A DNA stretch of 64,000 bases. Origin: Hyaloraphidium curvatum SAG 235-1 (taxonomy: Eukaryota; Fungi; Monoblepharomycota). This document shows, piece by piece, positions 1-64,000 of the stretch. Position 1 is the first letter of the stretch; each line of letters opens with the position of its first letter. The notes beneath the pieces are model-generated. The model ran no database searches, had not been told where the DNA came from, and saw nothing but the letters and a program-made list of their open reading frames with translations. The DNA is taken from the NCBI GenBank assembly GCA_025558095.1, contig JAIVFI010000043.1, positions 310,001-374,000 of the forward strand, given 5' to 3'. Both the position numbers and the translations under genes were made by a program.

Positions 1-652
1 CGCGCTGGTCGCGATGTTCACGGCCATCCAAAAGTAGCCCTCGAGCTTGTGCGCCTCGGCACCCTCCCGCAGGCCGCCCGTCCGCGAGAGGTCGCCCCAG
101 CCGGCGACGAGGGAGCTCGTCACGATCATGCTGAATGCGACCATGGCCAGCGGCGTGACGGGGGACCCGTTCAGGAACGCGCGCTCGCTGTACGCGATCG
201 CAATCGTGTTCCCGTTTTTAAGGACGGTGTAGAGGGGGATGGAGAGCACGGCGAGCGCCTTCATGGACGAGTAAATCATCCCCACGAGGCAGAGCGCCAC
301 CGGCATCCCTGCGGAGGCGTGAGCGCCGCTCAGCGCCCGGTTCTGGCGAATTGCACAAACACGGCCCAGACCCACATTGCCGCGCCTCGGCGGGCCGGAA
401 CGGTCTGTGCGACGCGAGCCCGAGCGCGCAGAACACCTCCAGGAGCACCAGCACCGTCCCGTGCTGGATGGCCAGCAGCAGAAAGTTCGCGGTGAAGTGG
501 TATTTGCTCAGCACGAACTTGTTTGCCAGCAGCATGAGCGTCGACGAGGCGCAGAAGGCGAGCACGGCGGTCGCCCGGTGCACGCGGCTGAAGGCGGGCG
601 GCGCGCCCTCCGCCCGCGGCGTCACCTCGCCCGCCTCGAGCTGCTTCGCCAT
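1..652 (-). CDS. GDP-mannose / nucleotide-sugar transporter (Vrg4-like), 3' part outside window
   Basis: MAKQLEAG...FCASSTLMLLANKFVLS..F..NFLLLAIQ, then after an intron MIYSSMKALAVLSIPLYTVLKN...IAYSERAF; multi-TM pattern typical of Vrg4/SLC35D. Confidence 0.85.
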
Positions 653-851
653 TGCGCCGCCTCCGTTGGCGCGGCCGGCCGGCCGGAACACCGTCGCGCG
701 GAGTCAGGGCCGCCCTGACTCCAGACTGTTTTTCGGGCTGAGGACTCGGAGCCTGACTCGGAGCACGATCGACCTCGGTGCGCGACTCCACGCGCACACC
801 CGCTTCGCAGCACTCGGCACACGTCCATCCGCGGCCCCGTACGCCCGAAGC

Positions 852-1516
852 ATGAGCAAACGCGCCGAAGACGATTCCGCTGCCGACCCTGCCCCGGAGG
901 AGAGCGGGCCGCCAGAGAAAAAGGCCAAGACGGACGACGCGTCGGACGCGTCTCCCGCTGCGGAGGCCGCGAAGGAGGCGCCCGCGGCCGAAGCGGCTGG
1001 TCACGCGACATCTTCGAGGTGAGCAGCGCTCGAGCTGGGTCCGGATTCGCCGACTGGAGCTCACTGCGCGGCCGTGCCCGAGAAGCCTCTTCGACCACAT
1101 CTCGCTCCCCGTCACGGACTTCGAAAAATCGAAGGCGTTCTACCTGGCGGCGCTGAAACCACTCGGAGTCGAGAGCATCATGGAATTCGGAAAGAGCGTC
1201 GGCATGGGAAAGGTTCGGGGCCCTCAATCGCTGGATCCAGCCTGCTGATGGGCGTTCCTAGAACGGCGAACCGTCCTTCTGGATCGACGGCACGACGGGC
1301 GCGGACGTCACGACCCCCAAAGGCCAGCACCTCGCCTTCAGCGCGCCGACCAGGAAGCTCGTCGACGAGTGGTACGAGGCCGCGATCGCCGCCGGCGGGA
1401 CCGACAACGGCAAGCCGGGGCTCCGCAAGGATTACAGCCCGACGTACTACGGCGCCTTCGTGCTCGACCCGGATGGGCACCGCATCGAGGCCGTGTGCCA
1501 CGCGGCCGAGGAGTGA
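852..1516 (+). CDS. Glyoxalase/bleomycin-resistance (VOC) family protein, 2 introns
   Basis: Spliced reading FDHISLPVTDFEKSKAFY...HLAFSAPTRKLVDEWYEAAIAAGGTDNGKPGLR..Y...YYGAFVLDPDGHRIEAVCH; GT-AG introns from 1019 and ~1213. Confidence 0.85.
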
Positions 1517-1800
1517 GGCTGGGCACGAAGAGATCGATATCCTTGACGACGCGACCGGTGGCCCTCTCGCCGTGATCCATCTACTGGCTTGTCTTCAGGT
1601 GACGATTTTGTACTGGAAATGAACATTCTTGGCTTGCCTCCCTTTTGAAAGCTTGGCCGTGGAAGACGTTGACGGTGCCGCGCGCGAGATTCCGCTCGGA
1701 CTTAACAAAGCGACTTCCGCCACCGCCCCTCACACCTCCGCAGCCCCGGCGGCCCGCTCCTAGAGGCCTCTGCGCTCTTCCCCCGAACCCCTGCAAAGCC

Positions 1801-2978
1801 ATGAGCGGGCTCAAGCTTCTCGTTCCCGTGAAGCGGGTCATCGACTACGCGGTGAAGATCCGGGTGCTGCCCAACAAGAAGGGCGTCGAGACGAGTGGGT
1901 CCGCCCCGCCGGCGCCGCATCGCGCTTCTAAACGGCACTTTGTCGTTGCCGCGCCCGTTTCCGGTGCCCTGGTGCCGCCGCTGCGGGGACAGACAACGTG
2001 AAGCACTCGATGAACCCGTTCGACGAAATCGCCGTGGAGGAGGCGGTGCAGCTCAAGGAGAAGAAGCTGGCCAAGGAAATCGTCGCGGTGTCCATCGGCG
2101 GACCCAAGAACCAGGAGGTGCTGCGGACGGCGCTGGCGATGGGCGCCGACCGGGCGATCCATGTCGACGTGGGAGAGGGGACCGAGGTGCAGCCGCTGCA
2201 GGTGAATATCTGGACCCCATCGGGGGCTACGTGGAGCGACGTCCTTGTCGGGTTTCGGGGGGAGACGTGGACTAAGGCCGGAACGAGGCTTGCTGCGGCC
2301 GATTTGGGCGAGAGGATCGGGCGCCACGCGGATGGTCTCTGACATCCCGGGTCGCTCGCAGGTTGCCAAGATCCTCAAGGCCGTTGCGGAGCAGGAGAAG
2401 CCGGACCTCGTGATTGTTGGCAAGCAGGCCATCGACGACGATGCGAACCAAACAGGTCAGATGTTGGCAGGCCTTCTTGACTGGCCCCAGGTGCGTCGTC
2501 TCGAAAGCCGCAGCGAGGCTCTACCCTCATCGATGTTTTCAACAGGGCACTTTTGCCTCCAAGTTGGAGGTTGCCGGTGACTCCATCACCGTCACGCGGG
2601 AGGTGGACGGCGGTCTCGAGACGATCAAGACCAAGCTGCCCGCGGTCGTGAGCGCCGACCTGCGGCTCAACACCCCGCGGTATGCGACGCTCCCGAACAT
2701 CATGAAGGCGAAGAAGAAGCCGCTCGCCGTGTGGAAGAAGGACAAGGAGCTGGCCGGGCTGGACCTGGACCCGCGGCTCGAGGTGATTGAGGTGTCGGAG
2801 CCGAGCAAGCGGGAAGGCGGCAAGAAGGTCGAGAGCGTCGACGAGGTGCGTTTTTCTCGACCAGACTGTTTTTCGCCCTCGTCTCATCAGTCCTGCTGGC
2901 CACCCCATCACATCGCGCCGTCCCTTTCCGACCATCCAGCTGATCGAGAAGCTAAAAAACGAGGCCAAAGTGCTGTGA
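1801..2978 (+). CDS. ETFB: Electron transfer flavoprotein beta subunit
   Basis: [81 protein letters not shown] across 5 exons. Confidence 0.95.
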
Positions 2979-3182
2979 TTGTGATGGATGCTTGAATATA
3001 CCTGCTGCTGTTGGCCGAAAGTAAAGTCCACGTTGGTTTCGGGGTTCGGCGCTGGGAGTGGAGCCGGGGACCCGAAAAACGGCAGACGGCTCAATTGTCG
3101 CCCCGTCCGCCGCAAAAGCACTCGCAGCAAGTCGCTGTTTGCACACCCATCGTCGCTACTACCGCCGCAAGACTCCGCCAAA

Positions 3183-5333
3183 ATGCCCGGCCGTCGCGTG
3201 AGCACCAGTACCCGCCTGCGCCGGGCGCCGGGGACGCGTGCTGACCGACCAACTCGTGCACCGTCTCCGCCCTTCTCCCACCATCTTCGGCGCTCCGTGT
3301 CCTCTATGCCGTCCATTCGCGCTACAGGTCTACATCGTTGGTGTCGGCATGTGAGTTCCGAAGTCCGCTGGTGCTCCATCTCGCGGCCGGAGCTGCCGGT
3401 GGAGTCATCGACCGAACGCTGATCTTGCGACCCGTTGCACAGGACCACCTTCGACAAGCCCGGTGTCAACGCCGACAAGGACTACTGCGACTACGCTCTT
3501 GGTTAGTCGCGCCCCGGGTGGGCCCCTGGAGAATGCTCATCCGGGAATCGCTTGATCAACAGAGGCCGCCACCAAGGCCCTCCTCGACTGCGGTCTCGAC
3601 TACGACGCCGTCGAGTACGCCACGGCGGGCTACGTTTACGGCGACTCGACCTACGGGTGCGTGTTGCCGAAGGGCGGATGGATGGCGGAATCAGTCCTGA
3701 CTCTTTCTTCGATTCACAGCCAGCGCGCTCTGTACCAGCTCGGTCTCACCCAGATCCCGATCATGAACGTGAACAACGTGAGCGATCTGCGCCTATCCCC
3801 CACACCGGCGATTGCTCATGCGCGACTGCGTGCAGAACTGCTCGACCGGGTCGACCGCCCTGTACCTCGCCCGCCAGGCCGTCGCTGGCGGTCTCTACGA
3901 CTGCGCCCTCGCCCTCGGCTTCGAGAAGATGAAGCCCGGCCCGCTCAAGGGCAACTTCCCCGAGCGCACCTCGCCCCTGGACAAGTCGATGGTGATCATG
4001 AACGAGATGGCCCCTATCCAGGCCGCCCCGATCAACCCGCAGATCTTCGGTGAGTCTTCACCTTTGCGAGTCTTGCCGCGTGGATTTGACGTTTGGGTGT
4101 GAAGGCAACGGCGCCATCGAGTACTGCGAGGTCTACAAGCAGCCCCTGGACTCCATGGACTGGATCGCGTCCAAGAACCACACGCATTCGTCGCTGGTGG
4201 GACTTTTTCTTCGGCGCATTCCCGTTCGCCGAACTCACCCCGCCCTCGCAGAACCCCTACGCCCAGTTTAAGCACACGTCGACCGTTGAGGAGGTCCAGA
4301 AGGCGCGCAAGATCTACAAGATGCACACCGTCCTCCACTGCTCGCCCCCCTCGAACGGCTCGGCCTGCGCCATCGTCGCCTCGGAGGACTTTGTCAAGGC
4401 CCACGGCCTCCAGGACATCGCCGTGGAGATCATCGCCCAGACGTGAGTCCTCTACGCCGTCGACGTGCATGGCCAGTATTGACTCATCCTCTCGATCAGC
4501 ATGGCCACCGACTCGAGCAAGCACTTTGCCAAGAACGGCAACCCCAAGAGCCTGATGGAACTCACCGGTGTCGACATGACCCGCAAGGCTGCCGCCGAGG
4601 CCTACGCCGCCGCCGGGATCAAGCCCGCTGACGTCGACGTCATCGAGCTGCACGACTGCTTCTCGTCGAACGAGCTCATCACGATCGACGCGCTCGGCCT
4701 TTGCGAGCCCGGCAAGGCCGGCGAGTGGGTCAAGGTGGGTGTTGTCGAAGGGGTTTGAAGTGAGCGGGCCTCATTTTTCTCGACAGAGCGGCGCCGGCCA
4801 CAACCCCGTGCTCCGCCCCAAGGAGCTTGCTGCTCCCAAGCGCAGCCAGCCCATCAACGTGTCCGGCGGTCTCATCTCCAAGGGCCACCCTCTCGGCGCC
4901 ACCGGTCTCGCCCAGGCCACCGAGCTCACGTGGCAGCTCCGCGGCTGGGCCGGCCCCCGCCAGGTCCAGGGCGCCAAGATCGCCCTCCAGCACAACGTCG
5001 GCCTCGGCGGCGCCGTTGTCGTCACCAGTGAGTTTTACGCTCCGCCGTGCCTTGCTGTCACCTGACGCTTTCCTTAAAGTCTACAAGCGCGGCTTCGGCA
5101 AGACCGGCGCCGCTCCGGCTACCTACGAGAAGACCCTCGGCTACAACCCTGGTACTGTTTTTTTCGTTTTGTTTTGGTTTTCTGCCCGCATTGACGTCGG
5201 TCCCCCCACAGCCGTCGAGGCTCGCGGCATCACCCCCGCGGACGTTGCCAAGGTCGCCAGCAAGAAGGCTGGAAGACTGGACATGAAAGAAGAACTCTTC
5301 ACACAAGATAAAGTGATGCAGTACAAGCTCTGA
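3183..5333 (+). CDS. SCP2/SCPx-type thiolase (no C-terminal SCP2 domain), many introns
   Basis: [12 protein letters not shown]|NCSTGS (catalytic Cys), [42 protein letters not shown]; ends ...QYKL. Confidence 0.9.
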
Positions 5334-5758
5334 GCGTCTTGTCGTCGTGGCGAGGGCGCCGGGTCTTGATGTATCCGCCTTTCGGCAACAGTAGAAGTTC
5401 GATTGCCGGTGCCGCTAGGAAAAGGGGCCAGATGCCATCACATTCCCGCATCTTATATTCAGTCCTCTTATAGCGTTGATGCTTTGGATTGATGGTGTCT
5501 AGGGTGGAACCGGGGCAGCCCCAGGATGATGATCGGCGGAGCCTCCTTCCCGATCGTCGCCCCCAAACATCGCACGAACGCGAAGAGCATCGCGTTTCTG
5601 AGCTCTAATTGCTCTCTGCCGATAGCAGAGACCCGTTTGTGAACGTGTCCGCGCTGCATTCCAGCACGTGGCAGCACGCAGCTGTCCTCGTCTTCGCGGT
5701 CGCATTCGCCGCGCTCATCGTTTATCGGAGCGTGCTAGAGCCGGGCGAGAGCACCAGA

Positions 5759-6630
5759 ATGGCTGCGGATCTTCCTTCCTATTACAAGACCCCGAAGGAC
5801 AAGCCTCTGCTAGGATACTGGGACATTCGCGGACTCGGCCAGCCGATAAGGAACCTTTTGCACTATGTCGGCGTCGAGTACGACGAAGTGCTCTACTTTG
5901 AGGGACGGCAACCGGATTGGGGCAAGGACAAGCCGATCCAGCCGACACCGTTCCCGAACCTGCCCTACTTCTTCGACACGAACGGCATCAAGCTCGTTCA
6001 GAGCAGTGCCATCGTGCGCTACATCGGCCGCAAGCACGGCCTTTTGGGATCGACCGAACAGGAGTCCGCGTATGTTGACATGGTGATGGACGAGGTCGAG
6101 GATTGGCGGAGTGCCGTCGTTGGACTTGCCTGTGGGTTTCCACGATATACCTCCTGCCTGTGCGATGGTGACAATGGTGGACAGACAACCCGGATTTCCC
6201 CTTCCAAGAGGTCTACAACAACAACATCGTCAAGCATCTCGATCTCTTCGAGAAGTACGCGGCGTCGCTTGGAGGCAAATGGATTGCGGGATCGGAGAAG
6301 CCGACCGTTGCCGACTTCCTGCTGTGGGTCCTCCATCCGCCTTGGAGCAACAGCTGAGCTTACCTGCCTATGATTCTGCAGCTACGAGATGCTGGACACC
6401 AACTACTACCTCGTTCTCGAGAACACCACGCCAGCGATCGACGTCTTCGCGTCGCGGCCGAATCTTGGCGCGCTCAAAGCCAAGTTCGAGGCCTTGGAAC
6501 CTATCAAGGCGTACTTCAGCAGTTCGGCCTACAAGAAGCGTCCTTTCAACTACACGCCCGGTGAGATCAGGCCGTTCGGTCGACGTAGCTGCTTCTGACC
6601 GGCGATCTTGAAGATGCCAAGTGGTACTGA
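5759..6630 (+). CDS. Glutathione S-transferase, Mu-class-like
   Basis: LGYWDIRGLGQPIR, PFPNLPYFFD..IKLVQSSAIVRYIGRKH, TVADF; last exon DAKWY*; 3 introns. Confidence 0.85.
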
Positions 6631-6816
6631 GTGGCCATTGAGAGAGTAATGGAACATCCGTGATACAATATAGAGCAAAGAAAGCCTATCAGCGTTGGAG
6701 GTCCTGGGAAACTCGACGAGTCCGATGGAACGGCCTGCTACTGGCTGGCTTCAACCGCGACTCGTACTCTTGATCCTGTTCCGCTGACCCTTGAGAAGTC
6801 CCGTGGGCCCGTTACA

Positions 6817-8094
6817 ATGATATTGCGACCGCGAGTGCCTCCAACGGCACGTCTACCCACGACGCTTTCGACGCTTTGGGACGCGTCTGGGAACGCGGGA
6901 GGAACTGTCGAGCTCTCGAATCTCGCGTCGCGAGGGACCATCGCGGTGGTTACGATGGCCCAGAGCTGGGATCCACCGGGTCGCGAGCTTCTTCGGCTCC
7001 TGAAGTGGCTCGCCGATTCGGTGCCGCTTGAAGAATCGGGGCCGGTACCGTCCCCGACGTCCTCGACTCGGACGCGGAAGGACGCGCTCACCAACACGGT
7101 CATTCGCCTCCCTCTGGAGCTACAATCCTTCCTCCATTCTCTTGTCGCCCTTGACACTTGCTTTGTCGTCGTTGTTCCCGCGTGGAACCCTTCAGAGCTT
7201 GCCCATCTCCGGAGTGTGCTGCCGCGGAATGCCTACGTGGTTCCCGACCCAATGCCCGACATTCCGCTCGCGAAACTGCTCGGACTCCAAACGCAGGGCG
7301 GGTTGGGGACGTGGCCAGCCATTTTGGTCGCAGAAGAGGACGGGCAGGTCGCGTCCGTAGTGATCGGAAGGGGCAGCGGCTGGTACGGCGACGGGGAGCT
7401 CCTCCAGACGTTGGCAGCACGGCGGATCAGCGAATGTGACGCTGCGCGCAAGGCCTGGAAAGAGGGGGAGCGGGCAGTGAGGAAAGGGTAAGGGCTCGTC
7501 CTGCCCGGCAAGTTCCAAGTTGACACCTCACTTGCCGACAGGCTCGACCGCTACCGCGCACTCTTTCCTCTCAAGTACGATCATCCCGGGACCGATCCCC
7601 TGCCGGTTGAGATCCTTCTGCAGGTCCTTACCCACCTGATTCCCGATGACTTGCTACATGTCGTCGAATCTCCGAAAGCATCGGAGGAGCCCAACTATCC
7701 CAGCTCAAGCCCCCTCGTGGACGCGAGCGCGGAATCTTGGAGGCGTGACCTGCACTCCTGCGCCTTGGCATCACGGTCCTTCCTCACCTGCGTGCTTACG
7801 CTGGTTGCGCGGCACGCGCTTCCCGCCCTCTCGAAGCTCAAGGAGGTGCTGCCGCAGAACATTGACGGATCGCTCGCGCGGCCATTGGACGGTGCATTGG
7901 ACGCGAGAACGGTGTTTCTCGGGCCCGAGACCGGCGGGGTCAGGGACTACGTGCCGATTGAAGTGCCCTACGCTCGGGACGTCCGGCTGCCAAAAGTCGG
8001 CGTAAGAGATATTGAGAGGAAGCGGCTCATCGTCGAAAGATGGAGGACGGCTCTAATGTCTTGGCACAAGGCCGTGTCGCTGGCACCGCTGTGA
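6817..8094 (+). CDS. Hypothetical protein: peroxiredoxin-like N-terminal part without Cys plus F-box-like motif, 1 intron
   Basis: ORF 6817-7487, GTAAGG donor at ~7488, second exon with DPLPVEILLQVLTHL; N-part pattern TVELSNL..IAVVT...WDP...LAKLLGL...WPAILV..DGQV. Confidence 0.5.
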
Positions 8095-8269
8095 CTCTAC
8101 ACCGGGTGCGCCTTGACGCAGAATCGGGAATCCAATGAAGCTGCCCAAGTCTGCGGACCTTGCGCCGGTGGCACTGGGTTCTGTTCCGCGGCACAGGGCG
8201 GGCATGCCCCCCGAGCGGGCTTGCCCGACGAACAAGAAGAATGAAGTCTTCACAGTATGCAGTTCAGTG

Positions 8270-9608
8270 TCAATCTTTCCGTCCGCTAGCCTCTTCGGCA
8301 AGTTCGGTTTCCGAGCTTCCCTTTGCGTCCACAGCCGCCGTCGGCGTCGGTTCCGCCGCGTGCGTGGGCACGGTCTCGCCCTCCTCTGCATCTTTCGGCA
8401 GCGAAGCCTGGTACTCGTCCCAAAGCTCCCCGACGCTCTTCCCCGCCAGCCACCAGATGCAGTCCTGGTTCCATTCGCCCTCGCTTCCGCAGTACGCATT
8501 GAGCCTCTCGACGAAGCCGGGATGGCGTTTTTCGATCCAGTCCAGGAAGAAGCCGGTCGTCTGGTAGCCGGCGAGCCAGTTGTCGGAGCGGCCTTCGCGC
8601 CAGTGAGGCGGCGAGAGGCGGTGGCGGAGGCGGACCAAGTCAGCGAGCCCTTCAATGAGGCCGCCGGGGAGGTTGTTTAGGGTCGAATGCTGCCAGACGT
8701 GCACGAGCTCGTGTACCAAAACGCCGTGGCACTAGAGAAACGCAATTCCGCGACAAGGATAGGAAGAAGAAAGATCAGTAGGCGACAAACGACTGTTGAG
8801 TCGGGCCACATACTTCGCTACGAAGGCCGTCGAGCCCGCTGCGCTTTAAGATGTCTCTGAGGTACCTCGTGCTCAGGTGGATTTCAGACTGGGTCCCATC
8901 GTCATTGCTGGTCGTGTAGGCAATGCCATCCATGTTGTCGGTAAAGAGCATCACTCTGGTGGTTCGAAGTCGGTAACCGACGGTGAGTCGCGAAGGACTC
9001 GGTTTCGACGTTCCACTCACGCCTGCCGCGGGCCTGGGAAGCGTGCGTACTTGACGGTCGGATAAAGCATCTCGACGACGCCGACGCTGAGTTCCTCAAA
9101 CCAACTGCGAAATGGGGTTGAGAAGCGGAACGCGGCCTCCTGAGGGATGAGCTCACATGTTCGGGTCACGCCCTCCCGGCACGGCTTTCCGAAACAGATC
9201 GCCCGTTTCCTTCGAATCGTCGTTGTTGATCCACACGTAGGTCGGCGTGGGATATTGTCCAGGCGGAGGAGGCACCGGAATGGGCGCCGTTTCCTCCTCG
9301 TCATCATCCGCTCCATCGCCGCCGTCCTCCTCGCCGGATTTGTAGCCGCCTTCGCTTCCTTCCTCGCGTTCGGAGCCCGCATCTTTAGCTCCAGTTCCGG
9401 TTTCATCGCCTCCCAAAGCGGCATCCTTCTCGACCTCCCGAGAAACCTCTTCCCATTCGGAATCGGTACCCGGCGATCTGTCCGGTTCAGCCCTCGATGG
9501 CGACGGGTTGGGGGCAAAAATGGTCGCTGCCGACCCAGCCGGCGCTTCGGAAGTGACTGAAGACTCAGTCCCGGAGGTTTCGAGACGTGCTCTTTCCTCA
9601 GAGGCCAT
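8270..9608 (-). CDS. Basic secretory protein (BSP) family zinc-peptidase-like protein
   Basis: [45 protein letters not shown]; acidic N-terminus; several introns. Confidence 0.85.
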
Positions 9609-9642
9609 GAAGAGCGGTCCGCGTTCGTGTCGCCTTTGCTGA

Positions 9643-11034
<1,392 letters not shown>

Positions 11035-11231
11035 TGCAGAGGACTGTTCGCGGACGGTTGCAGCTGGACTGTGGCACGGTGTACCTTAATTTGATTTGAC
11101 ATTTGATGATCCACCACATTCGAGAGTCACGATCTTTCTGTGTCCTCTGCTAGAGATGACTCGGGTCGTAGCCGGGGACGTCGGCATTCCAATGGATGAC
11201 ACCTGTCCCCCTGTGGGTCCCGACGTGACAA

Positions 11232-12776
11232 ATGGATCCGAAAGAGGAGACGACGACTGCCATTGCTATTGAGAACCCCGCTCCACGGAAATCCAGCATC
11301 CTGAGCCGGGCGGAATGGCTCGTTCTGCTTCCCGCTGCGCCCTCCCCGTTGCAAGCCATGTCCGGAGCTTCTCCCCCCGCAGACCCTGCGGCGGACCTGC
11401 GGAATGCGGATCCTCTTACACTTGATTCATTCACCTCTATTCTCTCTAAGTGGACGCCTTCGCTGGCGATCTCGGTCAGGGTTCAGCGCGCGACCGAACC
11501 TTGGGCTACAAGGCCCGTCCTTCGCGGGACGCTCCTGTACCTCGTCTTTGTGCCTCTACTGGCCGTGCCTTGGGTCTTCAATGACGGCAGATTCGGATCC
11601 GTTCAATTGGCCGTGGGAACGTCCACGCTGGCACTAGCTTTCTTCGCCAGCTCCGTTGGGATAACTCTGTTTGCTGTGTATCAAGCAGGTCTCAAAGTCA
11701 TGGGAAACTCTACGACCACTGTTAAGGTTGCTTCTCGGGACTATTCGTCTCACGGTGCCGCCGGTCTTGCGAGGTGGATCCAGCTGGCGTCCAAAGTGGG
11801 CTCCGATTCCGCGGTTACAGCCCTGCTGGGCCACAACTCTAAGGACGACTTGTGCCCGTGCCCCAATGTGCAATGTGCAGGGCGTCTGCCGCGCCGCGCT
11901 GATGTTCTTCGGATAGTGGATATGTCGTTCCGGCTTTCTTTGCTGACCTTTAGTGGGTTCTCGTACTTCTGGACGCCTCTAGTTTCTACAGGCATCGCCC
12001 AACGCACCTGGACGACGCCGTGGTCTGCCGTTTTCGGCGGGCTGACCGTCGCCGCCCTCTTGAACTTTGGATGGCCAGCGGCCTTGGTGCGCTTCTCGAC
12101 CAACGTTCCACTACTTCAGCTCTCCAACCGGATCGGATGCCGCGCCATGAAGCTTGCTTCGGAAGACATGCTCTGCCGCTACCGTCTCCTGATTGACACG
12201 GGTGCACAATGGACTCGTGGAACCACTTCGGAGCGGCAGCTTTACATGGACCTCCACATTCTCTTCACAAGCAGCTGGCGGCGCCGCATTCTTCAGTACA
12301 CCGCTAGCGTCGCAAATCTATTCGCTTCTTCTGTCAACCTCCTGATGGGTTTGATCAACATCGCTGCCTGTTCTTGCCTGCCGGCTTGCTTTCTCCTTTA
12401 CCTCGTTTATACGCTTGCGATGAATCTCATCGACCTCGTCAATGTTAGCGCGGCCAATGCGCAGATTTCAGACGTGCGCTCGCTATACGCGGATGTCTCT
12501 TCAGAACTCCGCGAGCTCCGCCGGATCGCCTATACGGCACCGTCCCGACCTGATCCAGATGTGATCGCCGCGTTGGAGGCCGACGCGGAAGTCCTGGGCT
12601 CCTACCTGGATGTCGACCGCTACCGCTTGAAGTTTCTTGGTTTCGTGATGACGTACGGCGTCGTCAGGACGCTATTCGCGACCCTTCTGACGCTGGGGAT
12701 TGGGCTCTGGTCCATTCTGAGGGGTTTGGGAGTTTTCGTCACGATGGAGACGATCTGTCCGATCGTGGGCCCGTGA
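11232..12776 (+). CDS. Intronless 7-TM protein, family member 1 (GR-like/7TMIC-like); start may be 11358
   Basis: Seven hydrophobic segments; motifs shared with 27622-29061 and 35105-36577 (DPAADLR, H-x5-CxC..CAG, FxGF...T...G...I.RG.G..T....CP). Confidence 0.8.
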   Translation: MDPKEETTTAIAIENPAPRKSSILSRAEWLVLLPAAPSPLQAMSGASPPADPAADLRNADPLTLDSFTSILSKWTPSLAISVRVQRATEPWATRPVLRGTLLYLVFVPLLAVPWVFNDGRFGSVQLAVGTSTLALAFFASSVGITLFAVYQAGLKVMGNSTTTVKVASRDYSSHGAAGLARWIQLASKVGSDSAVTALLGHNSKDDLCPCPNVQCAGRLPRRADVLRIVDMSFRLSLLTFSGFSYFWTPLVSTGIAQRTWTTPWSAVFGGLTVAALLNFGWPAALVRFSTNVPLLQLSNRIGCRAMKLASEDMLCRYRLLIDTGAQWTRGTTSERQLYMDLHILFTSSWRRRILQYTASVANLFASSVNLLMGLINIAACSCLPACFLLYLVYTLAMNLIDLVNVSAANAQISDVRSLYADVSSELRELRRIAYTAPSRPDPDVIAALEADAEVLGSYLDVDRYRLKFLGFVMTYGVVRTLFATLLTLGIGLWSILRGLGVFVTMETICPIVGP

Positions 12777-12887
12777 AAGATGTCGTCAAAGATGTAAAGG
12801 TTGATGAAATCGAACGCCTTTTGCGACCTACTCTTGGCAGTCACGGATGCGGAACCCCGATCGTCGCGCTCCGCGGAAGGACGAAAG

Positions 12888-13819
12888 ATGACGTTCAATC
12901 CCACGCTGACGGAGTCCTCCGCCGTCCTGAAGGACATTCTGGGCGGAGGACGCGAGTTTGCCGCGTCCGAGCTATGGAGCAAGCGGCCCGCCGTCGTCAT
13001 GGTACGGGCTGCGCAGCTTCTACGGGAGACAGTGCGATAACGAACCACGCGCCCGTTGCACCCTTGCTGCACGTTCCTCCGCTGCTTTCTCCTTGTTTCG
13101 ACTTGTGCTGCGGCTCGTGGTCGACGTCTCGAACGGCAGGTGGTTCGCAGGCCCGGCTGATTCCTGTGCAGGGAGGAGGCCCTCGGGCTGTCCTCCAGGA
13201 AAGCCGAGCTCGACAAGCTCGGCATCGACCTCGTGGTGCGTTGGCACCGGTCACCGCAAGTTGCAGTTGATTTGACGGACGCCACAGGCCGTGGTGCACG
13301 AAGACATGGGCGCCGCCGAGTTCAAGGACTACTCTTTCCGTGACTCGCCCGTCTATCTCGACACTACCAAAGCCTTCTACAGGTGCTTTCGACCCAGCAG
13401 ATGCTACTTGTGGGGCAGCATCTTACTGTTCGACGTTCAGGTTCATCGGTGCCGGTTCGCTGATTTGGGCGGACCCCTCGGACTTGACGTCCCCCGAGGC
13501 CAAGGTTCACGGTGATCGGGCGCGCGCCAAGAAGGTCAAGGGCAACATGAAGGGCGAGGGCAGGATCATGGGTGGCCTCGTCGTCGTCAACACCGCCGGC
13601 GCCATCTGTGAGTTCGCCACTCCGATTGCAGAGGCGATTGGTGCACTGACACGCACGCTGCAAGATATCTACAACGAGAAGATCTTCGGCGACCACGCGC
13701 CCCTGGGCGGTAAGTTGATCATCGCAGCAGTACTAGTTCGGACTCCAACGCAATCGCACATTGCAGAGGTGGCCGAGGCTGCCCGAATGCTCTCCTCGGC
13801 GCCCTCCGCCCGCCTCTGA
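12888..13819 (+). CDS. SELENOU: Selenoprotein U / FAM213A (PRXL2A)-like peroxiredoxin-fold selenoprotein, Sec codon at 13158-13160
   Basis: Spliced (intron 13002-13139) ELWSKRPAVVM|VVRRPG-UGA-FLCREEALGLSS; downstream exons VVHED..AEFK...VYLD..KAFY, GNMKGEGRIMGGLVVV, EKIFGDHA match the family; SECIS in 3' UTR. Confidence 0.92.
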
Positions 13820-13867
13820 AGCGCCTCTAAGGCGGTCCTTCTGCGTCTGCTGGCTTCAGCGACGGTC

Positions 13868-13953
13868 GGCTTTGTCAAGCAACATGATGGCTTCCGCGTA
13901 AAGCACCCTCTTCTCCGGAAGGCGTGGACAGCGTGATACAACAGCTTGAAGCC
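13868..13953 (+). promoter_or_regulatory. Eukaryotic SECIS element (type II-like)
   Basis: Helix I TCAAGC(13875-80)/GCTTGA(13944-49); ATGAT core 13884-88 opposite TGAT 13934-37; helix II GCTTCCGCGT/GCGTGGA(C)AGC; unpaired AAA 13900-02; apical mini-stem CTTC-TCCG-GAAG. Confidence 0.88.
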
Positions 13954-14095
13954 TCGATAGTCGTTGATGTAACCAAAGGAAAGCACTGGACTTGGAATAA
14001 GCACTCTCCCTTCACAAAGAAAGAATCATGTCATTTCAATGAGGTTTACACCGTGCCACAGACCAACTCCAGCCGTCCACAGCGGAGATCAAAGT

Positions 14096-15505
<1,410 letters not shown>

Positions 15506-15660
15506 TCAATCCAAAGCCATCCGCCGCCATTCTCCCGATCCTACATCGTGCATCGGCTTCTCCAAGTGCCGTTTAGCCATGTTGATGCCCTCTCGCGCCG
15601 GCTCAATGCAGGAGCACCCCGCGATCGCCCCTCGCACCCCCATCCATCCCCGTCTTCGCC

Positions 15661-17537
15661 CTAAGCATCGGCAGGCAGGTAAAGGAACTGACCCGCGATC
15701 GCCGCGGCGACGACGAGGATGATCGACACCTTCCCCCCCGCCGCCTTGAAAAAGTACAGGGATATGAGCGTGAGCACGTACAGCACCGCAGACACGCCGT
15801 TGCTGTTGACCGCCCCCAGCTTGTCCTCCGCCGTGGGCAGCCTCGGGTCCGACAGCTGCACGGTGACCGAGTACCGCAGCAGCTCCATGGCGACGACAGC
15901 GATCAGCCCCGTGACCGAGGCGGTGACGCCCTCGAGCGCGCTCTGGATGGGGTCCAGCATCACGAGCCACTCCCAAAAGTCGTGGCCGATGATGGTGAAG
16001 CTAAAGCAGGGGATGAACATGCCCAGCGTCATCAGGATGGCGCCGGCAAAGGCGTAGCCGAGGTTGCCGTTGTACCCGGCCAGGCCGCCCTGGAAGCCTA
16101 CAAAGGTGACGAAGATGACGAGCGGGGCGGGGATGACGTTGCCGATGGCGATGCCGTCGAGGAAGACCTGGTTGCTGAGCCATTTGCCGAGGACGACAGC
16201 TTCCTGCTGCACGAAGGGGATGGCGGTGTAGGCGCCGCCGAAGGAGAGGACCCCGGCGACGAGGCCGAGGGCAAAGAGGTGCCCGAGGTCCGGCGGGTTG
16301 GGCGCGATGCCGATCGCCAGCGAGTTGCGTCCGGGGAAGCCGCGCGTGGCCACGTAGGCGACGTAGCCGGCGATATCGGCGGCGATGATGACCCCCGCGG
16401 CGGCGTACCAGTAGTAGGCGTGCTTCTTGTTGCCGGCGGCCCACATGCCGTTGCCGCGGTCCCATAGGAACCACAGCAGGGCAAAGACACCGAGGGTGAT
16501 GAAGAAGTTGATGCGCAGGGCCGACTGCAGGAAGGAGGCGAGGGCCAGCCAGAAGAGGACATTGCTGAACTTTTTCGTGCGGTGCGAGTGGAAAGCGTGC
16601 TCGGCGATCTTGTGCACGGCGCGCAGAACGAAAGCCGCGACGACCGGCTGCAGGGCACGGAAGCTGGCGTTGACGTACCTGGCGGCAAGCTCGGGTTAGC
16701 TCACTGGCACGCCCGGGGAGACGACGCTCTTCTTGTGAAGTCCCCAAAGAACCACGCCCTCTTGCCCTTTGGCAAATTCGGAGAGCACAATCAAGTACTC
16801 ACACGTTGCTGAACCCGATCAGGTAGTAAATGTAACTCAGGAGGAGCATCAGGAAGAAACCCGGCAGGATGAACCCCAGCCCCGCGATCAGAGCGCCAAG
16901 CCGCCCCCTGCTCAGCATTCCGAAGTAGCAGCACAGCTCTGCCGCCTCGGGACCGGGCAGAACCTGGTACACCGCGTCTTTCCGGGGGTAAGAATCAGCG
17001 ACGGCTTGGCAGACTTCACATCGGAAGAAACCCACAGACCCGGTTGAACTTCTTGATGCTGATCCATTTCTCCTTGATCACCAGCTGCTCCTTCAGCATG
17101 GCGATCTGCGCCACCGGCCCGCCCCACGCACGAAGGCCGAACACCAGGAACTTCCCGAATAGCTCCAGCAGCCCGAGCCTGGGCGCATTGCTCGCCATCT
17201 CGTCCACCACCGGCGGCACCGCACCCGCTTCGGGGTCCACAGGAGGCGCCAGCGGCGCCGACGGCCCCCCGTTCGCCGGAACGTCGACCACGATGTCCTT
17301 CCCCTCGGCCTTGTCGGCCACGTCCAGCTCGACCCCCGGGCCGCCGTTCGCGGCGCCGGCATGGCGGCGGTGGTGCAGCCCCGCGCCGTCGGTCGCCGGG
17401 TCCGCCGCAGTCAGTGTCACGGCGTCCGCAGGGGTGTCGGGAACGGCGAGCGCGTCCGCGGCCGCGTCCGTGCGCGTCGTCCCCGAGCTGGGCGAGCCCT
17501 CGCGGGGGACGAGCGCGATGCCCTCGTCGGCGCTCAT
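15661..17537 (-). CDS. Chromate transporter (long-chain CHR/ChrA family)
   Basis: [56 protein letters not shown]; two CHR halves; introns near 17040 and 16800. Confidence 0.92.
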
Positions 17538-18060
17538 TTCGTCAGCCTGCGGCGTACGGCGAGCGGGAGATTGGTTGTTTCCCGGAAGTAGCTGGGACTG
17601 TTTAACGCCCGCAAAGCGAAATGGCGGCGGGGGCGCGATTTGCCCATGAGGATCCCGCATGGCGCCATCGACTCGCCGGCGGGTCCCAACTGGAAAATGC
17701 ATCGCCAGGCTGCCGGATGCGTGCAGACACCGTCTGAGAAGATTCAAAGAGAGGTTGGGGGGGCGGTGCTTGCGATGCGTTTCGGCATTGGGAGGTACGG
17801 ATGGTAGCATCGGAAGCCCCTTCATCCGAGGCTGCGGAAGGGCGATCGGGAAAGCATGGGGCGCGCGCGGAGCGGGGCAGGCTGGCAACTCTTCCCGTAC
17901 AGTCGATCTGCTGGCGGGTCACGCCATCGCGACGGAGGCTGGCGTGCAAAGAGGACGTCAAAAGCACGACAGCTTCCAGGTCCCCGCGGCCCCATGGTCC
18001 AATACGAAGTGGAATAACAACATCGCATTGCAGATCGACATTACGGGAGATAGCAAACCA

Positions 18061-19713
18061 TCACAGCTTCCCCTTCTCCCTCCCTTCCCCCTGCAGCAGT
18101 CCCAGCGCCCTCTCAAGCACCTCCGCCGCTCTTTCCCCCGGCCCCTCGCACATGACGCACCAATCCGGTCGCACAACCGCGACCCACCCCAGCGGCACCT
18201 TGCCCGGCAACACCGCACCGTCCAGCGCCTCGATCCTCGCCTCCGCGGGGCCGAGGTTGAGCGCCTGCGAGCGGTGGCAGTACTGCACCGCCCTGCCGCC
18301 CGCGGCTTCGAGGCGAGCAAGCAAGGCCGAGTCCACGACGGAGGCAGGGTCGACGCCGTAGCCGATCAGGCAGAGGGAAGGGCCGAGGGCGTCGTCGCTG
18401 AGGGTGGGGGTGGAGGAGGGGGAGGCGCGGACGTAGCCCTGTGGCACGGGGGCGCCGGGGACCAGCTTCGCCGTGCCGGTGCGCGCAAACAGTCCTTTCG
18501 GGAAGCTCGGCGCCGGCTTGATCTTGAGATCCTCGAAGTAGGACCGGGCGCCCGGGATCAGCAGCTGCGAGGCGGCGATGGTCCCGTGCACCGCGGCGGC
18601 GCCGATCCAGCTCGTGGGCATCACCACCGCGCCCATCATCCTGGCCAGGTTGATCATGGCCAGGGCGTGCGGCTGGCGCTCCTCGGTGTAGCTGTCCAGG
18701 ATGGCGGGGGAGGCGCGGCCGCGAACCACCCATGCGAGCTTCCACGCCAGGTTGGCGGCGTCGCGCAGGCCCGAGACCAGGCCCTGCCCGGCGAACGGGG
18801 GGGTGATGTGCGCGGCGTCGCCGGCGAGGAAGCACCGGCCCTTGGAGAAGGCGGGGGCGCAGCGCGCGTGGAACCGGTAGACGGCGGTGCGCTCGATGGT
18901 GACCTTTTCGGGGTCGTCGCAGAAGGGCGCGAGGAGCTTTTTGATGTTGTCGGGGCGCTCGAACTCCTCGCGGCTCTCGCCGGCGTGCAGCTTGAACTCC
19001 CAGCGCTGGCGGCCTTCGGGAGCGGGCATGTGCTGGCAAGGGCCTGGAGGTTAGCAGAGCTCGAGATCACAGAAGGTCACACTCACAGGCGTCGGCCTGC
19101 GAGGATCGCAGATGAACTCGATGTGGTTGCACGGCCTTCCGGGGTTGATGGCATCGACGATGAGCCAGTCCTCAGCGTAGGACTGCCCCGTGAAGTCGAG
19201 CCCGAGCGCGCGCCGGACGAACGAGTTGGCGCCGTCCGCGCCGACGAGGTACCGTGCCTGCACCTCGAACTCGTCCCCGTCGTCGCGGCGAAACGACGCC
19301 CTCACGCCGTCGCCGCGGTCCTCGAATCCCTCCAGGGTCGCGCCGAGCTCCACGCGCACCGACTGCTTCCCGGCGAGCTTCTTCCGGAGCAGCGCCTCCA
19401 GCTGCGGCTGCACGAAGGTGACCAGCGACGGGTGGCCGTCGACGATGGCCGACGTGTCGACGCGGGCAAACTGCCCGAATGCCGGCGAGATGTAGACGAC
19501 CTCGGGGATGCCGACGACGGGCAGCTCGCCGTCCTTGATCCCAACGAGCTGCAGGATGCGCAGCGCCTCGTTGTCGAGCGCGATGGCGCGCGGCTTGGGG
19601 AACACGGCGCGCGTCGCCTCGGCGACCACGACGGAGACGCCGTACGTCCCCAGGAGGTTGGCCAGCGCGGCGCCGACGGGGCCGAGCCCCACGATGAGCA
19701 CTTCGGTCTGCAT
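18061..19713 (-). CDS. FAD-dependent aromatic hydroxylase (MhpA-like), 1 intron
   Basis: VLIVGLGPVG (Rossmann), PRAIALDNE, YLVGADGANS, FLAGDAAHITPPFAGQGLVSGLRDAANLAWKL, VVRPD. Confidence 0.92.
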
Positions 19714-20170
19714 GTTCTGCGATGGGTGTCGGAGTTGAGGGCGGCGAGGCGCGCGGGCGGGGTCTTTGAGGGTGGGTGGGGGCAAGGCGTCCCCTTCCGT
19801 CACGCCACAGCCGCGGCACTTTCGGATTCAGCCCCGGCTGGGAGACGCGGCAGAAACACGTCGTGCGGTCCTCCACCGCCGCTGGGTCATTCCATGAGCT
19901 GGATTGGAGGATCTGCGAGCCTGCGATTGCCCGAGTCCGACCTTCTTCGTTGGCTTGAGTTGTTGCCGGCGAAGCGGAACCGCAATCCGCCGCAGATCAG
20001 GCCATCCGGAAGCTCTGTATCATCTTCTCAAAGATCCCGACGAGCACTTTGGATAAGCGGTGGAGCGGGATGTATGGCACCGGAAGGGCCGAAGCGAGGT
20101 GCTCGTGCGTGGATGGCGGTGAATTATCGATTACGTTACATTTTTCTGCAAGTCATGGGTATAAGAGCGT

Positions 20171-21547
20171 TCAGAGCAGCAGAACCATCCCGATCGCCGC
20201 GACCGCGAGCCCCGCGCCCGCGCCGGTGCGGCCGGCGGAGTTGGGCATCGAGGTGCTCGTGGGGCGGGCCGACGAGGAGGTGCTCGAGGCGGCGACCGAC
20301 GACGAGGCGATCGAGGCGGTGGTCGACGCCGGGGGAGGGGCGACGCTGCTCGTGGCGGCGATCGAGGTCGACGCGGGCGGAGGGGCGACGCTGCTCGAGG
20401 CGCCGGCCGAGGAGGAGGCGACGACGGGGGAAGAGGAGGCGGGGGCGTCGGTGGTCTGGCTCGCGACGGTGGTCTGCACCGCGTCCGTGGTAGTTGCGGG
20501 GATGCTCGTGGCCGCGGAGGAGGTGGCCGTAACCACCGTCAAGGTCGCCGAGCTTGCCGTCGCGGTCGCCGAGCTCGCCGTCGCGGCCGTCGAACTGCTC
20601 CCGTTGACCGCGCAGCCACACCAGAAACCGGCCGTCGGGAACCCGCAGGAGGTGCCGTCGGGCTTCTGACCCCCGGTGTAGCTTCCCACGTAGTCGCAAG
20701 ACGAGAGCCCGTCGCACTGCTGGCCGACGTTCACCGAGCTCGGGAAACATCCTCCCCATTGCCACGTGGCACCCTGAGGCGGCGGGTTCGGCGGGGTGTA
20801 GGAGGTGTTGAAGAGCCCAGAGGCGCAGAAGAGCCCCGTGGTGGTCGGGTCGCGCGAGGCACACGTCGTGGGGGTCTGGGGCACGCTGCCGGTCGACGGA
20901 GGGTCGTACAGGGTGAAGGGACCGACCCAGGGCTGCGCGATACGGTTGCACTGCTCGGAAATTGTGGCTTGGTCGGCGTTGGCGGGGACGCATCCTGTCC
21001 ACGTCCACGTCTGGTAGCTCGGGAGCGTCGGTTCGACCGGCCACTGCGTGACGCCGCACCACAGCGCGGTAGAGGTAGGCGCGGGGCAGGCGGTGGCGTT
21101 GGGCTGCTGCCCGTCGGTGCTGGTCAGGCCGGCGACGTGGTTGGCGCCGAACTTGTCCGAGCACGCCGCTTCAAAGTCCGTCGACGGCGCCACGCAGCCG
21201 ACGTAGCCCCAGCCGTCGCCCGAGGGCACCGGTTGGGAGGGGTAGTAGGTCGGCGTGAGCGAGCCCGTGGCGCACCACAGGCCCGTCGTGCCGGGGCGCG
21301 ACTGCGAGCACTGCACGGTCGGGTCATCGTAGAGCTGCCAGACGCCGACGTATTGGGTCGAATAGTAGCCGCAGGTCTGGTTCGCAGACGCGGGCGATGT
21401 GTCGGAGGGTTGGCAGCCGGCAAAAATCCAGCTCTGATAGGGTGGGAGGACGGGTGTCGGCGGGCCCGAGCGCCTGAACAAAGGTGCGGCTGAGGCGAAG
21501 GGGAGGAGCGCGGCCGCGGCGGCCGAGGCGATGAGTGTGGAGCGCAT
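20171..21547 (-). CDS. Secreted, probably GPI-anchored Cys-rich repeat protein with Ser/Thr stalk
   Basis: Signal peptide MRSTLIASAAAAALLPFASA; four W-x3-GC..C..C..(L/F)(W/F)C modules; S/T/A-rich tract; NSA-GR then hydrophobic C-terminus. Confidence 0.85.
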   Translation of the reverse strand: MRSTLIASAAAAALLPFASAAPLFRRSGPPTPVLPPYQSWIFAGCQPSDTSPASANQTCGYYSTQYVGVWQLYDDPTVQCSQSRPGTTGLWCATGSLTPTYYPSQPVPSGDGWGYVGCVAPSTDFEAACSDKFGANHVAGLTSTDGQQPNATACPAPTSTALWCGVTQWPVEPTLPSYQTWTWTGCVPANADQATISEQCNRIAQPWVGPFTLYDPPSTGSVPQTPTTCASRDPTTTGLFCASGLFNTSYTPPNPPPQGATWQWGGCFPSSVNVGQQCDGLSSCDYVGSYTGGQKPDGTSCGFPTAGFWCGCAVNGSSSTAATASSATATASSATLTVVTATSSAATSIPATTTDAVQTTVASQTTDAPASSSPVVASSSAGASSSVAPPPASTSIAATSSVAPPPASTTASIASSSVAASSTSSSARPTSTSMPNSAGRTGAGAGLAVAAIGMVLLL

Positions 21548-21801
21548 TCCGGAGTGTCGAGTTTTGGCGATGTGATTGGGCCGCAGAACGCGCCCTTTTG
21601 AAGGAAACGGGGCGAGGTTTCTGCGAAACGCGGCGTTGCGGCCCCAGCCGCGCACAGCCTTTCCGCAGTGCCGAGCTCGGCCACCTCCAGAACAGCCTCG
21701 GGGAAATAACCGCTGTACGCATCTGATTTCTATTCTAGAACGATCGATCTCCGCAGTTCGCGCCGCGTCCCATGTACCTCCTCTCCCCCCCCCGCGTTCG
21801 A

Positions 21802-22717
21802 TCACCGCGCCCTGCCCGCCAGCGCCGCGCCCCACGCCCACAAAAAGTACCCCGCCGCGCCCGCCGCGCCCGCCGGCACCGCCCACGCGTCCAGCAGCGC
21901 GCGCGCATTGTTCCACGCCGTCGCGGGGCCGAACATGCCCGAGGGAACGGAGGTCTCGTCGCGCGGGCGGTTGGCGCCGCGGGGGAAGGGGCGGCCGGCG
22001 CGGACGGCGGCGACGAATTCTGAGGAGAAATGATCAGGATGGTGAACGGGCGGGGCGGGGAGGGGGAGGGACGTACCTTCGGGGTCAAAGTCGACGCCGA
22101 TGGGGTTGACCTCGTACTCTGGCCCGGCCTGCGTCCGAAGGTCAGCCTCCCGCCTCATTGCCGGAGCCCCGCACGCAACGCACCATGAACGCGTCCGCCC
22201 CCGCGGCATCCAGCACGTCGACCTGGGCCTCGATCTCGTTCCCGTCCGGGTCGGCGTAGTACATCGAGACAGTCATGCCGTGGTGAATCGCCCAGAAGGG
22301 CAGGATCCCCCGGCGCTTCCGTTCCTCGTACGCATCCGCCAGGGCTTCGAGGGTGGGGTAGGAATAGGCAAAGTGCATCATGCCTGTTTCGAACCGGGTG
22401 CGCTGCTTGAAGAAGGGCGGCGCGTTGAAGAGCGCGATGCGGTGGTGCTCCTCGTCGTAGGTGAGGAAGGCCAGCTTGGCGTTTTCGAACTGCACGCGGA
22501 CTGCGGGAAAACGGGCGATGATGAGCCAAGGGCGCGGAGGCTGCGATCGGAGTAGGTACGTACAGCCGAACGACCTGGCGTACCACTCCTTCATCTTTTC
22601 GAACTGCCGCGTGGCGAGGACGACGTGGCAGAAGGCGCTGGGCGCGACCTTGCTGGGGTCGAGGCCGGCGGGCGCCTTGGCGTCGGAGGCGTGGGACATG
22701 GTCGCCGGCTCGGGCAT
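21802..22717 (-). CDS. VOC-family extradiol dioxygenase-like (single-domain BphC-type) protein, 3 introns
   Basis: HVVLAT, AFLTYDEEHHRIAL, GMMHFAYSY, HHGMTVSMYYADPDGNEIEAQVD, NPIGVDFDPE. Confidence 0.88.
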
Positions 22718-22997
22718 GGTTGAGGATCGCGGGGCAGAGGCGTGCAACTGGTGGAGGCAGGTGCAAAGAATGGTTTTGGAGGCGCTGCCGATCGCGGGTA
22801 GATATACCCAGGCCGGGAGCATCCCGGATTTGCCGGGGGTGCGCCTCGCAACGCCGCCCGCGCCGCCCCGCGCCTCGCCCCCACCCGCCCGCTGGACAAA
22901 TAGCCGCCCGCAGGAACGATAGGATCCGCCACGCCTCCCGCGAACCGCAGCCGTTCTTCTCTCGCGGCACCTCCACTTCCCTGCCCGCCCCGCCGAG

Positions 22998-24107
22998 ATG
23001 GCCTCCCTCCTCACGCCCACCTGGCGCGCGACCTTCGACGAGGGCTTCCCCGCCGAGGACGTCGGCACCGTGCACATCGCGCCCGCGGCGGACGCGCTCA
23101 CCTTTGCCCGCGCGGGGGACACGCTGCTCGGCGTCGTCGCCTACGAGGCGGGGACGGTGAAGGCGGTCGACCTGACGAAGAGGTTCGGCGCCGGGGACGC
23201 GGTGGAGGTGTTCAACAGGGAGGGCTACGCCAAGATCGAGGAGGCCGTCTCCAACGTCGCGGCCGACGATCTGGTCGAGGTCCCCGCCGCGGACCTCGGC
23301 CTCGCCGTCGACTTTGCCGGCGCCCACGTCGCGGTGGGGACCAACTACCCCGAGCACGCCAAGGACGCCGGCACCGTGCGCCCCTTCCTCTTCCCCAAGC
23401 TCGGCCTCCCCCTCCCCTCCGGCTCGACGGTGGGCGTGCGCGGCGGGCTGCTGGACTACGAGGCCGAGCTCGCGCTCGTCACCCTCCGCCCCCTGCGCGT
23501 CGGCCAGGGGCTGCCGGAAAGCGTGGGCCTGGTCCTGGCCAACGACTTCACGGACCGCGACCTGCTCTTCCGCTCCCTCGACCCGCGGGACATCCTCTCG
23601 GGCAAGGGCTTCACCACGGGCAAGAGCGCGCCCGACTACCTCCCCGCCGGCAACCTCCTCGTCGTCCCGCGCGACTTTCGGTCCTTTATCCCCACCCTCG
23701 AGCTCCGCCTCTACGTGAACGGCAGGCTGCGGCAGCGCGCCCCCTGCTCCGAGATGGTCTGGTCCGCCGACGAGATGCTCCGCCAGGCGCTGGCCCTGCA
23801 GGGCCGCACGTGGTCGCACCGCGGGCAGCAGGTCCCGCTGTTCCCGGGCGACGCCGTGCCCGAGAGGACCATGGTGCTCACCGGCACCCCGCACGGCACC
23901 GTGTTCCAGGGGCTCCCGCCCGCCGTCATGCTCCGCGGGCTCGCGGGGTTCCTGATGGGCGGGTTCCTGTGGCAGGGGCCGATGGGCTGCGCGATCGATG
24001 CGTACGGGGATGCGGCGAGGACCGGGGGGTGGTACCTCAAGGCGGGGGACGAGGTGAGGGTGCACGTGCACGGGTTGGGGGAGCTGCTGAGCTTGGTGGT
24101 GGAGTGA
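22998..24107 (+). CDS. Fumarylacetoacetate hydrolase family protein, intronless
   Basis: VGTNYPEHA, PFLFPK, LDYEAEL, LANDFTDRD, GKS, VLTGTP.G, YLKAGDEV. Confidence 0.92.
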   Translation: MASLLTPTWRATFDEGFPAEDVGTVHIAPAADALTFARAGDTLLGVVAYEAGTVKAVDLTKRFGAGDAVEVFNREGYAKIEEAVSNVAADDLVEVPAADLGLAVDFAGAHVAVGTNYPEHAKDAGTVRPFLFPKLGLPLPSGSTVGVRGGLLDYEAELALVTLRPLRVGQGLPESVGLVLANDFTDRDLLFRSLDPRDILSGKGFTTGKSAPDYLPAGNLLVVPRDFRSFIPTLELRLYVNGRLRQRAPCSEMVWSADEMLRQALALQGRTWSHRGQQVPLFPGDAVPERTMVLTGTPHGTVFQGLPPAVMLRGLAGFLMGGFLWQGPMGCAIDAYGDAARTGGWYLKAGDEVRVHVHGLGELLSLVVE

Positions 24108-25306
24108 CCCGGAACGAGGTGTCATTTTTGGCGGAGTGCCGCGTTGTTTCTTCTGGGTATAGATTCGGAAAGTAGTTGTCCTTACGAAGCTCTGGCCCTC
24201 CGCGGCGTCCGTCCGATCCCGCGGTTCGGATCCGAGGTACGCCATCCGCGCCCGACACCGCCCCGCAACCCCTGCTCGAGCACGACCCCCGCATCCGCCG
24301 CATTCCGGCCCCGCCTCGACGGTGGGGTGCCGAGCGGCCCGCGGAGGTTGCGGGCGCGAAGCCGCCGTGGTGGCTGGTGCATCCCATCGCCCTTCCACCC
24401 CCCCCCATTTTCCTTTTCCCCGCGAGCGGGGGCAAGTTGCCTGGAGGGAAGCAAGTGCCGCGGCCCGGAGGGCATTGCGGCGGTGGATGGCCCGGCGCGC
24501 GGGAACGGGAGGCGGTGAAGAGGTTGGGCGGGCGAGGCGAGGAGAAGGGGAGCGGCCGGCGGCCGTTTTGCGTCCGGCCGGCAGGGCAGCAACGGGCTGT
24601 TGGAAGCGTTTCCGCGTCCCGGGACGTGCACTGGCCGTGCCGGAAGCCCGCGCCCGTTCCGGACAGGGGGGTCCGGACCGCCACGGTCCGCGCGGCCGCC
24701 GGGGGGCCGTTGCAGGCACCGAATGCGGGCCAGCGTCGGATATTTGCGGTCGTAGAACGGGGCGGATCCGGTGCGGCGGCCGCCGGGAGGTGGGGAGGGG
24801 GGCACGGGGTGGTGGGGTGCAGGGCGGCCGGCCGGGGTGGGTGCATGCCGGCGCGCGGCATGCACGCGAATGGCGGGTCTATGTTGGCAGATTGCAATGG
24901 CAGGGGGGAAACGGCGTTCCGACGCATGGCGCGGCGGCAGGAGCCGGGGGACGGGGCGGCAGTGGCGGGGAGATTTCGCAAGCCAGTGGAGTGGGCAAAA
25001 CGGGTCGGAAGCCCTCGGCGGGGGGCCGTATGTGCGAATGGATCATCTACAAAGCGGAGTATGCGGCGGGGGAGGGGCAGGGGGCCGGCGATGGGCCGGG
25101 GGGGGGGCGGCAGGGTTCGGCCGGGCAGGACCCCGAGACGGACGGCCGGTGCCCGGTCGTTGAGGGCCCTCCAGACGTCTGAGTGCGTAGTTCGTAGCCC
25201 GGGCGGTCCGGTAGCGGTGCCTGTTGCCGGCCGTTGTGCGAGCGGGGGCGCTGCGGCGTCCCGCCTCCGATCCCCCATAATCGCTGTTTCGACTGCGGCA
25301 GCCGGC

Positions 25307-26785
25307 ATGGCGGCCCCCCCGCCCGCGGCCAACGGCCACCCGCCTGCGATGGCCGACTTTGACGACACGGCGTCGGTCACGTCGGGCCCGGGGTGGGGCC
25401 GGGGGTACGCGCCCTCGGTGTCGTCGGACTACTTCTCGCTGTACTCGGCGGGCGAGCCGCCGTCGCTCGAGTGGGACGCGGCGTACGACCCGCGCAAGAC
25501 GGTTGTGCTGCAGCCGACGCGGACGTGGAAGAAGCCGCGCGGGCTCGGCGGCGGCGTGCTCGGGCGGCTGCCGTTCCTGGGCCCGAAGGGCGCCCCGCCG
25601 GCGCCGCCCCCGTCGCCCGCGGCCTCCCCGCCCCTGCCGCCCCCCGGGGCCGGGCAGCCGGGCGCCCGCTCCGCCCGCGGGGCCCGCCGCCGCCCGCCCG
25701 CCGGCGCCCCCGCCCCCCCGCGCACCATCCACATCGCGCAGCAGAACGAGGCGGGCTTCTACACCATCTCGGAGATCTCGGTCGAGCAGTTCAACGAGCT
25801 GTACGGCGACTTCTTCGGCACGGACGCCGTGTCGCTGCTGGAGCGCCGCGGCTCCCTGGCGAGCTCCGCGCGCGACCCGGACGCCTTCTCGCTCGCAGAC
25901 ACGCCCTCGTCGCCGCGCCTGGGCCCGCACGCGCTGGCCGCGCAGCAGTCGGCCGCCACGCTGTCGCCGCGCACGCCCTCGCTGGCCGACGGCGCATCGG
26001 TGGCAACCGCCGTGCCCGACGACCGGCCGCGCAGCGAGGCGCCGCCCGCGCTCCCGCCCGGCAGCGGCTCCCCGCGGATGCCCGCGTACACGGACCTGGA
26101 CCTGGAGATCCAGCAGCTGCTCGCCGCCGACCCGGCGGCGCCGCAGCTGGACCTCCCGCCGATCCTCGAGGACGTGCCCCCGCCGCTGACCGCGTCCCCG
26201 CCCGCCGCGGGCGACCTCATCTCCCCCGAGGCCCTCGCGGGCATGGACATCGCATCGTTCGAGATCCGCGGCACCGAATCGGGCGCAGACGGGGGGAACA
26301 AGCGCGCCAGCGTGCTGCTGCTCCTCTCCCGTGGGGAGGCCGCGCGGCACCGCCCCCCGCGCGACCCGCAGCCCCACCCGCAACCCCCCATCCCCGAACC
26401 CCCCGCCCCCGTGCTCGACGCGGACTTCCAGTCCGAGCTCGCGCGCATAACCAAGGTCCCCAGCGGCCTCGTCCGCCTCGACTCCCCCCCCGCCCCCCCC
26501 GCACCCGCCCCGCCTTCCCAACCCCCCGCATCGCAACCCGCACAACAACCCGCCGGAACCGGCCTCCCCACCCCCCGCCCGTCGCCCCCCACCCCACCCA
26601 CCGCGCGCGACCTCGGGCCCCCCGTCATCCCCCCCACCTCCACCGAGATCGCGTCGACCTTCCGCCCGCGCGACAGCATGGCCATCTTCCCGGCCTCCGA
26701 GCCGGGGGAGCGGCCGCGGGATTCGCTGTTCGATTGGGAGGAGCTGATGGCGGAGGCGCGGATGAGGGTCGAGAGGGAGGCGTAG
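25307..26785 (+). CDS. Proline-rich, largely disordered hypothetical protein
   Basis: Long open frame with coding-like codon use; short ordered-looking segment RTIHIAQQNEAGFYTISEISVEQFNELYGDFF; no family recognised. Confidence 0.6.
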   Translation: MAAPPPAANGHPPAMADFDDTASVTSGPGWGRGYAPSVSSDYFSLYSAGEPPSLEWDAAYDPRKTVVLQPTRTWKKPRGLGGGVLGRLPFLGPKGAPPAPPPSPAASPPLPPPGAGQPGARSARGARRRPPAGAPAPPRTIHIAQQNEAGFYTISEISVEQFNELYGDFFGTDAVSLLERRGSLASSARDPDAFSLADTPSSPRLGPHALAAQQSAATLSPRTPSLADGASVATAVPDDRPRSEAPPALPPGSGSPRMPAYTDLDLEIQQLLAADPAAPQLDLPPILEDVPPPLTASPPAAGDLISPEALAGMDIASFEIRGTESGADGGNKRASVLLLLSRGEAARHRPPRDPQPHPQPPIPEPPAPVLDADFQSELARITKVPSGLVRLDSPPAPPAPAPPSQPPASQPAQQPAGTGLPTPRPSPPTPPTARDLGPPVIPPTSTEIASTFRPRDSMAIFPASEPGERPRDSLFDWEELMAEARMRVEREA

Positions 26786-27141
26786 CAGGTGCGTTTCCGC
26801 GTTCGGGGGTCGGGCGCCCGGTGCTGACGAGCGTCCGGGGCAGGTGCAAGGGGACGATGGAAGGCCGTGGACAAGGCAGCCGGCCGTGTAACAGAAGTGG
26901 ATCCCATTTCCCTTTCCCTTTCCTGCCGGATGGGTGGCTTCCGTCCGCTCCGGCCGGCGGCAGTCGGCGGTCGGCCGCCCGGTCGGCTCCGGGCGCTGTT
27001 GTGCGGTGTCCCGGCGCCGGGGAGGTGCGGCCGGGGTCGATCGGGCGCCCGTCTGCGGCAGGGTTCTCGGGGACGGGACGGGACACGTGTCCTCGGCGCG
27101 GGACGTCCGAGCGCGGCCGCGGAAGGAAAAGAGCAGCTCCA

Positions 27142-27285
27142 AGTCGCAGGCCATGTACCGTTCCCACCTCCGGAGCACATCATCGCCCACGCGCTCGGCA
27201 AACGGCGCGGCACAGTCCGGTCCATGGTCCGCAGCTGCACGCGGACCTCGACGCCGGCGGAATATGCGGCGCGACCGAGGTTGTT
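27142..27285 (-). pseudogene. Degenerate fragment paralogous to the F-box-like gene at 30327-31736
   Basis: Aligns with 30891-31035 (SAGVEVRVQLRTMD..VGDDVLR.W.RYM.CD) with a 1-nt frameshift after TMD. Confidence 0.75.
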
Positions 27286-27621
27286 CTCTCGGCGGCGGCG
27301 CCGCCGGCTTCGAGCTGGATAGTGCCGACCTCGGCACCCCGCCGGCACGACCATCTTCGCGGCCTCCGAGGAACCCCCGCGGAGCTTCGTCACGGTGCCC
27401 AAGGAACGGTTGAATCACGTGATGACCGTCTCCGGGGAGCCGCATGAGGCGCTCAAGAGCGCGGGGGGGATGGGTGCACTTTGCGACCCGCGCGGTGGTG
27501 ACGTGTTTTCGGTGGGAAGCATCACCTTTTGCGGCGGCCTGTGGGACGGGAAGGGGTTCAGTGGCGGTATGTCGAGGATGCTCAAGAACGTGGTGAGTCG
27601 GTTCGGGGGGTTGGAGGGCCG

Positions 27622-29061
27622 CTAAACCGGGCAGAAAGCCTGCAGCGTGACCGACGCCCCCGCCCCCCTGAGAATCCCAAAAAGCCCCACGCCCACGGTG
27701 AGCCCCGTGGCCAGCATCCCCCTGAACAGCGGCAGGTCCACCGGGAACCCCGCGAAGCGCGCCAGGTCCCCCGCCGTAGCCGCCTCGAACCGCTCCAGCA
27801 GCCGCGCCTGGGCCAGCAGCCAGTCGGCGTCTGCGGGGGGCGGGGACCGCGCGCAGGCGGCGAGGAGGGCGTTGCGGGCGCGGCGGTACAGTAGGGCAAG
27901 GGAGGAGAGGCCGGCGTTCGATGCCGCGGCATCGGATAGGAAGCGCACGGCGACGACGACGTAGAGGCCCGCGGCGCCGATGAGGTAGGCGGGGATGCAG
28001 CCGGACCCTATCAGGGGAACGAGCGAGACGATGCAGAGGGCAAAGATGAGGATGAACACCGAGCGCGTGACCGCGTCCGTGGCGTCCCTGATCGTCCGCA
28101 GGGCCGGCGCCAGGCCGCGGTGCACAGACATCCACGGTTCCGCGGCGCCCTCGGCGGCGACGACACCGGCGGCGGAGCAGCGCGCGACAAGGGGGGCCAG
28201 CGCCAGTCTGACGGCCCTGTGGCGGATCCGTGCTTCCAGGTCCAGCAGCGCCAGGTCCGAAGGGATCGTCTCAAAGTACACCGCGAAGTGCACAATCACC
28301 TGCCCGAAGATGTTCCACGCAACGAGAAGGGCTTTACCAGGGTTTGACCACGTCGTCGTAGCGAGAGTGACAGCGTAGGTCCACTGGAAAAGCAGCCCCC
28401 ACACGGCCGTGCCCGGGACGAGAAGCAACAACGCGGACGCGAGCTGCAGTCTGCCCGACTTCCGCCCTACGTCGCCCGCGCATCGGGCAGCGGGGCAAGG
28501 GCACATGGGATCGCCTTCCTCGTGTGCAATCCACGGTCCGCCCGGGGCCGCGTACGGGGAGGTCCCTTCAACATGAGCAGGGGCCAGGGAGGCCCACCGA
28601 ACATACCCCGCCATGGGGTGCCGGTCGAGCGTGCGCCAAGCGGTGCGAGCGACGTCGAATCTCGCCGGGACGGCGAGCTGCACCACGAGCAGGAAGATTG
28701 CTGCGGCGCTCGCGCCGGTGGCGACCCCCCGCGTGGAGAAAAGGCCCGAAGCGAGCAGATCGGGGATGAACACAAACGGCTCCGCCACCATCGGCACCGT
28801 GGCGACCAGGAGGCGCAACAGCGCCCGCTGGTTGACAAAGGGCACGTACGGCTCCAGCGCAAACACGGCACGCTGGAAGGGCAGGTGCCTGAAGGCAGAG
28901 AAAAAGTCGGAGCGGGTGAGCGGGGCCGCCTTGCGGGCGGCGCTCGCGGGGTCGTCCTCGGCGGGCTCGTCGGGCCACAGCGGGGCAGCCGGCTGCGTGG
29001 GAGCCGGGAGCAGGGCCAGCCACACGTCGGGGGGCGGCCCGGAAGCAAAGCGCGGTTCCAT
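27622..29061 (-). CDS. Intronless 7-TM protein, family member 2 (GR-like/7TMIC-like)
   Basis: HEEGDPMCPCPAARCAG, GSGCIPA, AASNAG, RFAGFPVDLPLFRGMLATGLTVGVGLFGILRGAGASVTLQAFCP. Confidence 0.8.
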   Translation of the reverse strand: MEPRFASGPPPDVWLALLPAPTQPAAPLWPDEPAEDDPASAARKAAPLTRSDFFSAFRHLPFQRAVFALEPYVPFVNQRALLRLLVATVPMVAEPFVFIPDLLASGLFSTRGVATGASAAAIFLLVVQLAVPARFDVARTAWRTLDRHPMAGYVRWASLAPAHVEGTSPYAAPGGPWIAHEEGDPMCPCPAARCAGDVGRKSGRLQLASALLLLVPGTAVWGLLFQWTYAVTLATTTWSNPGKALLVAWNIFGQVIVHFAVYFETIPSDLALLDLEARIRHRAVRLALAPLVARCSAAGVVAAEGAAEPWMSVHRGLAPALRTIRDATDAVTRSVFILIFALCIVSLVPLIGSGCIPAYLIGAAGLYVVVAVRFLSDAAASNAGLSSLALLYRRARNALLAACARSPPPADADWLLAQARLLERFEAATAGDLARFAGFPVDLPLFRGMLATGLTVGVGLFGILRGAGASVTLQAFCPV

Positions 29062-29214
29062 CGCAGGGTGGCACGTTCTGCGTATCTGGGCGGGAGACTG
29101 TCACTCGCCGACCAGCGCTGCTCCGAGAAATTCGATTGGATTATAAGGGTCCTTCCGCCGTGCCCTTCTATCGCCACTGCCTCCCACTCAAACGAGCAAC
29201 GCCAGAGGCGCAGA

Positions 29215-30248
29215 ATGGCCCGCAGCAGCATCTCCGGCTGGTCTGCCCTCGTCACGGGTGGCTCCATGGGAATCGGCTTCGAGTGCGCAAGGGCTCTTGT
29301 CCGCGACGGTTGCACCGTCACCCTGGTGGCCCGTCGGCCCGACCGCCTCGCGCAGGCAGTCGAGCTGCTGCAAAAGGAGGCGCCCGAAGGGACCGGCGTG
29401 TTCTCGGTCGAGTGCGACGTCACGGACGAGGAGACGGTAAAAGGGGCTGTGCGTGCAGCTTTCGTGAACGGGGGGGACAAGCTCCACGTCGTCGTGCACA
29501 GTGCCGGCGGCTCCAGGATCCAAGACGGAGATGCGATGCTGCTTCCACGGATCTCCTTGGAGGGGTGGAAGGCGAGTTCCCAATCGCACCACGCGGAATC
29601 AGGTGGAGCTCAAGCCTGTAGAGTAGTACATGCTGGACCTCAACGTCACCTCATTCTTCCTCATCGTCAAGCATTCTGCACCCTACCTTGCCAGAACCGC
29701 TGCATCCTTAGCGGTCGGCACGCCCCTGAGGCCCCCAACGACGTCGATAGTAGCCATATCGAGCGTGAACTCGGTGAGGACGACCAAGTACCACGGCTCC
29801 TACGCCGTGACAAAAAGTGCGGTCTGCGCGACGGTCAGAGCTGCCGCTGCGGACCTGGGATCTTATGGAATTCGAGTGAACTCGGTTATGGTGGGCTGTG
29901 GAAAGTAGCTTGTCTGCGGGCTTCTGTCAACTAATCCGCGATCCCCGGGTCGTTTAGCCGGGACTCATGCCGACAGAGCTATCTGCACCCTTCCTCGGCA
30001 CCCCCCTTTTCAGGTCGTACACCGACAACCAGATCCTCAAACGCGTCGGGGACGTCGGCGACCCGGCGGACCTCGTGCGGTTCCTCGCGGGACCGGAGAG
30101 CAGCTGGATTACCGGCGAGTCCATCTCGGTCGATGGAGGGCAGCACGTATACGGCGGGGGCGTGCCGGAGGACTGGGAACTGTTCTTGGGAGAGATCTTT
30201 GGGGACGCGGCCAAGGACAGGATCACGATGCCCGAGATCGAGCCTTGA
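29215..30248 (+). CDS. Short-chain dehydrogenase/reductase, 2 introns
   Basis: LVTGGSMGIG, VECDVT, VHSAG, ISS, YAVTK, GIRVNSV|PG, SWITGESISVDGG. Confidence 0.92.
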
Positions 30249-30326
30249 ACGGCAACTAGACTCCCTATAGGCACCGATTTTCTCTAGAGTATGTGCCGCA
30301 AGCAACGCTAATTTGGACGCCTCAGT

Positions 30327-31736
30327 TCATGTCCTTGGCCAACGACGGGATCGAAACGAAACGCCGCGCATCCCGCCGCCGATCTCGCACGCTTTTACCG
30401 ATCCCGTGCCCGGACCGCCGCCGCCCGCGGCCGCGTGCTCCCGGCCGCACAGCACCAGCTCCTCCAGGCCGTCCGTCGACAGCACGATGTGCTCGGCGGC
30501 CTGCAGCACCCCGATGCACTCGAGCAGCCGGATCCGCTCTACCGGATCGGCGGCGGACCACTCCACCCGGTGCTTGCCCGGTCGGCGAGAAAGAGATCCG
30601 CGAAGGCGACCGACGGAGCTCTTCCGCGAGGCGCGCGACGTCCTGCGCGGTGGTCGTCGGGCCGATGGATACCTGGTGGATCCGCAGCGTCTCCAGCCCT
30701 GGCCAGAGCCGCACCTGCGCGAGGTCGCCGCCGAGGCACTGCAGGTTCAGGTGCCGCACGGAGCCCAGCCCCGCGAGCTTTTCGAGGCACTCGTCATCGG
30801 TCGAAAGATAGGCCCAGTCGTCGTCCTAAGCCACCTCGATCGCCGCCGGCCGGAACGAAGTGCGGTCGCAGAGGTGCCACAGCAGGGCCCAGTCGCAGAC
30901 CATGTACCGGTCCCACTTCCGGAGCACATCGTCGCCCACGCACTTGACAAACGACTTGGCGCGGTCCGAATCCATGGTCCGCAGCTGCACGCGGACCTCG
31001 ACGCCCGCGGAATGGGCGGCGCGGCAGAGGTCGTTGACGATCTCCCCGACGGCATTCCCCCGCAGAAATAGCTTGGCGAGCTTGGGCGGGAGGGTGAGGT
31101 GGTCCAGGCAAAGATGGCCGGGATCAAAGTCCGAGGCCGCGAGCACGAGGTCTTCCAGCCCGGCGAGCGGGAGAGAGAAGAGAGCCTCGACGTCGGCGAG
31201 GGAGTGGACGCAGAGCTCGAGGCGCCGGAGGTTGCCAAAATTCCCCACGAAATGGCTGAGCATGCCGGCATTGAACTGACCAGCATCGTCGGGAACGAAC
31301 ATGGTCCGTACGGCCCGGGCGTGCGAGCCGTTTGCCAGGCTCCACGCGCGAGAAAGGTATTCGAACGAGTTGCAGTACCAATCGCCTGAATCGATTTTGG
31401 CCACCAAGAGCGGACCGAGGAGGCGGTAGCACGCCTTCGACGACCTGGCCAACCGGAGCAGCGTCCTCGGTCACGGTAACAGCCGAGGAACTCCGCCACG
31501 CGCAGCAGCAGCTCCGGCGGCAGCCTCGGCCTCTCCTCGCCGTCTCCGGCCGGCAAAGAATCGGCGGTTGCGTCCAGATCCACCGGCAAGGGCAGGTCCG
31601 CCCGGGCCAGCGCGGCCTGGAGCCGGGCGGCCTCGCGCTCGAGCGCCGCAACGCGCCGGCGCAGCGCCGCGCGGTCCTCTTCGGCGGCGACCAGCTCCCG
31701 TCTCAGGGCGCGGCATTCGCACGGGACGGACGCCAT
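30327..31736 (-). pseudogene. Coiled-coil + F-box-like protein, disrupted
   Basis: RLPPELLLRVAEFL then frameshift (~31470) into RTLLRLARSSKACY; in-frame TAG at 30826-28; further frameshift near 30575. Confidence 0.7.
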
Positions 31737-31958
31737 GGCGGCAAGGGGCGGAAGGCGCCTCGAAGGCGAGGTTGCGTGCGGGCGCGTGGTGTGGGGCGTG
31801 GGTCCCGCAATAGCGCGCGATTTCGGTCATCCGCCGGAATCATCTTCTGGCTCGCCCGACGGGGGCCGGCAAGCTTAACCCGTACACCTGAACAACAGCT
31901 GGAAGCTGGGTGAGCCAGTGGGCCCGATGGCAGACAAGTCGGGGTGAGCATCCACGAC

Positions 31959-33508
31959 TCACGCCCCCGCGCCGGCCTTTGCCCTCGATTTCGCGTCCTT
32001 TGCTGGCGCCTGCGGGCGGGACGTCTGTCGGCCCCGAGCTCCCCCGCCCCGCGGGACGGCGCACCCACCCCGACCTTGCCCCGCAGGCACTCCTGCACCT
32101 TTGCGTTCTCGGCGTTCCTGTCGAACAGCTCCGCGTAAAAATCGGCCATGCGCTCGGCATAGTCCGCGATCAAGCGCCGGAAGTCGTCCGTGAACCGGTA
32201 CCGGGTGAGCGTGTCGATCGCGTTCTTCTTGGTGTCCTGCTTGGCCAGCTGGAAGTCGTTGCGCTGCGGTGCGCGCTCTGACGCGGGGGCCGGGGTGGGG
32301 GGGGAGGGGGGGTGGTGGGGCTGGTGAGATCGGGGAGGCCGCCGGCGCTGCTGCATGCGGGGCCTCACTCTTATCGTTGCACGCCTTAACCGTTTCGCGC
32401 TTGGCCGGGGCGCCGATGTTGACCTCCTTGGGGCTCTTGTCAAGGATGTAGGTCAGGCATATGGAGTCGAACGCGGCCCTCAGGGCGCGGCCCCTCGTGC
32501 GGGCAAAGGTTGACCGAAAGGACCATTCGGCGTTGAGGAACTCGATGTTCTCGGCCGAGTACTCGGTGCGGGCGTACTCGAGGAAGTCGGCGTTCATGAC
32601 CTGGTCGCTGAGGAGGAGGTTGACCAGGGGTTTCAGGCTCTCGGTGACTGCCGCGAGCGAGGTTTCCTCGTCCACGTCGGTGACAGACTTTGGGCATTGC
32701 GGCGAGGGAAGTTTGCTTCCCGGATCGCACCGCGTGCCGGGACGGCCCACCTGGAGACAAGTGTACCGGTCCTTCGCCGTCAGCAGGGTCTTGGCGTGCC
32801 GGATCACCGTCTGCTCGAACCGCTTCTCAAAGTCATCGATGAGCTTGGCGGCACCCTTTGACTTTTTCCAGTTGGCCACCTCGGCGAGGAATGTCTGGTC
32901 CCGCTTGATGTGCCTGGTGGCGGCGCGGAACGTGTCCGCGGGGGCATCGAAGCCTTCCGCCGTCACGGCATCGGTGATTGCAGTGCGAATGGCGTCGGGA
33001 ACGCTGATCTTCTGCCTCGCGTCGTCGGAGACGTAGGTGTTATAGATCCGCTGGGCCCATTCGACGTGCTCAGCGAGCGCCTCTGCGTCCTGGCGGTCGA
33101 CCTTGGCCACCCTCCACGTTGAGAAAGTTGTAAGGGGCGCACATGGACGGCCGCGCGCTGCGAATGCAGGGCGCCATCAGTTCGGGGGCGGACGGAACCA
33201 GCGAACCCTGCCTGCGGGGCCGCGCACCAGACAAAGTCCCCGAAGCTCGCCGACAGCGTCATCTCCGACAGGATCGTGTTAACGAGGTCCTTCCCCGTGG
33301 CCTTGAGCCCCTGCCCTCCCGAAACGGCGACGGTGGTCGTGCCGACGCCCGATGCGTGCTTGGTCGCGTCGGCGTTCTTGGTTTGGCCGCCGCCGCCGCG
33401 CTGCCCGGACCGCCCGCGACCGGCATCCTCCGCGCAGAGCGCGCCGCGGAGCGTGAGGGACAGCAGCGCGAGCAGGGCGAGGAGGGGCACCGGCCGCGTG
33501 CGCGCCAT
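31959..33508 (-). CDS. Tandem RGS-domain protein with N-terminal signal peptide (first exon junction unresolved, possible frameshift)
   Basis: FLEYARTEYSAENIEFL...ICLTYILDKSPKEVNI (RGS); second degenerate RGS AQRIYNTYVSDDARQKISV; N-terminus MARTRPVPLLALLALLSLTLRGALCA. Confidence 0.72.
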
Positions 33509-33987
33509 TGCTGGTTTCCGGGCGGCTTTTGGGTGCCGCGACTCGGGAGGACCCTGAAAGTAGATGTGCCATTCACACTCACGCATCATCCTCCGACGTT
33601 CCACAGACTCCAGCTCTCGGCTCTCGGTTTTCAGAGTCCCCTTGCCGGACCTCCTGGCGGGATTCGTAGGCACGGGCCATGGGAGGAGCTAGCGGCAAGT
33701 AATGAATTTCACCGCCACGAGACGCGCGCCCTTTGCAAAGCTCGCTACTTGGAATCCCCGCTGGCTTGGTGCAGTGATCCCGATGCTTCAGATGATGGTT
33801 GAGTTTGCCCCCATCTTGCCAGGCCGGGATGCCGCCCGGGCCTAAGCGGCGCTGCTGTGTTTGGACCGGCGTCCAAAAGCCCCGGATCCGACCCCTACAG
33901 GCGCCCTTCCGAGTCATGGATCCCGTAGGAGTTCGGTCGTCTGTAGCTCGATGGGATTGGATATCGTACAATGGCCGAAGCCATCCG

Positions 33988-34863
33988 TCAACCCGTTGAC
34001 CCGATCACTTTCTCGAACCACGCCCACATCTCGCCCTCGGTCCGCGGATCGTACCTGTGCCCGAAGCCCCCGACCTCCCGTGTCGTCACCTCGGCTCCCC
34101 ACGCACGGAGCACCCTTGCGGCATCCCTGCTCCCCGGCGCCGCCCACCGGTCCTCCGATCCCCACGCCAGGAACACCGGAGGCAGTTTGTCCGGCAGCCC
34201 GGCCGGCTTGGCGTCCTCCCGGCCCCAACCATCGTCCCACGCGCCCATCCAGGGGCACGCCGCCGCCGGCGGATAACCCCCGGGCGCGTAAGTGGCCGGG
34301 TCCGCGAGGACGTTCATCGCAAACAACGCCCCGTTGGACAAGCCGAGCACCAGCGTCCTGTTCTGATCCGCGCGCACCTCGCGTTCGGGCGACGACAGTT
34401 CCGCCATCAGCGCGCGGTGGAACCGCAAATCGGGGTTGCGGGAATGGGAGCCCGCGTGCGTCGAGAACCACCCCGCCTTGCCGTACCGCTCCTTGAACTC
34501 GTCGCTCGAGTCAGGGAACGCCAGGATGAATTTGTGGGACGTCGACATGGCGGCCCACCCGGTCTCGGCGAGCATGTAGAAGGCCGAGCGCGTCATCCCG
34601 TGGTACGCAATGACGAGAGGGTGCGCGCCGGGGGGCAGAGGAGGGTGGTAAACGAGGGCGCGGCGCGAGCCGATGTTCAGGGTTTGGAGGCCGGGCAGCG
34701 CGGGGCAGTCCGGGGGCGGCGCGGGCGCGTCGGAGGACCGCGGATTCGCGGACGGCGCGTCGGGGGGGACGGGCCGCGATGCCGCGGGCGCGGGCGGCGC
34801 CGGCGCGTACAGGAAGAGGAGGAGCCAGCAGATCGCGTTGAAGAGGAGGAGCGGGAGCTGCAT
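33988..34863 (-). CDS. Alpha/beta-hydrolase (PHB depolymerase / feruloyl esterase-like) with N-terminal signal or anchor
   Basis: PLVIAYHG, FILAFPDS, nucleophile elbow GLSNG, WGSEDR, GGFGH; intronless. Confidence 0.82.
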   Translation of the reverse strand: MQLPLLLFNAICWLLLFLYAPAPPAPAASRPVPPDAPSANPRSSDAPAPPPDCPALPGLQTLNIGSRRALVYHPPLPPGAHPLVIAYHGMTRSAFYMLAETGWAAMSTSHKFILAFPDSSDEFKERYGKAGWFSTHAGSHSRNPDLRFHRALMAELSSPEREVRADQNRTLVLGLSNGALFAMNVLADPATYAPGGYPPAAACPWMGAWDDGWGREDAKPAGLPDKLPPVFLAWGSEDRWAAPGSRDAARVLRAWGAEVTTREVGGFGHRYDPRTEGEMWAWFEKVIGSTG

Positions 34864-35104
34864 GACACGACCGCGCATGGGCCTAAACACCCCGACGCTT
34901 CGATCGCGCGAGGGCGTCGATCGCGTTCTACCTGGAACATCGACACTCGAACCCCGCCGGCATTTGGGAATCGGGCTTGGCCGCCTCTGGCCTACTGCTC
35001 TCGGCATCTTTTGTCTGTGGCCCTGTCTCCGAGGTCGTTTTCGAATGGACGCGAGAGAACTGGGCGCCGAGATTCCGGCCCCGGCGACCATCCGCTTAGG
35101 ACAG

Positions 35105-36577
35105 ATGTCCGCAAGCCAACGCGCCACTGCCGGCGATGTTAAGGCCGACGAGCCGGCGGCGTTCGGCGACTACGAGTGGCTCGCACTTTTCCCGTTCGTC
35201 GTTGGCCCGTCGGTGCCGCTCGCCGATGGTCCGCCGCCACCGGATCCGGCCGCTGACCTCCGCGCGCTGAAGCCGCGGGACCTCAAATCGCTCCTCACCG
35301 CATGCAAGGAGGCGCACCGGCCTTTGATCGGCATTCTGCTTCGCGCGTACGCTTCTCTGTTCCTGGGCGACTTTGCGGCGCAGCTGTTGGGTATGATTCT
35401 GCGAGTTCCGGCCGTGGCTGCCGCGCTCGTCTTGGCAGCAAACAGCACTCGGTATTCGGCGCGGAATTTGTGGCTCGGGGGCTTTGCGGTCGCCGTCCAA
35501 CTTCTCTGGGGACCCGCAGTCTCCTTCAGCCATCAGTTGCGGAACGCTCGCGCGCTGTTCAGGGGGAGGCACAAGACTTTTGTCGACAACGCAGTATCCA
35601 GTTTCAGTGTCGCCAACATGTTTACTTGGTCCTTGCTGACTAAGCAGCGGCCGGACTCACCGCTCCTGGCGCACCGCGAAGCGGATGATGCGTGCACGTG
35701 CCGAACCTGTGCCGGGGACGTAAACCGAGTCGACGCTTTGTCGCGTTTCGTCGACCTCTTTTCCAATGGCATAATCCACATCCTTATCGTTCCGTTCCTG
35801 CTTTGGACACCGGCCGTTGCGTTTGCATCCTCCTTCTGGTCGACACCGTGGGCAATGGCCGCCGCGCTCTGTCTCATTTCCCCGCTGCCCTTGATCTGGC
35901 AGACTCTGGGCCGCGTTCTCAACTTCCCTGGCCTCCCAGCGCTGCACTACGAGTCCCGGCTGCGGGTCCGGGCATCGACGTTGGCCCTCGATGACCTGCT
36001 CGCTCGCTACCGCCGGCTCGTCCCCCTTGGTGCAACCCCGGAGCACCCTCAGCGAGAACCCTATCTTGACCTCTGCCGCACTCTCTCCGGCTACTGGTCC
36101 TCCACCGGTCGCTTCGCGCCCACCCTCATCCGATCCTACGTCATCGCCCACGTCTGCGCAATCGTGCTCTGCTTCGTCCTCAACGCCGCCGCGGGATGCA
36201 TCACGGCCTGGCAGCTAGCCGCGCTCGCCTACTTTGTCGCCTTCACCTCGAGCGTGCTCGTCAACGTGGCGGCGCAGAATGCCGGGGTCACTTCGATCAC
36301 CGAGCTCTGGGCCCGAGCCCAAGGCGCGCTGCGGGCGCTGGCGCTCGAGTGTGGGCCCGGAGAACCAAGGACCGCCATCAGGGACCACGACCGCGTGCTG
36401 GCGGGGTTCGTGGACAGGGGCCGGCTGTTCCGTGCCAAGATGTTCGGCTTGATTGTGGACTTTGGCCTGCTGAGGGCGCTGGCAGCCACGGCAATCACGA
36501 TTGCCGTCGGTCTCTTTGGTATCTTTAGGGGAGCGGGGCTCAGGATCACCTTGGAAACCTTCTGCCCAGCGGGGTGA
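35105..36577 (+). CDS. Intronless 7-TM protein, family member 3 (GR-like/7TMIC-like); start uncertain
   Basis: DPAADLR, HREADDACTCRTCAG, AAGCITA, AAQNAG, KMFGLIVDFGLLRALAATAITIAVGLFGIFRGAGLRITLETFCP. Confidence 0.8.
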   Translation: MSASQRATAGDVKADEPAAFGDYEWLALFPFVVGPSVPLADGPPPPDPAADLRALKPRDLKSLLTACKEAHRPLIGILLRAYASLFLGDFAAQLLGMILRVPAVAAALVLAANSTRYSARNLWLGGFAVAVQLLWGPAVSFSHQLRNARALFRGRHKTFVDNAVSSFSVANMFTWSLLTKQRPDSPLLAHREADDACTCRTCAGDVNRVDALSRFVDLFSNGIIHILIVPFLLWTPAVAFASSFWSTPWAMAAALCLISPLPLIWQTLGRVLNFPGLPALHYESRLRVRASTLALDDLLARYRRLVPLGATPEHPQREPYLDLCRTLSGYWSSTGRFAPTLIRSYVIAHVCAIVLCFVLNAAAGCITAWQLAALAYFVAFTSSVLVNVAAQNAGVTSITELWARAQGALRALALECGPGEPRTAIRDHDRVLAGFVDRGRLFRAKMFGLIVDFGLLRALAATAITIAVGLFGIFRGAGLRITLETFCPAG

Positions 36578-36782
36578 TGGCATGAGGTCGATCACGAAAT
36601 TCACGCAAGCGCGGGCTGGTCGCAGCTCGACGGGCGCAAGTGGCCGTCTTTCGAGCTTCTTTTTCACCGAGAAACAGTCGATATGTATGTCGCCTTACGG
36701 CACACTCGTATGCCTTGGTCAGTCTCGGGTGCCGTGTCGAAACGGCCAACGTCGCCCCTAGACCGACCAATTCTGCGCGCTC

Positions 36783-38848
36783 TCAACACCCGATCGCGTC
36801 AAAGTCGTCGATCCAAGCGCACAGCATCGCAAACCGCGGCGCGTTGATCCTCACCGCTGCATCGGCAAGCCGAGGTCAGCTCCGCCCGCCCTCCGCACCC
36901 GGCTCCGCGGTGTCACCCACCCCGGTTGTAGCTCGGATCCGTGTGCCCCGTCACGTACGACTGGTTGGCCCACCTCTCGTCCCCGCGCAGCCACATCTGG
37001 GCGCTGTTGACGCCGTAGATGACCCGCTTGGTGCCCCGCGGGTTCCACGCGTACACGCCCGAGCCGCTGTTGCCCTTGACCATGTCGAACCGGTAGTTGA
37101 AGCTCTGCTCGTGCGCGGCGATCACGGGCCCCCCGGAGTAGTACAGTCGCTTCCACTTGTCGCCGGGGTAGCCGTTGACTTGCGCCAGGCGTGCAGGTTA
37201 GCGCTGGTTTGCGGCGAAATCGGAAAAGGACCCACGGTTCATGGTCCAGCCCGAGTCGATCCCGTCGTTCCACCCGTAGTTGAACCAACCCAGCCCCGTG
37301 TCCTCCTCGAGCTCGATCAGCGCGTAGTCGTAGGCAAAGTCCCCCCGTTCGGTCCACCCCGGCCTGGCGTGCACCGCGTGCCAGCGCAGGACGCCGTGCG
37401 GGGAGGCGGGGACGCCGTCGTCGTCGTGGGAGGGGGTGAAGTCCAGGTTGCGGATGTAGTCGCCGTCCTTGCCGCTGTGGACGCAGTGCCCGGCGGTGAG
37501 GACGTGGCGGGGCCCGACGATGGTGCCGGTGCCTGGATGCGTGGGAACGCCACGGCATCGGGCGGGGTCACTCAGATGGGCGTGGAATCGAGCGCGGATG
37601 GAACTCACAGTGGTCTCCTACGACGCCAACAACGCGGTAGCGCCGCTCGTTGCGCCGCTCCGGCGGTATGCGAACGCGATCGTCGGCACCAAAGATGTAA
37701 CGCTTGGCAGGGGCCGGGTTAGCATCTGCCAAGAGACCGATGCGGGCGGCAGCTGGCAGGGTAAGGGAGGTGCGGGTGCGCGATTTGGTCGAGGCCTTGG
37801 ATGAAGCTGCGGGCTGGGTTGCCGTCGGGGCCCTGCCAGAACTCGTAGACGGGCTCCGAGTTGACGTGCGGCCTGTGGAAGTCCGGATGGAGGTGTTGTT
37901 TGATGTACTGCTCCTTCTGCTGGTTAAGCTTGTCGTGGACGTCGCTGTCAACGTGCGGCTTGTTGACGAGCTCCGAGTCGTTGTGCCGCTCGTGGAAGAC
38001 ACGGTTCGCGTCCTGCTCGAAGAAGACACGGTTCGCGTCCTGCTCGACGACGACACGGTTCGAGTCGATGTCGTCCGACTCCTGGCCGTCGAAGATTTCG
38101 TTGCCGTCCTGCTCCGCGTCGTGCTGGAGGACGTGGCCGAGGTTGTCGTGCGCCTCAAACAAATCTTCCCCGCAACCCAGTCCCCCGTGCAGCTGTAGTA
38201 CCTGCTCCCGGGATGCTCCGCCGACTGCAGCGTCCAATGCAGCTGGTCGGGCGTTGCGGGATCGGGAACCATAAGCGCCCTCGCATACGCCGCGAGGGCG
38301 GCCGCGACGGCGGTGGCGTTGTACCTGAAACGCACCACCTCGCCCGTTGCCCGCGCGGCCGAGACCCAATCGTGCTCCGCGTCGCCATCGAACGCGGTGC
38401 CGGCCTCGCGGGCCTCGATCGGGGTGTCGGGCTCGGCAAACACGCCGCCGAAGGACGTCGGAGGGAGCGCATCGCGCGCGGCGTAGGCGCGGCGGAGCGG
38501 GTTGAACGGCGCGGCAGCCGACGGCGGCGGGGAGATGTACACGACGTCGGCATCGGGTTCGGGGAGCAGCCCGCCGGTCGCCGTCAGCGCCTCGGCGGCG
38601 TACTGGTGGCCTGCAGGGGATGTTGCGGAGAGTCAGCCCAGTCCGCACGCGCGCCGAATCCCACCGCCCGGCAGCCGGCGCCCGGTAGCGGCAGCGGAAG
38701 GCAGGCGGCGGAAGGATCCGCATGCGCGGGGGCACGAACCGAAGGCGAGCTGGCCGGCGGACGTCTGCGCCGCCGTGGGCGGTGCCCCGAGGGCCGCCGC
38801 GGCCAGCGCTGCGACGCCACGGAACAGCGCGTGCGGGCGCGCCTTCAT
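36783..38848 (-). CDS. Secreted trypsin-fold serine protease (V8/glutamyl endopeptidase-like) with long pro-region
   Basis: Signal peptide; KR|YIFGADDR; TGTIVGPRHVLTAGHC, DYALIEL, GYPGDK, GNSGSGVY (His-Asp-Ser triad); 4 introns. Confidence 0.88.
37995..38062. repeat. 27-nt coding tandem repeat (~2.5 copies)
   Basis: GAAGACACGGTTCGCGTCCTGCTCGAA units encoding TRTVSSSSR in the protease linker. Confidence 0.8.
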
Positions 38849-39263
38849 AATGGTGCTGGGCGGGTAGGTGTTTCCAATGGAATTCGTGTCTTTGCAGTCG
38901 CTGGGACGGTGCTCTTGTTGTGTCCTCGATGAGCAATTGGTCTGACGGGGCCTGGGCACGGGTGCCGAGGCGGCAGCACAGCGCATCCCCTAGGATGCCA
39001 GTCAGCAGACCGCAAGCCGCTACCATGGCAACCCCATGAAGTGGATCGTTTGAGAGCTTCAACAGAGGTCCATAGACATTGAGATGTATGTATCGCCCAG
39101 CATGCACCGGTAATGTGGCTGAAGTCCAGACTCGGTCCGCCGAACCGGTTGACCTTTCTTGCATAGCGCAGTGTAGAACGACGTCAATGACATTGCTAAC
39201 TCCAAGCATTCACCAATCCCACAGCCAGCACAAACACCCATCGATTCGCGGAGCGGGTCCCCT

Positions 39264-40406
39264 TCACAGCCTCGCCTCGGCCTTTGCTGCATCCTCTTTC
39301 TTCCACTGCTCCTCCACCACCTCGATCGTCGCTTCGTTCAAAATACCCTCGTCCTTCTTGACCCCTGCCGTCTGCCCCCACGGCCTCGGGCTCCGCCCCA
39401 GGGAAATCTCCCCCGCCAGCTTGTCGTTGCCGAAGGGCCCCGACTCGTGGCCCTTGACCAGGTGGCGCGCGGCGCGGACGGCTTCGAGGGTGGGAGGGGA
39501 ATAGTAACCTTGGGCGTAGTCGCCCATGGCGTAGCCGAGGAGCTCTTGGACGTCGGGGTGCAGGGTGCGGGCGATCTCGGGGGGGACGGAGAGGTACTGG
39601 AGGGACGTGAACCGAGTCAGTCCAATTCCGGGACTCGGCGGCCGAAGTCAACAGACCTGGTTCTCCTCCTGCCTCAACCACCCGCAGGCAAACGCCACGG
39701 ACATCCCAACCCTCCACTTGTCCTTGGTCACGTTGGCCCCGCCGGCTTGGATCACGCTCCCCGTGTAGATCAGCGCGGACCCCTTGGGCATGACCGCGTA
39801 GCACGTCTCGGCCTCGGTGGGCTAGTACTCGTAGTCCAGCGGGCGGACGTGGGTGCCGGGGGCGAGCCGGGTGGCCCCGATCTCCTTGGTGAAGTCCTCC
39901 AGCGCTCAGATGCTGGCGAGCTCGGGCTCCACGCGCTCGCCGACGAGGTCCTTGCCCCAGGCCTGGCGGTCGCGGTGCCACGGCTGCGCGCGCGAGTTGG
40001 GCTGCCGTCCGCGGGGCGAGGTAGTCAAAACGGGGGGCAAGGGGGGGTTTCAGAGGCCACCCACCCCAATCCTGATGACCTGCGTCGCCATGGCCTGGTA
40101 TCGCTTGCACCACGGCAGCAGCACTTCGTCCGCCACGGCCCTGAGGATCGGATTGCGGAGCACCGCGTCGCAGAACGACCTGCTCCGCCCGGCGAGTCCA
40201 CCCGTCCGAGTAGTATTCGCCCCCGAGAAGCTGTCCATCCCTGTTCCCGTGAGTTCGATGAACGGCCGCATCTCGGCCACGATGGCGTCCGCCTGGGCGG
40301 CGGTGATGATGTTGGTCACGACGCAGGCGCCGTCCTCGTTGACAGCGCGGAGGATGTCGGCGCGGGGCGCCGTGCGCGCGTCAAAGTAGCGGAGCGGCCG
40401 CGGCAT
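39264..40406 (-). pseudogene. Phytanoyl-CoA dioxygenase (PhyH) family gene with two premature stops
   Basis: QPWHRD, ALEDFTKEIGATRLAPGTH, GWLRQEENQYLSVP; in-frame TGA 39906-08 and TAG 39822-24; expected second Fe-ligand His reads Gln (IQAGGAN). Confidence 0.8.
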
Positions 40407-40638
40407 TGCGTATAGGGTAGCTGGGGCCGGCGGGCGGCCGGAGTGTGCGGGAGACAGGCGGTTCTATCTCGGCGGAGCGGAGCGGAAAGACGGACCTCGA
40501 AGCCCGCCCTTCACCGACTCGATCGATCCCCACGCAGCGGGGAGCTACTTCCCAAGTGAACAGCGTAACTGAGACAGAATCACGCCGCCTGGGATTGGCC
40601 GCGAGACTTTCCGCACCATCGAACACAGACTGTACCGA

Positions 40639-42008
40639 TCACAGGCTCGCCTTCGCCTCCTCCCCCCAGACGTCCACCACCACCTTGCCGTACCCCTGCC
40701 TCCCGTACATCGTCCCGATCGCCTCCGCCACCCGTCCCACGCCGATGAACGTCCTCGGATATAGCACCGGCCTGAACCGCGGCTCCCTCCCGTTACCAAC
40801 CTCGCTCCCGCCGAGCGTCCTGCTGCTTTCCGAGAGCCCGAAGCACCCGCACAGCACGCGCCGGTTGACCTCCTCCCATTCCGCGCGCGAGGTGACGCCG
40901 CCGAGCCAGACGCCGTGCACGGAGATGCCCTTGACGAGGAGCACGTTGGGGCGCACGCGGGGCATCTCGCCGCCCGCGAAGCCTATCACGAGGATGCGCC
41001 CCATCCAGCGCTGGCAACCGGGACGCGAGATCAGGTTTGGATAGAGGCTCGAAAGCGGGGAGTGTACCCACGGTGCACTTGATGCTCCCCTCGAGGGAGT
41101 TTCCCACCGTTTCGACGACGTAGTCCACCCCGATCTGGCTCTCCGGCACCCCCTTCGGCGTCCGCTCCCTCGCGATGGCGCGGACCTCCTCCCACCACTT
41201 ATCCTTGGTGTAGTCCACCACGAAGTCCGCGCCGCACGCGCGCGCGACGGCCGCCTTCTCGGGCGTCGAGCAGGTGGCGATCACCGTGCCCACGCCCAGG
41301 TACCCCTTCGCCACGTGGATGGAGGAGGTCCCCATCCCCCCCGCCCCGCCGTGCACGAGGAGGATCCGCTCCGAGACTGGGCGGGCGTGCGGGTTGGGGT
41401 CGGGGACGCCGGGCGGGGGAATGCCGCCGCAGTTGACGAGGGCGTAGAGAGCTGTGGGGTAATTCGCCAGGACGGCGGCGCACTCGCGGTTGCTGAGCTG
41501 GGGTGGGCATTCGTAGAGCCAGTACTGGCCGGTGGGGTCGTTCTGTGGGCAAGGGCAGGTCGGTGGGCGGCGACGGGCGGGACGCGGGTTGAGGTACCTC
41601 AGGGAAGACGACGTACTCGGCCCATGTGCCGCGCTGCACGCCGGCATTGGCAAATCCGACCACTGGAAAGGCACATTAGATGAAGCAATCGTTGCGTTGA
41701 GGCCCTGATCACCCACCCCGCATGCCGGCCTCGAAACGCTTGACCGCCGACCCCACGGCGACCACGTGCCCGCTCAGCTCCGTCCCCGGCACGAACGGCA
41801 GCTTCGGCTTTGTCTGGTACTTTCCCTGCGCCACGAGCCCGTCGCCGAACGTCGGCGCGATGTTCGACACGCGGATAAGAACGTCTCCGGGGCCGCACGC
41901 GGGCACGGGCGCGTCGACGGCGCGGATTTCCTCGACCGAGGGCGCGAACGAGGAGAGGAGCACGGCTTTCATCGAGGAGCCGGGAGCCGGGGCCGCCATC
42001 GCGGTCAT
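40639..42008 (-). CDS. NADPH:quinone oxidoreductase (MDR / zeta-crystallin-like)
   Basis: GKYQTKPKLPFVPGTELSG, NYPTALYAL, LVHGGAGGMG, GADFVVDY, GRILVIGFAGG, GKVVV. Confidence 0.9.
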
Positions 42009-42127
42009 CGCCCGCCTGGGAGACAGGCTTCGCAGAGGTTGGTGCTGCGTCCGTTTCCGCACGGTCCTCGCCAACCCTGACTTGCCACGGCCTCCTGCCG
42101 GTCTCCGCGCCGCCCTCCTCCGCAGCG

Positions 42128-43513
42128 ATGTCTGCCGTGCAGAATGCCGTCGCGGCGTACAACGAGTTCGCGGACAAGTTCATCAAGGTGCGGCGGCAGG
42201 GCCGGGTCGTGGCACGGGGGAACTGGAAGCGGGCACCGGGCGGGACGCGTCGGGGAGCGGACGCGGGCAGCAAACGCCCAAGCACCGCCGCGATGCGAAC
42301 GATCGGAGCGTCTTCTCGGCGCGGGAGGCGGCGGTCGGGGTCCAGGAGGACGCGGGGCCATTGTTTGTCCGCCCCGCGAGCACGTGAAGGCACCTCCCCG
42401 CGACCGGCACGGGCGATGCCGGCCCGGAAACCCTCTCAGCGCGACCGGATGCTTTTCATTAGGCCGCTGCCGCTCGCGTGCTGATCCCTCTCCCCCCGCA
42501 GTTCATGAACACGACCACCGGGCGGGACCGGATCAACGGGTCTGTTTCCCCCCGCGCCCTCCCCTCCGCCGACCTAACCAGCCCATTTCTCCCCGTTCAC
42601 CGACCGCCGCACATCAAGGCTGGTCCAGTTCGCCGCGCAGTTCCTCGCCTGGTACACTGCGCGCAAGGGCTACGCCAAGGAGACCACGCAGTCGTGGCGG
42701 AACCTCATGGCGGCGGTCGCGACGAGCCGGAGACGTGGGTGTCTTTGGCATGTGGGGAGGGACGGGAACGGACGGGATCCGGGCGGCGGGCGGCGCCTCC
42801 CGGCTTGCCTGGGGGGCTTTCACCTCAGCCTCCTCCGTCTCTGCTTTGCCCCCTCTCCCCCCCATTCTGATCGCCACCCGTTCCAGTTTTCCGGATCGGC
42901 CGCACGCAGGAGTTCATGCGCGCCATCTCCAAGTCCTCCTCCATCCGCGACGATGTGGTGCGGTACCTCCAGATCCTGCGCTCCATCGCCCTCGCGCTCT
43001 GGCTCAGCAACGACATGCTCGTTTGGGTACGCTCGGCTTCCTTCCCCTCCCCGGCGATCCGGAGGCTGACAACTCCCCCGACAGTTCCACACGGTCGGCT
43101 TCCGCACCTACCCCAACGCCGCGCAGATCGCCGTCCGCGCCAACCGCTTCTGGCTCGCCGGCGCGCTGTGCGGCGTGGCGCAGGACGCGTACAAGCTGCG
43201 CGGCAACGCGGCGGCCCTGGAGCGCGCGGCGGCGGGGCAGGCGAGGGGGGAGCTCGGCAAGGACGGGGGGAAGAAGGAGCTCGAGGTGCTCGGCGCGTGG
43301 GTTTCCCGTTCTTTCACCGCGGGTTGAGCTGACGGGAGTTGTTGGGGGGACAGCCAGAGGAAAGAGTACCTCCTCCAGACGGTGCAGGACGTCCTCGAGG
43401 CCGTGCTTGCGGCGTCGCTGCTCGGCCTGGTGCGGATCGACGAGGGCGCCTTCTCGCTCGTGGGGCTTGCGGCGACGGGGCTCGGGTTCAGGACGGGGTG
43501 GAGGAACCTGTGA
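42128..43513 (+). CDS. PEX11: Peroxisomal biogenesis factor 11
   Basis: FMNTTTGRDRI|..LVQFAAQFL, SRR|FFRIGR, DMLVW|FHTVG, ANRFWLAG, C-terminal TM then W; 5 introns. Confidence 0.85.
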
Positions 43514-43724
43514 GCGGGGACCGGGGAAGGGGGCGTCGGACAGGCCGTGTGCGGAGGTCCCGGCGGGGATCGCCCTCCCGCCCCGACCGGGCTCTTTCTT
43601 GTGCTCCAGGTATGTGCGCCGGCTCACTGTATGCCGTTGACGCTGTATGGGGAGCGAAAATACACTTACAAGAGAAACTGTTTGCTTGGCGGAACCGATC
43701 AGACGTTTTGCTTGCGGAACCGGA

Positions 43725-46333
43725 TCACCACTTGGACATCTCTGCCACGACCTCGACGAACGTCGGCCTGTCGACCGCCCGTTGAACCCACATCCGCTTC
43801 ATCAGCGCCCACATGTCGTCCTCCGCGAGGAATGGCCTGAAGGGCCGCTCGCTCTTGTCGCACACCTTCCTCATGATCTGCACGCGGCGAGATCGGTCAG
43901 CCGCATCCCCATGGTCACGACGAGGGCGTAAAACGCACCGCGCGGGTTGGGAGCCCCCCAAATGGATACATTCCCTCGCTGGTCACCTCGTAACAGACCA
44001 TGGCGAAGGCGTACACATCCGCGGGAGCGCGGAGCGGCTCGCCCTCGTATAGCTCCGGAGCAATGAAGCCTTCCGTGCCCTGTACAGCTCCGGCACCCAC
44101 GGTAGATGACTTGGAAAGTTCCGTGCGGATGCGGGAGAGGCCGAAGTCGGCGATCTTGGGGATGTCGTGGTCTGGTGGGGCGCTCGTGAGCGGAAACTTT
44201 GGCAAAGGCGGGTAGGAGACCGACCGATCATAATGTTAAGCGACTTGAGGTCGCCGTGAAGGACGTGGAACGAGTGCAGGTATGCCATGCCGTCGCCAAC
44301 GCCCTTCAGGTAGCGGATCCCCACGGCTTGATCCCAGTTCAGGTCCTCGAGGCGTTTGCGCATGTTACCGCCGGCGCAGAACTCGGAGATCATCATCGGG
44401 GGGCTCTCGCAATAGGCCAGCAGCGGCAGAACTGCGGTGAGGTGACCGTCATCTTGGGTGCGGCTCGGATCGGGGCAAAACGGTGCTCACTGTTGCGCTG
44501 ATCGAGACTTTCCCAGACCTCAATTTCTTTCAGGAACATCTTGATCGTCCTTGGCTCGACGGCGCCCTTTATGGTCTTGACCGCCACCGCCGTCGCCCCG
44601 CGAAGCACGCCGCGGTAGACCTTGCCGAATCCTCCAGCACCGAGGAAATCCGCCTCGTCGTACTTTACGTCGCCTGCCGCGATGCGCTTCTTCCTGTTCG
44701 GCGATGCGGACTGCGCAGATGGCAGACCCTCCGGCTCCTTCGCCCGACGCATTTCCAACTCAATAAGTCGCTTCATCTCTGGTGTCACGACATCTGCGGC
44801 GGACCAACCCTCCTTGTTCCTGACAGTGATGTCCACGCGCTCTTTGTTCTCCAAGAGCAGCAATGCAACTTCACGGTGCTTCTGCTTGCAAGCGTGAATG
44901 AAGCCAGTATTCCCGTCGGCGTCGGGCTGGTTCACGTCCACTGTGGTGCTGGCGAGCAGCAGGGAAACGGTCTCCACATGGCCGTACCAACACGCAAGAA
45001 TGAATGCCGTCGGCCGGCGAAGCACCTTTTCTATGCCGTCCGAGCCTGTCACCCTTGCCACCTCCGCCACGGCAATCGGGTCGATCTTGGGGTCCCCGAG
45101 CAGGTGCTTCACCACGTCCATCTTCCCGAAACGGCAAGCATGGATGAATCCCGTCCAGCCGTTCCTGTCCGTCGCGTTTAAATCTACCACGGAGTCCGCC
45201 CTGCTGGGATCCACGAGAAGCTTAATGACGTCTATCGCGCCATCCGCACAAGCCACGATGAAGCCCGTCCGGCCATTGTAGTCCTTCGCATTCACATCGA
45301 CCTTGGGCTCCGCGAGCAGCACTCGAAGGATATCGCAAGAGCCGGATTTGCAGGCAGAGATGAAGCCAGTCCAGCCGTCGTTGTCCTTCGCATTGACATC
45401 TATCCTCGAATCCCCCAGTAAGGCAACCACGACGTCCTTGTGGCCATTTTCGCAAGCATGAATGAGACCAGACCATCCCTCGCTGTCTTTCGAGTTGACA
45501 TCCACCCTTTCATCTGCCAGCAGGAGCTGGATGTTGGCCACGACGCCCCATTGGCAGGCATATAGGAAACCCGTCGAACCGTCATTGGACTTCGCGTTCA
45601 CGTTGATCCGCTCGTGCGACATCAAGAGCCGAATGACGTCCGTTCGTTCACTCCTACCGCAAGCCAACATGAAGCCAGTACAGCCCTCCTGGCCCTTCGC
45701 ATCCAAGTCAACTCTTGCGTCCGCCAACAAAACCCGAAGAACATCGACATTGCCTTGAAGGCAGGCATACATGAATGCGGTCAGCTTATCCCCTCGGTGC
45801 GTTGCGTTTACGTCGACTCTGGGATCCTCCACCATCAGGCGAACGACATCCACGTGACTCAAGGCGCACGCCGCCATGAACCCAGTGCGGCCCATATCGT
45901 CCTTAGCGTTCACAATGTCTTTGCGGCGGCCAAGCAGCAGCTTGACGACGTCCGCCTTGCCGTTTCGGCAAGCATAGATGAAGCCCGTGCACGTGCCGTC
46001 CGTGGCTTGTATAACGGCCCGCCCGTCCGCCAACAGGAGCTCGATGACGTCCGCGTGCCCGTTGGCGCACGCCTTCATGAACCCGCTGCGGCGATCAGTG
46101 TCCTTCGCGTTCACATGGACTTCTGGATGCTTCAACAGCAGCCTGAGGATCTCCACTTTGTCCTCCTCACACGCCAAGATAAAGGCGGTGGATTTGTGTT
46201 CATCCCTCGCGTTGACGTCGACCCTGGCGTCCGCGAGAAGCTTTTCAAAGCGCAATGCGTCTCCTTCCCGGCACGCGGCATGCAGCGACACCGCGAGGAG
46301 CTTCTCCTCGTCCGTGAGAGCTTTCGGCCCCAT
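43725..46333 (-). CDS. Ankyrin-repeat tyrosine-kinase-like (TKL) protein kinase
   Basis: About 14 repeats of DVNA.D..G.TGF..AC..G..DVV.LLL, then LGAGGFGKVY, VAVK, HGDLKSLN, DFG, GTEGFIAPE, DVYAF. Confidence 0.93.
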
Positions 46334-46554
46334 GCCGCGATCGTCACGTGGGGCCGGCGTCGTCGCTCGGAGCCCGCGGAATCGCTGGCTCTTCGGCACG
46401 GTCTCCGGAGAGAGTGCGGGTGCGCGGTGACCTTGCGTTCGGACGTGTCGCGCTTGCCCTTGCACACTCCGGCCCCGGCTCTCCGGCCGCCGGAGCAAAC
46501 CGAGCTAAGCCTCTGGTGGCTCGGAATGCGTGGCTGGTCGTCCACGGGAAGTGG

Positions 46555-47002
46555 ATGGCCGCGTCGGGTTGGACGACGGATTCCGTTTGGCGAAGAATTC
46601 GCCTAACGGTTTGGCCCTCGCTCACTACAAAGCCGTGGGCGGCGCAGTTGCGGAACAGGGCGGTGCAGGGCGAAACGGACGTCGCTGCTGTCTTCGCGGA
46701 AGCCAACGGGGGCCGACGACGCCGAGGAGGACAACTTTGCTCTCATACTCGTGCTCGCGTACGCGCTCGTTTCCGTCGGCGTCCTGGGGCGGCCCGTGCC
46801 GGGATGGGAGGACGCCTCCGCGGTGGGCGACCTCGCAGACCGCGATACGGAGGGCAACATCGCGGATTCGTGCGATCGGTGCGGGGACGAGGCGGGCGCG
46901 CTGCTGCGGTGCGGGAGGTGCAGGGTCGCGCGGTACTGCGGGGCAGAATGCCAGCGCGCGGCGTGGGCCGCGCACAAGGACGCGTGCAGCCGGTGCTCGT
47001 GA
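46555..47002 (+). CDS. Small MYND zinc-finger protein or remnant; 5' end uncertain (possible frameshift in G-run 46708-12)
   Basis: CDRC...LLRCGRCRVARYCGAECQRAAWAAHKDAC at 46870-46990. Confidence 0.55.
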
Positions 47003-47216
47003 CGTGACGTGCCATGTGCGCCGGCTCGGGCCTCCCAGGGCGTTCCGTCCGCGTCGGGCGTGGCGAGCACGGCGTCATCGCAAATGGAGCATCAGATCGG
47101 CGCGTCGGACGGCGTGGACTCGAAGCTCAAACACTACTAGTCGACCCTGTCTATCAGGGGCATTCGCCCGATGAATCGCCCGCGAAACCTCATCATGATT
47201 CACGTTGGTCAATGAG

Positions 47217-47876
47217 CTATCCGTCCCCGGCTGGTTTCGCGGGAGGGAGGCAGACCTTCCTGTGCTCCAGCCATTCGCGGCGGAAGCAGTCGGAAGAGCA
47301 GAAGTAGGCGATCTTGCAACGGGAGCACATCTGAAAAGTCGTCCTGTCCTTGGTATGCGCCCCGCATCCGGTGCAGGCCGCGCCGACCGGCGCCCCGAAA
47401 GCCGCCTCCGACATGCGCCCGATGCGCGCGTGGCTCCGCCGAGAGACCGCGAGCTCGCACACCTTGCAGACCGGGAAGACGTCCAGGAAGATGTCGAAGG
47501 GCCAGGGCGGGACCAGGGAGCTGGTCGCGACCATGTAGGTCGTCGGGGCGTCGCAGAGGATGCAGAAGCGCGGCTTCGAGAGGAAAGTATCTGCGAGCGC
47601 TTGCTGGGACGCTGTCGTGGCGGCCTGCACGAGGAATTGGTGTCCATCTCCGGCGGCGCCTTCGGGGAGATCGTCATCGGCGAAGCGGACGGCGAGCGGC
47701 GGGGCTCGGTCCCCAAAGACGGGCTCATCCGCGCCCGCCGGCCAGCAGGAGCAGATGCGAATGAACGGGGCATTCGTGCCCGCGGTCGGCACCGGGAATA
47801 GGACCCGGCGCCATCGGGGGAGACGGGTGATGATGACGTGTCGGACTTCACAGGATTGCAGGTCGCATCGTTCCAT
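47217..47876 (-). CDS. MYND zinc-finger protein
   Basis: CTGC...MCSRCKIAYFCSSDCFRREWLEHRKVC plus upstream CILC...CKVC pair. Confidence 0.8.
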   Translation of the reverse strand: MERCDLQSCEVRHVIITRLPRWRRVLFPVPTAGTNAPFIRICSCWPAGADEPVFGDRAPPLAVRFADDDLPEGAAGDGHQFLVQAATTASQQALADTFLSKPRFCILCDAPTTYMVATSSLVPPWPFDIFLDVFPVCKVCELAVSRRSHARIGRMSEAAFGAPVGAACTGCGAHTKDRTTFQMCSRCKIAYFCSSDCFRREWLEHRKVCLPPAKPAGDG

Positions 47877-48245
47877 GACGAAGACAGCATCGTCACCTCG
47901 CCATCTTCTCCTCCTTTACAGTTTCTACGCTTTATCTCCATTCGAAGTGACGGTTGTAGATCGTCGTTGGCCCCAAGATCCTCTCCCGGCCAAACTGTCT
48001 GCTGGCGGCGCGGCGGGTCCGCCGCGTTAGGCGTCGAACACTGGCAAACGCTCCAGCTTCCAATCCGTGCATCCAAATGCCAGCTTTCCGTCCTTGGGCC
48101 CAGGGACGACTCACGTGGACCATTCAGGGCGCCGACCGACGCCCTCGAACCCTTTCGCCGTCGGCGGCCGCAGGGACCGACACCACACAAACTCGACGGG
48201 CAATTCCCACACCCACAGCCCTTTCGACTCCTCCTCCAGAGCGAA

Positions 48246-49009
48246 ATGTGGGCAATTTTGCCGCCGCCTTCCCGTGCAGCGCCACTGACCGGCCTCCGCG
48301 TCCCAGGCGCCGCCACCCCGTCCTCGCCACCGCCGCCGTCGTCGGCGTCGCGAACAACGCGGCGGACAGGAGGGTTCAGGAGCAGATGGCGTACCAGCAG
48401 TACCCTCCCCAGCAACAGTACCCACCTCAGCAGCAGCCTGTGTACCAGCAGCCTCCCCCGCAGGCCTATGGTGGGTGGCCTCCCCGACCCGCCCCGGTCT
48501 GCGCCGATCCTGACCCCCGTTTGAAAGCCCCCGCCCCTCAGGCGCCGCAGGTGGCTCTCCCGCCTGGGTGGATGATGCAGCAAGACGCTGCAACGGGCAA
48601 GTTCTTCTACATCAGTGGGCTTCAATCCGGTCCCTGTCTCCACGTCAAGTGATCGTGCGATCGCCCTTTATCAGACACCACCGTCAACCCTCCCACGACA
48701 CAGTGGGACCCCCCCGTGTTCGCCGCGCCCCCGCCTCCCCAGCCGCAGTATGCCGCCCCGGCCGCCGCCCCCCCGCCGATGCCCGCGCAGCCCGCCCCCG
48801 TCGCGGCGCCCGCTTATGCCGCCCCGGCCCCGGCTCCGGTTGCCGCGCCGACCTACGCTGCTCCCGCTGCCCAGGCCTACGCCGCCCCCGCTGCCGACCA
48901 GACGGGGGCCGCCGCCGCCCCCGCCTACGCGGCCCCTGGCTACGAAGCGCCGCCCGCCGATCAGGGCTCTGCCGCCTTCGCGGCTCCCGCGTACGCCCCT
49001 CCGTCGTAA
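48246..49009 (+). CDS. WW-domain, Pro/Ala/Tyr-rich protein, copy 1
   Basis: LPPGWMMQQDAATGKFFYI|NTTVNPPTTQWDPP; 3 introns. Confidence 0.85.
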
Positions 49010-49484
49010 ATAGGAAGTTGTTGTGGGTCTGTTAAATGATGACAGTTGGGCACGGCGGGAGGAAGCAGGTCTACTTTCGCCCCCGAAGATGCGTCTTTCG
49101 TTTTGGGCCGTTTTTCTTTACGAGATGAACTACAATGCATCAAAGTTCTTGGCGCTCTGCATCTGCTTCATCGGTTGTTGGACCGAGCCAGTGGGAGGCG
49201 GGGAGGCGGGAGGGCGGTCAAGACCTCCGGACTTGGCGGCGAAGCCCGTCCCGGATCAGTGAAATGAGCGAAAGCACCGACACCCCCAGGGGCCGGGAAG
49301 CTCCCCACCGTCCCAACTGACGGTCGATTTATCACCCTTCTTCGCAGGTGGCGCCTAGGGCCGACCTCGGGTCCGTGTGGACCCCTCAGGGACTCGCCGC
49401 CCGACGGCATCAGGGTCCCACACCACCAAACCTCCAACACCACTCGCCCTTCCGACCGCCGCCCGTCCTCTGCAGCCAGCGAAA

Positions 49485-50360
49485 ATGTGAGAAATGTCGG
49501 CGCGGTGTTCCTCTGAGCCGAGCTCACACGATTCTCGCCAGGCGCCGCCATCCCGTCGCCGCCACTGCGGGCGTTGTCGCCATCGCCGGCAACCACGCCG
49601 AGAAGAAGCAGGCCCAGGCCATGCAGCAGCAACAGATGGCTGCTGCTCAACAGCAGCAATACGCTCAGGCTCCCCCTCCGGCCTACCGTGGGCCGCTTCC
49701 CGTCGGCAGCGCTCGCGGTCCGTGCTGATCCCCGACTCCCGCGTTGCAGCCCAGGCCCCCGCGCCGCAGCTGCCCCCCGGGTGGATGATGCAGCAGGATG
49801 CTGCCACCGGAAAGTTCTTCTACATCAGTGGGTCGGCGATCCCCATCGCCTTGTCTGCTCGCCAACTGATCCCGTGATCGCCTTTTCCAGACACGACGGT
49901 CAACCCCCCCACGACGCAGTGGGAGCCCCCGACCTTCGCGCCGCCCCCGGCTCCGGCCCCGGTCGCCGCTCCGCCTCCTGTTGCCGCACCCCCGCCGGTC
50001 GCCGCGCCTCCGCCGGTCGCTGCTCCCGCGCCGGTTGCCGGGCCCCCGGCCCCGGCTCCCGTCGCTGCGCCCGCCTACGCCGCCCCGCCCGCCGCTGAAG
50101 CGCCTGCCGCCCCCGCCGCTGCCCCGGCGTACGCCGCCCCCCCTGCCGCCGAGCAGGTGCAAGCCGCCGCCGCCCCGGTCGAGGCCCCCGTTTACGCGGC
50201 CCCTGCCCCCGCCGCCGAGGTCCCGGTCGCGGCTCCCGCCTACGAGGCGCCGCCCGCCGTTGCCGCCGAGCCGGTCGCCCAGGTTGCCGCCGCGGAGCCT
50301 GCTGCCGATGCCGCTGCCCCTCCCGCGGCGGCTCCCGTGTACGCCGCTCCTCCTTCGTAG
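49485..50360 (+). CDS. WW-domain, Pro/Ala/Tyr-rich protein, copy 2 (tandem paralogue)
   Basis: Same exon structure; LPPGWMMQQDAATGKFFYI|NTTVNPPTTQWEPP. Confidence 0.85.
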
Positions 50361-50639
50361 ATCACAGGCGCGGAAGAAGCATGCAGAGGGGGATTCGTGG
50401 AGGATATTGGCGCGGGAGGAAGCAGGTCTACTTTCCGCGAGGGAATGTGTTTGCCAGTCCTTTTTCCTGATAGAAATCGTGGGCAGACGGCGTCGTTGCA
50501 GGACACAAGGCGAGGATTTGCAGATCGGCAAGCTTCCCGAACGCCGGCCACGGTAGCCCGCAGGTCCGAGCCCCAGTATCGTTTGTCCTTTGATTTGGAA
50601 TGTCAGTGAGCCAATAAAGTAAGTCTGAGGCTCAAACGG

Positions 50640-51097
50640 GAGGTGTCGAGATCAAGACCCTCACCTCTATGGCCCATTTGCACACGGGCCTGGTCTTCTC
50701 GGTCCCGGGCCACGCAGTCGAACGGCGGGTCGAGGCCGCCAGGAAGGACTACTCCCGTTTCGTCTTCAACGCCAACTTCTACCCTCTGATCGTGCTTGCT
50801 TTTGATTCGTACAGCGCTGTCTCTGCCACTTTCTCGCGCTTCTCCTCGGAGATGGGGCGCATCCAGTATCCCGGGATCGTCGGCCGCGATGGGCAGCCCG
50901 TGGACCTCGATGGCCTTTACTCTCGTTTTGTGCGGCGCTTCCGCGAACGGATCGCGGTGGCCTGGGCTCTTGGCGTCGCGGCCCAACTCCAACACTGGCT
51001 TCAGCTGTGCACCAAAGCCGCCGCTGTCAACGCTCCGGCCCCCGCGCCGGTCGCATTTGGTTTGAATGTAGATGAGGAGCTGATTCTTGGGGCGTAG
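50640..51097 (+). mobile_element. 5'-truncated 3' end of an RLE-type (CRE-like) non-LTR retrotransposon
   Basis: VEIK...ARKDY...FYPLIVLAFDSYS...RRFRERIAVA resembles the tail of restriction-like endonuclease ORFs; lies directly upstream of the long element, same strand. Confidence 0.6.
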
Positions 51098-51234
51098 GGG
51101 GATTTCTAAGTGTACGGTGGGATTGCTAGCTCCTCATTATACAAGGAGGTGTCGGCCTCGCTAGCCGAACTGGCAGCCCGCACGGCTCTGAGGACTCTGA
51201 GACAGCCTCGTTGCGCCGTACCTCTTTTACCTCA

Positions 51235-53373
51235 ATGGACCCCCCTGACACAGGGCAGGGGCCCAATGATGCGGCCGCTCCCGTGGTCCTGCCTGATGGC
51301 AAGGTCTCCCCTGCGCTCGCCGCGGCCTCCTCGGAGGCGCTTGCGAATCCCGTCCACTCTTCCCACGCTCCCGGCGTCGCTGCCTCTCCTCGCCTCCCTG
51401 GCGCGGCAGAGGAGCCCGCGCCGGCCCCCGCTGGTGCTACGGCTCAGCTGACAGGTTCTAAGGAGGACGCTGCTGAATCGACCACTGAAATCCGCCCCGC
51501 GTCCGCCAACGGCGGCGCCCGGGAGGAGCCGGCTCCGCAGAATCGTCTCCCGAAAGCAACCGCCCCCGCCACGCGCCTGGGGTCTCGCTCTTTCGCCGCA
51601 GCAACGTCGCGCACCTCGCCCGACCGCCCGATTGTTCGTGTCACGGACGGCGCGATGGCGGAGCATCTGGCTTCTGCCATGCCTTTCTCGGCGCCCACCA
51701 ACTACGCCAAGCTCATCGATCGGGTGCAACCGCACGCCAACGGTCGGGGCTACACGCCGGCCTTCATTGGGCCTGTCCCCCACTGCCTCATCGACCTCAA
51801 CGGTGTGCCAAAGGACCGACGGCGCGTCGTCGCCGAAGCCGTGGCGAAGGCGACCTTCCCCACCACCGTCTTCACGACCGAGACGCGAGGCTACAACCCG
51901 CGTTACTCGCGACTGGACCTCTTCTGTGTTGTTGGTGCTGTCGACGGGGCAGACGCTATCAACGCCTTGGTGGAGCAGGGGGTGCTGGAGGTCAAGTTCC
52001 CAAACGGCCCGACGCGTCGGCTGCGCATCCACCCTGTCTTCAAGGACACGCACGCCGAGCTCAAGATCGGGCCCATGATCGTCCCTGGTTCGGTGCACAA
52101 GTGCCCGGACTGGTGGGCCCGCCTCTACGCGACTTTCCAGAACCACTATGGGGCCCCTTGCCAAGTCATTGAAGCGGCTCCCATCTCGGGCACCGACAGC
52201 AACGCCTTCTGGCGGGTCACTTTCGACGTCTCGCAGTGCGGGGTTGATGCCTTCTTTGACCGCGCAGCACGCATTGGCCCACCCTCGTACTGCTTCCTTG
52301 ACTCGTGGGGGACACTCCTCCAGCACAAGCTCCTTCGCCCAGCTGTCCGCTATGACAGTAGCAACGGACAGTGCGGCCACTGCAAGCGCACGGGCGGCCA
52401 CGTCGGTGACGATGCCACGTGCACCAACTGTGCTTACTGCCCAGACGGTCTCAACCGCATGAATCCCGGCGCCTTTGCCAGCCCGCAAGCACGCCGTGCG
52501 CACGAGGCGGACTGCATTCACAACCCGGCCAACGTACGGCTCTCTCCCCCAACGGTGGAGCCCGCCACGACCCCGCGGCTGCCCCCCCTGAGGGAAGAGG
52601 TCGTTCCTCCGCATCTGGCTTCCCCCACCGCCCCTGCGGCCAACGAGTGGCTTACAGCTGGGCCGTCCGGCAAGCGCGCAGGCTCTGCGCCCCCAGCTCT
52701 TGCCCAGCCAGTGGCCAAGGCGTCCCACAACAGGTTTTCGGCACTCGGTGGTGGTGGTGCCGGTGCTTCGGTCGATTGGGGGGAGTCTGACGCCGCCGAA
52801 AAGATGGATTTCCATGGTCTTCCCATTTTGGAGCCGGCTGACAAGGATGGGGACGAGGACATGGGTGGTGCCGACCAGCTGGCCGCTGAGAACGCCATCA
52901 GCAGTGCTGCACAGCAGGTTGCAGCCAATACCGCGCTGGAGGATCTGGAGCTTGCTGCTCCCGCAATGGAGGGCACGGAATCTGCGATGGAGGAGGATGC
53001 CACCGGCTCTGAGGCCTCGGGTGGAAACGACGCCGCCTCCGAAGCCTCTGCTGAGGGCGATGGTTCGAACTCGGAGGCACCAAGCGAAGACATGCACACG
53101 GCCGATGAGGCCGCTGGGGCATCCGCGGTTGGTGATCCTACGATGGCCCCAGGCCCCAAGCACGCAGGCAAGGGCCGTCCCGTGGAGGATGTGGCAGGGA
53201 CAAACCCGGACAAGGTTGCCAAGCCGTATCAGCAAATCGACGTCAAATCCGCCAAAGCGGAACGGAAGGCCAAGGCGGCCGTTCGCAAGCTCGGCTCCCC
53301 CCAGGCCAAGGCCGCCTCCACGTCAACCGGATCCCTGCTGCCGGCTCCTGGCTCACCGTCCTTGAATGCCTAA
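51235..53373 (+). CDS. Retrotransposon ORF1 (gag-like, Cys/His knuckle)
   Basis: RSFAAAT, CGHCKRTGGH...CTNCAYC...H...C, NRFSAL, acidic then basic tail. Confidence 0.7.
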   Translation: MDPPDTGQGPNDAAAPVVLPDGKVSPALAAASSEALANPVHSSHAPGVAASPRLPGAAEEPAPAPAGATAQLTGSKEDAAESTTEIRPASANGGAREEPAPQNRLPKATAPATRLGSRSFAAATSRTSPDRPIVRVTDGAMAEHLASAMPFSAPTNYAKLIDRVQPHANGRGYTPAFIGPVPHCLIDLNGVPKDRRRVVAEAVAKATFPTTVFTTETRGYNPRYSRLDLFCVVGAVDGADAINALVEQGVLEVKFPNGPTRRLRIHPVFKDTHAELKIGPMIVPGSVHKCPDWWARLYATFQNHYGAPCQVIEAAPISGTDSNAFWRVTFDVSQCGVDAFFDRAARIGPPSYCFLDSWGTLLQHKLLRPAVRYDSSNGQCGHCKRTGGHVGDDATCTNCAYCPDGLNRMNPGAFASPQARRAHEADCIHNPANVRLSPPTVEPATTPRLPPLREEVVPPHLASPTAPAANEWLTAGPSGKRAGSAPPALAQPVAKASHNRFSALGGGGAGASVDWGESDAAEKMDFHGLPILEPADKDGDEDMGGADQLAAENAISSAAQQVAANTALEDLELAAPAMEGTESAMEEDATGSEASGGNDAASEASAEGDGSNSEAPSEDMHTADEAAGASAVGDPTMAPGPKHAGKGRPVEDVAGTNPDKVAKPYQQIDVKSAKAERKAKAAVRKLGSPQAKAASTSTGSLLPAPGSPSLNA

Positions 53374-54217
53374 AACACCACCAAGCAAGTGGCAACGCCG
53401 AGTAGTGGGCTGCTCTTCTCGGCGCCGAGCTCGTCCGGATACCTCCCGGGCGCGGTCAGCCCCTCCATCTTTTGCTGTTTTGCAGTCTTCACCGGTACGC
53501 CAACTACCACTATCTACAACGTCTCACCGAGTTCCGAGGCCGTTCGCGGCAGCAGGGGAGACTTCCGACATTGACCCCGCGTCCCCCGGGGCCCCTCGGC
53601 CAAATGCCGTGCCTAGCTTGGCCGAGGGTCACACTATGCCCACGCCACCCCGCGGCTCCTCCCGCTTGCCGGCACCGGCGGGGGGGAAAGGGGCGGCACG
53701 CTCGGAAGTATCTCCCTCCTCGTCATCGCCGATCTTGATCGCTGATGCCCCGGCTTCGGCCGCCTCCATGCTCTCGGCGCACCCAGGCCATCCTCTGTGG
53801 GAAACCCCAGCTGCAACCGCCGTGCCGAGCTTGCAGCTGCCGCCTGCGCCGCCCCGCACAACCCCCGGCACGCCGCCGGCACCAACGGCCGGGGGGGGGC
53901 AGAGCTCCTCGGAAGTATCCACTCCGACGCGCACCTTGCCTCCTTGGTATGCTCACACGGAGCCCGGTTCGCCGGCGCACCTCGAATGGCCAGGTTCCGA
54001 ACTCCTCGATGACGGCGGCCGTGATGCTATCGGTGACGCGTGGTCGGCACTTGCGGCCTGGCACAGGGCGGGGGGCGACCTGACCGAGTCACAGGAGGTT
54101 TGGATGCGGACACATGCGCTCGACGATTGGGATATCTCGTCGGACAAAGCACCGTCCGCGGTAGCTGATCCTGGCGGCGGGACACCGGCATCGCCGCCGC
54201 CACCGTATTCGCCATGA
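53366..54217 (+). CDS. Retrotransposon middle ORF, Pro/Ser-rich with Trp-rich C-terminal segment, function unknown
   Basis: ATG overlaps the ORF1 end by 8 nt; its stop overlaps the next start as ATGA. Confidence 0.5.
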   Translation: MPKTPPSKWQRRVVGCSSRRRARPDTSRARSAPPSFAVLQSSPVRQLPLSTTSHRVPRPFAAAGETSDIDPASPGAPRPNAVPSLAEGHTMPTPPRGSSRLPAPAGGKGAARSEVSPSSSSPILIADAPASAASMLSAHPGHPLWETPAATAVPSLQLPPAPPRTTPGTPPAPTAGGGQSSSEVSTPTRTLPPWYAHTEPGSPAHLEWPGSELLDDGGRDAIGDAWSALAAWHRAGGDLTESQEVWMRTHALDDWDISSDKAPSAVADPGGGTPASPPPPYSP

Positions 54218-57200
54218 GCCGCACGCCGCTCCTGCCTTACAGCTGCCACCGCTGCGCGGCAGCTTTCGCCAACATCGGAGCTCTATCTCATCATCACCAA
54301 TCTTGCATCGACGGCGATGTGCCGATGGCGGAGGCGCCTGCTGAACCCGGCCTCCATGCGTGCCCGGTTGATGGTTGCCGCTTCCAGCCAACTCCAAACA
54401 AAAACAAACGGGACGGTCATCTTCGGGTCACACGGAGCCCGGAGCACTGGTTGGCGATGCAGCGCCTGTCTGCCGATGCGTTGCGCGCCATGGGGCTCGC
54501 GCGGTGCGGGGGTTGCCGGCGTCCCTACGCCGCAAACGCCTCTGGTGCCGGTGTTTCTGGACAGCACACCTCGTGCAACCCGGACGCAGCTAACCCACCA
54601 CTCGGCGTCTCTTTAGCTTCGCTTCCACCCGATCTCGTCGAGTTCCTCGACCGCGTGCGTGCCGAGCGGGCGGCTGCCACGGGACGCGCGGAGGGACCGG
54701 CGTCACCGGCGGCATCGTCGGCATCTTCCCGTGCTTCGCCACCCGCGCCCGCGCTGATGGCGGCCCTTGCGGCCGCCCGGGTTGCGGCCGACGCCCCGCA
54801 GGACGTCCAGGCGCAACGGGCGGCGCTGGCGGCGGCGGCGGCGGCGGCGCGTGCCGCCCCGGACGGCGGTGATCCCCCAGGCGGCGACGGCGCGCCGGGC
54901 GGCAACGCCGCGGCTGGCGGACACGGCAACGGCGGTGATCCGGGCGACCCAGGCGACGGTGGTCCACCCGGGGGTCCCGGGCCTGATCCGCCGCCGGGCG
55001 GGGGCGCGGGGGCGCCGCCGCCGGAGCCGCTGAAGCACCGCTACCGGACCACCACCTGGAGCACGCTCGCCTTCCGGGCCAGCGAGTCTTTCCAACGGGC
55101 CTACGAGGACCCGGCGGCACCGGAAACCGACCTGCACCGCACTCTCACCGCCTACCTTGCGTTTGGCGGCTACGTCATGTCGGGGGACTACATGTTCGAG
55201 CAGAACTACTTCGCCGCCCGTCAGGTCAACCGGGGCGCGCGGCGGGACGGGCTGCGGCCGCTCAACTACCAGCTCTTCAAGGCCATCGTGCTTGCCGCCT
55301 TGAAGGGCGCTCCTGGTGCTGCGTCCGCGGCGCTCTCGGGGGAGGCCGTTCCGGCTGGCTTCACGCCCACGCTGCAGGCGGAACTGGAGGAGCTGTACCC
55401 GGGGCCGCGGGAGGGAGAGCCGCTGTGTCGGCTGTCTCTGCCCCCCAACGCGCCCGCGCCCTGCCCTGCCTACACGGACGCGGCTTTCCTGGAGGACATC
55501 TGGGCCCGGTTGCGCCGGAAGAAGGACGGCGTGGGGGCCGGCATGTCGGGTTTCAGCATGGCCAAACTTTTCATCGTGCACAACTGCGAGAACGACGCGA
55601 CGCGGCGGAAGCTCCGCCCGCTGGCGGCCATGGTGCACGGCGTGTGCACTGGCCGACTCGACACCCCCATGCTCCGGCCGCTCCTCACGGATCAAATCCT
55701 CGTCCCTCTGCTCAAGCCGGAGGGGGGGCTCCGGCCGATTGGCATTATGGAGGGCATCACGCGGCTCGCAGGCTCGTACCTGGCCGTGCGGCACAAGGCT
55801 CTTCTGAGGAAGCTCCAACAGCAGGAGGACCTGGGTCACGGGGTGGACGGGGGCGCGGAGGCGACCGCCCACGCGGTGAACGCGTGGCTGGCGGCCTTCC
55901 CCGACCACGTCGTCATGAAGGTCGACTCTAGGAACGCCTTCAATACGCTGCGCCGCCTCTTCGCGCGCGAGGTGGTCCGCCAGGTGCCTCAGCTTATCCC
56001 GTACTACAACCTCGTTTACTCGCGCCCTTCCCACGCCTACTTCCGCGACCGGCGCTCGGCGGAGCTCCTTTTCCGGATCACCATGTACGAGGGCAACATC
56101 CAGGGCGACCCGCTGTCGTCTGCCATCTTCTCCTGCGCCATGAGCCGCATGCTGCGGCCCATCCGCTCTGGGCACCCCGACTGCCTCATCCTTGGGTACC
56201 TCGACGACCTCACCGTGGTCGGGCCGCTGGACTCGGTCATGGCCGTCCTGGGAGAGGTGCGTGACGGCCTTGCTTCCCTCGGCATGACCCACCGCCCGGA
56301 CAAGAGCTACCTGCTTTCGCTCTCGACGAACCCGGCCGTGCTGGAGCGGGTGCGCGCGGCCGGTGCGGCCCACAACATCCGCGTCGCTGGCTTCCCGCCT
56401 CACGAGGCCGACCCCGAGGTGCATGCCACGGCGTCGGCCCCGGGCTCGCCTGACTTCGCTCGCTCGTGCGGCCTCAAGGTGGTAGGTGCCCCGGTCGGCA
56501 CCCCTGCCTATGTGGAGTCGTTCCTCGCGGCCAAGATCGACTCCATTGCCGCTCTTCTCGATGAAATCGAGCGCGCTGCGCTCGGCTACGCCATGCCGGC
56601 CGACATCCCCTCCCTCCAGGGCCTGTACTCCCTCCTCCGTCTCTGTGTGACCCAGTTCTTCTCGTTTTGGCTCCGCATTCTCCCCCCCTCGGTTACCCAA
56701 CCCTTTGCTCGACGTCTTGACAACGCGCTTTTCACCACCTTCTTGCGCTTGCTGGGAGATCGGGCCGAGGATCTGGATCCGCTGTCGGTGGAGGGTCGGA
56801 CTGTGCGGGAGCAGGTATTCTTGGGTCTGCACTACTCGGGGATGGGGCTTCTGTCATCGGAGAAGGTGGCCTCGGCGGCTTACCTGTCTTCACTCAACCT
56901 CACGGCGGGCCCCTTGGACGCCATGCTTGGTCTTCGAACCTCGGCCCGGGATGTGGGCGTGGAGCACGTGCGGGAACTGGTTCCCGTCATCGAGGCCCTC
57001 CGCCCCGCCTTTGAGCGTGTCGAGGATGACACGGCCGCAGCGTACGCCGAGGCTGCGCGTGCTGGGCAACCGGTGGGCGCCGCGCCCGCCCGCCGTACGC
57101 TCCCTGCGGACGCCAGTTTCTTCGCCCAGCCGGTCTGGCACGGCCTGCAGAGCGACCTTACGCGTCTCGAGGACCAGCGCCGCCTCGCGGCTCTGATTGC

Positions 57201-57333
57201 CTTGCAACCCGCCACTTCCGCTGGTCTGGAGCGCCGCAAGCGGCTCGTCCAGGCGCAGGACGGCCTGTCGGCTTTCCTGACTGCCTCTCCCGCGCTGCTT
57301 GCCAACCACATTCGCAACAACTTTTTCCGCTTA
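54214..57333 (+). CDS. Zinc-finger + reverse transcriptase ORF (CRE-type), truncated before the CCHC/RLE domain
   Basis: N-terminal CHRC..F.....L.HH and CPVDGC fingers; RT motifs incl. YLDD; codons after 57333 read into the LTR. Confidence 0.9.
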
Positions 57334-57809
57334 TGCGAAGGTACAGGACGTCTGACATTCGGACAAGGGTATTTTCATTTTCGGTTCGGAGGCGTGGAGG
57401 CGTCGGTCCTCGCGATCGACTCGTGATCGACTCGCGATCGACTCGCGAGTGACTCGCGAGTCACTCGCGAGCGACTCGCGAGCGACTCGCAAGTGACTCG
57501 GCACAGCCACCCTCCTGGGATATATAAAGAGCGGGACATGTAACAGTACAATCTTGATCGCCAGTTGACTCTACGTGCTCTCCGTGTCGTTCGACCACCG
57601 TGCGGAACCCCGCCCGGCCGGATCCTCGTTCTGAGAGCCCTTGGGACGCACCCCGGGAGACATCCCGTAACCTCTTTCCCCCGGCTACAGTCAAGTATCT
57701 TCAGCGCTGTTCGCTTATTCATATTCAGGGCCTATCCGACCCGAAGAGCCGAGCGGGATTCGCGCGCCGGGTTAGAGCTTCAGGCCCGGTTCCGACCCGG
57801 ACCGTCGCA
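57334..57809 (+). repeat. 5' LTR (~476 bp)
   Basis: Starts TGCGAAGGT and ends ACCGTCGCA (TG..CA, imperfect terminal inverted repeat); TATATAAA at 57521-28; followed 1 nt later by TGG. The second LTR is not in the window. Confidence 0.8.
57411..57500. repeat. 11-nt tandem repeat (GACTCGCGAnn, ~8 copies) in LTR U3
   Basis: Directly visible; core TCGCGA / ACTCGCGAGT is palindromic. Confidence 0.9.
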
Positions 57810-57810
57810 C

Positions 57811-57821
57811 TGGTCCGACCT
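57811..57821 (+). promoter_or_regulatory. Primer-binding site, tRNA-Tyr-like
   Basis: TGGTCCGACCT is complementary to ...AGGUCGGACCA, a tRNA-Tyr(GUA) 3' end I recall from plants; the host tRNA was not checked. Confidence 0.65.
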
Positions 57822-57976
57822 CCGTGATCCTGCTCTCGGGTCTTCGACACCTCGTTCGACTTCAGTTTCGACTTCGATAATCCAAAAACAACTTCGCCTG
57901 GCACCGGCGCTTGTCGACTGCCACTCTTTTCTGTCAACCGTATTCCGTCAACCAAGTTCATTCCCCTTCGCCAAAC

Positions 57977-59632
57977 ATGGACCCCGTTCAAGAAGCCGCC
58001 CCTCAGCAGGAGGTTCAGCAGCCTCAGGAAGCTAACGATTTGCAGAACAACCCGCAGGCCCAGGCGATTATCCAAGCTGCGCAGGCCGCGATCCAGCAAG
58101 TCGGCGCCGCCGCCAACGACGTCGCCCAACTCGCCGCCCAGCAAGCCGCCCAGCAAGCCGTCGCCGATCAGCTTGCCGCTCAGCTCGTGGCGCAACAGAC
58201 CGCTCAGCAGTTGCCAGCTGCCCAAGTTCAACAGCAAGCCGCCGCCGAGCAGCTTGCAGCGCAGCAGCTCCAGCAGCTCGCCGCACAGCAGCAGGGTCAG
58301 CGGAGCGAGCAAGCCCCGGCTGTCAACGCTGCCGCCGCTGGTCTCCAGCCGCAGCAGTTCGTCGACGCCGTACGGGCCATCGTTGGCGCTCAGCCGCCGA
58401 ACGATGGAAGCACCGGCCTCCCCCAGGCGGATCGCCAGGGCGGAGCCGCCAAGCTCCCGGCTCAGCTGCTGCCTGCTTCTGTTCAGCCCTTCGATCCCGC
58501 TACGCAGGACCCGGAAGACTTCTTCCGCGACCTCACTACGGTTCTCACGGCGTTCGGCTCCATCAACAACCTCGTCAAGGTCTTCCCGGTCTTCCTTGGG
58601 CCTCTGCCGCGCGCAATGTGGCACAACATCACGCCGCAGAACCGCCCTCCGGACTATCCCGCGACGGCCACCTATCCTCCGGTGACCCAGAACGATGTGC
58701 TTGCCTGGCTACGCTACCACTTCGAGCCCCGCGACGCATCGATGCATTATCGCCGGCACTACAACACGATTCAGATGACCAACGATGAGACCCTCGACGC
58801 CTTCGTTGCCCGCGTATCCCTGGCCGAGACGCGTTTCCTCTCGCACTGCGGCGATCAGCTTCCTACCAGGGAAGTGCAAGACAGCGTGTACGGCCAGAAC
58901 CTGCTCTACGGACTGCGCCCGGAGCTACGCGGGAAGGCGCTGGAGCTCCTCGGGGATCACCTCATCAACCGCACTTCCGTCACCAAGGTCATCGAGAAGA
59001 TGCGCACCGTCATGCAAGCATCGGGCCCTGCGCAGCCGCGCGACATCCGTTTCCTGGGCCAGAACTCGATTTCGGAGATTCCGGCTCTGGTCGGCCAGCA
59101 CTCGTCTTCGGGCTCCTCCAAGGCGACCGACAAGGCGACGACGGAAGTGCTGCTGGCTCATACGCAGGCTCTCACAAAGCTGCTGGAGCCTAAGGGAGAG
59201 CGCAGGCCCACCGGTGGACCGCCGGGGGAGTCTGCGTTCCGGCCTCCGCGCCGTTTCGTCCCCTTCCAGTCTCGTCGGAGCCAGCCGTTGCCGCCTTCGG
59301 GGCCGAACAGCGACCTCGTCGAGATCAAGGAGCTCATCACCAAGCTGCTGCCGTCGCCTCGCCATCAGGTTCAGGCCGCGGAGACCAGGTCGAACCCCCC
59401 CGCGAGGCCTCCTCCGATCGATCGGCCCCGCCAGCAGCAGGAGCGCCAGGATCGCCGGCCCTTCACCTCGGAGTACCGCGACCAGAAGCGCTTCCAGCCT
59501 CGCCACTGCCATCTCTGTGGCATGGATGGGCATGCTCAGGACGAGTGCTGGGAGTTGGAGAAGAATGCCAACCGCCGCCCACTCAACTGGAAGTCTCGCC
59601 TCGGCAACACCCCTTCGATGCCAAAAAACTAG
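57977..59632 (+). CDS. gag: Gypsy Gag (Q/A-rich N-terminus, capsid-like region, CCHC knuckle)
   Basis: PFDP..QDPEDFF, IQMTNDETLDAFVARV, LYGLRPEL, CHLCGMDGHAQDEC. Confidence 0.9.
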   Translation: MDPVQEAAPQQEVQQPQEANDLQNNPQAQAIIQAAQAAIQQVGAAANDVAQLAAQQAAQQAVADQLAAQLVAQQTAQQLPAAQVQQQAAAEQLAAQQLQQLAAQQQGQRSEQAPAVNAAAAGLQPQQFVDAVRAIVGAQPPNDGSTGLPQADRQGGAAKLPAQLLPASVQPFDPATQDPEDFFRDLTTVLTAFGSINNLVKVFPVFLGPLPRAMWHNITPQNRPPDYPATATYPPVTQNDVLAWLRYHFEPRDASMHYRRHYNTIQMTNDETLDAFVARVSLAETRFLSHCGDQLPTREVQDSVYGQNLLYGLRPELRGKALELLGDHLINRTSVTKVIEKMRTVMQASGPAQPRDIRFLGQNSISEIPALVGQHSSSGSSKATDKATTEVLLAHTQALTKLLEPKGERRPTGGPPGESAFRPPRRFVPFQSRRSQPLPPSGPNSDLVEIKELITKLLPSPRHQVQAAETRSNPPARPPPIDRPRQQQERQDRRPFTSEYRDQKRFQPRHCHLCGMDGHAQDECWELEKNANRRPLNWKSRLGNTPSMPKN

Positions 59633-59670
59633 CTTTGCCCTCAGTGCCGCACGGCCATAGGGGGGCAGAG
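59623..59670 (+). promoter_or_regulatory. Programmed -1 ribosomal frameshift signal
   Basis: A_AAA_AAC immediately before the gag TAG; downstream stem TTTGCCCTC...GGGGGCAGA; the protease ORF is in the -1 frame. Confidence 0.8.
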
Positions 59671-62600
59671 ATCCAAGCTCTTGAACCACATGTGGAACCT
59701 CTTCCTGGAACTTCCCCGCTGCCGGACGGCACGGACCCTTCATCTCCTGGCGGATCGCCGGAGTTGTCGGATTCCGCGACCGATGAACCGACGGCGGAGG
59801 ACCACGTTCATCATTGGCCCTTCGGGGGCACGGAGTACATCCTCTTCCTCGAGGCGGAGGCAGCTCGACAGGCCGCCGTTCGTCAGCAGCGGGAGGCGCT
59901 CATGCCGATCGACGAGACCCTGGCCCCGCCGCCGGCAGCGGATTCGGCGTCGCCCGGCTCGGTCGAGGTCGTGGGAAACGGTGAACCGGCGGCACAGGAT
60001 GCGGACGCGGGATCAGCGGATGCACCTATGCACGAGGGCCCGACCGTCCGCGCCGTTCCCGGACCTTTCGAAAGGCCCCCTCCTCCTTCCGCCTACGCAC
60101 GACCACCGCTGCCTGGCCCTCGGCCTCGCCCGCGGCCACCTGCTCCGGTCGCCCCTCCGCCGGATCGCTGGACGTGGACTTCGCAAGTGCAGTTCCACTA
60201 TCAGGCGGCACGCGTTTCGGCATGGGTCAACGGCGTGAATACCCCCGCGGCCCTCGTCGACTCCGGTGCCTCAGTGGTGGCGGTTCGGTCGTCCTTCTTC
60301 TGCCGGATCCACCCGTCGCCACCGATCAAACCATGGACGACGTGATCCTCGGCACCCCTTGGCTCTCCGCCCTACGCGTTCAGATGGACTGGGAGACGCC
60401 GGTCCTCTATTTCAAGGACGATCCGGAGGGGGTCGTCGTGCCAATGCACATTGTTGCGCGACCGCTCTTCGGATCACACCTGGTCGCCCCGCTCCATTCA
60501 ACCACCTCCATCACGGTCTACCCCAACGAGGACGTCTCGATCACCGCTGAGCTGGCCCCGACGACTCCCTTGGCGACCGTCGTGGAGATGGACTTGACAG
60601 GGGTCATCGAGACGCCGAACACTTCGCCGTTCGATCGCCTCTTCATCATCCCGTCGGCGACGCCCGACAGAGACGGTCGGCTGCCGATTCTCATCCGCAA
60701 CTACGGGACGACACCGGTCACGATCGGCCCGGGCACCCACCTCGGCCGCTTCCGCGTGCGGATTCCTGGATTTCTCGCTCCGGAACCGCCCACGTATCTG
60801 GCTCCCGCGCAGATCTCGATGCTGGAGCCCGAGCTGCCCCACACCGAACCGGCCGAATCCACGCTCACGGTCGAGGAGACCATCGATCTGTTCGCGGTGC
60901 CCTCGCCGGGATCGATTGGACCACCTCAGCCTCCCGGCGTGGAGCCTCCTCCGGTCGAGGCTATCGAGCTCAAGATGGACCAAACGATCCTGAGCGAGGG
61001 GGACAAACCTCGTTTCCATAAGCTCTGCGACCGCTACCGGGACGTGTTTGGTCCTTGGATCGGCAAGCTGCGCAACCATCGCTTCCGGATCGACACGGGC
61101 GACCTCAAGCCGATCCACCAGATGCCGTACCGGACCCCGTTCCGGCTTCGCGGGGAAATGGACAAGATCATCGACGACCTGCTCGTGCAGGGCGTAGTCG
61201 TCCCCTCGCGAAGCCCCTGGGCCACGCCCTGCATCATGGTGCCAAAAGGGCACGGCTCGGGCGAATGGCGCCTGGTGATCGATTACCGGAAGCTCAACGC
61301 CGCCACCAAGCGCGACGTCTACCCGATGAAGAACCCAAGCGACACTCTCGCTCTCCTCAGCGCGGCCAAGGTGTGGAGCGTTTGCGACATCCGCTCCGGC
61401 TTTTGGCACGTGGAGGTGGCCGACGAGGACAAGGAAAAGACGGCCTTCACGACGCACCGCGGTCTCTACCAGTGGGAGCGGATGGCCATGGGCTTTACCA
61501 ACGCTCCTGCAACCTTTGCTCGGATCATGGACGAGCTCCTCGCCGGCCTCCAGTGGTACTGCTTGGTGGTCTTCATCGACGACATCATTATCTTCTCGCA
61601 GACGGTCGACGAGCACCTCGTGCACCTGGAGCTCCTCTTTGACCGACTGCGCGAGGCCGGGATGACTCTGAAGCTGGCCAAATGCAAGTTCTTCCGCCGC
61701 GAGGTCAAATACCTCGGGCATTACGTCACCGCCGACGGCCTCAAGGTCGACCCCGAGAAGACCCGCGCGGTGGACCAGTTCCCCCGCCCAACGACCAAGA
61801 AGGAGCTCCAATCGTTTCTCGGCCTCTCCAACTACTATCGCCCCTTCATTGCCGGCTACGCCAACATTGCCAGCCCGCTCACCCGCCTGACGCAGGACGG
61901 CGTCTCGGTCTCTCGGGCCTGGGACGACGCATGCGAGGCCGCCTTCCGTATGCTAAAGGAACGGCTTACGTCGGCGCCCGTGCTCCGTCGCCCCGACTTT
62001 TCCAAGCGCTTCGTCTTGTTCACGGATGCCAGCGATATCGGCCTCGGCGCGGTGCTCAGCCAGCGGGACTCCGATGGCAAGGAGTACGTCATCGCCTACG
62101 CCAGCCGCGCTCTGCAGCCGAACGAGCGCAAGTGGGACACTCGGGAGCGCGAAGCCCTGGCCGTTGTTTGGGCATGCGAGCATTTCCGGGCGTATTTGAT
62201 CGGGGACGAGTTTGAGGTGGTCACCGACCATAGCGCCCTCAAATGGCTCTTGGAGACCTCCAAGCCGGGCCGCCTACAGCGCTGGATCCTCCGGCTCTCG
62301 GACTTCAGGTTCCAGATCATCCATCGCTCGGGCAAAGCGAACTCCAACGCCGACTTCCTGTCTCGTCAGCTCGTGGCGCCGTCGCCCGACGAGGACGTGC
62401 CTATGGGCGACCCCGAGGAAATCTTGGACATCCCTGCCTTTTGGCCCCCAAACCCTCCCGACCCCTTGCCTTTTTCTTCTTTTTCTGGGGGGGGACGGGC
62501 GCCCGGATTCCTCTCCGGGAGTGATCTCGGTCAGACTTCCCGTTCTTCGTCAACCCCAGTCACCGAGTCAGACTCGGGACGAGCTACTGCGGGTTCCTCA

Positions 62601-64000
62601 GTCAATTGTGAATCAATGGAGCGAGTGCTGTCTGGCACGGAGTTCCCGGCCACGGTTGCCGCAGTGGAGGGAACCCTGTGGAGCGATCCGGGGACCCTGC
62701 CCGAGGCTGCGGCACCGGAGACGCAGATCCTCCTGCCGATCCCAACGACGAACGCACAGGTCGACCCGGCAGACGTGCCTGAGCGAGACCTGGCGTTCCT
62801 TCATCCGGCACTGCTTGAGGTGCTACCCGATGTCGGGGGCATCAGTGCTATTGACCTTGCCGACGTCAGATCCCGGGATGCCCTGCGCAAAGTGCAAGAA
62901 GCCGACGTCGAGACCAGCGCGCTGATCCGCTTCGTACGAGACGGGGAGCTCCCTCCCAACGTGAATCTGGCCAAATTCTGCAAGAAGTACGGCGAGCAGT
63001 ACTTCCTCGCTACGGACGGCGTGCTCTGCCGGCGCGATGTACTCGCGACTGGTACCCGTCGTATCCCGGTCACCCAGCTCGTGATACCGCACGAGCTGAG
63101 GGAGGCCTACCTGCAACGTGCGCACGACGATCCCCTGAGCGGGCACGTCGGGCGACACCGGGCGTACAGCAATCTGCGGCGCCGCGTATATTGGGTCGGC
63201 ATGGCGCACGACGTTCGCCGCTGGACGCGAGCCTGCCTTACATGCATGACCCGGAAGATGCCTTCGGTATCGAACCAGGGCTTACTGAAATCGGTTCCTC
63301 TCACAGGTCCCAACGAGGACATCTACATCGACTACATCGGCGAGATCAATCCGGCCACGCCCCGCGGCAACAAGTACCTTCTCGTCGTCTACGATCCGTT
63401 CACTAAATGGGTCGCGGCGTATCCGACTCCGGACCTCTCTGGGCCGACGACGGCGAAGCTGCTCTATACGCGATGGATTCTCGAGCACGGTCTTCCGAAG
63501 CGGATTCACCACGACAACGCCTCGAACCTGGACAACCATTACATGGAGTACCTGCTCAAGCTACTCGGCATCAACCGGGGCCTGGTCACGGTTGGGCATC
63601 CCAGGGCTTCCCTCGCGGAGCGCCCGAACCGGTGGATCATCGACGCCCTGAGCGCAGCGGTCTCCAAGAACTACCAGACATGGGACGAGGACATCGTGGG
63701 GGTCATCTTTGCCTTCCGGACCTCCATCCACGCGACGACCGGCGAAACTCCGTTCTTTCTGATGCATGGTCGGGATGCTCGTATTCCGCTCGACCTACTT
63801 TACGACGAGACCGAGATTCGCGAGCCAGTGCACCTGCGGGCCAGCGACGAGGAGGACAAGAAGACAGAGGATGAGCGCCGGCGGACCTACGTCGTGGAGC
63901 TCGTGGCGCAGCTTCGTGCGGCCTACGACCTGGTGGCCGAGAAGATGGCCGCAGCGGCGGAGACTCGGAACGCCAAGGCCAACGCTACCCGGCTTCCGAT
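59629..64000 (+). CDS. pol: Gypsy Pol (protease, RT, RNase H, integrase), with a frame break inside the protease at ~60333
   Basis: ALVDSGAS; then in a new frame DVILGTPWL, LVIDYRKLN, FTNAPATF, FIDD, TDASDIGLGAVL, TDHSAL, ADFLSR, H-x6-H..CLTC, IDYIG, HDNA, AERPNR. Confidence 0.9.

What the first reader, a model, noticed from the sequence alone, without database searches (positions are those of the whole stretch)
11232..36577. Three intronless paralogues of an unnamed 7-TM family resembling gustatory-receptor-like (7TMIC) ion channels
Seen: genes 11232-12776, 27622-29061 and 35105-36577 are divergent but share seven TM segments and long helical loops after TM2, TM4 and TM6. They also share an H-x5-C-x-C-x(2-4)-CAG motif in loop 2-3, a Cys in loop 5-6, A-x-N-A after TM6 and a tail (K/R)hxGhxhx..hhR.h.AT.hT...G...I.RG.G..T....CP. 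Known: insect OR/GR channels have N-in topology and an 'F.a.G.f.id..ll......TY' TM7, and GR-like homologues have been reported in the chytrid Spizellomyces. Inference: with N-in topology the HCCC motif is cytosolic (possible Zn site) and the loop 5-6 and C-terminal Cys are both outside (possible disulfide). Three copies in 25 kb suggest a large lineage-specific chemoreceptor-like expansion. The TY..QF signature itself is not conserved, so homology is unproven.
Basis: partly seen in the sequence, partly recalled or inferred. Interest (0 to 1): 0.85.

Follow-up and report, generated by a model that had tools for sequence, protein, structure and literature searches.

The report
Huge insect-chemoreceptor-like family in a fungus
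The three genes belong to a family of roughly 400-450 genes, so far seen only in the aquatic fungus Hyaloraphidium curvatum. Their predicted seven-helix fold is that of insect smell and taste receptor ion channels, which would make this by far the largest such repertoire reported outside animals.

Summary
One correction: the spacing is H-x6-C, not H-x5-C. The organism is Hyaloraphidium curvatum.

Charge distribution fits an N-in, C-out topology. TM7b and the cytoplasmic helices are conserved, while TM1-6 vary, as in insect ORs.

The family has about 400-450 copies: 449 clusters at 50% identity, and 181 strict-motif sites against 5 in the control. Copies are significantly clustered and under purifying selection. 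The three window copies are not each other's closest relatives.

Most likely this is a sequence-orphan branch of the 7TMIC superfamily acting as a diversified ligand-gated channel repertoire. Channel activity, tetramer formation, the Zn site and the disulfide remain untested inferences.

The parts
11232..12776 (+). Family gene 1, 514 aa, single exon; identical to a deposited H. curvatum protein (P0003)
11832..11882 (+). Gene 1 loop 2-3 motif H-x6-C-x-C-x4-C-A-G (residues 201-217), predicted cytoplasmic
   Evidence: conservation
12639..12761 (+). Gene 1 TM7b plus C-tail signature ending in C-P (residues 470-510)
27622..29061 (-). Family gene 2, 479 aa, single exon; not modelled on its own
   Evidence: 742 bits to the family profile
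28474..28524 (-). Gene 2 H-x6-C-x-C-x4-C-A-G motif (residues 180-196)
27628..27750 (-). Gene 2 TM7b plus C-tail signature (residues 438-478)
35105..36577 (+). Family gene 3, 490 aa from the Met at 35105 (frame open from 34673). The deposited 307-aa model uses the same Met but skips ORF residues ~95-278.
35672..35716 (+). Gene 3 H-x6-C-x-C-x2-C-A-G motif (residues 190-204); non-helical but confidently modelled (pLDDT ~94)
36191..36208 (+). Gene 3 loop 5-6 with the 98%-conserved Cys365, predicted extracellular. One of two short strands in the model; the other is in the C-tail at 480-482.
36446..36568 (+). Gene 3 TM7b (453-476), the most conserved helix of the family, plus the C-tail with Cys487-Pro488

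Best explanation
The three genes are members of a Hyaloraphidium curvatum family of about 400-450 mostly single-exon genes. The family is a sequence-orphan branch of the seven-transmembrane ion channel (7TMIC) superfamily, which holds insect odorant and gustatory receptors, animal GRLs and plant DUF3537.

Shown here:
- The fold, with co-linear TM1-TM7, cytoplasmic extensions of TM4-6 and a split TM7a/TM7b.
- An N-in, C-out charge pattern.
- The family size, its genomic clustering and purifying selection.
- An OR-like conservation pattern.

Inferred, not shown:
- Subunits assemble as tetramers through the conserved cytoplasmic helices.
- The highly conserved TM7b lines a central cation pore.
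- The variable TM1-6 bundle forms a ligand pocket that differs from paralogue to paralogue, so the family serves as a diversified ligand-gated channel (chemoreceptor-like) repertoire.
- The family-specific His/Cys3 loop between TM2 and TM3 binds a metal, probably Zn, on the cytoplasmic side.
- Cys365 (loop 5-6) and Cys487 (C-tail) form an extracellular disulfide.
For: Fold:
- The next hits align only ~140-270 residues of soluble helical bundles.
- Foldseek probability is 0.99-1.0 for BmGr9, AgamOR28 and MhOR5.
- In the ESM Atlas the fold matches unnamed cnidarian and echinoderm clusters (TM 0.58/0.70 and 0.57/0.65) and an arthropod 7tm_7 gustatory receptor cluster (0.47/0.49).
- Language-model neighbours include plant DUF3537 (score 0.93).

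Architecture: DSSP of both models shows TM6 running on for 48-51 residues, a separate TM7a, a break, then TM7b.

Topology: K+R counts are given.

Conservation: TM7b scores 0.61 and the His/Cys loop 0.58, against 0.23-0.36 for TM1-6. Anchor plus TM7b versus TM1-6 gives P = 4.5e-10. This is the pattern described for ORs and other 7TMICs (bioRxiv 10.1101/2023.08.30.555482).

Family size:
- 449 clusters at 50% identity with E<=1e-3, of which 280 are at <=1e-30.
- All 10 sampled members are H. curvatum singletons.
- The strict C-P-C-x4-C-A-G DNA pattern has 181 sites against 5 in the control. Since 40% of known members carry it, that implies about 440 copies.

Real genes:
- 90 of 91 profile matches have no internal stop.
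- GC3 > GC1 > GC2, and pN 0.29-0.34 against pS 0.61-0.69 versus the nearest paralogues.
Against: - No sequence-level link to any 7TMIC family. Pfam and PDB profile searches are blank even at E<=10, and the 7tm_7 and DUF3537 HMMs find nothing in the genome. Neither HMM found anything in the 14 control genomes either, so the search gave no positive control.
- The GR TM7 motif (TY..QF) is absent.
- Foldseek on the second model is noisy.
- Tetramer modelling gave no verdict.
- No ligand, current or metal has been measured.
- From general knowledge, H. curvatum is non-flagellate and non-motile, so the purpose of hundreds of chemoreceptors is not obvious.
Confidence: 0.62

Rival explanations
1. The proteins truly have the 7TMIC fold, but the family is not a chemosensory repertoire. 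It could serve another role that rewards diversification, such as self/non-self or mating-type-like recognition, or defence against viruses or parasites. It could also be a set of constitutive or stress-gated channels or scaffolds in internal membranes.
For: The fold evidence is the same as for the best explanation. From general knowledge the organism is non-motile, so classical chemotaxis is unlikely. Non-chemosensory 7TMICs are discussed in the literature, including early-development GRLs in Nematostella and sea urchin and the light-sensing LITE-1 (PMC7746228; listing). The family-specific cytoplasmic His/Cys3 loop suggests regulation not seen in OR/GRs.
Against: The conservation pattern points to many specificities feeding one conserved output: a variable TM1-6 bundle with a conserved TM7b and anchor. 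So does the number of deeply diverged copies (median 30% identity). That is the hallmark of receptor repertoires. Nothing here separates ligand sensing from other recognition roles.
Confidence: 0.22
2. The resemblance to OR/GR channels is convergent. This would be an unrelated seven-helix bundle family of unknown activity (transporter, enzyme or scaffold) that happens to align with 7TMICs.
Against: Both models put only OR/GR chains at the top (8 and 7 of them), with co-linear coverage of about 300-347 residues from before TM1 to the end of TM7b. Unrelated helical hits cover less (about 140-270 residues), mostly the cytoplasmic bundle. The unusual split TM7, the extended TM4-6, N-in topology and long inner with short outer loops are all present together. 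The Atlas match to an arthropod 7tm_7 cluster and the language-model match to DUF3537 agree.
Confidence: 0.1
3. The proteins are G-protein-coupled receptors (N-out 7TM).
For: They have seven TM helices. An RGS-domain ORF lies between genes 2 and 3 (31959-33110).
Confidence: 0.02
4. The copies are decaying, transposon-borne or chance ORFs of a GC-rich genome rather than functional genes.
For: The genome is 60-74% GC and full of long spurious ORFs. A reverse-transcriptase ORF lies in the window. A few family copies are split or carry a stop.
Against: 90 of 91 matches are uninterrupted. pN is well below pS, and GC3 > GC1 > GC2. About a dozen residues are 95-99% conserved across 129 copies that are otherwise about 30% identical. 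AF2 confidence is 86-90. No shared flanking repeat was looked for, so carriage by a mobile element is not strictly excluded.
Confidence: 0.04

Closest known systems
Insect odorant and gustatory receptors (Orco, MhOR5, AgamOR28, AaegOR10, BmGr9, Gr43a, Gr64a; Pfam 7tm_6 and 7tm_7)
   Same: These are the best and only full-length structural matches. Shared features are seven helices, N-in topology, short outer and long inner loops, extended TM4-6, a split TM7a/TM7b and a conserved TM7b with a variable TM1-6 bundle. They are also a large, clustered and rapidly diverging gene family.
   Different: No detectable sequence similarity, and no TY..QF motif. The new family has about 60 extra N-terminal residues with a conserved E-W-L-A-L-L-P helix. 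It has a longer TM2-TM3 loop (~70 aa) carrying an invariant H-x6-C-x-C-x(2-4)-C motif, plus invariant Cys in loop 5-6 and the C-tail. The genes are single-exon and fungal. Channel function is untested.
Unicellular-eukaryote GRLs, including SpunGRL1 and SpalGRL1 of the chytrids Spizellomyces (Benton et al. 2020, PMC7746228)
   Same: Early-diverging fungal lineage. They meet the same structural criteria of 350-500 aa, 7 TM, intracellular N-terminus and longer inner loops. The TM7 motif is largely lost there too (one of four positions in Spizellomyces).
   Different: Spizellomyces has one gene per genome, and Thecamonas and Vitrella have six each, against about 400-450 here. Those GRLs were found by BLAST from animal GRLs, whereas this family has no such sequence link.
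Plant and algal DUF3537 proteins (PF12056)
   Same: A 7TMIC branch recognised mainly by structure. It is a language-model neighbour of the query (score 0.93, 193 shared features), and an Atlas chlorophyte cluster matches at TM 0.56. Its TM7 motif is also unrecognisable.
   Different: The PF12056 HMM finds nothing in this genome. Plant families have 4-12 members. The long loops of DUF3537 are IL3 and IL2, not IL1.
PHTF-like Class-B 7TMICs (Himmel et al. 2023 preprint, 10.1101/2023.08.30.555482)
   Same: A 7TMIC core with an enlarged first intracellular loop (TM2-TM3).
   Different: No comparison could be run here. The IL1 of this family is only ~70 aa and carries its own His/Cys3 motif. Assignment to Class A or Class B is open.

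Membership tests
7TMIC superfamily (features listed in Himmel et al. 2023, 10.1101/2023.08.30.555482) | Seven TM helices with the characteristic OR-like packing | tested here: met
7TMIC superfamily | Intracellular N-terminus, extracellular C-terminus | tested here: met
   Positive-inside count over 129 members: K+R averages 9.0/7.7/9.0/8.0 on the N-terminus and even-numbered-loop side against 1.0/0.5/0.1/0.5 on the other. This is a prediction only. No DeepTMHMM run or experiment was done.
7TMIC superfamily | Extracellular loops shorter than intracellular loops | tested here: met
   Mean lengths: loops 1-2, 3-4 and 5-6 are 9, 20 and 4 aa, and the C-tail is 14 aa. Loops 2-3, 4-5 and 6-7 are 74, 72 and 65 aa.
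7TMIC superfamily | TM4, TM5 and TM6 extend into the cytoplasm to form an anchor domain | tested here: met
   DSSP for gene 3 shows H277-308 after TM4, H319-333 running into TM5 (H339-363), and TM6 as one helix 368-415. Gene 1 shows H292-323, H337-380 and H385-435.
7TMIC superfamily | Split TM7: cytoplasmic TM7a and membrane-spanning, pore-lining TM7b | tested here: met
   H420-441 (TM7a), a break at 442-452, then H453-476 (TM7b). Gene 1 shows H442-457 and H475-498. TM7b is the most conserved helix. Pore lining itself was not tested.
7TMIC superfamily | N-terminal re-entrant loop (TM0) | tested here: inconclusive
   Structural alignments begin at model residues ~55-75 against OR residues 1-12, so helices 60-83 may correspond to S0. 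A further conserved helix at 22-28 (P30 95%) has no stated OR counterpart. Coordinates could not be inspected.
7TMIC superfamily | Homotetramer or heterotetramer with a central pore | tested here: inconclusive
   The four-copy job on residues 249-490 returned 'no answer'. The single-sequence folder did not fold the chain.
Animal GR/GRL family (Pfam 7tm_7, PF08395) | Significant match to the family HMM | tested here: not met
   No Pfam hit for 23 members at E<=10. PF08395 finds nothing in the six-frame genome, though the control genomes were blank too.
Animal GR/GRL family | TM7 motif (T-Y-h5-Q-F) and conserved 3' introns | tested here: not met
   The TM7b consensus is R-T-L-x-x-T-x-x-T-x-x-V-G-L-W-G-I-L-R-G, with no Y, Q or F at motif positions. 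The genes are single ORFs without introns. The motif definition is taken from PMC7746228.
Plant DUF3537 (PF12056) | Significant match to the family HMM | tested here: not met
   only a language-model neighbourhood.
GPCRs | N-out 7TM fold matching solved GPCRs | tested here: not met

The most novel reading that the evidence does not exclude
A non-motile, early-diverging fungus has built an insect-sized repertoire of about 400-450 ligand-gated 7TMIC channels from a branch of the superfamily that no sequence search can see. The branch carries its own cytoplasmic His/Cys3 metal site and an extracellular disulfide. That would mean large chemoreceptor-type expansions of this channel class arose independently outside animals. 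It would also mean microbial 7TMICs can act as a combinatorial sensory system.
Probability: 0.4. Interest if true: 0.9.

Novelty: new variant of a known kind. Interest (0 to 1): 0.8.

Why it matters
Outside animals, 7TMICs have so far been reported as single genes or small families: one per Spizellomyces genome, six in Thecamonas and Vitrella, and 4-12 in plants (PMC7746228). None has a known function.

A family of several hundred would probably be a few per cent of this 32-Mb genome's genes (my estimate, as I did not count the genes). It shows that the explosive, clustered diversification typical of insect ORs and GRs is not limited to animals.

It also offers a culturable microbe in which to ask what non-animal 7TMICs sense. 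The many single-exon genes are easy to clone for electrophysiology and cryo-EM. The invariant His/Cys3 loop is a concrete hypothesis for a regulatory metal site, testable by mutagenesis.

The case also shows how a family invisible to Pfam and BLAST can be placed by structure prediction. I found no paper linking Hyaloraphidium to such receptors.

Tried and rejected
- Pfam on the three proteins and on 23 members, up to E = 10: nothing relevant.
- PDB sequence profile search at E<=10: only a chance 40-aa hit.
- Word-indexed protein searches with gene 3 and with the alignment: each returned only two H. curvatum proteins, because low-complexity words filled the candidate list. This is uninformative about other species.
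- PF08395 and PF12056 against the genome: blank, and the control genomes were blank too, so the negative is weak.
The single-protein scan found no relative.
- Tetramer prediction (four copies of residues 249-490): 'no answer'. The chain did not fold without the alignment, so this counts neither for nor against.
- The loose Cys-motif pattern was too noisy (428 sites against 205 in the control). It was replaced by the strict pattern.
- ORFs 37719-39209 (-) and 42144-43640 (+), of family-like length, are Arg-rich spurious frames and not members.
- The GPCR reading is rejected.
- Recent tandem duplication does not explain the three window copies. Each has a 50-58% identical relative on another contig, yet they are only ~30% identical to each other.
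Full report
**What is in the sequence**

The window is GC-rich (59-74%) and comes from Hyaloraphidium curvatum. It is contig C43, 310001-374000, of a 31.9-Mb assembly. The closest database proteins are 'hypothetical protein DFJ74DRAFT_...' of that species.

- 11232-12776 (+), 514 aa.
- 27622-29061 (-), 479 aa.
- 35105-36577 (+), 490 aa.

The third frame stays open upstream to 34673. That model (307 aa) splices out ORF residues ~95-278, which hold TM1-TM4 and the Cys motif. Because this stretch is conserved in frame across the family, the full ORF is the likelier product. Gene 1 is identical to a deposited 514-aa protein.

**The shared features are real**

The three proteins are 26-27% identical. 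Averaged hydropathy over 23 paralogues gives seven hydrophobic segments, with long loops after TM2, TM4 and TM6.

Across 129 near-full-length members, these positions are 91-99% conserved (numbering of the 35105 protein):
- Loop 2-3: His190, Asp194, Cys197, Cys199, Cys202.
- Cytoplasmic helices: Arg285, Arg289.
- Loop 5-6: Cys365.
- After TM6: Asn392.
- TM7b and tail: Gly448, Arg457, Thr465, Arg475, Gly478, Cys487.

The rest of the sequence has a median identity of only 30%.

**What the fold is**

Sequence methods are blank. There is no Pfam hit at E<=10 for any of 23 members. A profile search finds no PDB chain. The 7tm_7 and DUF3537 HMMs find nothing in the genome, although they found nothing in the control genomes either.

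Structure prediction is decisive by comparison. With a 23-sequence paralogue alignment, AlphaFold2 models gene 3 at pLDDT 86.3 and pTM 0.86. With 44 sequences it models gene 1 at pLDDT 90.1 and pTM 0.89.

An exhaustive alignment to 48,161 PDB cluster representatives gave these top hits:

Other searches agree:
- Foldseek puts eleven OR/GR chains first for gene 3, with probability up to 1.0 but E 0.02-0.14 and TM 0.26-0.47. It is noisier for gene 1.
- In the ESM Atlas the nearest models are unnamed cnidarian and echinoderm clusters (TM 0.58/0.70 and 0.57/0.65), a chlorophyte membrane protein (0.56) and an arthropod 7tm_7 gustatory-receptor cluster (0.47/0.49).
- Language-model neighbours include the same echinoderm cluster and plant DUF3537.

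The rmsd values are large (5-6 Å) and helical models can score high by arrangement alone. I therefore treat the fold assignment as strong and homology as probable, not proven.

**Architecture against the defining 7TMIC features** (list taken from 10.1101/2023.08.30.555482)

- Seven helices with OR-like packing: met.
- N-in, C-out: supported. Lys+Arg averages 9.0, 7.7, 9.0 and 8.0 in the N-terminus and loops 2-3, 4-5 and 6-7. It averages 1.0, 0.5, 0.1 and 0.5 in loops 1-2, 3-4, 5-6 and the C-tail.
- Short outer and long inner loops: met (4-20 aa against 65-74 aa).
- Cytoplasmic extensions of TM4-6: met (H277-308, H319-363, H368-415).
- Split TM7: met (H420-441, a break, then H453-476).
- Re-entrant TM0: unresolved.

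**A functional signature**

Per-column conservation is highest in TM7b (0.61), the His/Cys loop (0.58), loop 5-6 and the C-tail. It is lowest in the membrane parts of TM1-TM6 (0.23-0.36). Anchor plus TM7b against TM1-6 gives P = 4.5e-10.

This is the pattern described for insect ORs and other 7TMICs: a conserved pore and anchor with a variable ligand-binding bundle. It is the main reason I favour a diversified receptor-channel repertoire over a housekeeping role.

**Family size and genome organisation**

- The three-gene profile finds 91 places in the genome, 90 of them without a stop. Only 86 of 808 first-look candidates were scored.
- An exhaustive HMMER search of 1.84 billion representatives finds 449 clusters at E<=1e-3, 405 at <=1e-10 and 280 at <=1e-30.
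- All ten sampled clusters, spread over the top 150, are singleton H. curvatum proteins.
- Independently, the strict DNA pattern for C-P-C-x4-C-A-G occurs 181 times against 5 for the reversed control. Since 40% of the 150 best members carry that exact motif, about 440 copies are implied.
- The sites are clustered. Of 80 within-contig gaps, 17 are under 10 kb, where 5.5% would be expected (P = 1.4e-6). Extra partial copies turned up in the flanks of five of the 30 fetched loci.
- Given this density, three copies in 25 kb is only mildly unusual, at about 5% per gene.
- The three window genes are not sisters. Each has a 50-58% identical relative on another contig (C24, C41, C42), and their common ancestor spans the whole 129-tip tree.
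- The copies behave as real genes. GC3 > GC1 > GC2, and pN is 0.29-0.34 against pS 0.61-0.69 versus the nearest paralogues, with dS near saturation.

**Mechanism proposed**

The steps below are inferred. Subunits insert N-in and tetramerise through the conserved TM4-6 extensions and TM7a. TM7b lines a cation pore, and it carries Arg457, Thr462, Thr465, Gly469, Arg475 and Gly478.

A ligand would bind in the variable TM1-6 bundle and open the pore. The H-x6-C-x-C-x(2-4)-C loop sits in the reducing cytoplasm and is modelled confidently although it is non-helical (pLDDT ~94). That fits a structural or regulatory Zn site.

The predicted extracellular loop 5-6 (with Cys365) and the C-tail (with Cys487) each form one short strand in both models. 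These are 365-367 with 480-482 in gene 3, and 382-384 with 502-504 in gene 1. They probably pair, so a disulfide is plausible. I had no access to coordinates and could not measure any of this.

**Comparison with what is known**

Benton et al. 2020 (PMC7746228) reported one GRL in each of two Spizellomyces species. They reported six each in Thecamonas and Vitrella, and 4-12 DUF3537 genes in plants.

The 2023 preprint widened 7TMICs to all domains of life through structure screens. It mentions fungi only as Chytridiomycota and Blastocladiomycota.

No paper in the searchable library links Hyaloraphidium to gustatory-type receptors or reports such an expansion. Notes from other windows of this scan reach the same reading. 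They are not independent evidence, but my counts and fold searches were made afresh and agree with them.

**Verdict**

This is a new, sequence-orphan and very large branch of a known fold class. Channel activity, ligands, oligomeric state, expression and the metal and disulfide sites remain to be tested.

Noticed in passing
window 14096-15047 (-): A polyubiquitin gene (Pfam ubiquitin, E 3e-55) lies in a tandem array of 3.2 units of 291 bp at 87% identity. Each unit is 63 bp longer than the 228-bp ubiquitin coding unit, which suggests a short intron or spacer in every repeat.
   Followed up: partly
window 31959-33110 (-): An ORF with an RGS (regulator of G-protein signalling) domain (E 3.6e-13) lies between family genes 2 and 3. 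No link to the family was shown.
   Followed up: no
window 35105-36577 (+): The deposited gene model (307 aa) starts at the same Met but removes ORF residues ~95-278 as an in-frame intron. That deletes the conserved TM1-TM4 and the His/Cys motif, so it is probably a mis-annotation. Gene 2 (27622-29061) was not among the 150 best library proteins and may be unannotated or merged into another cluster.
   Followed up: partly
window 44393-46498 (-): A long ORF with many ankyrin repeats (E 2.5e-71), followed by the start of a protein kinase domain.
   Followed up: no
window 54214-57426 (+): A 1070-aa ORF with a reverse transcriptase domain (RVT_1, E 5e-10), so probably a retroelement.
   Followed up: no
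window 22998-24107 (+): An ORF with a fumarylacetoacetate hydrolase C-terminal domain (E 6e-22). The surrounding 22-28 kb stretch is 70-74% GC and has long overlapping ORFs on both strands that have no Pfam hit.
   Followed up: no
L012, L014, L015, L019, L025 flanks: Second, partly covered family copies lie within 1.5 kb of the fetched paralogues, often on the opposite strand. Two strict-motif sites at C10:809001 (+) and C10:813168 (-) have identical motif DNA, which suggests a recent inverted duplication.
   Followed up: partly

Follow-up and report, generated by a model that had tools for sequence, protein, structure and literature searches.

Whether an in-frame UGA in a spliced gene of a fungus ends translation or encodes selenocysteine (Sec) is the question raised by a locus on the plus strand of a 64,000-nt stretch of the Hyaloraphidium curvatum SAG 235-1 genome (hereafter the window, to which all positions refer unless stated otherwise). 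The initial annotation of this stretch had proposed a hidden SelenoU gene there, in which the removal of an intron at 13002-13139 would bring VVRRPG-TGA-FLCREEA into one frame and the TGA would be recoded as Sec. SelenoU1/PRXL2A (FAM213A; Pfam family PF13911) is a selenoprotein in fish, birds, algae and other organisms, and a cysteine (Cys) protein in therian mammals; to our knowledge, the biochemical function of the PRXL2A family is poorly defined. Considering transcript, homolog, ortholog and 3' UTR evidence together with the Sec machinery of the genome, we find it very probable that the locus is a six-exon, 189-codon gene for a thioredoxin-fold protein of the PRXL2A/FAM213A (SelenoU) family, the UGA at codon 45 being recoded as selenocysteine by means of a SECIS element.

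The structure of the gene was read from one spliced transcript contig, which resolves six exons and five GT..AG introns, all on the plus strand. Exon 1 (12888-13001; 38 codons, MTFNPTLTESSAVLKDILGGGREFAASELWSKRPAVVM) reads ATG ACG TTC AAT ... GTC ATG from 12888 and is followed at 13002 by GTACGG, the beginning of the 138-nt intron 1 (13002-13139; GTACGG..CGGCAG); its boundary is given by the contig junction 13001|13140, and the exon is conserved in two orthologs, L011 and L012, described below. Exon 2 (13140-13235; 32 codons), which is delimited by the contig and by tblastn, opens GTG GTT CGC AGG CCC GGC TGA TTC CTG TGC AGG GAG GAG GCC, translated as VVRRPG*FLCREEALGLSSRKAELDKLGI, and holds the putative U-x-x-C redox motif VVRRPG-U-FLCREEALGLSSRKAELDKLGIDLV, with the in-frame TGA of codon 45, the proposed selenocysteine codon, at 13158-13160 (contig, tblastn and orthologs). 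Downstream lie intron 2 (13236-13287; 52 nt), exon 3 (13288-13382; AVVHEDMGAAEFKDYSFRDSPVYLDTTKAFY..), intron 3 (13383-13440; 58 nt), exon 4 (13441-13607; ..FIGAGSLIWADPSDLTSPEAKVHGDRARAKKVKGNMKGEGRIMGGLVVVNTAGAI..), intron 4 (13608-13664; 57 nt), exon 5 (13665-13709; ..IYNEKIFGDHAPLG..), intron 5 (13710-13766; 57 nt) and exon 6 (13767-13819; ..VAEAARMLSSAPSARL), which ends in the stop codon TGA at 13817-13819. Exons 3 to 6 are all seen in the contig, with Pfam matches in exons 3 and 4 and a public protein that includes exon 3 as further support. The coding sequence amounts to 570 nt (189 codons plus stop), and past the TGA of codon 45 the frame stays open for 144 more codons, until the stop at 13817-13819. 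The 3' UTR that follows measures 205 nt or more (13820-14024), 14024 being where the transcript contig ends.

The contig itself (2457 nt, depth 367) aligned in six pieces with zero mismatches to the window over the compared interval, 12700-14090, and 60% of the sampled words from 12700-14100 were present in one public run. This source is a single run labelled 'RNA?' and consists of assembled contigs that carry no strand or quantitative information; an intron-free contig can only be RNA, and the uncertain label is thus irrelevant to the splicing evidence. Because the contig extends upstream into, and covers, the neighbouring ORF 11232-12776, it is silent on the transcript start. We take ATG 12888 as the likely start codon because the protein similarity shared with the orthologs sets in at this point (MTFNP in H. 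curvatum vs MTTFNP and MTTFSP).

The intron and frame proposed initially hold in RNA: the exact junction of intron 13002-13139 is present in the spliced contig, as is the VVRRPG-TGA-FLCREEA frame across it. We also show that the TGA at 13158-13160 is retained in the mature mRNA, with no differing letters in the contig across exon 2. Two outcomes that the initial annotation had named as contrary to recoding, i.e., a TGC or TGT at 13158 and splicing that removes the codon, were both absent, since the transcript reads TGA and keeps it in a contig that contains all exons. These observations bear directly on two further possibilities, namely that the locus is a pseudogene in decay and that its TGA stands in place of a TGC/TGT codon through an artefact of the assembly or of the strain. 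A single base separates TGA from either Cys codon, which is the point in their favour; against them, the TGA is carried by a fully spliced contig at depth 367, the spliced gene has no other frame disruptions, and two diverged orthologs have TGA at the same codon. We regard a pseudogene or an artefact as exceedingly improbable.

The public annotation treats the locus differently. The public H. curvatum protein DFJ74DRAFT_696953 is 113 aa long and begins at the exon 3 Met at 13306, and it is without the first 76 codons, active site included. From Met 13306 onward, the whole codons of exon 3, followed by those of exons 4, 5 and 6, each match a stretch of this protein exactly and in the same order. 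Likewise, the ORF at 13340-13819, an open frame that takes in exons 4-6 together with two introns free of stops, led to DFJ74DRAFT_696953 in a protein search. A model cut to 113 aa and starting downstream of the TGA is the kind of mis-annotation by gene callers that had been predicted for this gene, and the identity of exons 3-6 with a protein of H. curvatum, phylum Monoblepharomycota, agrees with the early-branching fungal host that had been supposed from the sequence. Taken at face value, the public model implies that the UGA is a genuine stop, the product being the 113-aa protein from Met 13306 and exons 1-2 serving as a 5' leader or encoding a 44-aa peptide. TGA is indeed an ordinary stop in the H. 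curvatum genome, where the SelenoU gene and the ORF upstream of it both end in TGA. However, the shortened product would be without RRPG-(C/U)-x-x-C-REEA, the defining active site of the family, and the conservation of exons 1-2, considered below, also speaks against a stop at codon 45.

The family assignment made initially (FAM213A/SelU) was borne out. We found PF13911 (AhpC-TSA_2) matches in exon 3 (16.8 bits) and exon 4 (19.6 bits) when the exons were searched one by one; with the domain divided among exons, neither score reaches the 27-bit cut-off set for whole proteins, but PF13911 is present in the public product of exons 3-6. A phmmer (HMMER) search with the orthologous protein P0003 returned 287 relatives. 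Full-length relatives read VVRRPGC-x-x-CREEA, with Cys at the UGA position in most homologs, and the closest named full-length ones (UniRef "Peroxiredoxin-like 2A") come from Dimargaris cristalligena, Basidiobolus ranarum, Tribonema minus and Helobdella robusta. When three full-length Cys homologs were compared with the window by tblastn, exons 2-5 were covered (E 1e-14 to 1e-17), and within exon 2 LVRRPGCFLCREEA aligned over VVRRPG*FLCREEA, placing the first Cys of CxxC opposite the TGA. Similarity to the family thus continues through the later exons, as had been claimed, with exons 3 and 4 matching AhpC-TSA_2 and the tblastn alignments reaching exon 5. VVRRPG-TGA-FLCREEA fits the RRPG-(C/U)-x-x-C-REEA context of the family, the UGA occupying the first position of the U-x-x-C motif of a PRXL2A/FAM213A (SelenoU) homolog. 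The Cys-form PRXL2A proteins of D. cristalligena (RKP37601.1; VVRRPGCLLCREEA) and B. ranarum (KAK9721285.1; VVRRPGCKLCRREA) have Cys where H. curvatum has UGA; they share the motif context of the H. curvatum gene and are 42-49% identical to the ortholog query. In addition, the sequences of dozens of database relatives start precisely with [M/L]CREEA, the pattern expected of gene callers that restart just after a Sec-UGA, which suggests that Sec forms may be common in environmental data.

Set against SelenoU1/PRXL2A as known from other organisms, the H. curvatum gene agrees in family by sequence, in the RRPG-(U/C)-x-x-C-REEA motif and in the proposed Sec at its first position, and its 189 codons compare with about 190-230 aa. 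It differs in its host, a fungus of Monoblepharomycota, and in a SECIS candidate that scores poorly on the Rfam model.

Further evidence for the coding nature of codon 45 came from its conservation. Orthologs were identified on two environmental contigs, L011 (JGI metagenome 3300043314) and L012 (SRR23967301), both of which read VVRRPG-TGA-F(L)-C-REEA; two diverged orthologous contigs keeping TGA in an identical motif place this observation far beyond chance. Among the window, L011 and L012, the eight codons around the TGA show 3-5 synonymous and 0 nonsynonymous differences per pair, and over the 23 codons that follow the motif, each pair differs at 5-8 codons by synonymous changes only and at 3-4 codons by nonsynonymous ones. 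Protein-level conservation in L011 and L012 extends to exon 1, which precedes the TGA. Coding constraint on both sides of the TGA in three diverged genomes argues that codon 45 is not a real stop. Two metagenome scans yielded no further orthologs. With exons 1-2 evolving as coding sequence in three species, their differences being mostly synonymous, and with a SECIS-shaped element conserved in the 3' UTR (see below), we consider a genuine stop at codon 45 very unlikely, even though the public annotation uses the 113-aa model.

The three genes also differ in their introns. An extra intron lies between the L and C codons of the redox motif in both orthologs (L011:3027-3100 and L012:2805-2872), which the window gene does not have, and L011 is without the intron 2 of the window gene. 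Such differences in intron presence among the window, L011 and L012 indicate that intron positions are turning over within a small clade.

We then consider recoding of the UGA as Sec in light of the 3' UTR, where a SECIS-like hairpin is located at 13868-13953 on the plus strand, inside the transcript. Four lines of evidence bear on it, i.e., an MFE fold, an Rfam alignment, a scanner match and a counterpart in L012. Its ATGA at 13884 lies 64 nt past the stop codon. In the MFE fold of 13868-13960, helix 1 is formed by 13868-13880 paired with 13944-13953; the internal loop holds AUGA (13884-13887) and GA (13935-13936; 3' core (T)GA 13934-13936); helix 2 has 10 bp and a one-base bulge; and an unpaired AAA (13900-13902), 12 nt after the AUGA, precedes a 4-bp mini-stem with a tetraloop. 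The hairpin accordingly has the layout of a SECIS, namely an AUGA..AA..GA core, a helix 2 of ~9-12 bp and an AA 10-13 nt after the AUGA. The MFE z-score of the region is only -1.1. The Rfam SECIS_1 model aligned over its full length (model 1-64) to 13855-13965, with AUGA, AAA and UGAU matched; the score was 13.6 bits, where the gathering score is 35, and E was 4 even in this 111-nt search. An Rfam search of the 3-kb region returned no SECIS at E <= 10, and no match was reported by Rfam on the L012 element. The other SECIS candidates of the genome are also below 35 bits on SECIS_1 (SPS, 18.3 bits; one paralog, 22.6 bits; another paralog, no match), showing that a low Rfam score is not specific to the SelenoU gene. 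One Rfam-positive SECIS was found in the genome (L010, 36.2 bits).

A covariance model built on one sequence, the Rfam-positive SECIS R1, proved so specific to that sequence that it found nothing else, and the SECIS hairpins of the genome were not alignable in register with MAFFT; a pattern-plus-fold scanner with background controls was used instead. This scanner is home-made and not calibrated on a reference SECIS set, and it combines a sequence pattern with a constrained ViennaRNA fold (ATGA, 10-13 nt, AA, 3' GA, at least 8 helix-2 pairs and helix-1 duplex energy). Applied to both strands of the window (128 kb), it gave 6 matches, the hairpin at 13868-13953 being the best of them (-30.1 kcal/mol). 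By comparison, 95 kb of unrelated loci in the H. curvatum genome gave 0 matches, and 768 kb of first-order Markov simulations gave 19, one of which scored as well as the window hairpin. The chance of any scanner match in a 205-nt UTR on the correct strand is below about 1%. Exactly one match was present downstream on the gene strand at each of SPS, L010, three paralogous TGA-containing genes and L012. The L012 element, 65 nt after the stop, has the same architecture as the window hairpin, and 6 of the 10 position-matched helix-2 pairs are altered on both sides with pairing kept, a covariation that is drawn from one ortholog, L012. The second-best match in the window (15989-16037, plus strand, -23.9 kcal/mol) was taken as chance, given its antisense position within an ORF for a membrane protein of 318 aa (15661-16617, minus strand).

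The initial annotation had further predicted that tRNA-Sec, SecS, PSTK, SPS, eEFSec and SBP2 would occur elsewhere in the genome, and tRNA-Sec, SepSecS, SPS and eEFSec were found; a genome devoid of Sec machinery, the outcome that had been named as contrary to the proposal, is thus not what we observed. The tRNA-Sec scored 78.2 bits on RF01852 and was called tRNA-SeC with anticodon TCA by ARAGORN, SepSecS scored 198.9 bits, and SelD/SPS scored 169.8 bits with one in-frame TGA. For eEFSec, the eukaryote-specific domain III family PF21208 gave 54.5 and 28.8 bits and was silent in 14 of 14 prokaryotic controls. A bacterial selB model was also tried for eEFSec and rejected, its top candidates being mitochondrial IF-2, mitochondrial EF-Tu, eEF1A, eRF3, eIF2-gamma and LepA. 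The search for PSTK gave 30.5 bits on TIGR03574, below the cut-off, and a single KTI12-family locus; the candidate ORFs examined had no match in Pfam.

The SelD/SPS gene is located at G000:C2:990953-991939 (L006 and L007) on the minus strand. The in-frame TGA that it carries points to SPS being itself a selenoprotein in H. curvatum, and about 330 nt separate the last matched exon from the SECIS-like hairpin that follows it.

Based on these components, we propose that the SECIS hairpin in the 3' UTR, 64 nt past the true stop, would direct UGA recoding. It would recruit eEFSec and Sec-tRNA-Sec, which would insert Sec at codon 45, with SepSecS and SPS supplying the pathway. Judged from the sequence, Sec insertion at codon 45 is likely, and the resulting U-x-x-C redox centre would replace the C-x-x-C of the Cys homologs. 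The protein would then probably act as a thiol/selenol oxidoreductase, in which Sec attacks and the downstream Cys resolves.

It is also conceivable that the UGA is read through, not (only) as Sec, either as Cys or Trp by a near-cognate tRNA or as Cys via tRNA-Sec when selenium is scarce. The Cys found at this position in most homologs would accommodate such a product. Nevertheless, the complete-looking Sec pathway points to a dedicated mechanism, as does the SECIS-like element, whose placement matches that in the other genes of this genome that contain a TGA; we hold read-through not, or not only, as Sec to be highly improbable and retain recoding as selenocysteine as the reading of codon 45.

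The SelenoU gene is not the only one of its kind in this genome. Four more AhpC-TSA_2 loci with an in-frame TGA in a U-x-x-C motif were found in H. curvatum, all on the minus strand: L014 (G000:C20, about 265.5 kb; AVRRPG*LLCREEA), L015 (C23, about 427.3 kb; CPHLKG*LMCREEA), L016 (C27, about 502.1 kb; RHGYSG*WFCREEA) and L013 (C29, about 389.0 kb; FGRNLL*YVCRWEW). One SECIS-like hairpin lies just downstream on the same strand in three of the four (L014, L016 and L013), and the home-made scanner found no SECIS-like hairpin at L015. That H. curvatum has at least five PRXL2/AhpC-TSA_2 paralogs, all using U-x-x-C and with SECIS elements mostly escaping Rfam, is a proposition for which we consider the chances about even.

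The SelenoU gene is closely flanked on both sides. Upstream, the ORF at 11232-12776 (plus strand) encodes 514 aa with membrane-like segments and terminates 112 nt ahead of the start codon of SelenoU; since one contig covers both this ORF and SelenoU, the two transcripts overlap or abut. Downstream, a polyubiquitin gene with introns between its repeats (14096-15376, minus strand) is arranged tail-to-tail with the SelenoU gene, with no more than about 70 nt between the two 3' ends (14024 for the contig, ~14096 for the ubiquitin stop). L012 likewise has a downstream polyubiquitin gene on the opposite strand.

Our results can be compared with earlier surveys of Sec use in fungi. Mariotti et al. 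(bioRxiv 10.1101/314781; Nat Microbiol 2019) reported SelenoU selenoproteins in some of the Sec-using early-branching fungi, and in the preprint a SECIS was found for only 5 of 16 fungal selenoprotein candidates. There, SelenoU was missing in Gonapodya prolifera, the only monoblepharid analysed, and Hyaloraphidium is absent from the text (bioRxiv 10.1101/314781). The H. curvatum gene resembles the fungal SelenoU genes of Mariotti et al. in that early-diverging fungi use this family in selenoprotein form and that the SECIS escapes standard detection; it differs from those of the preprint in belonging to a relative of Gonapodya and in having an identifiable SECIS candidate. Amses et al. 2022 count 11 genomes of early-diverging fungi that encode Sec; among the papers searched, theirs alone mentions both Hyaloraphidium and selenocysteine, and its text contains no description of the SelenoU gene. 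Fungal SelenoU selenoproteins are hence already known, and what is new here is the H. curvatum member and the correction of its annotation.

Given that a few early-branching fungi are already known to use Sec, the result is incremental and amounts to an annotation fix, one that corrects a public gene model missing its catalytic half. It also provides a transcript-supported fungal selenoprotein gene with an identifiable SECIS candidate conserved in an ortholog, and such a SECIS is useful because most fungal selenoprotein candidates in the 2018 preprint had none found. For the Monoblepharomycota, SelenoU would be added to the selenoproteome. Should the five-paralog set prove true, no fungus described so far would have as rich a selenoproteome as H. 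curvatum, and a substantial, animal-like selenoproteome would be implied for the ancestor of the chytrid lineages.
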